DNA from: Bugula neritina
Taxonomy: Eukaryota > Animalia > Bryozoa
Assembly: GCA_964035545.1 (NCBI GenBank)
Contig: OZ037768.1
Coordinates: forward strand, 19,947,700-20,011,699
Direction of reading: 5' to 3'
Length of the DNA: 64,000 bases
The notes below the pieces were generated by a model. The model had not been told where the DNA came from and searched no databases. It saw only the letters and a program-made list of their open reading frames with translations. The position numbers and the translations under genes were made by a program. Below, in pieces: positions 1 to 64,000 of the stretch (positions are counted from its first letter, which is position 1; each line of letters begins with the position of its first letter).

Positions 1-580
1 TGCACCATGCCTCTTTATGATGTCATCATATAAATAAATTGCTCTTTTTATATTGAAATATTTAATATCTTACTTATTTTGGAATGCAGCTAGCATTACC
101 AGTACATCTAAATAATAAACAAGGGAATTACCAGTCCTTATTAAATGTACTGTGCTGTCACATGTGTTAGGCTATTCGATTTGTTTCATAATTATAAAAT
201 AATTGTTTATATTTATGTATATTTTCAAAGCAAGACGTGTTGTTTATAAGCTAAAAATTGAAATGATTTAGCGAAAATTATGTTCACTTCTTTTATGAGA
301 TCAAGTTGCCAGTAATATTACAGTGACATTTTTAAATTTTAAGAATAAATTCCTACAGCTGTTCAATTATTCAAGCTTCTCACACCGAAACTAATCATAT
401 TTTTAGTGCAATAGTCTACAGGCTTTGGCAGCACATATTAAAAAAGGCTAGCTTCTAGTACTTAAACTTTAGTTTCATCAAAAATTTAAATTAAAAAATA
501 AATTTTGTCAAATCCTTAAGAGCAATGAGGCATGCTGTGTAATAAGACCAAATTCTAAATTTGAAGGATTTTTTCTGTAG

Positions 581-3500
581 CTGTGAACAACACCTGTCTG
601 TCATCCGATCTCAGGCTGTCCCAGCTGATCTCCTCCGCTAATGTCTCTATCCAACGGATACCCTCCTACTCCTACACTGGTTATGGCCTGCCTGCTTCCT
701 GTGGAAAAGATAAGATTGGCGTTTCTCCTAATGGCACATACGTTCCGTATGAGGTGCTCTCTTGCATGTAAGTACCTATTAGTAACATATACAGCATGTA
801 AATACCTGTTAGTAATATATACAGCATGTAAATACATATTACTAATATATACAGCATGTAAATACATATTACTAATATATACAGCATGTAAATACATATT
901 ACTAATATATACAGCATGTAAATACCTATTAGTAATATATACAGCATGTAAATACCTATTAGTAATATATACAGCATGTAAATACATATTAAAAATATAT
1001 ACAGCATGTAAATACATATTAGTAATATATACAGCATGTAAATACTTGTTAGGAATATATATATAGCATGTAAATACCTATTAGTAATATATACAGCTTG
1101 TAAATGCATATTAGTAATATATAAAGCATGTAAGTACCTATTAGTAATATATAAAGCATGTAAGTACCTATTAGTAATATATACAGCATGTAAATACCTA
1201 TTAGTAATATATACAGCATGTAAATACCTATTCCTAATATACACAGCATGTAAATACCTGTTAGGAATATATAAAGCATGTAAGTACCTATTAGTAATAT
1301 ATAGCATGTTTAAAGATTCGCATTCAGTTTCTAGACTGTAGTTTGAGTTGAAATGATTTCCTGTACAAGACATGGTAGTCGAGTTCATCTCTTGCCATCT
1401 ATACAACTTGCTTACTAGTTTTATACCATTTATGTAGGCCTTCCACAACTAGCTGGGAGCGAAGTGATGCTGCCAATTCCATCAATGAGTGCATTGCCAT
1501 TGACTCAGCCAATAGGAACCTGGCTCTCATGAGGCCCACCACTCAGAGCTCCACTTCCACAGGAAATGCCAACGTAGCTGTTGACGGTGTGACTAACTTC
1601 ACTTCAGGTGGAGACGTCTATACCTCAACCCTCTCCGCACCAAACCAGTGGTGGCGAGTAGATCTCGGCCTAATTGTTGGACTTACAGATATCATTCTGG
1701 TTTTCCCCAACAATGAAGGTAAGACAACTTCCCTCAACACTATTAGCTAATATTTGCCTAGAGCCATTGGCGAGGGTGCTGTAGTTATCTATGGTGCTGA
1801 AAAACTAAAGTAAGCTTTATTTGTCAGTTATAGATGCAACATTATTAAATATGCTGTCACCAAGTTGTATTAATCATGTATACAATATAAAATATTGCCT
1901 ATTACGTTGTTTTGTTATCAAACTTACATTAAAGATATGGTATTGGTGTGCAAAGTCTTGGTAAACATCAGTTAAATCTAAAAAATGTTATGGAAAGCTA
2001 CAATCTTCACATTGTTATGTTTGAAAATTTTGTATGATTTTGATTACATTTTATCTTCATTCGTGTTGTGTCATGTTTACATGTTGTGTGCTCATAGCCC
2101 TGTACAAGCACACGCACCGAATCCTCGTCCTAACATCAGTAGTGAGGCTCACTGACACCGACCCATCTCCCGACGACTTAGACTGGACAGTCTCCCATCT
2201 CTACTCTCGGATCCCTGACGGCCAGCGTCTCCTCCTTCCAGTTGCACCTGAAGTACCTGCCAGGCATGTGGCACTTCTCTCTACGCTGAGCCAGGGGTTA
2301 GCTTTCCAAGAAGTTGAGGTATATGGGACAGGTGGGTGAAATAAATACAGAACTGAAAAATAATTTGTTACCTATAAGCTACAGAATATACGTAACTTTA
2401 AATATGTTGGAGTGGAGGCAATATTTTTACAAAAAATAAATATATATATTTTTATAACTTATAATTTTTCCTCATGTTTTTACTCACTTCTATTTTTACT
2501 GTAACAGGTTTTAATGATATAAAAAAAAGAGATGTGCTGAATAGTCAGTGGTTGTTAGTGGTTAATGGCGTATGTATTGCTTAGGCCTTAGGTCTTGCGT
2601 CTATATTGCGTCTGTATTTCATAGGCATTTATATTGTGTATGTACTGCGCATGCATTGCATATATATTGTGTATGTATTGCTTATGACCTCATTTAGAGA
2701 ACATTGCCATGTTCAAGCCTACTGTAAGCAGTCTGTACGAAGAATACTGGTACTCTCGGAGAGTTACTGATGATGTCATTGGTGATGAGTACTACTTCAA
2801 GTCTGTTGAAGGGAGTGGCCAGTGGATAATGATTGACTTGTTGGACATGTACTGGTTGATTTCAACTCACGTGTTTCCATCTGGTAATCACTTCCTTCCT
2901 TCAATCTGTTTACAGTGACTCAATTTACCAAATTTTTACTTGATTGGAATGTATGAACTAAATAGCATTTTAATAGTTTGAAAGCATCAGAAGAAGTCAT
3001 ATGTCTTGTTTATCTAGCTTTAATAGTTTTTTTCAAATTGAATAACTGTTTGGTCATTTAGATTATTAGTATGAAGTAACGTATGTATAAGTTCTTGGAA
3101 AAGAGGAAGCTTCTATTTGTAAATTGTAGCTGTTTATATATCCGCTTTCACAAGCCGTGTTAAACTTGTTGTGTTGTATGATACTTTCCTTTATGTGATA
3201 TTTAGTAACATTTAAAGCAAACTATGTCTGTTGCAGAGGAGCTGAACGACGGTGGTAACTTCACTGTGCACGTAACAGCTGACCAGGAGCTGGCCTACTG
3301 GAGTATTAATCCAGCCTCAATGAGGTTCACGTATCACCTAGTTCGCTCTGTCGAGGAAAACCACGTCACTTTCAACAAGACTACTCTAGCTAGAACAGTT
3401 GCTTTTCACTCTACCAGCCCTCTCGGCTTGGCCTTAGAAGAGATTGTCATCTTTGGTGAACAAGTCACCGGTATGTAGACCATCCTCCTCCGGGAATAGA

Positions 3501-4382
3501 ACTATATAATTGGTTGCTATAACTCGTTGATTGCGCACAAACATGTTCAACATTCATTATCATGTGTCATCCAATAGAAGCAGGTTGAATGTCATGGATT
3601 TCTATTTGCATTTGTCTTCTGCCATTCATACACACTCTGCGTTTGCTGTACTGGTGTAGCATTTAGAGTTAGGCTGACATCAGAGCAAGTTATTTGATTG
3701 GCTGTGCTTGTATTCTATAGGCTCTCTTCTCACGGACTCTAATGTCACGTTTCTCGCCGGGTACAGCGGTAACAACGCCAAGCTAGCAACTGACGGTCTG
3801 CTCGGGACCATTGCCCTCTCTTACAGAAGGTCATATTCGTGGATGAATGTGAGACTCGGTCAGAACTATCTGGTGGAAAACATGATGGTATTCTGGAACT
3901 TCTCTCTCCAGCATGGTCAGTACACTTAGTATTGAGTACCAATGTCTTGTCGTATGTGACTAGTTGGCTATACTATCTGATTGTGAGAATGATTGATAGA
4001 ATATCAACAAGGAAAATATTGAGTCTATTAAAGATTACTCTTTGTTTTTAAATATAGTTGCTTGTTGTATGTGATATTATGTACTGTACTGTATTAGTTT
4101 ACCTTCAGAAATAACTTAGAGTGCTGTAAAACATCCTAAGTTACATATTTGCCATGTTTACAGACACACCCATTCGCCAGACTTTGGTCTACACCACACA
4201 TTTGTCTGCTGCACCATCTAACCACACCTATGGTACCTTCTGGACTCTTGATTTCAATCAGACGAGGGATAGTCTAGCTCAGTATTTCTCCTATGAAAAA
4301 AGTCGCTATGCCAGAGACGTAAGGATCGTACTGACCGGTACTGATATACTCAGGATCAGAGAAATCATGATCTTTGGACAAG
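581..4382 (+). CDS. Unit 1: sushi-like exon followed by three FTP (F-type lectin-like) domains
   Basis: Exons 581-767, 1438-1718, 2098-2331, 2698-2883, 3237-3470, 3721-3915, 4164-4382; e.g. NLALMRPTTQSSTSTGNANVAVDG...NQWWRVDLG and PARHVALL...LAFQEVEVYG. Confidence 0.85.
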
Positions 4383-7300
4383 GTAGTGTGGATTCTTCTA
4401 CATTGTTAGCTACTCTAATGATGATTACTATATAATATTTTAAATATCTGTGTACTATATACTGCAAAATTTCTCTAATACATTACTCACCAATATCTCT
4501 TCAGTTAAACTGCCAGAACAGTAAACTCTTATTTGTATGTCGACTTATAGGTTTAGTAAATTATTTTATATTTCAAATTTACTGGCTGCATGGAACGTTT
4601 AGATTCAAACCAGGCTTCTGCTACACCCATGGGTTGGCCTGGTTGGTTATCACTTTACCTAGCGGTAATGCTCTGATGCTCCTCTAAATAATTTGTATTT
4701 CAAATAGTTGTATTGATAAATCATGGAATATTAGCCAGTGTAGGTTTGTTGGTTTGTGTCATGTTAGCCTAATATTATTTAACTCGGTAAGAGTATCACC
4801 GTTTACTTTGTATATACTCTTTACCTAATGCACTTACTTCTAGGAAAATTACGTTTTAATAAATGTGTTCATTTAATTTACCAGCTACATATTTCTTGTT
4901 TTAGCTGATAATTCAAGTGTATGCCTGATAGAGGATATTGATTCGGAACTCCCTGAAGTTTATATTGATAGTAAGATTATACTAGAGTCAGTGTCTGACT
5001 ATATCCGGACGGGAGAGAATATTTCTCTTGTCTGTCCTCAAGGTCAAGGTTTCAACACATCGTCTCAAGATCTCTCATTGGTTGAAACTCTAGTTTGCTC
5101 GTGAGTGCTCATTTTGTTTTGTATATTCTTATCTGCAATTCAAGCACCCAGAAAGCTACAGTTTTTAATATGAATTCTCATATGAAGAATAGTGTGGTGT
5201 ATGTTTTTAAAACTTCTCATTTGGGGGGGGGGGTATGTATTTACCACCTGAACATGATAGCATTATGGTGAGAATATGGGGCTATGTATAATGTTGAAGC
5301 TGTGAGTTAACCTTATATTTCATGTGTTTAACTATGTATGTTACCACTGTTTACTTGTTGCAGGTATGACTATAGATGGAGCACTGCTGCATCCGATTCT
5401 GTTCCATGTTCAGGTACGCCATTTTCTCATAGTATTTATATAAAAGTTTGCTGTGTATTTTGTCATTGCAACTGTTTAGTTTCAGTGATTTGAACCTATT
5501 AGGATGTACAGTACTAGACAGATTAAAGATAGAAAAAATCACGTTGCTAAAACGTCACACTCACTCTCGGTTTAACACAAATAATTCTTTGTTACATTTT
5601 TAAAGTTACTTTTTTAGGTTTCAGTATCATGAGCATCTCCTAGAAACATTTATACAATATTATTATTTATTATTCTTATATTATTATTTTGTTAATGTTG
5701 TAGAGTGTTCCTTTACAGCAGTTGATGTTTAGGGCTTTAGTAAATACAGGATTTCATATCCTCACTGACTATGGTGTCGTACTATTACATAACTCTTATA
5801 TAGTCAGCACTGTCACAGCTCTGCATGTAAACATAGGTTTGCTGTATTTAGTGTTTTTATAATAATATAAGTGAGTTTGCTTTACAGAAATAGTCTGCCA
5901 GCCCCCTGAGGTGTTGTACGATTTCCCTGGCTATTACACTAGCGACAACCTTATCCCATTGAACGCCACCATTTTCCTTCGGTGTGGAAATGGAGTGTTC
6001 TACAAGTCTCGGTGTCTTGAGAATGGCAATCTTAGGATCGGCCATTGGATTCCTCCCCTGGATTGTGGTAAGTGTTACGGCACTTGTTAGCTTTGCGTGT
6101 GGGTAATTGAAGTACGAGTATTGCGTTGTTTTCTGACTGTAAACATGTTTCATATAGTTTACTTGTATTGCATTTATTTAAAATCTCTGATAGATTTCTG
6201 GTGTAGTTTTGTAATAAAAATTGTACTAATAGTTACTTGTATGTAAAAATTGAAAACCTGAAAAAATGGCTTTAAAGATAAATGCGGTATACTTTATTGG
6301 TTTCAAATTAAAATTCGTATTCTTGCACCTTTGAAAACTTAGCATTATCTCAATGAGTTTATAAATATCATTTACTTTATTTGGTGAAATATGTTTAATC
6401 TGCTACCCACAGAGTACAGAGAGTGTTCTCTGGCTGAACAGCCTCACATCTGGCAAGCAGAGTTAGAAAGACACAGGCTATCCATTTTCTCTGATTCTAT
6501 TGAAACTGGTGTGAAAATCAACTCGACTATCGAGTTTGTGTGTCAGAGTGGTTTCTCCGGTAACTCTTCTTACTACGTCTGCACCGTGTAAGTATAATAC
6601 GTCTGCACTGTAAAATACGTCTGCACTGTGGAAGTGAAAGTGTCTGCACTGTGTAATACGTCTGCACTGTGTAATACGTCTTCACTATATAATATGTCTG
6701 CACTGTGTAATACGTCTGCACTGTAGAAGTGAAAGTGTCTGCACTGTGTAATACGTCTGCACTGTGTAATACGTCTTCACTATATAATATGTCTGCACTG
6801 TGTAATACGTCTGCACTGTAGAAGTGAAAGCGTCTGCACTGTGTAAATATGATACATTTGAATCATGTTGATCTCATCACTGTTTCGTGTTTCCAATTTG
6901 CTAACATTGCTAAGCGACTCATTAGATAATGGAATCTATAACTCTGTTGATTTAACTGGATAGCTAGGCAAACCTCAGTTACAGAATCCATTCAACTGAA
7001 ACATGAAAAGTGACAATTTTGTTATTCTTATAAATTATTGGTTAAATTATATATGCCTAGAAGTTAATTTTCTATTGTTTTTGTGATTTATATTATTATT
7101 ATATTATATTATTTTACGTTATTTTTTCAGAGATTCATCTGCAAAACCTGTTCTTTCTCCACTTAGTGAAAACATGTCGTCTTGCCAGCGTAAGTGTTTC
7201 TATATAGCTCACGCATTTCTGATTACACTTTCAATTACAACTACAAGCATCAATATAATGAAAATGTTTTGAACACAACAATGCCTCTTTGCTACAGCAA

Positions 7301-10300
7301 ACATCTGTCTCGCACCATCTGTTGCTCACTACGCTGGTTACACCAAACAGTATACTGCTGACTGTATAAATGGTAACTCATGTCAAGTTGGAGAGACTGT
7401 GGAACTGAAGTGTGCAGATGAGGAAACAGAAACTCTGAATAAACACATCTGTGAGAGTTCTTCTAATCAGACTGACTGGTTCCCTCAGCTCACCTGTGGT
7501 AAGTTCTCTATTTGGAATGCAATTCTTTTTTTTAACAAAGCATCATTGGCTATGTCAAACACAGCTGTTCTCCGTAAGATGGTTATACTATTTTTCTGCC
7601 GCCGCTTTTGCAAGCAACTTCATTTGTAGTGTATTGGAGGTATTATTCATGCTTACTATTAGGGTTTTATTCAACAAGACCCATAATACTGAAATACTTT
7701 TTTTCTAGCCTGTTTTCAGCCAAATTCTTAAATTGCAAGTCCAGATTCTCTAATTGATAAATCACTTTTAAGCTATGCATTTGCACCATTGTGTGAAGTC
7801 ATGTGCGATTCATATACCTCTTTGGAATAAAAATTAAATATATGATAATTTATGTGCTTTTACATTACTTTACTCAATTTGGAAAAGGGCAATATAAACT
7901 GGTTACTAAATGTATCGTATTATGGTAGCATGGTACGTGCTTTTACAAGTGCTACATAATGGTAACTGGAACAAGGAAATTGTTGTTATTTTTACTGCAA
8001 CACCAGATAATATGCGTTATTATGTTACAGAACTCCCCTGTTCAGCTCCAGTGCCACTCTTTGGCTATAGCTGTGAAGTGGGAAGGGAAGGTTTAGAATC
8101 TCAAGGTCAGAGGTTTCCTAATGGCACAACGTTTCCATGTGGCTGTTCAGCGGGATTTAAAGCTGGTGAGAATATTTACCTTTTTAGCTGCTGTCATATA
8201 GACTAGTATGTATATATAAGCTATTTATGTTTACCGCCTTTTTCAATAAGAGCACATCACTCGACTCTAATTTGTAATTTGATGTATTTGCAGTGAGCGG
8301 TCTTAGCTCATCTTTCATAACATGTGATGGACAATCCGGAAACTGGATACTAACTTCTTCATCTTCATGCTTGTGTAAGTTTAGTTTTTAAATTTTTCTT
8401 TAGGTATGAATGTTCCACATGCATTTTTCAAATGATGACCATTCATGTTTAATTTGTTTAATCTATTTTTCCAATTTTTTGATAACCTGATTTAAAATAC
8501 ATCTACATATCAGGCCATTTTTTGTTGGATATTGTCAGACCATAAAGCAGCTTCACATGTTAAATATAATAAGATATACGATGCAAAATTGATTACACGA
8601 GTTGTTAAAAGATATAAATGCAAAGGTGATGACACGGAGTATTTGAAGGTGTACATAGAGAGTTATTTATTAGAACAATATGTATGTTGAGGGTATGCGT
8701 TGAGGGTAAATGCTGAAGAGGACATCTTGGAGGGTATATGTTTGAGGGCATACATTGAAGTATATGTGTTGGAGTATTTATACATCTGCCACCTCTTTTT
8801 AGTGGAAGCAGAGCATGTTGAGCATCATAACCACTCACAGATGATCTTCACACAAGTTGGTTCAAAACACATTCTGGCAGTTCTGTGCGACACCGGCTTT
8901 TACCTGGAAACTAACTTTCCTAAAAGGATGGCTTTGATTGAGCTTCCACCAGTCGGCTCGCCTTTTCAGCTCAGTTTCAGATGTCTGCGTAAGTGTGTTT
9001 TTGGATAAAACCATGCTTCCACTAGCAGTATGTTTTCAGCACTAGGACATTGCGTCAATTATTATACCTTTTTATACTTATTATCTTCACCGTTGGTTGA
9101 TGATTTCAGCTGGATGTACGGATACTGACCTTTTGTCTAAAACAGCAAACCTCACACTCACGCCAAGACAGAGCATGTATAGACCGAGTGCATTTAGTGT
9201 AGCAGCTCTCGGGTGCGAAGGCTCACTGGAACTCACACTCCTTCCAGGTACAACAGCTACAGTTTTTCTGCGTGGTGCACATATTTAACGTGTGGCTCAA
9301 CAAACAATTGGCTGCCTCTTAGATCATTTTCAATGTTTTTTAATTATGTTATCGTCTAATATTGGGGTTATTCTGTTGTTTTCTCAGTCTCTGAGCGATT
9401 TGTACGCTGCATGCTCTCTACGGCTAATGATACTCTTGCTGCTACCTGGGAGAAACCAGCCATTGATAAGATGGTTTGCACAAGTAAGTAGGAATTTGTA
9501 ACATCAATGTGGTGTCAAAGGTTTTGTCTAACTAGTAGAGTGTGGTATTATAAAATAATATTTTCATTCATTTTGTTCTTTATCAAATTGGATGAATAAC
9601 GCTACTAATATAACATTAATATTATGTCAAGGAAGCTAAATTACTTTTAGTAGTTTTATAAAAACAAAAGCAATGTTCATAAAAAAACACAGTTTCTTTA
9701 GATTTTTCATTTGTTACAGTGTCGTCACCAGAAAAATCATTATGTTGTACTTAATGTAGATAGCATGATCATTATAACTATAAATGTCGTACATGTATAT
9801 AATTTGTTGTATTACTTTTCAATAATTGTGAAAAGCTGGTGCCGAATATATTCAGACAATGACAGGAGACCTTCTCTAATTTAAGATAATTAAAAGTTAT
9901 AGATGAGTAATATAAAATGGCCATGTTTATTAGGAGTAGCCAATGAAAGTGGTGTGACACAAAGGATGACAGCAAAGACACACGGACCATTGAAATTCGC
10001 TGACCTCATACGACTGCTGAATGTGCAGCCTCGGCACATCACCGTCAGCTCACAGTCGCGCAGCAGAAATCTCCTCATAGACTTCATTCTGAATGAGGAT
10101 TGGATCTCTGACTCCAGCAACGAGGAATGGATTGTGATTAATCTCCATAATTATTTCACCATCATGTCTTTCCATCTGTACTCCAGGACATGGCGTGAGT
10201 GTCTGTCTAGACCAATAATATCTAAGTGTAGCATCAACTCTCCGCTGCTCTTTGGGTTTTGACACAATTTTATTATCACGTATCACATGTTTTTCTTTTA

Positions 10301-13300
10301 TTATTAAGGGTTGGACAACTGACAAACTGTTTAATCTGCAAGAACCTTTAGATGGTATGAAAAATTAATTTCTCTCGTGTCATACTTTTAGAGAATCAAA
10401 CAAACTCGGAACTTCAACTGCTCTCAACCATCATATGTGGTGAAGAGTTGCCCCCTCGTGCTAATGTCAGTCTATGGAAAACTCTTAATACTACTACACC
10501 TCCAGTAGATTCTACTGTATTAAGATATGACTACCCTCTCAGGAGTGTCTACTCTTGTAAATTGGCTATAGTTTCAGATTATGGCAGGATTCAACTGAGT
10601 GAAATTGGTATCTATGGATATGGTAAGGCATGAGATGTAATAACTACACTAACGTATTAAAAGATGGTAGCTGCATAAACTTTTGTAAATTTTGTTGAAG
10701 GCACGTGTAATATTTCTTTTTCATTTTTGCAGTCTATTTGAACCTATTTTAGGCCAATGTCTTGTCTAATGCAATGTTATCAGTATAACTTTTTAAATTC
10801 AAGGAACATTTTAGCTTCTGTTGTTTTTCACTTTGTCAAATTTTCACTACATAAGTTGCAAATTCTTGCTTTGTAGGAAATCTTATTACAAATGCTGCAT
10901 TCAACAGTAGCAGCTCCGTTGACAATGCTATTGCAGCTAATGTTGCTGATAGAATAGCCATTTCAACCAATCCAAATACATATTTCCAATCTGCTGATGT
11001 AAGTGTCCAATGGCTAGCCATGTACCTTCGTGATAGATACTTTATTCTGGATATTGTGCTGGCAGTCAATGGTAAGCATCGGTCATACTTGGTTTTGCAT
11101 TTGCGTGTGATTCCGTATAAAGATATATTTTATTGTAGTTATTGTAAAGTTTACAGAGAGAGGTAATTTTAAGTATTTGCTTGGCATGTAAACAACCTTT
11201 TGTTAATTTTTTTAGGGACCAATTTAGCGGTTTCTAGTTTAGCAGTGATCACTGATCACTTGAAACATTGAATTTCCAAACTCATGAGGCATACTTTTTT
11301 CAATTATACTTACTTTTAAGCTCTATATGCTCAAATGACAATGATCTAGCTTATGGATCCTTTATTCCAATTTTTATTTAGATCGAAATTGTTTAAGTAT
11401 TTTTGGGAACATAATATCCAATCTGGCAGCCACACATGCTTTATCACATGTATGTAGGTCTCATCATTTAAATGCTTTTCATAACTGAAGTATTGTTGTT
11501 TTGTAGAAGAAACTACAGCAAACATCTCTCTCTTCTACAAGCTGGATATAGATACTTCAGCTATTTATGAATCAGGAAACAGTATGTGGACTGATATTGG
11601 TTCCTTAAGTGTAGACTCACCAAATGTTCTGATAGTCAGTCACCCTGTGGATGTGTTTGCTAGTCACCTGGCTGTGGTTGGACAGAGTCATCATAGTCTT
11701 ATTATTAATGAGATAATGGTGTTTGGTTACACTCTCAGTAAGTCATAGCTAAATTGTGATTTGTTTGGCTGTTGCTTTAGTTGAGCCTATTTTACTGTGT
11801 CGGCTGATCAAATTTGTTCAGCACCTCATCATTTTATTATAATATTATGAATATCTTACAAATTCAATGAGTCAGAGCTGAGTGTTATAACATTGTACTG
11901 ATCTGATTTTTTGTTCATTTACAACTCAACTTATGTTACAGAAAACTTTGCTGGTGATGGTGAGACTATGCAGAGTTCAGAAGAATTGGTGGGAGTAACT
12001 GGAGCTGAGAATGCAGTTGACGGTCTGATATTTGATGAAAGTGTTTATTCTCAAACAGAATCAGGTGGACATCAGTGGTGGAGAGTGGATCTGTTGGCTT
12101 TACACAGAGTTTATTCCATTGTCATTTACTCTAGTCTGGAGGGTAAGTGGTTGTTTCGTTTTATGTTATTAGTGACCTGGCTAATTGCTTCTGCAGAATT
12201 TGCATCATTGTCGTGATAGTATATATCTAGTAGTTGAAAGTTTTGTAGTTGTCTTGTTTAACTGTAGCATTTTATTTCAGGTTCTCCAGCATCCAATATC
12301 CAAGTGATGGGTAGTCAAGGTGTAACTGCTGCAAACCCACATCTGTACAAAAATACATGGGCTATAAAACTATATAATGGTATAGCATTTGTATCTCCAT
12401 ATCGTGCCGTTCACTTGGACCAATCCAAACTACTCCGTCATGTTGCTATACTATCTGAAAAGGATGTTGGCTTACTACTGACTGAAGTAGAGCTCTTTGG
12501 AAATGGTAACCTTTTGTAATTTATGTTAAAGTTTGAAGATAATAAGTTGGAACTTTTCAAGTACACAATATTTTTATAAAAGTTATATAAATAAATAATG
12601 AAATATTGAGTTCAATTTCTAGACCTGCTAACACCCATAGTCAATAGTACTTTTTAATTTTTACTTTAAAGGGTTTTTCAGTAAATAGTTCAACTTGATT
12701 CAATTGAGTTGTCTTGCATTGTCCTCAAAATTATTATCTTGCATCGACTTTCTAGAATACAGTCAAAGGAAATGGTTAGTCTTTTTGATATCAATATTTG
12801 ACTATTTATTCTTCAAAAGCTTTATTGATTCAAGTGAAAGCATTTAAAAATTTATAATTCCATCAGCTATCAATGTCATTAAAGCTTTTTTAATGCTACT
12901 GACTATTGACTCATTATGTTTTTTTGATGGGCATCAACTACATGTATTACTAGTAAAAGTAGAGGCATCACTTGCAACATTTTGCTTATGCAGAAATATT
13001 AAGAGAGTGCAAGATTGTACTTCACCACCCATGTAAAGTTACTTGTTGTTTGTTTGTTCCAAAATTCGGGCTCATCTTCTTGAGTTTTAGTTATAAGCTG
13101 AGTTGTTTGGAAGGCCTACATTAGTTAATGATTCTGAAGACGTACTTTGAAGAAGATTTTTCTGGTGTGCCAAAATTTAATTTTGAAACTTCTTGTCACA
13201 CAATGAAGCAAAGAGTCGAAGGTTAAGAAAGTTCAATTGTATAATTTTAGATCACTTTGATATAGAATTATTTGATTTTAGATAACACCTGTGTTTTCAA

Positions 13301-16300
13301 ATTTGGTGAAGAAAGCTACGCTAATTTAGCTGAAGATGTTACGGACTTTAGACGCAGATATCCTGGAGATTCCTTTAAACTAAAGTGTCCTCAGTCTATG
13401 TCAATTGTTTGTCCCAACTGTTCAGCTACAGTGAAATGCTCTCTGAATGTTGATGGTAGTACTGGTGTATTTGACATGTTCTGGAATGTAACAGAAGAAC
13501 AGAAACTCTACTGTCAAGGTATCATGACTCATTCTTTTACTAATCATGTTCTGCTGGTTTAATTGTAATTATTATAGCAAATTGTCTCTTAATAATACAG
13601 TGAGGATTTAATTTCGCTGTCATGTTGTCTATCAAACAATATTTATATTATTATATCTTACTGATTATCATGTAAATGATGGGTTTTTCAATTCCTTAGA
13701 TCATGTGATTTGTGATCCCAAGAGCTTGAACTGGTCAGAGATGGGTTTACCAAGTTCTGTGGAACCACTCAGTTCTGTGGATTTTGTTTTATCTGGTACT
13801 AAGTTGTCTTACCAATGTGGCTCTGATAAGATTGGAGTATCTGCTAGTGGAAGGATGTTGATGTCCGGATCAATTGTTTGCAGGTAAATTTTTTAGGGAC
13901 TCGTTACACAGACATCAACTCTCAATATTAAATAAAATTGATAGCATACAATAAGATACAACTAGATACATGAGTGTCCTGTTTCTAGTTCTGAAGGATT
14001 ATGGATTGCTGGTGACCCAGAGAACACAATTACCAGCTGTATTAATCGTACCACATCGGAAATTAACCTGGCTATTAATAAAACTACAGACATTAGTTCC
14101 ATCTCATCTGGGAATCTTTCATATCTCGTTGATGGATTATTTGATACTTCTGGAAGTTCTGTTGAGATTCTGTCTACAGACAGTGAAGCTAACCAGTGGT
14201 GGAAGATTGACTTATTTGCTATATATGGTATCCGTGAAGTCATTCTCTATGCCTCTAATGGTAAGGCTTCATGCTTACATATAATGAACTACAGAACACC
14301 TGATAAAATGTTAGTGTAATTCTGTAACACCTTTCATATTCAATTTCTAGACACACTGCACACCATTCAACAACTACACATACTGACATCTGTTGCCACA
14401 TACCCTGACAGTGTACCTTCAGTTAATAGTGATTCATGGAGCTCAATGTATATATATGATGGCCCGCCCACACATTGGGTTGTCAATGTGCAGTTTACAT
14501 ATAGAGCACCTGCTAGGCATGTCGCTCTGTTGTCTCTATATGATGAAGGATTTGGTCTACAGGAAGTGGAGATTCTTGGGACAGGTTAGTAAATCTTGGT
14601 ATCACTGTACGGTGTTTGTTATTCTGAAATATTTAGTAACTTCATTAATATAAGCAGCTTGCTTTTCTTGTTTGACTTTGCCGAACCACCAACTAACGCT
14701 TAAATATGAATTCTAAGGTGTGGTTGGTGTCTGCAATATTTTTTGCATTTCAATTCTTTGTTGTAGAAAACCTGGCTGTAGGCAGAGATTGTTCGTACAG
14801 TCCTGGTCACTCTACAACTGGCACTGTACGTTATGCCGTTGATGGGAAGATTGGTGAAGGCATGATTTTCATGTCCCAGGGCGATGCTATGTGGATGATG
14901 GTTGATTTGTCTTCTGTATTCAGATTGAGTTCTGTTCACGTTTATCATTACGGTGAGTGACTGTTTGTAAATTAGATTGAGTGACTGGTGTAGTGTTAAA
15001 GTTGAGTTATAGTATTGTGTGTTGAATCATAGTAGTATTATAATAGTATTTTTAACGGCCTACTAGTTAAAGAATTTGCTATTTTTATTAGTTAGATCAT
15101 TAATTTAGAATTGTATACTTTAGAGCTTTGCATTTATCTTTTAAACTAATAATTCTGACCTCTGTATTTCATATAGAATGCAATATCTTAACACGACATA
15201 ATGTGTTGTTTTGTATATCTTAGGCTTTGATTTTGCCAACATTTCTCTCTACACCACCAACATATTGGCAGCAGAACTCTGGGGATTGGATCCAACGCAA
15301 CATGCAGATGTTTGGTCAAGTGGTTATTTTATTCAATCAACAAATGCACATTATGCCGTGTTTGATGGAAGGATTTTAGCACAAGGATTAGCTCTCTATG
15401 GAATGACCAACTCCGAACTTGTTGTTGAAGAGCTTGTTGTCTTTGGAGCACCGTTATCAGGTAAAACCTTTGCTAAATAATATTCTGGTAAATTGCTAAT
15501 AGTTATTTATACATTTTGGTGGATTTTTCTACAGACATATTATTTAGGAACCATAATGTCACTAGAGCTAAAAGTTTGCTAGCACCACATCGCTAGATAA
15601 GATGTGCATGAAATTCGAAGCGCTGATGACCAGTAGGCAATTATCTTCAATATTAGATGCAGCTCTAGAAATCTCTGAAAAGTTGAAATAAGTTACAAAA
15701 AACCTGACATTCCCTCACCTTTTAGTATCTGGGTGCAACGCTTATCACAGTTTAGCAATGACCATTGAGGTCATATTAACATTCAAGAATTAGTAGATGA
15801 AAAACAAATCAAGAGTACAATGCAAACTAAGATAAATGTTTTTTATTTTAATACTGGAATAGCAGGCTGTCTCTAGGTCCAAGTTTGTGCTCAAACTTTA
15901 CAATTACAAGCAACTGATGAAATATTTTTAATGTAACAGTATTCGGCATTTTCCAGTCAGTTTTGCATTTATCTAATTCGCTTGGTCTACCAGTCTTGAC
16001 TGCAATTTAGTCATAAGTTTATTCATTTTCTCAGAGAATCTGGCAACAAACAAGGAAACATATCAAAGTGTGATGCAAGGAGAAGGCAACTCTTCATTAG
16101 CTATAGATGGAGATATAATGACTGCCTCCAGCACGCAGCCTGGCACCGACCAATGGTGGCAACTGGACTTGGGCTCCAACAATTTAGTTAAGCACATCGC
16201 CATCTTGTTTAATCATGGCAATTATGGTGAGTGTAATTAGAATGTAAAGTTGCTTAATTTAGGAAAATATTATTGGGTGATGAAATCTATATTTAGGAGC

Positions 16301-19300
16301 AATAGTGGAAAAATTGAGATAGCCTACGTTCTGTAATTTTAATATTAAATTTTGGTTTGGTGCGCGGGTTGAAATTTTAGCGAGAACATGATTTTTTATG
16401 CTACAATTTTAATTTAGAACACAGGCTTTTCTCACTTTCTCCATTACTGCACCTACCTCGAACTCTATGGATTCAGTATCTAGTTTATGAACCATTGTTA
16501 TGTACAATAACATTATAGCCCAAGTATATTCTGTCTAATATGAATTTATATAAATTTTAGTTACATAATCTCACACTGCCTTTATTATTACTAAGCTTTT
16601 CTAATACATACATACATATGAGCAATACTATCAAACCAATTACTATTTATCAATATTTTAATGTTTTTGTTTCTTACATTATATAATCATTGTGAGTTTT
16701 TTATCACTTGCCATTTTATTTTAGTTGTCTTTTTCTTAAAAAAAATAAAATTAATTTCGTTTCTCAGTACACTCGGTACTTTTGGTAATAAATTCAAGCT
16801 CTTTGAACCTTGGAATGAAAGTGCCATTAATTATTGGTTACTTTTGAATTGTATTGTATGTGTATGTCATGTAACTTATGATAAACCAGGTGTCTTGGCA
16901 TCTCTTCATGCCCCGGACATGTTACTAACAATGTAGACTTAGTTCCTTACTTTACTAGCCTGTGTACTGTTATTGGTTGTGGTATTGAATAAAGAGTGAT
17001 ACATATTATGTGGAACTCATTCCTCTTTAAGAAATATAGAGCATTTTCTGTAATTAGAGTTGCTATTTACAATAATTGACAAGGAGTTGTGACAACTTAA
17101 TAGAATAGTATGTAAAGATGAATAGTACTGTATGCTATAATTCTTGCTACTATTGCTACTGTCTGTATATGGCTTCTACATGTGATTTCCTGAATATTCC
17201 AATTTGAGAATCTCTTGTGATGATTTTCTTAAAACAACTTTTTTTCTTTTCTCTGTCAAAATAGGAATTGTTTACTGGGATTTTGGATTAATTGATGAAA
17301 AATTAATATAGCTGATAGTAATCTCTATTTATAAATGTCTTAATAAATAATAATTAGTCAATAGAATATAAATAAATTTTTGCTGCTGAAAAATATCTTT
17401 GTGAGACAGTTTAACCCTTGAAAGTTTGAACCTGCACAATTATTTAATTATCGCCTATTCTCACTTTTTTTATTATCTTTTAGATGGAGTATTTTCTATA
17501 TACACATCTGAAATAGACACTGTCTCACAGCAAGTACCCAATAACTCATGGCACTTGGACTTTACCCAACTATTGACAGCCAACTCCACAGTAAACTTCC
17601 AGATGTATGATGATTTCAAGTACGCTAGGCATATAAGAATTGCGTCTAATAGCAGCAACAGTTTTAGCATCAGAGAGGTTCAAGTTTATGGTAATGGTGA
17701 GTATCTCTCTAGTGTGTAGTCTTCCAGCTCTTCTAAATGCTAAACATAGTGTCACTGGTGTGAAACTTCTTGACTTTGCAAGTTAGCGGTTGATGACATA
17801 GGTCTACATGTTTCAACTTTCCACTTATCTTTCTAGCTTATCTCAAGTATTTGTATTTTGTAGCCTTCAACTTCATTTTTAGTAACGCAGTTGTGAAGTT
17901 ATTAATTTGTAATTTGATCTACGTAACTGAAATTTTACTTTATGCAAGCGCACTGACATCGGGTTATCCTGCGATTATATATTAATAGTTGTTTATACGG
18001 TCACGCCTAATGGTTTTAGGGGCGTGGCTTAAATACTTTTGAACTCATAGTCGACTGCTTATTGGGTAATTAAGTTCGTCTGCAGCATTTTTAAAATAAG
18101 CAGACGAACGGCTTGCAGCTTACACTTCATTAGGTAGCTTTGACTTTGTACGTGTTCGATGTCTCTAAATAACTCTGCAGCCAGTTATATGTAAGTAAAG
18201 TGCATATACTTTGTACATATACTACAGTAATAATTTTATTTTAAATACTTTGACTAAATTTCATTGTAGTTATTACATTTATGTGTCAATAGTTTTAATT
18301 TTAAAAGTAAAATGCAAATAAAATTATCATAAATCTTGTAGTTATACTTTTCACATTATTATTTTAGGCTCATAATTTAAATGTACAGCTTTTTCAGCTA
18401 GTGCTTTAAAAGGGTTTTGAGTGAATTTTCTTCTCCGTTACAATATAATTTATTCAGTTACCTGATTTTCACTCTTGTAATAGAGACATGGTTTTGTGAA
18501 AAAGAGTTAATTATTTTTATTGGTTGTAAATTTGGGGCTAAATTGACTCTAAAGTCTAAAGTCTAAACCATTCAGAAATTACTATCTTCTGCATTTTAGT
18601 TTGTTTTTCCACTTGTTCTTCAGATTACCTAATCTAATTATTTTAGTCGCCACAACATTAACTTGCTAACTTCTAATTTGTATTTCAATTTTAATATGGA
18701 GTATTTTTCCCCAACGGTGTAATCATGATAATGTAATTGAGAACAGCTACTCTACACGAATAGACAAAAAGATCCAATTAGGTTAGCTACAAATTCTTGT
18801 AAGGAAAAAGTTTATGTATGCACATGGGTCTTGTAACATGTTTAGAATTATCTTACGTTGATGGATTGTAATTATTTGAATGACTGAGTGACTGTTTTGA
18901 ACGATCCTGTTCACGCTGCTCAGTTTTATCTTTTATAAGCAAATTACACTGCATGCCAAGTTTATTTAAGAAAAGTTGTTATGAAACTTGGTCTAGAATT
19001 TTCAACTTATCTAATAATCTAAGAACAGTTAGCAAGGAATTTTTTATTCTTTTACATATTTTTATACCAATTTGCTTGTTTTGATAATTTTAATAAAGAT
19101 TCTAGATTTGTTAGTATATTTTTAAACTATTATTGGTTTAATGTTAGTTTTGTACCCTGAGGTTTCCTGACTATTTTGACAAAAGTTGCAATTATAATTT
19201 AATGTTGGTCCTTTGACCCATCATAATTTTGCTTGAGCTATGACAGAGTATTTTTTACAATCTATATCAAAATTAATTTGAAATGAAATGATCAAATTGG

Positions 19301-22300
19301 TACTTGATTGAAAAACCACCACTTTGTTCCAATTGGTTGAAATTGGTATGAAAAGTAGCATGTAGTTTAACTGTTTCTTTTGTTGCTTGTAGTGACGCTG
19401 GACTGGGTGTGTGTAGTGTCTGATATAAAGAGTCAACTACCTTTACTAAATATTGACAATATGGTGATATTGGGAGAGTCAGCTCTCGCTTATGTTAAAG
19501 TAAATGAGCTGTTGCGTGTCTCATGTGCTGATGGAAGAAGTCCTGGTATAACCAACAATTTACAACCAACTGTTGAAGGGCTGAGATGCACGTAAGTTAA
19601 ATTTAGTTAGTTTATAGCAAGATAGTTAGTGCAAGTATAATGTTGAACCATACTAATAGAGTGATATCAATACAATACAAGTTGCAAGAAAAATCAAATG
19701 CATTTTAAAAGATCATTTATTTTAACTGTAATACAAGTAAAGATTTAAATTATTTAAAGAAAGCTAAAGATAATTTGCATCATTTCAGGTATGGTGGGCA
19801 ATGGCAAAGAGGTATCCCAAGACTGCCCAACCACTGTCAAGGTAAGATTATTCTTATGCTATTGGCTATGTAGTATAATATTATGTTGTAGTATGTGTTT
19901 ACAAATGGCTCTCGATAAAAGCATTTTTACTTATCAACCGCTACTTATTTCGTTAATATGATGACTAAGTTAAAAAAGTAGTGTTTATGTACGTAACATC
20001 TTGCTTTAATATATTCTGTTTGTAGAAATAGCCTGTGAACCACCATCAAACAGTTCAATGTACGAGTACTCTGGTAATGTCACAATAGATAACTTCATAC
20101 CTCTAAATCAGACTCTACTGCTAACATGTGATAATGGAATATCATATGAATCTCAGTGCAGTAGAAATGGTAACATGATATTTGGACAGTGGATTCCCCC
20201 TCTTACATGTGGTATGTTTTTGTTAAACTTGTAATACTTGTGATATTTTGCAGGTAATTGCTCTAAAATGATATTATTTTATTATAAACTGTTGACAGTT
20301 GTTGAGTGTAGTGTAGAACACCAGAATTTAAATTTAACAGTTTAAAGCAACTATGTGCTGCAGTTCATTTATGAAAACATGAACGTTAGGTAATTTATCA
20401 TCTGTAGAAAATTATCTTGCTTTTCGTGTTTTGATTTGTTCTATTGTATTGTTATAGTCAACCAGCAGTGCGACAGTAAACAGCAACTGTCTGTTTGGGG
20501 TACAGAATATGCAAACAAAAGAGAATACATCTCGCAGCGTTTAACTGTTTCTGTGGGAGAAACTGCTATATTTCAGTGTATGGAAGGCTGCACTGGTCAA
20601 ATTGCTCAATACTCATGTACTATGTAAGTTATATGACTGCACTGATGAAACTAGAATACAACCATTAGCCTACATAATGAACAAAAGAAAAATACATCCT
20701 TATAATATTGTAACTGATATTATATAAACAAACATTGTGAACATGAGCTCATAGGGGTAAATTATGTATGAAATATATATGAAAGCATGCTTAACTTTTA
20801 ACTTCTTTGTAGTGATACTGATGGTATAGCTAAACTTCAGGCTCATGGTGGTAATTCTACCTTATGTGATGGTAGGTGGTTTTATTTATACATCACATAT
20901 TGTTTATTTTTCTCTTTGTTGTTCAGGCAAATAATTTTTCATAAATTTCATTCTGTAATTTTTTTAACAGAAATACGCTGTCAAGCACCTGCTATAAGTA
21001 CAGAAGGTCACATAACATACAGTCAAACGCTTGACTGGGAGTGTCATCAAGATGGAGGTTCTTGTCAACTAAATGAAAGAGTTGAGGTTTTCTGTTCACA
21101 TGATGATACAACTCCAACTCATCATTTCTGTCTGTTATCAGACAACAACACTGCTGAATGGTTTCCTTCCTTTTCTTGTGGTAAGATAGTAAATAATCTA
21201 TACGATTGAATGAAACTTTGTTGGTGTGTTTGCTTTTTTGCAATATAGCATATGACCAGTGAATATGTCAATTTTTTATATGTAAGTCATGCATGTGGTT
21301 GCCAGCAAAGTACAATTTCTCCATAACTGTGACGAAGAATAAAAATCTGGCTAAAGTCACTTGGCTAAAGCATCTTGACTGTGTTAAATCTAAATTTTAT
21401 ATTTATAGAAATTGTGTTGCTTTTGGTACACAAACTTTGTTAGCCGATTCAGGCTATTGACTTTGATATGCATAATAATTACTGCTGATTTTTAAATGAA
21501 GAGTTTTCATGCTGAGTAACTGAAATGTATATTTTTAGAAAACAAGGCGCTGTCCTGTGGAATTCCTGGTGATATCTTTGGTATGACATGTACAGATTCT
21601 ACTTTGGCAGCTGACACTCCTGACTGGCAGCGTTACCCTGATGGCACAGAACTCCCTTGTAGTTGTCAGTCTGGATTTCATCAAGGTGAGCAAAACTGGG
21701 CCGTATTTGAATATAAAAGTTTTGCATTAAGTAACTTCCGCCGTGGTTTTTGACGAAATAGCTTCTTCATGAATCTGAATTTTTAGCAGTTTCTTTACTT
21801 TCAGTGTCTGAAGAGCCAATCATTGTATGTAATGGAACAACCAGGCAGTGGACACCAACATATGGAATGCCTTGCATTGGTAAATATCTTGAAGACTCCT
21901 GTTTAAGTGTTTTCAGTTCTGCAAACAGCTCTGTTTTACTTGTTTTACTTTGATCGTGTTTTTACCACTCTTTAACCAGTATTATGTTCTACTTGCTTTA
22001 CTTGGTATAAAAAAACTCACGCAAGTTTACAGTCACTATCCCTGTGAGAAACCCCAGATAGAAAGGGTTTTTGTTGAAGCGGGCTACGGACTTACTTGCT
22101 TTACTTGGCATGTGATTCCTGTATTTACAGCTGATACCAGCCCTTCAAACCTAATAGAGGATTCAGAGTCGCAGCTAATCAGTTTAGACAATGGACTTCA
22201 TCTACTTGTGGAATGTAATGAAAATAGCTCCATGTCACCATCTTATCCTTCTAGAAGGGAACTTCTTGAGGTTCAGAATTTGACAGATTCTCCTATCAAC

Positions 22301-25300
22301 TGTTACAGTAAGTGTTTAAATTCATTAACTTACAGCTAAAGTAAAACTGGATCTTAATTATTTTCTAAAATTTTATGGATATAAATTCAGAATGGTTTCA
22401 CTTTTAATCCCCATTTTGTGAAATTTTAGCTGGATGCAAAGCAGATTTCATAACATCGAATATCCCATATTCAGAATTGATTCCTCCTCACCATGTTCAT
22501 CCCGTTGGGGCTGAAGCTGTGATAAGCTGTGAAGAAGGCAAAGCAATAGATAATGAATTAGGTGAGTCAATTATTGTAACTCTACGAGTATAGCATTCAA
22601 ATTATTGGCCTTCCTAACTTCTTATGGTGTTCAATACTGATGCAGGCAACATGTTGCACTTTTTTCAGGTTTTGTGGTTGCAAAATGTGAGGTGATGGCT
22701 AACAACACAATTGGATGGTCATTTCCATCTAATATATCTTGCAGAAGTGAGTTTTTAAAATTTTGTTTTGCTTTTGTTTGCTGCCTGTAGTAAGGTGCTT
22801 GCCTAATCTTTTAGAGTAGTAAAATCACCAATACTGCTTACTTGATGCTTGTGCTAGACGATATGCAAACATTGTTGGACTACTGTCAACCAATTCCTTT
22901 ATCAATTATGTTTCAAGAATAGTGTCTGTACTCAACTTCATACTGAGTTGTATAGTTATGCTGTTGATATATCATATATACATTTAAGTAACCCTCAAGC
23001 ATCTTGCATTTACTAAAGGCACTACTGCTCAGGCTCCCTGGTTTGTTGTAGATTTTATATATCATTCTTCATCCACTACGACTGTACGGAATGTCAAGTA
23101 AGTATTACTAATGTAAATAGAGTATTTACAAATAAATAAATTCTTGTGCAGCTGGGAATCATTTGCAGCAAATACATTTCAAAGTTATTTCTTTATTTTA
23201 AAACTTTTTGTCTGAAGAAATCTTGCTATTCAAAGTTTTTGTTTATTTCAGGAGCCTTGGACCACTACACTATACTGGTTTGCTTTTAATATTATTTTAA
23301 ATACAAACTCATTTGCATAAATCTATATGTATTTGTGAGATTCTTTTTTTCTTGCTGCTTCATTGTAAATAGTTATGAGCTAATAATTGAATTACTAACA
23401 TAACGATTGTCATTTTAGCATTTCAAAATTTTTGATCTCTAGAGGGTCTATTATCTAAAATGCGCGTTACAAAATATGCAGATTTTGATGTGTGTAGTAC
23501 ATTTCTTAGACAAGTTAACAAAGATAGCTATCCAAGTAGAAGTCAGTTCAAATGCCGGTCATAAAAACAGATTAACCGACACTGCTCTGAGCAACTCCTG
23601 GGTTTCTGAAGCTACTTCACAACAATGGCTTATGGCAACATGGACTGGGATACATTCTGTAACAGTTATTAGACTCTATTTACCAGGGATACTAGGTAAA
23701 TCAGTTAATTCATGATTACTGGGTTATAAGTACTGTGATTGTATTGCTTTATGCGCATCTATCAGTGCTTATCGAAGTTCCACAGCCTGCACAGGCTTGT
23801 ACTGGTAGTTGCACTTCACTAGCTGTTCTGTGAAGCAGAATCATGTTTTAAGTAAGTAATTATTAAAAACGCGCTCAAATAGTACCAGAATTCCATAGAA
23901 ATAATAGTTCAGATTAATTAGATGATTTTTAAATCAAAACACTGTAAAAATTTTGTCACACACTGGTAGTTTGGCAATCAGCTACTATAGAAATTATGAG
24001 ATAATGCATATTTATAAACTATTTGCTTAAAATGCTTATCATTGTTTGTTTAAAGGCTGCGCTGCAATTTTTCCAATGTAATATTTGTAGCAAACATTCA
24101 TGTGATGTCCACGATGGTATCCAACACTACAGATCCACCTTCTATAAACAGTAATAGTTGGATAGTAGATGAATTCATAGAGGGCGCATTTACGCAGAAT
24201 ATTACAGACCTCCACTATGATGTAGGAGACATACAGGGATACGCCGTAGCTCTTTTGTCTGGATACAGTGAAGGGTTGGGAGTGAAAGAGCTAGAGGTTT
24301 ATGGCATTGGTGAGATTTAGACTAATTTGGTTATACAGTTGAATATTGTTCATCAACAGTAACTTATAAATGACATAGAAATTGCAGATCAATTTTTTTT
24401 TCAGTTCAAGTTGGAAATTTTCAATTTGATGTATGGTAATGCTTTCTGGTGGTATAATTTGTTAGTATTGTAGGTAACCTCTTAACGAACCAACATTCCG
24501 TCTCATCTAAGAGTGGAAATCCGAACCTTGCAGTAGATGGATTGTTAGTGAGAGTTCCAGAAATTACATCTGTGTTCAGATCAGATCCTGGTCTGAATGA
24601 GTGGTGGTCTGTGTTTCTTGGAGATGTCTACCAGATTGGTGTTATATCTGTCATCAACACTGACAATGGTGAGATTGAAGATCTCATTTTCATAAACTTG
24701 TTTCTGGACACATCAATATCTACTACTTTCTGTGCTGCATTACATGTTAGTCGTGACGCTCTTTAGTTCATGTTATGAATAAAATTTTAAATTAATTGTT
24801 TTGAGTCATCAGTTAACTGAATCGATATTAATTTATACAAAGCTTATTTTTTCAACTGTGCTAGAAGGTGACCTAGCTCCATATAGTAAGATGACAAACA
24901 ATAAAACGAATGAAATCATATTTTCAGAGCTGGACTTGCCGATAAAGATTCTGGTAGCAATAAGCACTACTGAAACACTAACGCCATCACTGAATGGTTC
25001 TTGGAATGAAGTTCATATTCAGGAGAGACCAGTTTTACATACATTGACTGTGAAATATTCTCCTGCAATCAGTGCCTCACACATCGCTCTGTTACATGAA
25101 GGAAATGGAACTTTAATTATAGAAGAGGTCTTTGTTATTGGTTACAGACTAGGTAAATGTTTTTACTATAATCAGTTTTAACAAGCATTGTAGTATCGCG
25201 AGAACTATTACTTCTGTTTAATGTATGCATTTAATGGCATAAAATTTGTAATTTACTTGTATAGATGACTACACTGCATTACCGACTACCACCATTCAGC

Positions 25301-28300
25301 CTGGAACACATGGCAATACAGTTTGGTTGACAGTCAACTTGGGGGTTTCCAGACGAGTTTACACTATCATTGTCTTTCCAGACAGCTCAAGTAAGTGGAC
25401 AGTTTCTGCGTTTTATTTTTGTTGTTTTTGCAGCTATTATTGGAGTCAGATGCCAATATTTATTGCCCACAAGATATATGTTGAACGGTTTATTGATGTA
25501 TGTACACCACACCATGCTCTATGTTTGTACTGTTTTTAAAATTCAATTCAAAGAGAAATTAAATAAATATAATCAACAATAAAGAGAGCTGTATGGAACT
25601 TGTGTGTTGTGTTTGTAGATTCTCCTAGCAGTACAGCTGATGTGCATGTACTGACATCTCAAGCTAAATCTATTAAGAACATTGTATTGGTGAATGACCG
25701 AGTCTGGTCGAGAAAATCTTTGGAAAAAGAATTACTTAGAGCTCCATATGGAGTTGTGTCACTCAGTCCTCCTCAGTATATTCAACATATTGCTCTACTT
25801 ACATCTTCTGATAGTAACTTGCGAATATCTGAAGTGATGGTTCTTGGGAGAGGTTAGTGTAGTATTCTGTATATGTCAGCATCAATTTTTAGAAACTGAT
25901 GTTTTGTATATTGTGCTTGTAAACTGAGTAAAGCTTTTGCTTTTGTGATTCTAGGCAAAGCCTCACAATTCTTTGCCTACCCCCCACCCCCCCCCCCCCC
26001 CCCCGTTGTTCTCTTGCATTTTATATGTTGAATTTTCAAGGTAACAGAGGTATATTGTATTGTATGGTCTGTTTCTAGGACAAGGGTGTATGTTTAAAAA
26101 TGGCATGGAGAATTTTGCTTCCTATGCTGAAGATAACTTTGACTTGAACAACAGGCATGTTGGTAGTAGTTTTAATCTGGATTGTAAATCAAAACTCTGG
26201 CAGAAGAAGTGTGAAAACTGTTCCTCAAAAGTATCCTGTGTATACAAGATTGGCAGTGATGGAACCAGCTTTGATATGGTGTGGGATGTGACTGAGCAAC
26301 AGAAACTCTACTGTAGAAGTAGGCGTCTATTTTTAGTCTCAGTCCACTAAAGGTTTTTTGATCAAAAAGTTTAGATATTATTTACATATATATAGTTGTA
26401 CAGACTTTGTTGCGAGACACTTATTTCTACAATGACTCATTTGACGCTGATTCGTCATATTACAGTTGTATTCATATAATTAAACTAACGGAGTTACTAT
26501 ATTGTCAATGAAGAAGATTATAGCACAATATCACTAGTTGTTTAAAGTAATAAAATACTCAAATACATAATAGGGCTGGTAATCTTAGGTTATCACTAGT
26601 CAAATCTATTTAAAGTTATGATTACTTGAAAACAATATTGTCAATGTTGTAGTCTTACTAGTCTTAGAATACTTCTATGTTTTCAGATTCCAGTGTATGT
26701 CTGGTCAATGATATTCAGTTCTCTGCTATTTCTCTTCCTTCTCAATTTTCTGTAAGATCTGAGGCTGAGTATATTTTTCCTGGAGATTTTATTCTTGTCT
26801 ATTGTCCTGGTTCATCCGCAACACCACGTTACACACTGCTTTGCTCGTAAGTTCATTAATAAAGTGTATCCAATTACCTGCTATTATAAGAATTTAATTA
26901 AACTGCTACATTTAATACATATGTTATACAATGCAGGTCTTTATTAACATGGCAACTGAAATCAAATCTCTCAACATCTTGTCCACAAGAAGACATGACT
27001 GGCAAGAATCTGGCTTCTTTGGGCTCTGCCAGTCAGAGTTCAATATCTATAGGAAATGCTGATGTAGCGATTGATGGTGTAACTAATTTTACTAAAGGTG
27101 GGGCCGTGTACACAGCAACTTTGTGGGCACCAAACCAATGGTGGAAAGTAGATCTTGGTCAGATCATTGGACTATCTAAAGTCACTATCGTCTTCCCTAA
27201 TGATCAAGGTTTGCTAAATCAAATGATTTTCCATAGAAAACGTAACATAACTGAATCCATGCATCTATTGGTTGATACGTCACTGCACTACTTATTCATT
27301 TGACTGTAGGTTTCAGTTTTACATTGTTTTGAAATACTTTAGATTATCTTTTGTTGATTATTATTCAATTTGCATTCTCCATTTAGTTTGAATTGTTTTA
27401 ACAGAGTTCATGCTCTCTATTTATTATGTAATTTTTAGACACTTACATTGTGGGCCAAGATCTTCACATTCTCACCTCAGTAGTGACAGAATATTATTCT
27501 GATATTTCCCTGAATGCTCCCTCCTGGTATTCTTCATATCTGTACGAAGGAACTCCTACTGATCAGATCCTCACTCTGAGTCTAGACCAGGAGGCACCTG
27601 CTAGACACGTTGCACTCTTCTCAGTCCAGAACTCTTCATTAGCTCTGCAAGAGGTTGAGGTGTATGGCAAAAGTATGTACTCAAACATATTGATCTTCAA
27701 AGCTTATGTACTATTTTATAACCTTGTTGTCATTTTGTTATTTAATTGTCTATGTATCTCTGTTGAAATGTGAAAGTAGTTTGTAATAATAGATCCAAAC
27801 CAATCAAAGATTTCTGTCCTTCTTGTAATTTTTCTTCTCTGCTGAAGATTTTTTCTCATAGCCTAGAACCATTTATGCTTTGTCTTGTGATTGCTTTTAG
27901 CCATCATTTTCTTACATGTATGCAAACATTAAAATTCTAAATCATGATTTTTTTTGCGCTACTCAAATATGGATGATATTTTTTATATGTATAATTGCGA
28001 TTATGTTCTGTTGCAACGAAAAATTATCTGTTTAGGTAACTTGGCTCGGTTCGGTGCTGTATCAAGCAGCACCGGTTCTCCTCCCAGTGGCTCTCACAAA
28101 GCCAATGATGAAGTGATTGGTTCACACAGGTACTTTATGTCACAGGATGAAGTTTCTAGGTCATGGTGGATGGTGGATCTTGATCACCTCTCGTGGTTAT
28201 CTTCAGTTTATATTTACACAGCCGGTTAGTTGCTTTTGTGTTTTACATAGTTTAGCCAGCTCTCCATACACTGCTTGCATTTCTCTGCATACTGTGTGTT

Positions 28301-31300
28301 ATAGCCAGTCAAATTTTAAAGTGGTTTGTTTTTTTTCAGGTATTCTCGATCAGCAATTTGATGTCTACTCATCAGTGGATGAAGAGAGAAGCTGTTGGGG
28401 AAAAACTCCATTAACTTGTGCATCTATGTTTCTTGTGTTGAATGAAAGTACACTTGGTCTGTTGGAAGAATCTGTGTTGGCTAGAGTAGTAGCTGTAGTG
28501 TCTGAATCTTCTAGACTAATACTTGAAGAAGTACTGATATTTGGTGAAACTCCTTCAGGTATGTGTATTGATTAAATGGTTTAATTTTCTTGGACTGCAA
28601 CCAAATAAATTTTAATGGACTTTTAGCTGTTTTGCATTAGATTTCAAAAGCCTTTAAATATCTAACTGCAAGTGAAGTATAACTGTTCAGCTTTTCCAAC
28701 TTGATCTTCTTAGCATTGTTGACATGTTGTTTTCAGAGAATCTAGCACTAGGGAAACCTACAGCAATGAGATCTACTGCTGGAAATGAAGCTAGACTTGC
28801 TGTAGATGGCATGTGGAGTACATTTTGTCAAAGCGACAGTCTCAGTACCCAATGGTGGATGGTGGATCTAGAGAGGTTGTATCTGATCAGTGAGATTGTT
28901 GTTTTTTGGCACCAAAACCAAACAGGTCTGTTGCAAATGTTTACTTTAGAAAGCATTTCAAAATATCTACATGCACAGTGGTTTTTTGTTCATTAAAACT
29001 AATTTTGTAGGAATATATTCCACTTTCTGATTTCCCAGCACAAACTAAACAGAAACATTTGTCGAATATGGACATGATTTGCAACAACTGCTTTTGTTGA
29101 ATTTGTTTTTTTTTTCTTTCAACAATCAACTATTTGTGAATTTCAGTCACAGATTCTGCTCCACTAATTTATATAACAACATCTTGGGACAATGCAACTG
29201 GAAATATGTCCGACTTTATCTGGAATGATGACTTCACAGAGTCTTTGCACCAGCCAGCAATTAGTTATTTTAGATACGAGAAATGGAGCCTGTCCAGAAG
29301 AGTGAAAACATCTGTTGGCTTTGGTTTTGGAGTTCACATTAGAGAAGTCTTGGTTTTTGGTGGTGGTGAGTTGTTTTCTGCAACATATATGATGTATGTT
29401 ATACTCGTGCATTTTAAATATCTTGCATTTTCCTTGTCTTTGATGTTAATCTGTTTATGTATGGATGAGAAAAGTTTTGTAGCTTGTTCTTTTAATATTT
29501 TGCTGTGCTTTTTCAATAGTACAAGTTTGGATGTTTTTCTTGCAAATATTTCACTGTGACCCTACAATATTTTTTTAGATATCAGCAGTGTATGCCTGAT
29601 AGAGGATATTGATTCTAACCTCCCTGAAGTTCATGTTGATAGTAAGATTATGCTAGAGTCAGTGTCTGACTATATCCGGCCGGGAGAGAATATTTCTCTT
29701 GTCTGTCCTCAAGGTCAAGGTTTCAACACATCGTCTCAAGATCTCTCATTGGTTGAAACTCTTGCTTGCCGGTATGTTATTCAATGGTTAATTGTCAATT
29801 ATTAATTTTATTTAATTTTTGTCATATTTTAGTATTAATTCGCTACAATTTTTACAACATGCCCCACAATTTAGAAGTCTATTTATATTATTAATTTTCT
29901 ATATTAGTATATATTTATCTCCTATAATGATCTAGCTGTAACAACTATATAACCTATTTTCTTATTGTTAATTTTTAGGGAAGGAACGTGGATAAGTCAA
30001 ACTGGAGCTTTCAGTTGCATGGGTAAAATAACAAGTCTTTCTTTTACCTTTTTTATCTCATCACAATTGTTTACAAAATCAAAAGGTGTTAACTGCGAAT
30101 GGCTGTGTTAGTAATATATATACTCAAATTACAGATTTTACTGATTTTGTACTTGTTTCTAGAAATAGCCTGTGAACCACCATCAAACAGTTCACTGTAC
30201 GAGTACTCTGATGGCGTGACAATAGATAAATTGATGCCTTTAAATCAGACTCTACTGCTAACATGTGATAATGGGATATCATATGAATCTCAGTGCAGTA
30301 GAAATGGTAACACGAGAATTGGACAGTGGATTCCCCCTCTCACTTGTGGTACGGTTTTTAGGCTTCTGCTAATGGAAAGTGTCTGAAAACATGATTTTTG
30401 TAACTTTGAGACTAGAAACACGTCTGCAATAATTGGTTTTACAGACTACCAAGAATGCAGCTGGTTCAGTCAACCTGATATATGGGAAAGAGAATTGGAG
30501 AAGTTTAGAATTGATAGAAAACAAGAAAATATTATTCTCCTTCATAACTCTGTGGTATTTGATTGTATGGAGGGTTACCATGGTAACACGTCTGAGTATA
30601 TCTGCATGATGTAAGTCATTTTACAAGTGGTACCTTATGAAATGGGTTGTGTAATAATTTATATGTATGTATCGTCATATATGTGTTGCTGCTTCTAACC
30701 ACTAGCAAGACTCTTTTAATCTTCATTAGATTATTTTACTCTTTCTTGCGATTTTCTTCCACTACCCCTCATTTTACTTGATGGTTACATATTTGTACTT
30801 ACAGTGATTCCTCTGGTCTGGTTTTATTGGCACCTGTTCATCAAAGTTATGACCCTTGTATCGGTTTGTATTAATTGCTTGTCATTACTTTTTTCATATC
30901 CAATTATTATTTTGTTGAAAATTTTGTTTAATATTTTGATTTGGATATTGTTAGCAATTTTCACTTCAACTTTATTGATTAGCAAATCCTTTTCTTGTGT
31001 TTTGTAACTGCTTGCTAATTTTAAATTATTCCAATATTTACAGTGAATTTGTGTCCTGCGCCATCTGTTGCTCACTACACTGGTTACACCAAACAGTATA
31101 CTGCTGACTGTATAAATGGTAACTCATGTCAAGTTGGAGAGACTGTGGAACTCAAGTGTACAGATGAGGAAACAGAAACTCTGAATAAACACATCTGTGA
31201 GAGTTCTTCTAATCAGACAGACTGGTTCCCTCAGTCTACCTGTAGTAAGTTTTTGTTTCGTTTCAGGTTTTACTTAATATTTATGCAATAATACATCTGT

Positions 31301-34300
31301 AAAAATATATGCTTTTCGTTGTGTATGGAATTTATATTCACTTTGATCTTTTAAAAAATTACAATAGAGAATGGTAACAGATAAACTGAATGGTTAAAGT
31401 CTATGAATTGTAGTAATGTTCTGCTATCCATAACAATAGCTATACTGCTATACTATCATTGAATAGTCCCATGTCCTATTCTTTTAGACACCCATTGTGG
31501 TCTACCTCCGAGAATCTATGGTTTAGACTGTACAAATAACATACCTATGGAGTTGAACTCAGAACATCAGAAGTTTCCCAACAGTACGAGAATAGAATGT
31601 TCATGTCTTGCTGGTTTTGAACCAGTTAATATATCTCAACTTATCTACCTGACTTGTGATGGTGAAATTGGTGAATGGCTTCTTTCTTCCGTCAACAATT
31701 GCATCGGTGGGTCATAAGTGATTTTATTATGAGCTGCTTGAATGCTCTGCTCATTCTGTTTTTATGAGCATGATTATTCTTTGAATCAGGAGGAGATGGT
31801 TTGATCCGACAGCGGATCTGAAATTTGTGAAAAAGATTTTGAATCATGAATCAGTTTGAAATTATCTTTTAGGACCAGTCACTGATTTATTTTAGTAGTT
31901 TTTAGAATTTTATAATAATCTTTATTTTTACTGCAAAACCATGCTATTCTGTGGCTGTATAGTGGTAGTTTAATGCTATGGCAAGTCTCATCTAATAATC
32001 AATAATGGATTTGTGTAGTGATGACTGAAGAAACATGGTCAGCCAACAGTTCTCAACTGCTGTATGCTAAACTAGATGAATATCCAGTGAGAGCTACAGT
32101 GTGCAATGCTGGGTTTTACATGGATGTGTCATACCCTAACAGACACCTTGTGTTTGATGTCACACCAGCTGAGGATATTGAAGAGACAGAAGTCACATGC
32201 TTGCGTATGTTCTGTTTGTATGAATGATCAAACATTGTGCAAAATCTAATTCTTTTATTTACTTATTTATTTACATAATGTTTGTTTAGGTTGTATAGGT
32301 TTTTCAAGTAAAAAATTTCAACACTGCAATTATGCCCTATAAATGTGTACTTGCACTGATTTAGGTTTATATTAACTTTCCTACAGTCTTATGTGGCAGT
32401 TATTGAAAAGTTTGTTTGAGCATTAAATAAAATGGAGGTTCTGTTTGTTTTTACATCTGTGGTTTGAGTATTAATTTTAACGGAATATTTCAACACAATA
32501 GTTCCACTCTCTATAAAGTACTTGTAATGTTGTCTTGATGTTTAGCTGGTTGTGATATAAATGACATACTCTCCATGGACACCAATCTCACTGCCGAACC
32601 TTTTAAGCACTCCTATGGGCCGAACGAAGAGCTAGTTGTTGACTGTGGAAATGGTAGTAAATTATCTGGGCTAGAGAGTAAGTACATTTATAATTGTTAT
32701 AGTATGTTGTTTTATTATGTTACTTCATGTGCAATATAATATAGTGTTTTTATACTCATTTATATTATTACTATTGCGTTTTTCTATCTCATTGCACAGT
32801 CTGGGAAAGAATTATAAAATGTGTAAAAGTTGAAGTTTATGATGTCCAAACTGGTGTTAATGTGACAGAACTGAGATGGAGTGATCTTCCTTTAACATTC
32901 AATTGTACAGGTGAGACTCTTTATATGTTTTACGTTCAATCTCTTACTTCTGGTGTTTGTTATGCTTTCATCTTATGAAGTGCAAACACCACTGAACATC
33001 AATTTTGTTTTGTGAACCAATAATCAAAGTTATAATTTTTCTTTCAGAGTCTGTAAATGATTCAACACCCCTTCCAGCTGGCATCAAGTGAGTTTATATT
33101 TAATCATAATTTACTTTATTTTGTTGTTGTAGCGTATAGTGAATATTGTTTGCCAGGAAAATATAATAAACATGATTAACTTGCAATGTTGAACATAAAC
33201 TTTTGCAGGACATTTGAACCAATTATATATGCTGGTAAGATGCTTTAAATTATTGTTTGCTCTGCAAAAGCTTCTGGGTTTTGCTCTTTGCTCCTGACTT
33301 GTACTGGTGATTCAATAACTAAAGTATAATGAGCTAACTATTAATTTATTGAAACTGGTATATATTTGTTACTGTAGGCGACATAAAGCTGGCTATTGTA
33401 TCAGTTGGCGATATAATGGTTAGTTCTAGCGGAGAATACAGAAGTCAGCTGGTTGACTACAGGCTGGATTACATTTGGCAATCACAGGCAACTTACAATC
33501 AATGGGTCATGTTGAATTTAAGAACTTTCATCTCTGTTATCACAGTTCGACTTTTCTTCCCTAATGAAGATGGTGAGTTTTTCTATCTTCTCTGTCAATC
33601 GTATTCAGTTTTCTAGTGTTTTAGCTCAAATCACTGTTTGGGTCAGTTATTAGTGTCAGTATTAGGCCTATACATGGTTGTATTTCACATACTACATATA
33701 TTTTCTATATATCTACCCTACAATATTAGGAATACCACAAGTTGAGACGTTGTCTATCCTATCTACACTCTCCTCCAATGATCAAACGCCCGATTTTGAT
33801 GATGGCTTCTGGGTAAAACATTTCTACTCGGAGCAACCAATCGGTGGTGACATGAAAGACTTCAACTTTAATGTTGGAACTGTTAGATGTTACAAGATAG
33901 CTCTGCATTCAAACAGCTCCCAGGGACTTGCCTTAAGAGAGATTCAGGCATACTATTTAGGTATAGATAAACTGGCTGACACTTGCCTGTATCCATAGTC
34001 TTTTTTAGAACCTTTAAAAAACCTCCCTTTACTATACTTTTTAATTGTGCATGTCTCGCAATCAAATATTTTTTATTTTTAGCTAATCTGCTTCATATAA
34101 ACTCTACCGCTGTTAGTAGCACCTCAGTTGGAAACTCTACCGCGAAAAATGTTATCGATGGAGTAGCTGTTACATCAGATCATAATTCCTATTTTAAGTC
34201 TTTGGCTGGGAGACACCCTTGGCTAGCTTTGTATCTTGGTGATCGATATTTCTTGATAGACATCGCATTGGTGTTAAACAGCAATGGTGAGTATAAGCGC

Positions 34301-37300
34301 AGTTGGAGTTTTCTTGAAAAGTTTTACACAAAAACACACGGACATCTTACCAATATTTTGTAATCATTATATGTTTTAGATATAACTGTTACGAACACCT
34401 CTCTCTTCTATAAGCTGGATATAGATACTTCAGCTATTTACGAATCAGGAAACAGTATGTGGACTGATATTGGTTCCTTAAGTGTAGACTCACCAAATAT
34501 TCTGATAGTCAGTCACCCTGTGGAAGTGTTTGCTAGTCACCTGGCTGTGGTTGGACAGAGTAATTGTAGTCTTATTATTAATGAGATAATGGTGTTTGGT
34601 TACACTCTCAGTAAGTCACAGCTATCTTGTTATTTGTTTGACTGTTGTTTTAGTTGAGCCTATTTTACCGTGTTAGCTGATCAAATTTGTTCAGTACTTC
34701 ATCATTTGATTATAGTATTATGAATATCTTACAAATTCAATGAGTCAGAGCTGAGTGTTATAACATTGTACTGATCTGATTTTTTGTTCATTTACAACTC
34801 AACTTATGTTACAGAAAACTTTGCTGGTGATGGTGAGACTATGCAGAGTTCAGAAGAATTGGTGGGAGTAACTGGAGCTGAGAATGCGGTTGACGGTCTG
34901 ATATTTCATGAAAGTATTTATTCTCAAACAGAATCAGGTGGACATCAATGGTGGAGAGTGGATCTGTTGGCTCTACGCAGAGTTTATTTCATTGTCATTT
35001 ACTCTAGTGTGGCAGGTAGGTGGTTGTTTTATTGCTTTTGCAAGGTTTTGCATTTCTCATCATTGCAGTAATAGTATATCTAGTAGTTTAATGTTTTGTA
35101 GTTTTCTTGTGCAATTGTGCCATTTTATTTCAGATTCTCCAGCATCCAATATCCAAGTATTGGGTAGTCAAGGTGTAACTGCTGCCAACCCACATCTGTA
35201 CAAGAATACATGGGCTATAGAGTTATATAATGGCATAGCATCTGTATCTCAATATCGTGCCATTCACTTGGATCAGTCTAAACTACTTCGCCATGTTGCT
35301 ATACTATCTGAAGAGGATGTTGGCTTACTACTGACTGAAGTAGAGCTCTATGGAAATGGTGAGTATTCTTGTAGGGAAATGGCCGCTCTATATTATGAAA
35401 CATTTTCACTATTTCTCTGTATTAATATCTGTAAGTACATTATTACTGGTTGATACAATGGTGACATAGCGCTTTATGTTATTCAGCTTCGGGCACATAA
35501 CATTCAATCTTATGACTGCATACTGCACGCTACGTCAATAGTTAGACTAAAGTTTTATATAGTTGTATAAAGTTAAATTACTTTTATTTCTTAAAATAAT
35601 TTATTCTAAGCCTACACTACGATGTCAATGTTTTCTTTTTCAGTTTAAAATTATTCAATTTTAGATAACACCTGTGTTTTCAAACTTGGTGAAGAAAGCT
35701 ACGCTAATTTAGCTGATGATGCTACAGACTTTAGACGGAGATATCCTGGAGAGTCCTTTGAACTAAAGTGTCCTCAGTCTATGTCAGTTGTTTGTCCCAA
35801 CTGTTCAGCTACAGTGAAATGCTCTCTGAATATTGATAGTAGTACTGGTGTATTTGACATGTTCTGGAATGTAACAGAAGAACAGAAACTTTACTGTCAA
35901 GGTACTGTGGCTCATCCTCTTCTGCTGGTTTGATTGTAATTATTATAGCAAATTGTGTCCTAATATTATAGTGAGCATTTAATTTCGTTGCCATGTTGTC
36001 TATCAAACAATATTTTATATTTTTATATCTTACTGAGTATCATGTAAATGATGGGTTTTTCAATTCCTTAGATCATGTGATTTGTGATCCCAAGAGCTTG
36101 AACTGGTCAGAGATGGGTTTACCAAGTTCTGTGAAACCACTCAGTTCTGTGAATTTTGTTTTATCTGGTACTAAGTTGTCTTACCAATGTGGCTCTGATA
36201 AGATTGGAATATCTGCTAGTGGAAGGATGTTGATGTTTGGATCAATTGTTTGCAGGTAAATTTTTTAGGGACTTGTTACACAGACATCAACTCTCAATAT
36301 TAAATAGAAATGATTGCATACAATAAGATATAACTAGATACATGAGTGTCCTGTTTCCAGTTCTGAAGGATTATGGATTGCTGGTGACCCGGAGAACACA
36401 ATTACCAGCTGTATTAATCGTACCACATCAGAAATTAACCTGGCTATTAATAAAACTACAGACATTAGTTCCATCTCATCTGGGAATCTTTCATATTTTG
36501 TTGATGGATTATTTGATACTTCTGGAAGTTCTGTCGAGATTCTGTCTACAGACAGTGAAGCTAACCAGTGGTGGAAGATTGACTTATTTGCTATATATGG
36601 TATCCGTGAAGTCATTCTCTATGGCTCTAATGGTAAGGCTTCATGCTTACATATAATTAACTACAGAACGCCTGATAAAATGTTAGTGTAATTCTGTAAC
36701 ACCTTTCATATCCAATTTCTAGACACACTGCACACCATTCAACAACTACAAATACTGACATCTGTTGCCACATACCCTGACAGTGTGCCTTCGGTTAATA
36801 GTGATTCATGGAACTCAATACATGTATGTGATGGACCACCCACACATTGGGTTGTCAATGTGCAGTTTACATATAGAGCACCTGCTAGGCATGTCGCTCT
36901 GTTGTCTCTTTATGATGAAGGATTTGGTCTACAGGAAGTAGAGATTCTTGGGACAGGTTAGTGAATTGGAATACAGGTTCAGGTATGCTAATACCTCCTA
37001 ATTTCTACAGAGATTTAGATTTCCTGAAATTGTTATTAAGCTGTGAAGTTGTATTGATTTGTGGTGATTATTTTCTTAGAGAATCTTGCTATTTCGAGAC
37101 CAACAGCAACTAGCAGCATGTCAGCACATAGCTTCTTCGCAGTTGATAGTTTCATTGGGACTTATGGGCTTTTTGCATCTGAACTTGGCGAAGGACAGTG
37201 GTTTATGGTGAATCTGGTGAATCAGTTTTATCTCGGATCTGTCTTTATTTACACCAATGGTTTGTATACGTTCAACACTAGAGCTTACTCTCATCTTTTC

Positions 37301-40300
37301 TATGTTTATACTTTTTATTTACTTTGAATTAAAGATATCTTTTAAATTGGTTAGCCTTGCTGCACACATTTTAAAAAACATTTAATTTGTTTAGGATTAT
37401 CTATGGATGATGCTATTCTCTACACACTTGATGAGTTGCATCCAAAACAATGGAATGTTGATCCTTCTTTATGGCCAAATAACTTCACCCTCAGCAAATC
37501 TTCAGCAAGTGTTTACTATGTTGTGCTCAACAGGATTTTAGTGCAAGGGTTAGCTGTTTACAACAAATTGGAAGATAGACTGGTTATAGAAGAGATTGTA
37601 GTCTTTGGATTTCCACCTTCAGGTAATAAAGCCTTTCCTATACTTTTCATGCTGATTACAAACCAAATTGGGCCAATAAACTGTTAAGCCAATGTTTACT
37701 TGATCTAACTACTTGGATGACAATTTTGATGAAATGTTTCCTTAGCTATGTGTATGGTATCGGATATCGGCCTGTCTTTACCTGAGTTGGATGTAGAGAA
37801 CAGACTTTTACTTCAAAACATGAGTTTTCTGGAACCCGGAGAAGAATTATCTGTTTCTTGCGCCAGCGGCAAAAGTCCAAATATCACTCAACTGGATCAG
37901 CCATTTGCTGAAAACATTAAATGCCGGTATGTTCCCCTAAGTGTCAATTTCAGTAAATTTTTCATTACCAATTGTAGTTGATGCCATCCTTTATTTAATA
38001 TTTAATATTGTTTGCCATCAACCTGAAGTTATAATAGAAGAGTACATTATTAACAGTGACCTTGTTATGTGAGCTCTTTATTATGTGAATCTCTTGTATA
38101 CATATCACTAGTTTGTTCATATTTTTAGTGGAAATAATGTGTGGATCAGAGGAGAACTGGTCTTAAAGTATGAATGCATGGGTAAGATATGTTTAATGGT
38201 TACACACTCATATGTATTGTATTGTATTGACACTATGTAGTTTGATGCTCTCTGTCTGAATGCCTTACTCCTTTATGATGTTCATGTAAAGCCTGTGTCC
38301 TCAATAATTTATATCTGTCTATAGATATAGCCTGTGAACCACCATCAAACAGTTCACTGTACGAGTACTCCGGTAACGTCACAATAGATAATCTGATACC
38401 TCTAAATCAGACTCTACTGCTAACATGTGATAATGGGATATCATATGAATCTCAGTGCAATAAAAATGGTAACATGAGAATTGGACAGTGGATTCCCCCT
38501 CTCACTTGTGGTATGTTTTTGCAATATATTTTCAAATTTTATAATAGTCACTCAAAATTAATTTTGGCTCACAGTCATAAGAGTCAATTATTTATGATTT
38601 AGATCAATAATTTAAAGTTTAAATGTCATGCGTTATTTACAGAAAATCAAACCTGCAGCTATAACCAGCAGCCATCTGTTTGGGGCGAGGAACATGAAAA
38701 GAATAGAGAATATTTGGCAAGCAATGACAGGTTGTTGGTTGGAGAATCTGCTACATTCCGATGTTCAGAAGCTTACGTTGGTCAGCCTGTTCAGTATACT
38801 TGTACTGTGTAAGTAGGATCTCCTAAAACTATAGCATGTGAAGTTTTTCTTACTTGTGGTTGTCGTCATTAACTGCCAATTTTGTGTCTTTTGTAGTAAC
38901 GCTCATGGCAATGCAGAATTGCAACCCAAATCCAATGAAACGGTTCCACCATGCAGAGGTATGTATTCTTCAAATTTTAATTCATGTGAAAAGAGTTTTT
39001 GCAGAATGCTTATGGTAATGCAAAATTGCAGTCCATTTCAAATGAAGTGATTCCAACGTGCAATAGTAATTTATTTTTGAGTTTTACCTTAATTTATAGT
39101 TTATGTGTATCGAGGTATTGTTTACTAGCCAAAGTCAATGTGTGTATTTTGTAAATGAATAGTTTTTCTGCACGTTTTACCCACTTTTTTCAGAAGTGCG
39201 CTGTCAAGCACCTGCTATAAGTACAGACAGTCACATAACATACAGTCAAACACTTGACTGGGAGTGTCATCAGAATGGAGGTTCTTGTCAACTAAATGAA
39301 AGAGTTAAAGTCTTCTGTTCACATGATGATACGACTCCAACTCATCATTTCTGTCAGTTATCAGATAACAACACTGCTGAGTGGTTTCCTTCGTTCTCTT
39401 GTGGTGAGATATACTTCGTCTATAATTATTTATTCATGCTTGGAGGAACGCAGCAAATTGCTCGGGCGTGATGTAGATTAGAAAAAATGCATGCAAAAAT
39501 GAATGAACATCAATGAACACGTTGCCGCTAACATGTCAGTCGCTAGCAAAAAAAAACTTGCTCTATGACTGTGACCAAAAATAGATAAATATAGATAGCT
39601 GTAGCATCTTGACATTTTATCAAACTTATTATGTTCATGGAGATTGTCTTGCCTCTGGTACATGAAGTTAGGTGGCTGATTCATTTCATTGACTTTAATA
39701 TGCATAATAATTACTGCTGATCTTTAAATGAAAAGTTTTCATGTTGAGTAACTGAAATATGTATTTTTAGAAAACAAGGAGTTATCCTGTGGAATTCCTG
39801 GTGATATCTTTGGTATGACATGTACAGATTCTACTTTGTCAGCTGACACTCCTGACTGGCAGCGTTACCCTGATGGCACAGAACTTCCTTGTAGTTGTCA
39901 GTCTGGATTTCATCAAGGTGAGCAAAACTGGGACGTATTTACTATAAAATTTTTCATTAAGTAACTTACACTATGGTTTCCGATCAAATAGCTTTTCAAC
40001 AATCTGAATTTGTTGCAATTTCTTTACTTTTAGTTTCTGAAGAGCCAATCATTGTATGTAACGGAACAAGCAGGCAATGGACACCAACATATGAAATGCC
40101 TTGCATTGGTAAATATACTGAATACTCCTGCTTAAGTGTTTTCAATCATATGTAAGCAGTATTTTTTATTTAAATGTGGCAAAGCTTTGATGATGTCTTA
40201 AAGTCAGAGGTAGCTTATTCCAATTGCTAGACATCTGGTAGGACACTTGACGATGACCTGCTGCGGAGGTAGAGAGAGGTAAGGGTAAGGAAAGTTCAGA

Positions 40301-43300
40301 ATGTCTGGTGAGGTAAGTTGGTGGTTGTTTGGTGAGATAGAGTATAATAAGCTGAATGACCAAGAAGACATAGGCGGTAGATATACAAGAGATCAATAGG
40401 AAGAATTTCTGCTTTGATAAATAGAGGTGACGTGTGTTCAGTAGGTGATTTGTGGAAAATAATGCGAATAATGCGTTTTTGAATTAAAAGCAACTTGTTC
40501 AGATGGGTTTTAGGGGCATTTCCCCAAGCTTCTAAGCAATATGTAAGTTTGCTGTTTATCAGACTGTTATATAATAAAATCAAAGCTTTGTATGGTAAAA
40601 ACTTTGAAGCTAAGTATATCATACCAGTTACTTTGTTGAGCTGAGTCCTTAAAGAATTTATATGAGCACACCAGTTTAAGTTAATGTCAATGTTTGTACA
40701 GCTGATACCAACCTGTCAAACCTAACAGAAGATTCAAAGTCGCAGCTAATCAGTTTAGACAATGGACTTCGTCTACTTGTGGAATGTAATGAAAATAGCT
40801 CCATGTCACCATCTTATCCTTCTAGAAGGGAACTTCTTGAGGTTCAGAATTTGACAGATTCTCCTATCAACTGTTACAGTAAGTGAAGTCATTAACTTGC
40901 AGCTGAAGTAAAACTGGATGTTGATTATGGAATACTTTTACGTCTTCATGTTTACAGTTTCTATAAATGTCACCAACTTTTAATTTATAGCCGGATGCCA
41001 AGCAATTGATATACAGTCAGCAATTCAATATTCACGGTTAATTCCCCATCACCGTGTTTATTCCGTTGGAGCTGAAGTTGTAATAGGTTGTCAGGAGGGG
41101 AAAGCAATAGACAATGAATTTGGTAAATACTTTTGCACATTAGCTTATGGGCGATATTGTGTATTATATTATGTGTAATGTATCTATTGTATTAGAATAA
41201 TATTGTGTTTATTGTTTCTTAGGCTATGTTGTTGCTAAATGCGAGCTGACTGCAAATCAAGCAGTGGAATGGTCATTTCCTTCTAACCTGTCTTGTAAAA
41301 GTAAGTTTTTATGTTCTTTGATTTCATCAACAAAATATGAATTCCGCATATAAATTACTCTTGAATCATTCCAACTGTTTCAGTTGCTGAGTTTACATCA
41401 TTATTTTTTAGACTTCATATTTCATTCATCATCAACAACAACTTTAAGGAATCACAAGTAAGATAAAGCAATTATATTATATTTTTTGTAAATATAGTCG
41501 ATTTTGTGTGTACATTTTTGATTTTTCTATTATGCAGTCACATAATTTCTCTGTCACATTTTACAAACTTTTTAGTTCATATGTTGCAAAAGTTTATGAC
41601 TCTTTGGTATTTGTAGGAACCTTGGGCCACTAGAGTTTTCAGGTTTGTTGGGTTCATTTTGAACACGTTTACAAGTGTTTGTAATAAAAGCAGACAAAGA
41701 TGCATTTTTTATTAAACAATTACCACAACAAAAATAGTTATCCAATTTGTTCTTAGTCTAAAGGTTGCTCCAACCTTATATCCTGTTTACAACTGTTTCA
41801 TAGTGTGTAACCTTGAAAACAACTCTTCTCTATCAAATTAAAACTACAAAAATATGCAGGTTGTGATGTGTGTACTACATTTCATAGATAAGTTAACAAA
41901 GATAGCTATCCAAGTAGAAGTCAGTTCAAATGCCGGTCATAAAAACAGATTAACCGACACTGCTCTGAGCAACTCCTGGGTTTCTGAAGCTACTTCACAA
42001 CAATGGCTTATGGCAACATGGACTGGGATATATTCTGTAACCGTTATTAGACTCTACTTACCCAGGATGCTAGGTAAATCAGTTAATTCATAAATCAGTG
42101 GATGTTTTACAAGTAACAATAGTAACCTTTATGTTTCAATTATATTTCTACATGCAATTTTGATGTTATAAAAGAATACTATAATGGTTTATTGACCTTT
42201 CGTGTTATGTCTTGCACACTTTTGTTGTAGCTAACATTCATGTGATGTCCACAATGGTATCCAACACTACAGACCCACCTTCTATAAACAGTAATAGTTG
42301 GATAGTAGATGAATTCATAGAGGGTGCATTTACACAGAATATTACAGACCTCCACTATGATGTAGGAGATGTACAGGGATACGCCATAGCTCTTCTGTCT
42401 GGATACAGTGAAGGGTTGGGAGTGAAAGAGCTAGAGGTTTATGGCATTGGTGAGATTCAGACTAATTTTGTTATGAAATCAAATGCCATGTACATGTTAT
42501 ATGCCGACAAAGTGACAGACTAATTTTATTCCAGTTCAAGTTGCAAATTCAGGTTCCCTCTGTTTTCTGGTTGTATAATATGTTAGTATTGTAGGTAACC
42601 TGTTGACCAAACAACATTCCGTGTCGTCTAAAAGCGGAAATCCGAACTTTGCAGTAGATGGATTGTTAGTGAGAGTTCCAGAAATTACATCTGTGTTCAG
42701 ATCAGATCCTGGTCTGAATGAGTGGTGGTCTGTGTTTCTTAGAGATGTCTACCAGATTGGTGTTATATCTGTCATCAACACTGACAATGGTGAGATCGAA
42801 GATCTCGTTCTCACAAACTTGTTTCTGGACATATCAATATCTACTACTTTCTGTGCTGCTTTACATGCTAGTCGTAACGCTCTTTAGTTCATGTTAGGAA
42901 TAGAACTTTAATTGTTTTGAGTCATCAGTTAACTGAATCGATATTAATATATACATAGCTTATCCGTTTAACTGTGCTACAAGGTCACCTAGCTACATAT
43001 GATAAGATGACAAACAATAAAACAAATAAAATCAAATTTTCAGAACTGGAGCTACCGATAAAGATTCTGATAGCAATAAGCACCAATGAAACACTAAATC
43101 CATCACTAAATGGTTCTTGGAAAGAAGTTCATGTTCAGGAGAGACCAGTTTTACATACATTGACTGTGAAATATTCTCCTACAATCAGTGCCTCACACAT
43201 CGCTCTGTTACATGAAGGAAATGGCACTTTGGTTATAGATGAGGTCATAGTTATTGGTTACAGACTTGGTAAGTGTTTTTACCATAATCAGTTTTAACAA

Positions 43301-46300
43301 GGACCGTTGTGCCACGAGAACTATTACTTCTGTTTAACGTATGTACTTAATGGCATACAATTTCTACTTTACCTGTATAGATGACTACACTGCATTACCA
43401 ACCACCACCATTCAGCCTGGAACCCATGGAAATACTGATTGGTTGACAGTCAACTTGGGGGTTTCAAGACGGGTTTACACTATCATTGTCTTGCCAGACA
43501 GCTCTAGTAAGTGGACAGTTTCTGTGTTTTTTATTTTTGGATCTCAGATTATAATCGAAGCAGGTATCATTCAAGTTGTTTTTTCACAAGGCATATAATG
43601 TTGAGCGGATAATTATCACGTATGTACCAAAAAACTAAATTATTTATTTTTACTGCTCTCTATATGTTTTATCATATTTAATTATTCTTCTGTTGAATTA
43701 AATTTCTAAATGACTATTAAGTGGAGTTGTGTTCAACTTCTGTGTTGTGCTTGTAGATTCTCCTAGCAGTACAGCTGATGTGCATGTACTGACATCTCAA
43801 GCTAAATCTATTAAGAACATTGTATTGGTGAATGACCGAGTCTGGTCGAGAAAATCTTTGGAAAAAGAATTACTTAGAGCTCCATATGGAGTTGTGACAC
43901 TCAGTCCTCCTCAGTATATTCAACATATTGCTTTACTCACAGCTTCTGATAGTAACTTGCGAATTTCTGAAGTGATGGTTCTTGGAAGAGGTTAGTTTAG
44001 TATGATGTGTGTCAAATTTTAGAGACCAGACCAATATTTTTGCAATTCATACTTGTTAACAAAGTCAAGTTTTGTTTATTTTAAACAAAGCATTGTGATA
44101 AGTTTTCAGTGTCACATGGTGCGTATACATCTTCCTAATAAAATATTTTCTGCTGCTGTTTATTAGCTCCTTCAATATTTTCCTGAAGTTTCATCACTAT
44201 AAGCTCTAATTTAATATATTTGTATTAGGTAGAATGCAGCGTCTCTAACTTTACCCTTCTCTCTTTCTGATGTGTTCTGTCTGTTGAATTTTCAAGCAAG
44301 ATGCTGTGTAACAGAAGTATAATTATTATGTTGTATGCTCTGTTTCTAGGACAAGGGTGTATGTTTAAAACTGGCATGGAGAATTTTGCTTCCTATGCTG
44401 AAGATAACTTTGACTTGAACAACAGGCATGTTGGTAGTAGCTTTAATCTGGATTGTAAATCAAAGCTCTGGCAGAAGAAGTGTGAAAACTGTTCCTCAAA
44501 AGTATCCTGTGTATACAAGATTGGCAGTGATGGAACCAGCTTTGATATGGTGTGGGATGTGACTGAGCAGCAGAAACTCTACTGTAGAAGTACGCCTCTA
44601 TTTTTAATCTCGAAATGATAGGAAGCTAAGATTATGCTATGTGGTTTCACAGAGTTGATTGTTAGACACTCAAGTGTTTTTAGTGACTCATTACAGTACA
44701 ACTCAATTCCTATAATTAAACTTTTAAAATGAATATATTGTCAGTACAAAAGATTTTAACACACTGCCACTGGCTGTTTGTTTGAGGTTGGGGGTTATGA
44801 TGGCTTCTAAACAATTGGCAATCTTTTTCAGATTCCAGTGTATGTCTGGTCAATGATATTCAGTTCTCTGCTGTTTCTCTTCCTTCTCACTTTTCTGTAA
44901 GATCTGAGGCTGAGTATATTTTTCCTGGAGATTCTATTCCTGTCTTTTGCCCTGGTTCATCCGCAACACCACGTTACACACTGCTTTGCTCGTAAGTTTA
45001 TCAATAAAGTGTATCCAATCACCTGCTATTATAAGCATTTAATTAAACTGCTATATTTAGTAAATATGTTATACAATGCAGGTCTTCATTAACATGGCAA
45101 CTGAAATCAAATCTCTCAACATCTTGTCCACAAGAAGACATGACTGGCAAGAATCTGGCTTCTTTGGGCTCTGCCAGTCAGAGTTCAATATCTCTAGGAA
45201 GTGCTGATGTAGCGATTGATGGTGTAACTAATTTTACTAGTGGTGCTGACGTGTACACAGCAACTTTGTGGGCACCAAACCAATGGTGGAAAGTAGATCT
45301 TGGTCATATCATTGCACTATCTAAAGTCACTATCGTCTTCCCTAATGATCAAGGTTTGCTGAATCAAATTATTTTCCAGGGAAAAATTAGCATAAATGAA
45401 TATATGCATCTGTTGATAAGTCACTGCACTACTCTTTCATTTGTCTGTCAGTTCCAGTTTTAAATTGTTTTGGGATGCTTTAGATTATCTACTGTTGATA
45501 ATTATTTAATTTGCATTCTCTACTTAGTTTGAAATGTTTTACCAGGGCTCATACTCTTTATTTATTGTGTTATGTTTTAGACACTTACATTTGGAGGCAT
45601 GATCTTCACATTCTCACCTCAGCTGTGACAGAATATTATTCTGATATTTCCCTAAATACTCCCTCCTGGTATTCTTCATATCTGTACGAAGGAACTCCTA
45701 CTGATCAGATTCTTATTCTGAATCTAGACAAGGAGGCACCTGCTAGACAGGTTGCACTCTTCTCAGTCCAGAACTCTTCATTAGCTCTGCAAGAGGTCGA
45801 GGTGTATGGTAAAAGTATGTACTCAAATATATTGCTATTTAAATATTTTGCCCATTATAACTTGTTCAACTTTCAATAACCATTTTGTAATTGCACTGCC
45901 ACAGTGTCTCAACCACACCTATTGTAACGTCCAAGTTATGTATAACAACGTAGTTATGCTAATCATTTGATATTTGTTAGCATGCATTCTCACTTTTGCC
46001 GGGTATTTTTATGTTGAAATATTTATGCTGTGTCTTGAAATTATTTTCAGGCCACCTTCTTACATCAATGTGAACAAGAAAAATATAAATCGTACTTATT
46101 GTTTTTGCCATGGAGAAATTATCTGTTTAGGTAACTTGGCTCGGTTTGGTGCTGTATCAAGTAGCACCGGTTCTCCTCCCAGTGGCTCTCACAAAGCCAA
46201 TGATGAAGTGATTGGTTCACACAAGTACTTTATGTCACAGGATGAAGTTTTTAGGTCATGGTGGATGGTGGATCTTGATCACCTCTCGTGGTTATCTTCA

Positions 46301-49300
46301 GTTTATATTTACACAGCCGGTTAGTTGCTTTTTTGTTTTACATAGTTTAGCCAGCTCTCCATACACTGCTTGCATTTCTCTGCATACTCTGTCTTGTAGC
46401 CAGTCAAATTTCAAAGAGCTTTGATTTGTTTCCAGGTATTCTCGATCAGCAATTTGATGTCTACACATCAGTGGATGAGGAGAGAAGCTGTTGGGGAGAA
46501 ACTCCATTAACTTGTGCATCTATGTTTCTTGTGTTGAATGAAAGTACACTTGGCCTATTGGAAGAATCTGTGTTAGCTAGAGTAGTAGCTGTAGTGTCTG
46601 AATCTTCTACACTAATACTTGAAGAAGTACTGATATTTGGTGAAACTCCTTCAGGTAGATGTAATAATCATAAGGTTTAGCTTAATTTTGAAGCCTTCAG
46701 ATATCTAGCTTTAAATGTGACAGAGCTGTTCAGATTTTTCTACTTGATTTTCTTAGCGTGGTAAACACATGCTGATCACATGCTGTTTTCAGAAAACCTA
46801 GCTTTCGAGAAACCTACAGCAATGAGATCTACTGCTGGAAATGAAGCTAGACTTGCTGTAGACGGCATGTGGAGTACATATTGTCAAACCGACAGTCTCA
46901 GTACCCAGTGGTGGATGGTGGATCTGGAGAAGTTGTATCTGATCAGTGAGATTGTTGTTTTTTGGCACCAAAACCAAACAGGTCTGTTGCAAATGTTAAG
47001 TATAGGTAGCAATTAAAAATATGTACGGACACAGTAATTTTTGTGTTCACTAAAAATATTTTTGTAGGAATATATTTCTAAACAGAAATATTTGTCGAAT
47101 ATGGACATGATTTGCAACAACTGCTTTTCTTAAGTTTGTTTTTTTCCTTTCAACAATGAACTTATTTTTGGAATTTCAGTCACAGATTTTGCTCGTCTAA
47201 TTTATATAACAACATCTCGGGACAATGCAACTGGAAATGTTTCTGACTTTACTTGGAATGATGACTTCACAGAGTCTTTGAACCAACCAGCAATTAGTTA
47301 TTACAGATACGAGAAATGGAGCCTGTCCAGAAGAGTGAACATATCTGTTGGCTTTGGTTTTGGAGTTCACATTAGAGAATTCTTGGTTTTTGGTAGTGGT
47401 GAGTTGTTTTCTGCAACAGTTATGATGTATGTTATACTTGTGCATTTTAAATATCTTGATGATTTACGATATTTTACTGCGCTTTTCTTGCGATATAATT
47501 TAGGATGTTTTTTTTACCATTTTACTGTAACACTACAATCGCTTTTCAGATAATATCAGCAGTGTATGCATGATGAAAGATATTGATTCTGAACTTCCTA
47601 AAGTTCATGCTGGTAGTAAGATTATACTAGAGTCAGTGTCTGATTATATCCGACCTGGAGAGAATATTTCTCTTGTCTGTCCTCAAGGTCAAGGTTTCAA
47701 CACATCCTCTCACGATTTCTCATTGGTTGAAACTCTAGTTTGCTCGTGAGTAATTCAATGGTTGACTGCCAAATGGGTTTGTTGTAAAAGCCATTTATTT
47801 TCTATCGTTATTTATTCTAGTATTTCATGTAATGGCGTTTATTTAGGAAAATTAATTGATTCTGACTTGGTATTTGATTTATTTTGATATATTTTAATTT
47901 TATCCAACTTTTGAATGTTTTTTATAATTTTTTTTAAATCTTCAGGAGAGGAACCTGGGCAAGTCATGAAGAATCCATCAGTTGCATGGGTAAACTCACT
48001 ACTCCTTGCTTCATTGAAAAGTGTTTTCTAGTGTTGAGAAGTTTTTTATTATAATTGCTTCCAAGTTGTTTATATATAATGTGACTGAGTTAGCAATATG
48101 TATCTCCATGCATTATGGTATGATTTGTATCTGTCTATAGATATAGCCTGTGAACCACCATCAAACAGTTCAATGTACGAGTACTCCGGTAACGTCACAA
48201 TAGATAACTTGATACCTCTAAATCAGACTCTACTACTAACATGTGATAATGGAATATCATATGAATCTCAGTGCAGTAGAAATGGTAACACGAGATTTGG
48301 ACAGTGGATTCCGCCTCTCTCTTGTGGTACGGTTTTTAGGCTTCTGCTAATAAAAAATGTCTGAAAACATGATTTTTGTAACTTTGAAACTAGAAACACG
48401 TCTGCAATAATTGGTTTTACAGACTACCAAGAATGCAGTTCGTTCAGTCAACCTGATATATGGGAAAGAGAGTTGGAGATGTTTAGAATTGATAGAAAAC
48501 AAGAAAATATTATTCTCCTTCATAACTCTGTGGTGTTTAATTGTATGGAGGGTTACCATGGGAACACGTCTGAGTACATCTGCATGATGTAAGTCATTTT
48601 ACAAGTGATACTTTATAAATCTATAGATTGTGTCTGAAAGATTTATAATTCTTTTTAAGGAAAGTGTGTGCTCTATTAAAGAAATAGTGTGTTAATAATT
48701 TATAAACATTTCTTTACAAAGACAGATAAAAAAATTATGAATATTTCCACCCTCATATATGGCTCCCTGCTTCTAACAACAAATAGAAATGCCAATGTCT
48801 TTGTACTAATATACTCTTTCTTGTAAGTTTATTTCGATACACTTTTTCATTCTATGGTTACACATTTGTACATGCAGTGATTCCTCTGGTCTAGTGTCAT
48901 TGGCAGCTGTTCATCAAAGTTCTGACTCTTGTACTGGTTAGTATCAATTGCATTACATTTAGTTGCAATATATATTTATTCCCGAGTTCATTAAAAAATA
49001 CCCATCTTTTTTAATGCTTTGATTTAGAGATCTTGTTTGCAACTTTCATTCTATTCCAATATTTACAGTGAATATGTGCCCTGCACCATCTGTTGCTCAC
49101 TATTCTGGTTACACCAAACAGTATACTGCTGACTGTATAAATGGTAACTCGTGTCAAGTTGGAGAGACTGTGGAACTCAAGTGTACAGATGAGGAAACAG
49201 AACCTCTAAATAAACACATCTGTGAGAGTTCTTCTAATCAGACAGACTGGCTCCCTCGGTCTACCTGTGGTGAGTTTTTATCTCATAACAAGTTTCACTT

Positions 49301-52300
49301 GCTTTTTTGTAATAAATATATAAAGCATGCTTTCTATTATTAAGTTTAATCTCTATGAATTATTTATAACGCAGCAAAATGTAGACAAAAAATATGCTTG
49401 TTGTTATTTATGGAGTGTGTTTTTAGTTTAATCTCTTGATATATTGCATATGATATAATAAACTCTTGCGGCAAGTTCAAGGTTTATAAAATAGAGCACT
49501 TTTCTGCCATGCGTAAGAATAGATATACTATCATTGAATAGTCACTTGTCCTATTTTTTTAGATACAAATTGTGGTCTACCTCCAAGAATCTATGGTTTA
49601 GACTGTACAAATAACATACCTATAGAGTTGAACTCAGAACATCAGAAGTTTCCCAACAGTACGAGAATAGAATGTTCATGTCTTGCTGGTTTTGAACCAG
49701 TTAATATCACTCAACTTATCTACATGACTTGTAATGGTGAAATTGGTGAATGGGTTCTTTCCTCCGTCAACCCATGCATCTGTAAGTTGCAACATTGTTA
49801 ATTTTTTTAAACGCTGCTTGCATCCTCTGCTCATACCATCTCATAAGCGTGTTGGTTTATTGAATTGGGGGAGATGGTACAATCCATCAAAGAATTTGAG
49901 CTCTGTAAAAGCAATTTTTACTTTTGTGTCGTGAAATTATTTCTATGTGATCACAAAGTCAATGATACATTCTGATACATTCATAATTTATTGTCCTTTT
50001 TACCATTTCTACTACAAAATTGTGCCTGCAATAGGTGCATAAAACTTTACTTGTTTGTTTTAAAAACAAACATTATAAGATCATATAATTACAATTATAT
50101 TAAAACTGTCATACATTCAACTCATCATTATGTAAAAAAATTAATCAATAATGGATTTGTGTAGTGATGACTGAAGAAACATGGTCAGCCAACAGTACTC
50201 AACTGCTGTATGCTAAACTAGATGAATATCCAGTGAGAGCTACAGTGTGCAATACTGGGTTTTACATGGATGTGTCATACCCTAACAAACACCTTGTGTT
50301 TGATGTCACACCAGCTGAGGATATTGAAGATACAGAAGTCATATGTCTGCGTATGTTCTGTTTGTAAAAATGATTAAACTTTATGAAAAATGTATTCATT
50401 TTAAAAAGTAATGTCTGAAAATACTTAAAATTAATGCCTGAAAATACTTTGTTCAGTTTACTGGATTTTATTATTGTCATAATTTGCACCAATACTATAA
50501 TGTGTTTCTTTGAATAGGTTCTGACACAATAATAATACATTGGTAATTTAGGCATTTATTCAAATAAGATCGGTGAACACAGTTACTCTTCACTGTATAG
50601 TGCTGCACTTTCATTTTAATTGATGTTGTAATGTGCAGCTGGTTGTGATATCAATGACATACTCTCCATGGACACCAATCTCACTGCCGAACCTCTTAAG
50701 CACTCCTATGGGCCAAACGAAGAACTAGTTGTTAATTGTGGAAATGGTAGAGAACTATCTGGGCTAGAGAGTAAGTTGGTCATGAGATATTGTTTTATTA
50801 TGTTACTTCATTTGTTACAAAAAGTATTTTCATATAAGTATATATGCATTAGCTTTGTGCTATTATTTTGTTTTTCTATCTCATTGCACAGTCTGGGAAA
50901 GAATTATAAAATGTGTAAAAGTTGAAGTTTATGATGTCCAAACTGGCGGTAATGTGACAGAACTGAGATGGAGTGATCTTCCTTCAGGATTTAATTGTAC
51001 AGGTGAGACTCGTTAGATGTTTTACGTTCAATCTCTTACTTCTGGTGTTGATGTTACTTATGGAGTAATTTATATTTTAAACATTTGTTATGCATTTGTT
51101 TAACTATTTAGTTTTAGCCACTTTAAACCTGGCTCTATGAACTGCAAACACTACTTTGTGTTATCATGATGTTTTAAACCAATAATTGATGCTATTAACT
51201 TTTTCAGAGTCTGTAAATGATTCAACACCTGTTCCAGCTGGCATCAAGTGAGTTTATATTTCATGTAATCATAATAATTTGCTTTATATAATTGATTGAA
51301 AACATGTATAGTGACAAATGCTTGCCTCAAAATTGCTGAAGATGTTATAAAAGATCAGATTTCAATGTCCAACTTTCGTCATTTTGTAGGAAATTTGAAC
51401 CAATTATATATGCTGGTAAGATGCTTTTCATTATTGTTGCTCTGCAAAAGCTTCTGGGTTTTGCTTTCGCTACTGGTTTGTACCAGTGATCCATGATTAA
51501 AGTTCTATAGTATAATGAACTAACTACTAATTTATTGAAACTGGTATATATTTGTTACTGTAGGTGACATAAAGCTGGCTATTGTATCGGTTGGCGATAT
51601 AATGGTTAGTTCTAGCGGAGAATACAGAAGTCAGCTGGTTGACTACAGGCTGGATTACATTTGGCAATCACAGGCAACTCACAATCAATGGGCCATGTTG
51701 AATTTAAGAACTTTCATCTCTGTTATCACTGTTCGACTTTTCTTCCCAAATGAAAATGGTTAGTCTTTCTATTTTCTCTGTCAATCACATTCAGTTTTCT
51801 AGTGTTTTAGCTCAAATCACTGTTTGGATCATTTTTTAGTGTCAACTATTGCTTTAAGTCTTACTTTTGTATTTTATACAATGTTCAGTTGCACATGAAC
51901 TTTGCCTTTTTTGTAATTACTACACTATTAGGGATACCAAAAATTGAGAAGTTGTCTATTCTATCTACACTCTCCTCCAATGATCAAACACCCGATTTTG
52001 ATGATGGCTTCTGGGTAAAACACTTCTACTCGGAGCAACCAATCGTTGGTGACACGAAAGACTTCAACTTTGATGTTGGAACTGTTAGATGTTACAAGAT
52101 AGCTCTGCATTCAAACAGCTCCCAGGGACTTGCCTTAAGAGAGATTCAAACCTACTATTTAGGTATAGATAAACTGCCTGACACTTGCCTGTATCCATAG
52201 TCTATTTTGAAACCTTTAAAAAATCTTACTTTACGATAGTTTTTGATTGCGCATGTCTCCCAATCAATTATTTTTTATTTTCAGCTAATCTGCTTCATAT

Positions 52301-55300
52301 CAACTCTACGGCTGTTAGTAGCACCTCAGTTGAAAATTCTACTGCGAAAAATGTTATCGATGGAGTAGCTGTTACATCAGATCGTAATTCCTATTTTAAG
52401 TCTTTGGCTGGGAGACACCCTTGGCTAGCTTTGTATCTTGGTGATCGATATTTCTTGATAGACATCGCATTGGTGATGAACAGCAATGGTGAGTATAAAG
52501 TATAAACACGGTTGGAGTTTGCTTGAAAAGTTACAGACAAACCAAACGCACACACACACGCACACGCACACGCACACGCACACGCACACACACACACATC
52601 TTACTAATATTTTTATTCATATGTTTTAGATGTAACTGGTACAAACACCTCTCTCTTCTACAAGCTGGATATAGATACTTCAGCTATTTACGAATCAGGA
52701 AACAGTATGTGGACTGATATTGGTTCCTTAAGTGTAGACTCACCAAATGTTATGATAGTCAGTCACCCTGTGGATGTGTTTGCTAGTCACCTGGCTGTGG
52801 TTGGACAGAGTAATCGTAGTCTTATTATTAATGAGATAATGGTGTTTGGTTACACTCTCAGTAAGTCATAGCTAAATTGTGATTTGTTTCGTTGTTTTTA
52901 TAGTTTAGCCTATTTTACCGTGTCGGCTGATCAAATTTGTTCAGTACTTGATCATTTTGTTATAACAATATTATGAATATCTTACAAATTCAATGAGTCA
53001 GAGCTGAGTGTTATAACGTGTTACTGATCTGATTTTTGTTCATTTACAACTCAACTTATATTACAGGAAACTTTGCTGGTGATAGTGAGACTATGCAGAG
53101 TTCAGAAGAATTGGTGGGAGTAACTGGAGCTGAGAATGCAGTTGACGGTCTGATATTTGATGAAAGTGTTTATTCTCAAACAGATTCAGATGGACATCAA
53201 TGGTGGAGAGTGGATCTGTTGGCTTTACGCAGAGTTTATTCCATTGTCATTTACTCTAGTCTGGAGGGTAAGTAGCTGTTTCGTTTTATGTTATTAGTGA
53301 TCTGGCCAATTGCTTCTGCAGATTTTGCATCATTGCGGTGATAGTATATATCTAGTAGTTGAAAGTTTTGTAGGTTTCTTTTTCAATTATGCCATTTTAT
53401 TTCAGACTCTCCAGCATCAAATATCCAAGTATTGGGTAGTCAAGGTGTAACTGCTGGAAACCCACATCTGTACAAGAATACATGGGCTCTAGAGTTATAT
53501 AATGGCATTGCATTTGTATCTCCATATTTCGAACTTCACCTGGACCAATCCAAACTACTTCGTCATTTTGCTATACTATCTGAAGAAGATGTTGGTTTAC
53601 TACTGACTGAAGTAGAGCTCTATGGAAATGGTAGCTCTATCTATATCACATTTACAGTGAAATGTTTTTACTATTACTCTATATTGATATTTTTAGGTTG
53701 ATACAATGTTGACATAGCGCTTTATGTTATTCAGCTTCGGGCACATAACATTCAATCTTCTGACTGCATGCTGAACGCTATGTTAATAGTTACGTGTAGA
53801 TTACAATTAATGTATTCTTAGGCTGCACTACAATGTCAATGTATCCTTTTTCAGTTTGAAATTATTCAATTTTAGATAACGCCTGTGTTTTCAAACCTGG
53901 TGAAGAAAGCTACGCTAATTTAGCTGATGATGCCACAGACTTTAGACGCAGATATCCTGGAGAGTCCTTTGAACTAAAATGTCCTCAGTCTATGTCAGTT
54001 GTTTGTCCCAACTGTTCAGCTACAGTGACATGCTCTCTGAATGTTGATGGTAGTACTGGTGTATTTGACATGTTCTGGAATGTAACAGAAGAACAGAAAC
54101 TCTACTGTCAAGGTATCATGACTCATTCTTTTACTAATCATGTTCTGCTGGTTTAATTGTAATTACTATAGCAAATTGTGTCTTAATAATACAGTGAGGA
54201 TTTAATTTCGCTGTCATGTTGTCTATCAAACAATTTTTATATTTTTACATCTTACTGATTATCATGTAAATGATGGGTTTTCAATTCCTTAGATCATGTG
54301 ATTTGTGATCCCAAGAGCTTGAACTGGTCAGAGATGGGTTTACCAAGTTCTGTGGAACCACTCGATTCTGTGGATTTTGTTTTATCTGGTACTAAGTTGT
54401 TTTACCAATGTGGCTCTGATAAGATTGGAGTATCTACTAGTGGAAGGATGTTGATGTTTGGATCAATTGTTTGCAGGTAAATTTTTTAGGGACTTGTTAC
54501 ACAGACATCAACTTTCAATATTGAATGAAGTTAGGTGCATACAATAAGATACAACTAGATACATGAGTGTCCTCTTTCCAGTTCTAAAGGCAAATGGATT
54601 GTTGGTGACCCAGAGAACACGATTACCAGCTGTATTAATCGTACCACATCAGAAATTAACCTGGCTATTAATAAAACTACAGACATTAGTTCCATCTCAT
54701 CTGGGAATCTTTCATATTTTGTTGATGGATTATTTGATACTTCTGGAAGTTCTGTCGAGATTCTGTCTACAGACAGTGAAGCTAACCAGTGGTGGAAGAT
54801 TGACTTGTTTGCTATATATGGTATCCGTGAAGTCATTCTCTATGCCTCTAATGGTAAGGCTTCATGCTTACATATAATTAACTACAGAACGCCTGATAAA
54901 ATGTTAGTGTAATTCTGTAACACCTTTCATATCCAATTTCTAGACACACTGCACACCATTCAACAACTACACATACTGACATCTGTTGCCACATACCCTG
55001 ACAGTGTACCTTCAGTTAATAGTGATTCATGGAACTCAATACATGTATATGATGGACCACCCACACATTGGGTTGTCAATGTACAGTTTACATATAGAGC
55101 ACCTGCTAGGCATGTCGCTCTGTTGTCTCTATATGATGAAGGATTTGGTCTACAGGAAGTGGAGATTTTTGGGACAGGTTAGTAAATCTGAATACAGGTT
55201 CAGGTATGCTAATACCTCTTAATTTCTACAGAGATTCGATTTACTAAATTTGGTATTAAGCTGTGAAGTTGTATTGATTTGTGGTGATTATTTTATAGAG

Positions 55301-58300
55301 AATCTTGCTATTTCGAGACCAACAGCAACTAGCAGCGTGTCAGCACATAGCTTCTTCGCCGTTGATAGTTTCATTGGGACTTATGGGCTTTTTGCATCTG
55401 AACTTGGCGAAGGACAGTGGTTTATGGTGAATTTGGTGAATCAGTTCTATCTCGGATCTGTCTTTATTTACACCAATGGTTTGTATACATTCAACACTAG
55501 AGCTTACTCTCATGTTTTTTATGTTTATACTTTGTATTTACTTTGAATTAAAGATATCTTTTAAATTGATTAACCTTGCTGCACACATTTTAAAAAATAT
55601 GTAATTTGTTTAGAATTATCTATGGATGATGCTATTCTCTACACACTTGATGAGTTGCATCCAGAACACTGGAATGTTGATCCTTCTTTATGGCCAGATA
55701 ACGTCACCGTCAGCCAATATTCAACAAGTGTTTACTATGTTGTACTCAACAAAATTTTAGTCCAAGGGTTAGCTGTTTACAACAATTTGGAAGATAGACT
55801 AGTTATAGAAGAGATTGTAGTTTTTGGATTTCCACCTTCAGGTAATGAAGCCTTTCCTATACTTTTCATGCTGATTACAAACCAAATTGAGCCAAGAAAC
55901 TGTTAAGTCAATGTTCACTTGATCTAACTACTTTGATGACAATTTTGATGACATTTTTCCTTAGCTATGTGTATGGTATCGAACATCGGCCTGTCCTTAC
56001 CCGAGTTGGATGTAGAGAACAGACTTTTACTTCAAAACATGAGTTTTCTGGAGCCCGGAGAAGAATTATCTGTTTCTTGTGCCAGCGGCAAAAGTCCAAA
56101 TATCACTCAACTGAATCAGCCATTTGTTGAAAACATTAAATGCCGGTATGTTCCTCTAAATTTGCGTTTATACCTCTACTGAAAAATTTTCCAAGTTCCA
56201 GTTACTAACACTTGTCCGAGTACCCCTTTATAGTCAAACTGAAAATCGTTGAAATCATATTGAGGCGGAAAGCTTGCTTTCTAAAATTGAAATCTGACTC
56301 GCATAATCGTTATTTGTTGCCCTTTCTTTAAACGTCGTGAATTATTGAAGCTGACAGCATAGGCGATATAATTATTAACATATATAAGTGCGTCGTCTAA
56401 TCACCAAAGTCATAACTGAATAAAGATGTTTACAGGGAGTTATTACTTCTATTCTGAAATCGGCCGATTAAGTTATCACAATACAAAAGTTTCTACGTTT
56501 GGCTTTTACAATGCAATGCAACCCTGAGAAATGTCAACCCCGCCAAATTGAATTTCTTACCTAAAATCGTAACGGTATAAAGGCAACTTAAGTGTCAATT
56601 TCAGTAAATTTTTCATTAGCAATTGTCGTGGATGCCATCCTTTATTTAATATACTAACATCGTGATGAACTCATTTGTTAAAAATGCTATTGCTTTAAAT
56701 ATTCGCGAGCATAAATCGATTGAAATTTACTTGATTTTCATTATGTTTTCCTTTGTTTGTCATCAACCTAAATTTATAATAGAAGAGTACATCAATAACA
56801 GTGACCTTGTTATGTGAGTTCTTTATTATGTGAATCTCTAATTTTTTCATATTTCAAGTGGAAATAATGTGTGGCTCAGAGGAGAACCGGCCTTAAAGTA
56901 TGAATGCATGGGTAAGATATGTTTAATGGTTACACACTCATCTGTATCGTATGATGAACTCATCCATTCTTTTGTGATTTGAATTTCGTAAGTTTCGATG
57001 CACTACTGCTGGGATTATTATTGACTGTATAAAGTTTAGTTATTTAACAAACCCTGCTTTCTTCATTAAATTTATTTTTATCTACTAATATGGACTGGTA
57101 ACATTTTTGGTTTGAAACTGATCATTTGTTTATCATAAATGAGAAAGCTTCTAGCAACTTATCAACTTATTGCCTTACTCCTTTATAGTGTTTATGTGAA
57201 GCCTGTGCCCTCAATAGTTTATATCCATTTATAGATATAGCCTGTGAACCACCATCAAACGGTTCACTGTACGAGTACTCTGGTAATGTCACAATAGATA
57301 ACTTGATACCTTTAAATCAGACTCTACTGCTAACATGTGATAATGGAATATCATATGAATCTCAGTGCAATAAAAATGGCAATATGAGAATTGGACAGTG
57401 GATTCCCCCTCTCACTTGTGGTATGTTTTTGCAATATTCTTTTAAATTTTATAATAGTCACTCGAAATTAGTTTTGGCGCTTAGTCATAAGAGTCAATAA
57501 TTTAAAATTTAAATGTCATATGCGTTATTTACAGAAAATCAAACCTGCAGCTATAACCAGCAGCCATCTGTTTGGGGCGAGGAACATGAAAAGAATAGAG
57601 AATATTTGGCAAGCAATGACAGGTTGTTGGTTGGAGAATCGGCTACATTCCAATGTTCAGAAGCTTACGTTGGTCAGCCTGCTCAATATACTTGTACTGT
57701 GTAAGTAGGATCTCCTAAAACTATAGCATGTGAAGTTTTTCTTACTTGTGGTTGTCGTCATTAACTGCCAATTTTGTATCTTGTAGTAACGCTCACGGCA
57801 ATGCAGAATTTCAACCCAAATCCGATGAAACGGTTCCACTATGCAGAGGTATGTTTTCTTCAAGTTTTAATTCATGTGAGAAGTGTTTTTGCAGAATGCT
57901 CATGATAATGCATAATTGCAGTCCATTTCGAATGAAGTGATTCCAACGTGCAATAGTGAGTTATTTCTAAGTTTTAACTTAATTTATAGTTTATGTGTAT
58001 CGAGGTATTGTTTACTAGCCAAAGCCAAGGTGTGTATTTTGTAAATAAATAGTTTTTCTGCATGTTTTACCCACCTTTAACAGAAATACGCTGTCAAGCA
58101 CCTGCTATAAGTACAGAAGGTCATATAACATACAGTCAAACACTTGACTGGGAGTGTCATCAGAATGGAGGTTCTTGTCAACTAAATGAAAGAGTTAAAG
58201 TCTTCTGTTCACATGATGATACGACTCCAACTCATCATTTCTGTCAGTTATCAGATAACAACACTGCTCAATGGTTTCCTTTGCTCTCTTGTGGTGAGAT

Positions 58301-61300
58301 ATACTTCGTCTATAATTATTTATTCATGCTTGAAAGAACACAGCAAGTTGCTTGGGCGCGATGTAGATTAGAAAAGTTGCATGCAAAATTAAATGAACAT
58401 CAATGAACACGTTGCCACTAACATGTCAGTCGGTAGCAAAACAAACTTATTTATTCACGCTTGAAAGAAAATAGCATTATTAGATTATAAGAAATGCATG
58501 CAAAAATGAATGAACATCAATGAACACATTGGCGCTCACATGTTAGTTGCCTGCAAAAAAAAATTTCTCTACGATTTTGACCAAAAATAGATAAATATAG
58601 GTAGCTGTAGCATCTTGACATTTTATCAAACTTATTCTGTTCATGGAAATTGTTTTGCTCATGGTACATGATATTAGGTAGATGATTCATTTCATTGACT
58701 TTGATTTGATTACTGCTGACTTTCAATGAAGAGTTTTCACACTAAAAGGCTGAAATGCTGAATAACAGAATTATGTATGTATTTTTGTGGTTGCCAGCAA
58801 ACTACAATTTCTTTGTAACTGACAAAAACTAAAAATCTGGCTAAAGTGTTTTGGCTAAGGCATCTTGACTGTGTTATCTAAATTTTATATTTATAGAAAT
58901 TGTGTTGCTTTTGGTACACAAACTTTGTTAGCCAATTCACGCTATTGAATTTGATATGCATAATAGTTACTGCTGATTTTTAAATGAAAGTTTTCATGTT
59001 GAGTAACTGAAATGTGTAATTTTAGAAAACAAGGAGTTATCCTGTGGAATTCCTGGTGATATCTTTGGTATGACATGTACAGGTTCAACTTTGTCAGCTG
59101 ACACTCCTGACTGGCAGCGTTACCCTGATGGCACAGAACTTCCTTGTAGTTGTCAGTCTGGATTTCATCAAGGTGAGTAAAACTGGGACGTATTTAACTA
59201 TAACAAATATTCATTGAGTAACTTGCACTGTGGTTTTTGATCGAATGGCTTTTCAACAATCTGAATTTGTTGCAATTTCTTTATTTTTAGTTTCTGAAGA
59301 GCCAATCATTGTATGTAATGGGACAAGCAGGCAGTGGACACCAACATATGGAATGCCTTGCATTGGTAAATATATTGAAGACTCCTGCTTAAGTGTTTTC
59401 AATCATATGTAAGCAGTATTATATTTTACTTGCTTTATTTTGCACCCGATTCCTGTTTGTGCAGCTGATACCAACCTGTCAAACCTAACAGAAGATTCAA
59501 AGTCGCAGCTAATCAGTTTAGACAATGGACTTCATCTACTTGTGGAATGTAATGAAAATAGCTCCATGTCACCATCTTATCCTTCTAGAAGGGAACTTCT
59601 TGAGGTTCAGAATTTGACAGATTCTCCTATCAACTGTTACAGTAAGTGAAGTTATTAACTTGCAGCTGAAGTAATACTGGATGTTGATTATGGAATACTT
59701 TTATGTCTTCATGTTTACAGTTTCTATAAATGTCACCAACTTTTAATTTATAGCCGGATGCCAAGCAAATGATATAAAGTCAGCAATTCAATATTCGCGG
59801 TTAATTCCTCATCACCATGTTTATTCTATTGGAGCTGAAGTTGTAATAGGTTGTCAGGAGGGGAAAGCAATAGACAATGAATTTGGTAAATACTTTTGTA
59901 CATTAGCTTATGGAAGATATTGTGCATATTGTGTATTATATTATGTGTAATGTAGATATTACATTAGAACAATATTGTGTTTATTGTTTCTTAGGCTATG
60001 TTGTTGCTAAATGCGAGCTGACTGCAAATCAAGCAGTTGAATGGTCATTTCCTTCTAACCTGTCTTGTAAAAGTAAGTTTTTATGTTCTTTGATTTCATC
60101 AACAAAATATGAATTCCGCATATAAATTACTCTTGAATCATTCCAACTGTTTCTGTTGTTGAGTTAACATTATTATTTTTTAGACTTCATATTTCATTCA
60201 TCATCAACAACAACTTTAAGGAATCACAAGTAAGTTAGAGAGCAATTGTGTTATATTTTTATGTATATAGTTGATTTTGTGTATATAATTTTGATTTTTC
60301 TATTATTCAGTCACATAATTTCTCTGTCACATCTTACAAGTTTTTAGTTCATATGTTGCAAAAGTTTATGACTCTTTGGTATTTGTAGGAACCTTGGGCC
60401 ACTGGAGTATTCAGGTCTGTTGGGTTTATTTTATTATCTCCTCGTGTCTGTAATAAAAGTAGATGAAGATGCAGTTTCTTATTAATTAATTTTCGCAACA
60501 AAAGATATCTTTTTAATTAATTCTTTCTTAGTCTAAAGTTTGCTCCAACCTTATATCCTGTTTACAACTGTTTCATGGTGTGTAACCTTGAAAAAAACTT
60601 TTCTCTATAAAATTAAAACTACAAAAATATGCAGATTTTGATGTGTGTAGTACATTTCATAGACAAGTTAACAAAGATAGCTATCCAAGTAGAAGTCAGT
60701 TCAAATGCCGGTCATAAAAACAGACTAACCGACACTGCTCTGAGCAACTCCTGGGTTTCTGAAGCTACTTCACAACAATGGCTTATGGCAACATGGACTG
60801 GGATATATACTGTAACCGTTATTAGACTCTATTTACCAGGGATACTAGGTAAATCAGTTAATTCATAAACCAGTGGATGTTTTACAAGTAACAATAGTAA
60901 CCTTCATGTTTCAATTATATTTCTACATGCAACTTTGATGTTATAAACGAATACTATAATGGTTTATTGACCTTTCGTGTTATGTCCTGCACACTTGTGT
61001 TGTAGCGAACATTCATGTGATGTCCACGATGGTATCCAACACCACAGACCCACCTTCTATAAACAGTAATAGTTGGTTATTAGATGAATACATAGAGGGT
61101 GCATTTACACAGAATATTACAGACCTCCACTATGATGTAGGAGATATAGTGGGATACGCCGTAGCTCTTCTGTCTGGATACAGTGAAGGGTTGGGAGTGA
61201 AAGAGCTAGAGGTTTATGGCATTGGTGAGATCCAAACTAATTTGGTTATACATTTGAATATTGTTCATCAACAGTACTTTATAAGCAGCATAGAAATTGC

Positions 61301-63824
61301 AGATCCATTTTTTTCCAGTTTAAGTTGGCAATTTTCAATTAAATGTAGTGCTTTCTGGTAGTATAATATGTTAGTATTGTAGGTAACCTCTTAACTAACC
61401 AACATTCCGTCTCATCTAAGAGTGGAAATCCGAACCTTGCAGTAGATGGATTGTTAGTGAGAGTTCCAGAAATTACATCTGTATTCAGATCAGATCCTGG
61501 TCTGAATGAGTGGTGGTCTGTGTTTCTTGGAGATGTCTACCAGATTGGTGTTATATCTGTCATCAACACTGACAATGGTGAGATTGAAGACCTTGTTTTC
61601 ATAGACTTGTGTCTGTACATATCAATATTTACTACTTTCTGTGCTGTATTACACATCAGTCATGACGATCTTTAGTTCATGTTCTGAATAGAATTTTAAA
61701 CTAATTGTTTTGAGTCATCGTTTAACTGAATCGATATTGATATATACACAGCTTATATGTTTAACTGTGCTACAAACAAATGTCAAACAATAAAACTAAC
61801 AAACTTGCATTTTTAGATCTAGGCCTGCCGATAAGGATTCTGCTAGCCATAAAAACCAATGATTCTTGGAATGAAGTTCATGTTCAGGAGAGACCAGTTT
61901 TACATGCAATGGTTCTGAAATTTTCTCCTACAATCAGTGCCTCACACATTGCTCTGTTACATGCAGGAAATGGAACTTTGGTTATAGAAGAGGTCTTTGT
62001 TATTGGTTACAGACTAGGTAAATGTTTTTACCATAATCAGTTTTAACACGCATTGCTGTACCATGAGAAATATTACTCCTGTTTAATGTATGCATTTAAT
62101 GGCATAAAATTTGTAATTTACCTGTATAGATGACTACACTGCATTACCGACTACCACCATTCAGCCTGGAACACATGGAAATACAGTTTGGTTGACAGTC
62201 AACTTGGGGGTTTCAAGACGAGTTTACTCTATCATTGTCTTTTTCGATAGCTCTAGTAAGTGGACAGTTTCTATGTTTTATTTTTTTTCTTTTCTGGTTT
62301 TTATTTTTTTTTTGCAGCTATTTAAGTCAGGTGCCAATATTCATTGCCCACTGGATATATATGTTGAACGGTTTATTGATGTCTATATATACCACATCAT
62401 GCTCTATGTTTGTACTCTACTTTATTGTTGATTATATTTAATTAATCTTTCCTTGAATTGAAAATTTAAAAAATATAAAGAGAGCTAGCTGTATGGAACT
62501 TGTGTGTTGTGTTTGTAGATTCTCCTAGCAGTACAGCTGATGTGCATGTACTAACATCTCAAGCTAAATCTATTAAGAACATTGTATTGGTGAATGACCG
62601 AGTCTGGTCGAGAAGATCTTTGGAAAAACTTAGAGCTCCATATGGAGTTGTGTCACTGAGTCCTCCTCAGTATATTCAACACGTTGCTCTACTCACAGCT
62701 TCTGATAGTAACTTACGAATTTCTGAAGTGATGGTTCTTGGAAGAGGTTAGTGAAGTATTCTGTATGTCAATATCAATATTTAGAAACTGATATTTTGTG
62801 TGTTGCGCTTGTAAACTGAGTAAAGCTTTTGTGATTTGGGCAAAGTGTCACAATCCTTTGCCTACCCTAGTTGTTCTCTTGCATTTTATATGTTGACTTT
62901 TTAAGCAAGTTGCTGTGTAACAGAGGTATATTGTATTGTATGTTCTGTTTCTAGGACAAGGGTGTATGTTTAAAACTGGTATGGAGAATTTTGCTTCCTA
63001 TGCTGAAGATAACTTTGACTTGAACAACAGGCATGTTGGTAGTAGTTTTAATCTGGATTGTAAATCAAAACTATGGCAGAAGAAGTGTGAAAACTGTTCC
63101 TCAAAAGTATTCTGTGTGTACGAGATTGGCAGTGATGGAACCAGCTTTGATATGGTGTGGGATGTGACTGAGCAGCAGAAACTCTACTGTAGAAGTATGC
63201 CTCTACTTTTAATCTCAATTCTAACATCAAACCAATCAATACAGTATTTATTTTAACAAGTTCACATGTTGTAGTTTTCAAAAACTTCTATGTTTTCAGA
63301 TTCTAGTGTATGTCTGGTCAGTGATATTCAGTTCTCTGCTATTTCTCTTCCTTCTCACTTTTCTATAAGATCTGAGGCTGAGTATATTTTTCCCGGAGAT
63401 TCTATTTCTGTCTATTGTCCTGATTCATCAGCAACACCACGTTACACACTGCTTTGCTCGTAAGTTTATTAATAAAGTGTATCCAATTACCTGCTATTAT
63501 AAGCATTTAATTAAACTGCTACATTTAATACCTATTATGTTATACAATGCAGGTCTTCATTAACATGGCAACTGGAATCAAATTTCTCGATGTCTTGTCC
63601 ACAAGAAGACATGACTGGCAAGAACTTGGCTTCTTTGGGCTCTGCCACTCAGAGTTCAATATCTCTAGGAAGTGCTGATGTAGCGATTGATGGTGTATTT
63701 AATTTTACTAGAGGTGTTGACGTGTACACAGCAACTTTGTGGGCACCTGACCAATGGTGGAAAGTAGATCTTGGTCATATCATTGCACTATCTCAGGTCG
63801 TCGTCGCCTTCCCTTATGATCAAG
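581..63824 (+). CDS. Giant multi-exon gene (partial at both ends): extracellular F-type-lectin-like / sushi(CCP)-like super-repeat protein, about 156 exons, at least ~8,900 aa
   Basis: Every exon has a pyrimidine-rich AG acceptor and a GT donor. Phases chain (mostly 1-1, with 1-2/2-1 pairs) without an in-frame stop across the window. Recurrent motifs NLA..K...QSS...A..AVDG...QWW.VDL / ARHVAL...L.L.EVEVYG and C..P...C...C...W.P..C. No intergenic gap, start or stop between units. Confidence 0.85.
764..1309 (+). repeat. 30-bp intronic minisatellite, ~18 copies (GCATGTAAATACCTATTAGTAATATATACA)
   Basis: GCATG recurs at 764, 794, 824 ... 1034, 1066 ... 1276, 1304. Confidence 0.97.
4905..9483 (+). 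CDS. Unit 1: cluster of ~6 sushi/CCP-like domains plus one 2-Cys domain
   Basis: Exons 4905-5100, 5364-5413, 5888-6067, 6413-6587, 7131-7189, 7298-7498, 8031-8165, 8294-8374, 8803-8988, 9110-9247, 9388-9483; Cys/Trp spacing such as CQPP...C.NG...C...WIPPLDC. Confidence 0.75.
6571..6846 (+). repeat. 18-bp intronic minisatellite (TACGTCTGCACTGTGTAA) with ~95-bp higher-order repeat
   Basis: Repeated gtctgcactgt cores; GAAGTGAAAG variant at 6631, 6726 and 6821. Confidence 0.95.
9934..13518 (+). CDS. Unit 1: linker, three FTP-like domains and a 6-Cys sushi-like domain
   Basis: Exons 9934-10194, 10392-10622, 10877-11071, 11507-11737, 11942-12142, 12281-12505, 13282-13518 (ENAVDG...HQWWRVDLL; LLRHVAIL...TEVELFG). 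Confidence 0.82.
11520..14596 (+). repeat. ~3 kb segment duplicated/converted with 34390-36960 and 52640-55190
   Basis: Exons and most introns are near-identical among the three copies (e.g. intron 13519-13699 vs 54113-54292). Similarity starts inside exon 11507 and ends just after donor 14585. Confidence 0.88.
13700..17696 (+). CDS. Unit 2: sushi-like domain plus three FTP-like domains
   Basis: Exons 13700-13883, 13989-14260, 14351-14584, 14767-14952, 15224-15460, 16035-16226, 17484-17696 (NLATNKETYQS...LAIDG...QWWQLDLG). Confidence 0.83.
19393..23277 (+). CDS. Unit 2: sushi/CCP-like cluster and two linker micro-exons
   Basis: Exons 19393-19591, 19789-19841, 20026-20211, 20458-20623, 20813-20871, 20971-21180, 21539-21685, 21805-21879, 22131-22307, 22430-22561, 22669-22746, 23052-23097 (46 nt), 23252-23277 (26 nt). 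Confidence 0.77.
23510..26318 (+). CDS. Unit 2: three FTP-like domains (third with shortened N-half) plus 6-Cys sushi-like domain
   Basis: Exons 23510-23695, 24091-24309, 24474-24668, 24928-25152, 25265-25390, 25619-25852, 26079-26318. Confidence 0.82.
25980..26004. repeat. Poly-C tract (~24 nt)
   Basis: Direct reading; the paralogous position (~62865) has only CCC. Confidence 0.9.
26687..29365 (+). CDS. Unit 3: sushi-like domain plus three FTP-like domains
   Basis: Exons 26687-26846, 26937-27208, 27439-27672, 28036-28224, 28340-28558, 28737-28925, 29147-29365 (NLALGKPTAMRST...LAVDG...QWWMVDLE). Confidence 0.85.
29579..33234 (+). CDS. Unit 3: sushi/CCP-like cluster and two linker micro-exons
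   Basis: Exons 29579-29771, 29979-30022, 30163-30348, 30445-30610, 30805-30863, 31044-31244, 31488-31706, 32019-32204, 32546-32677, 32800-32910, 33048-33087, 33209-33234. Confidence 0.78.
33378..35901 (+). CDS. Unit 3: three FTP-like domains plus 6-Cys sushi-like domain
   Basis: Exons 33378-33572, 33730-33960, 34083-34286, 34380-34610, 34815-35015, 35134-35358, 35665-35901. Confidence 0.83.
36072..37622 (+). CDS. Unit 4: sushi-like domain plus two FTP-like domains
   Basis: Exons 36072-36255, 36361-36632, 36723-36956, 37080-37259, 37395-37622. Confidence 0.83.
37746..41642 (+). CDS. Unit 4: sushi/CCP-like cluster and linker micro-exons
   Basis: Exons 37746-37926, 38129-38181, 38325-38510, 38643-38808, 38897-38958, 39194-39403, 39771-39917, 40034-40108, 40702-40878, 40991-41122, 41223-41300, 41412-41457, 41617-41642. 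Confidence 0.78.
40164..40690 (-). mobile_element. Truncated non-LTR retrotransposon (LINE; CR1/L2/Jockey-like) ORF2 C-terminal fragment, frameshifted
   Basis: Minus strand reads DINLNWCAHINSLRTQLNKVTGMIYLASKFLPYKALILLYNSLINSKLTYCLEAWG...LLLIQKRIIRII, then after a frameshift TYLTR...WNKLPLTLR...SFATFK, typical of the post-RT region of LINE ORF2. Absent from the paralogous intron 59366-59464. Confidence 0.88.
41888..44589 (+). CDS. Unit 4: three FTP-like domains plus 6-Cys sushi-like domain
   Basis: Exons 41888-42073, 42231-42449, 42595-42789, 43044-43268, 43381-43506, 43757-43990, 44350-44589; close paralogs of 23510-26318. Confidence 0.82.
44832..53630 (+). CDS. Unit 5 (recent duplicate of unit 3): sushi, 3 FTP, sushi cluster, linker, 3 FTP
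   Basis: Exons 44832-44991, 45082-45353, 45581-45814, 46131-46319, 46436-46654, 46793-46981, 47180-47398, 47550-47745, 47946-47989, 48141-48326, 48423-48588, 48878-48936, 49069-49269, 49563-49781, 50165-50350, 50639-50770, 50892-51002, 51208-51247, 51390-51415, 51564-51758, 51932-52162, 52285-52488, 52630-52860, 53067-53267, 53406-53630. Confidence 0.82.
52546..52598. repeat. (CA)n/(CACACG)n microsatellite
   Basis: Direct reading; the paralogous intron (~34330) has only a short acacac seed. Confidence 0.95.
53876..63194 (+). CDS. End of unit 5 (6-Cys domain) and unit 6 (recent duplicate of unit 4)
   Basis: Exons 53876-54112, 54293-54476, 54582-54853, 54944-55177, 55299-55478, 55614-55841, 55965-56145, 56859-56911, 57235-57420, 57535-57700, 57787-57848, 58084-58293, 59026-59172, 59291-59365, 59465-59641, 59754-59885, 59995-60072, 60184-60229, 60389-60414, 60663-60848, 61006-61224, 61383-61577, 61817-62017, 62130-62255, 62519-62746, 62955-63194. 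Confidence 0.82.
56160..56588. mobile_element. ~429-bp non-autonomous DNA transposon (MITE), PIF/Harbinger-like
   Basis: Imperfect 15-bp TIRs (ATTTGCGTTTATACC / GGTATAAAGGCAACT, 13/15 match) flanked by TAA duplication (56157-56159, 56589-56591). The empty site cccTAAgtgtc is present in the paralogous intron at ~37935. Confidence 0.82.
63300..63824 (+). CDS. Start of unit 7 (third copy of the unit 3/5 type); gene continues beyond window
   Basis: Exons 63300-63459 and 63553-63824 are paralogous to 26687-27208 and 44832-45353 and end at a phase-1 donor. Confidence 0.82.
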
Positions 63825-64000
63825 GTTTGTTGAATCAAATCATTTTACATAGAAAAAATAGCATACAAGTTGCTATATTTTGTTATTTAGAATACTTCCA
63901 TTCAGCTGTTGATAAATTCACAGCACTACTTATCTATTTTACTTATGGTTTTGGTTTTGCATTGTTTTGGGACGCTTTAGATTATATTTTGTTCATGAAC

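Follow-up and report, generated by a model that had tools for sequence, protein, structure and literature searches.

The window analysed here, a stretch of 64,000 nucleotides on chromosome 4 of Bugula neritina, lies inside what we read, on balance, as one gene, present as a single copy, for a giant membrane mucin with a GPI anchor. The full gene model has 201 exons in 88 kb and encodes 13,464 aa, a polypeptide of ~1.48 MDa. A predicted signal peptide is followed by a long folded array, in which F-type lectin-fold domains (FTLDs) alternate with sushi-like cysteine modules, then by a Thr/Ser-rich tandem repeat and a short hydrophobic tail.

Gene model and spliced RNA

An independent exon-chain model, trained on eight exons picked by eye, iterated and curated against the repeat copies, places exactly 156 GT-AG exons at positions 581-63824 of the window. 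They comprise 26,796 coding nt and 8,932 codons with no stop, in agreement with the initial annotation of the window (about 156 exons in one frame, at least ~8,900 aa). The plus strand scores 3,135 (in-sample) and the minus strand 475; the GC content of the window is 30-40%. Exon boundaries were fixed by the repeat copies, and nineteen weak micro-exon calls were removed or merged for want of support from any repeat copy. The earlier description of the array as open at both ends is true of the window only. Extension beyond it finds a signal-peptide-like start, a GPI-type hydrophobic tail and a stop codon: the start codon lies at -977 from the window start (~1 kb upstream) and the stop at 87,170 (~23 kb downstream of the window), while array-related exons end at about -530 and +79,100 on the same count. 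No stop or frameshift is found across the 201 exons. The introns have a median of 182 nt and a maximum of 1,696 nt, and 170 of the 200 are in phase 1. The intron after exon 4 (window 764-1309) consists mostly of a 30-nt minisatellite in about 18 copies. Only two strong hydrophobic stretches are seen in the hydropathy profile, at the N- and C-terminal ends of the model, and a motif scan of all 13,464 residues finds no R-x-K/R-R (furin), GDPH or RGD site. Upstream, on the same strand, the neighbour (L007:137-4574) is, as judged by eye, aldo-keto reductase-like, of the L-galactose/L-fucose dehydrogenase type.

Part of the model is seen in RNA. Short contigs from two RNA-type runs of one sample (the run is labelled 'symbiont metagenome') were aligned at 90% likeness, and they carry GT-AG joints at modelled introns across 34,078-39,403. 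These joints run over the end of unit 3 (34078-35358), cross the unit 3/4 junction (35358/35665) and the following intron (35901/36072) and continue to 39403. The joint at 35901/36072 is the copy of the intron at 13518-13700, one of the unit junctions named in the initial annotation. A third, DNA-like run has none of the modelled splice joints. Among the loose RNA ends are matches to exons that are specific to unit 2 (the start of exon 32), unit 5 or 7, unit 6 and unit 8, and one joint leads into the start of exon 183. Spliced RNA is found from several units in this sample, and the lack of expression considered in the initial annotation does not apply. Since the RNA comes as short contigs at 90% likeness from one sample and spans no more than ~5.4 kb of the genome, a transcript of full length, both gene ends, the B-type junctions and the mucin exon are predictions of the model. 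In one RNA contig, exon 89 (end at 38510) runs directly into exon 92 (start at 39192), and one whole sushi module is omitted in frame, by alternative splicing or from a deleted allele.

That the units are separate clustered genes, a pseudogene or an artefact of assembly is highly improbable: most junctions rest on the model, with RNA support at the joints named above, and with so many phase-1 introns a continuous frame is easy to draw, but a single signal-like start and a single terminal exon, with no internal start or terminal exon found in the 88 kb of the model, the short introns, the unit junctions spliced across in RNA and the unbroken frame all argue against it, and the repeat copies are 5-15% apart in DNA and therefore not collapsed or duplicated reads.

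Lectin-fold and sushi-like modules in a two-type super-repeat

The gene holds seven units and a shortened eighth. A unit consists of a six-Cys module (X), an S-type module, two or three FTLDs, a seven-module Cys stalk, a short linker and three FTLDs, and is 1,343-1,538 aa long. Units 2, 4 and 6 (A type) alternate with units 3, 5 and 7 (B type); amino acid identity is 81-93% within a type and 35% between types. Self-BLAST of the window gives repeat offsets of about 18, 37 and 41 kb at 84-95% identity. The first of these, 18.0-18.9 kb, matches the ~1,500-aa super-repeat in two alternating types, with a dimer of ~18 kb, that had been proposed.

In the gene model, exons 1-2 (L007:9023-9303), with the start codon and the signal-peptide-like N-terminus, and exon 3 (L007:9465-9701), with the first X module, lie upstream of the window. 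All the following units are on the plus strand. Unit 1 continues in the window with exons 4-27 (581-12505), which encode an S-type CCP, three FTLDs, a seven-module stalk and three FTLDs. Unit 2 (exons 28-54, 13282-25852) has X, S, three FTLDs, a seven-module stalk, a linker and three FTLDs, the final one N-terminally truncated. Unit 3 (exons 55-80, 26079-35358) also has X, S, three FTLDs, stalk, linker and three FTLDs, and unit 4 (exons 81-105, 35665-43990) differs in having two FTLDs before its stalk. Unit 5 (exons 106-131, 44350-53630) is 91% identical to unit 3 in amino acids, and unit 6 (exons 132-156, 53876-62746) is 93% identical to unit 4. Unit 7 starts within the window with exons 157-159 of its exons 157-182 (62955-63824) and runs on to 72601. 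Counted from the window start, the terminal unit 8, with two X modules, S, two FTLDs and a five-module stalk, occupies 73166-79378; the mucin exon of 6,348 nt follows at 79763-86110, and three last exons at 86197-87170 end in the hydrophobic tail and the stop. The remainder of unit 7 and everything behind it are found in loci L008-L010.

In total, the full model has 42 FTLDs in 15 clusters (12 triplets and 3 doublets) and 71 Cys modules, eight of which have two Cys only. The window itself holds 34 complete FTLDs and one front half, as expected from the ~34 F-type-like domains annotated at first. Sushi-like modules are present as annotated, though their number in the window is 55 and not ~48, because the six-Cys X and the degenerate two-Cys modules are included here. 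The heads do come in clusters of 5-6, as two runs of 2-3 FTLDs parted by two sushi-like modules, and sushi stalks do stand between the lectin-fold clusters.

Domain searches and fold predictions were run exon by exon, which for FTLDs means on half-domains: every FTLD is cut once, mid-domain, by a phase-1 intron, as in the pair of front-half and back-half exons at 13989-14584 (plus strand). Front-half exons match striped-bass FBP32 (E 2e-13), eel agglutinin AAA (E 1.4e-6), lectinolysin and CBM32 domains. PF22633 is matched in 13 of 24 front-half exons, and matches to PF00754 are also seen; both fall below the cut-off, as half domains would be expected to. The predicted model of a back half aligns to residues 80-146 of FBP32 with a modest Z of 4.0 (rmsd 2.2 Å over 64 residues), a score equalled by other proteins of this fold, and Foldseek with a back half returns no match at E <= 0.001. 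Trees of the halves resolve only position-specific groups. From these half-domain searches and models, the predicted fold of the FTLDs is the F-type jelly roll of ~140 aa.

The F-type family is defined by the fucose motif H-x24-R-x-D-x4-(R/K) and the cation motif h2DGx (PMC5712786). Neither the fucose-binding His nor the full fucose motif is present in any of the 42 FTLDs, where a single off-position R-x-D is found; run on tandem fucolectins of fish and frog, this pattern recovers 9-11 motifs. The cation-site Asp is invariant in 24 of 24 aligned front halves. DG is kept in 25 of the 42 FTLDs and the strict cation motif in one, and the region is absent from three truncated domains. Most FTLDs have 0-2 Cys. 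With the fucose motif absent throughout, these are F-type folds and not canonical fucolectins; the lectin-fold heads of the initial annotation stand as F-type-fold heads that all lack the fucose motif. The last FTLD of the A-type units (window 25265-25390, 43381-43506 and 62130-62255) begins without the first ~22 residues, including the cation-site Asp, and this truncated form is 90-96% conserved between units. Soluble F-type lectins act as trimers, and by analogy the in-chain triplets may mimic such trimers; the three doublets and the three truncated domains argue against a strict triplet rule.

The X module opens every unit, and its nine copies are all at this locus in a genome profile search. 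The copy at 13282-13518 (plus strand), a six-Cys sushi variant, has an AlphaFold pLDDT of 77. In a structural comparison, the X module finds CCP-containing chains in all its 44 best matches, at low Z (2.4-3.9), and Foldseek with X gives no match at E <= 0.001. Profiles of the stalk match CR1, CR2, C4BP, CD55 and factor H (E 2e-7 to 1e-3). One stalk exon reaches 0.96 to Sushi clusters in the ESM Atlas. A fold search of the ESM Atlas gives no TM above 0.41. In the HMMER/Pfam check proposed for the exons, the lectin fold is recovered below cut-off as described above, and Sushi is not: exon by exon, no Cys module reaches a match to PF00084. The two-Cys 'f' modules are counted as degenerate, and one copy was found to have no Pfam match. 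Of the Cys-module profiles tested, none has a match in the genome outside this locus. Judged from profiles and predicted folds, the Cys modules, the two-Cys 'f' modules apart, are divergent members of the Sushi/CCP family, whose standard module has ~60 aa, four Cys in two disulfides, a conserved Trp/Gly and the CCP fold. The folded array carries 204 N-glycosylation sequons.

The unit copies are under purifying selection (dN/dS between units 0.33-0.52), though values near 0.4-0.5 are fairly relaxed, and with dN/dS below 1 there is no sign of positive selection between repeat copies. Inter-unit identity jumps from exon to exon, and the halves of one FTLD can differ sharply. Units 1 and 3 are 88-92% identical in five exons and 14-54% identical in the remaining ones; in the fifth FTLD of unit 1, identity to the unit-3 counterpart is 46% over the front half and 89% over the back half. 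Unit 1, the most divergent unit by sequence, appears as a patchwork of exons, some old and some recently converted. The history of the array fits unequal crossing-over of a two-unit block together with exon-scale gene conversion: the array would have grown by the former and been reshuffled by the latter, aided by the phase-1 introns.

Mucin stalk, predicted membrane anchor and related proteins

The mucin exon encodes 2,115 aa in 42 repeats of 49 aa (42 x 147 nt). Its composition is 31.5% Thr and 13.6% Ser, with Thr, Ser and Pro together at 51%, and it is strongly acidic (376 Asp+Glu and 41 Lys+Arg). It is a long tandem Thr/Ser/Pro domain of the kind that marks a membrane-tethered mucin. By pattern and hydropathy, the N-terminus is signal-peptide-like, with a Kyte-Doolittle peak of 2.19 at residue 3, and the C-terminus ends in ~19 hydrophobic residues followed directly by the stop, with no cytoplasmic part. 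Signal peptide, small-residue site, spacer and hydrophobic tail are arranged as in GPI-anchored proteins, and the protein is very probably GPI-anchored. The very large extracellular rod or scaffold of the initial annotation is upheld as a giant extracellular chain; a free scaffold does not agree with the mucin stalk and the GPI-type tail.

A front-half profile was searched against 1.84 billion representatives, among which close records may be absent, and the best 150 matches include no orthologue and no protein of the same architecture. They are tandem lectin-fold proteins with up to ~16 whole domains; those that are named come from molluscs, frog, fish and amphioxus. None of the 150 matches the Cys-module profiles of this gene, and Pfam Sushi is absent from the six large lectin matches scanned; the matches P0036 and P0124 were checked with local profiles only. 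The top match, P0001 of Nucella lapillus (KAL8585202.1, 37 stretches), was rejected as an orthologue, having F-type front halves only at ~37% identity; it is probably an incorrect prediction made from a larger gene for a tandem lectin. A protein search with the X module finds only two JGI fragments, from other samples, which keep the exon order with 92-96% best exon identity. A scan of JGI contigs and a search with the mucin exon are blank, which are weak negatives, as near-identical genomes may be missing. No description of this protein, its arrangement or its scale was found in the literature, in line with the earlier statement that it was not recognised as described. The Ensembl annotation of the assembly may hold an unnamed model of this gene.

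F-type-like exons, unlike the Cys modules, are common elsewhere in the genome. Paired front-half and back-half exons cluster, without the Cys modules of this gene, at C5:452,000-516,000 (plus strand) and C8:9,570,000-9,645,000, possibly as further large multi-lectin genes; at C3:7.1-8.1 Mb and C5:1.2-1.5 Mb half-domain pairs at regular spacing suggest tandem gene families. A near-complete COI copy on chromosome 6 (C6:11,174,072-11,175,412, locus L022) is probably mitochondrial DNA inserted into the nuclear genome, and the small contigs C17, C73 and C214 carry further COI genes, which probably come from co-sequenced organisms.

A comparison with known proteins shows which features are shared. 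With eel AAA, striped-bass FBP32 and the Xenopus tandem fucolectins, the protein shares the galactose-binding-like fold and tandem arrays, and it largely keeps the cation-site Asp. It differs in its 42 domains, where described F-type lectins have 1-5 (PMC5712786) and uncharacterised database proteins up to ~16, in the missing fucose triad, in having mostly 0-2 Cys and in its membrane-mucin context. Combinations of FTLD, CCP and S/T/P regions, and FTLDs without the motif, are known: sea-urchin SpCRL has an S/T/P region besides CCP and FTLD, and Drosophila CG9095 has a degenerate triad (PMC5712786). SpCRL, furrowed and CG9095 are alike by description in joining an FTLD with CCP arrays; they have few FTLDs and their own CTLD or FIMAC domains, the fly proteins with a transmembrane segment, whereas the present gene combines a hierarchical super-repeat of eight units with a mucin of 2,115 aa and an end of GPI type. 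In CD55 (DAF), a rod of CCP modules stands on a GPI-anchored, S/T-rich stalk. This layout is shared, and the matches to CD55 and the other RCA proteins (CR1, CR2, factor H) are at fold level only; the present protein is about 35 times longer, with interleaved lectin folds, and its complement likeness is one of fold. The membrane mucins MUC1, MUC4 and MUC16 are also giant, with a tandem Thr/Ser/Pro repeat in one large exon and a surface tether. Here the mucin is membrane-proximal and the folded array distal, no SEA/GDPH site is found, and the end is of GPI type instead of a transmembrane segment with a tail. The lophotrochozoan proteins of Gigantopelta (XP_041360601.1), Nucella (KAL8585202.1) and Babylonia (XP_076447365.1) share many tandem FTLD-like repeats, without matching the CCP modules of this gene, and none is orthologous. 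As this layout builds on known FTLD+CCP+S/T/P and CCP+S/T+GPI proteins, we regard it as a variant and not as a new system.

Possible role at the surface

We lean, with modest confidence, towards a surface brush on an exposed epithelium, which would act as barrier and spacer and whose lectin-fold clusters would bind non-fucose ligands by avidity. Such a tethered glycocalyx brush would resemble a vastly larger CD55 or SpCRL. The signal peptide would route the protein through the ER, and the C-terminal hydrophobic tail would be exchanged for a GPI anchor. The acidic Thr/Ser-rich repeat would be O-glycosylated into a stiff stalk of ~0.5 µm, at the usual mucin extension of ~0.25 nm per residue. Sushi rods would space the 15 clusters of 2-3 F-type-fold domains over a further 0.3-0.4 µm, and the total extended length would be ~0.8-0.9 µm by usual per-residue and per-module lengths. 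The epithelium could be that of tentacle, gut, brood chamber or epicuticle. There the degenerate heads may bind non-fucose glycans, proteins or one another, and so cross-link the coat or keep particles and microbes off the membrane. The protein would be unable to signal alone. The initial annotation had left immune recognition or allorecognition, adhesion, and a mucus or matrix system side by side. Because the protein lacks a cytoplasmic tail, comes from a single locus and is under purifying selection, mucus, glycocalyx or adhesion fits better than immune signalling or allorecognition, and an allorecognition role is less likely.

B. neritina is the host of the bryostatin symbiont. A surface protein for immunity or symbiont handling, either a multivalent pattern-recognition trap or a complement-type regulator like CD55 or CR1, would agree with the CD55-like layout, with the profile matches of the stalk to CR1, CR2, C4BP, CD55 and factor H, and with the combination of CCP, FTLD and S/T/P domains in SpCRL. 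We find this doubtful: these matches are at fold level, no single exon matches Pfam Sushi, and the fucose motif is lost in 42 of 42 domains. The 'symbiont metagenome' label of the RNA run, which might be cited in its favour, is uninformative on function.

A gamete or colony self/non-self recognition protein that diversifies like oyster bindin, by recombination at the mid-domain intron and exon skipping, is unlikely. In oyster bindin, too, an intron splits the tandem FTLDs, halves are chimeric and triad-less variants occur, and the same mechanisms are used (PMC5712786). The mid-domain phase-1 introns, the separate histories of FTLD halves (46% and 89%) and the in-frame skip of a sushi module between 38510 and 39192 are of this kind. 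Bindin has 1-5 repeats under positive selection, however, and here there are 42 with purifying selection on the copies of each position, together with CCP rods, a mucin and an anchor. The missing signalling tail and the conserved exon order of the two contigs from other samples also argue against such diversification.

More ambitious, and quite unlikely, is a micrometre-long single-chain lectin 'bouquet' as the founder of an undescribed class. Its triplets would mimic trimers with a new ligand specificity, and colony-specific combinations of ~19 head types, made by exon conversion or skipping, would recognise symbionts, food or neighbours.

It is improbable that the protein is a shed filament with a structural role in cuticle, larval glue or skeleton matrix, its lectin folds being mere building blocks. 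The regular ~1,500-aa period, the lost sugar sites and the very acidic stalk would suit such a filament, and F5/8-C and sushi domains are present in lophotrochozoan shell-matrix proteomes (PMC13425148). Against it are the GPI-type tail, the membrane-mucin layout and a model that has no cross-linking or polymerising end domain.

As a surface brush, the protein is a concrete candidate for the bryozoan surface coat, of which no molecular description was found in the literature searched. The gene also preserves a clear record of how repeats grew hierarchically, with conversion at the scale of exons. Described F-type lectins have 1-5 domains; the model predicts 42, none with a fucose site, on an apparently unusually large GPI-anchored mucin. 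This allows a direct test of the role of F-type folds after the loss of their sugar site.
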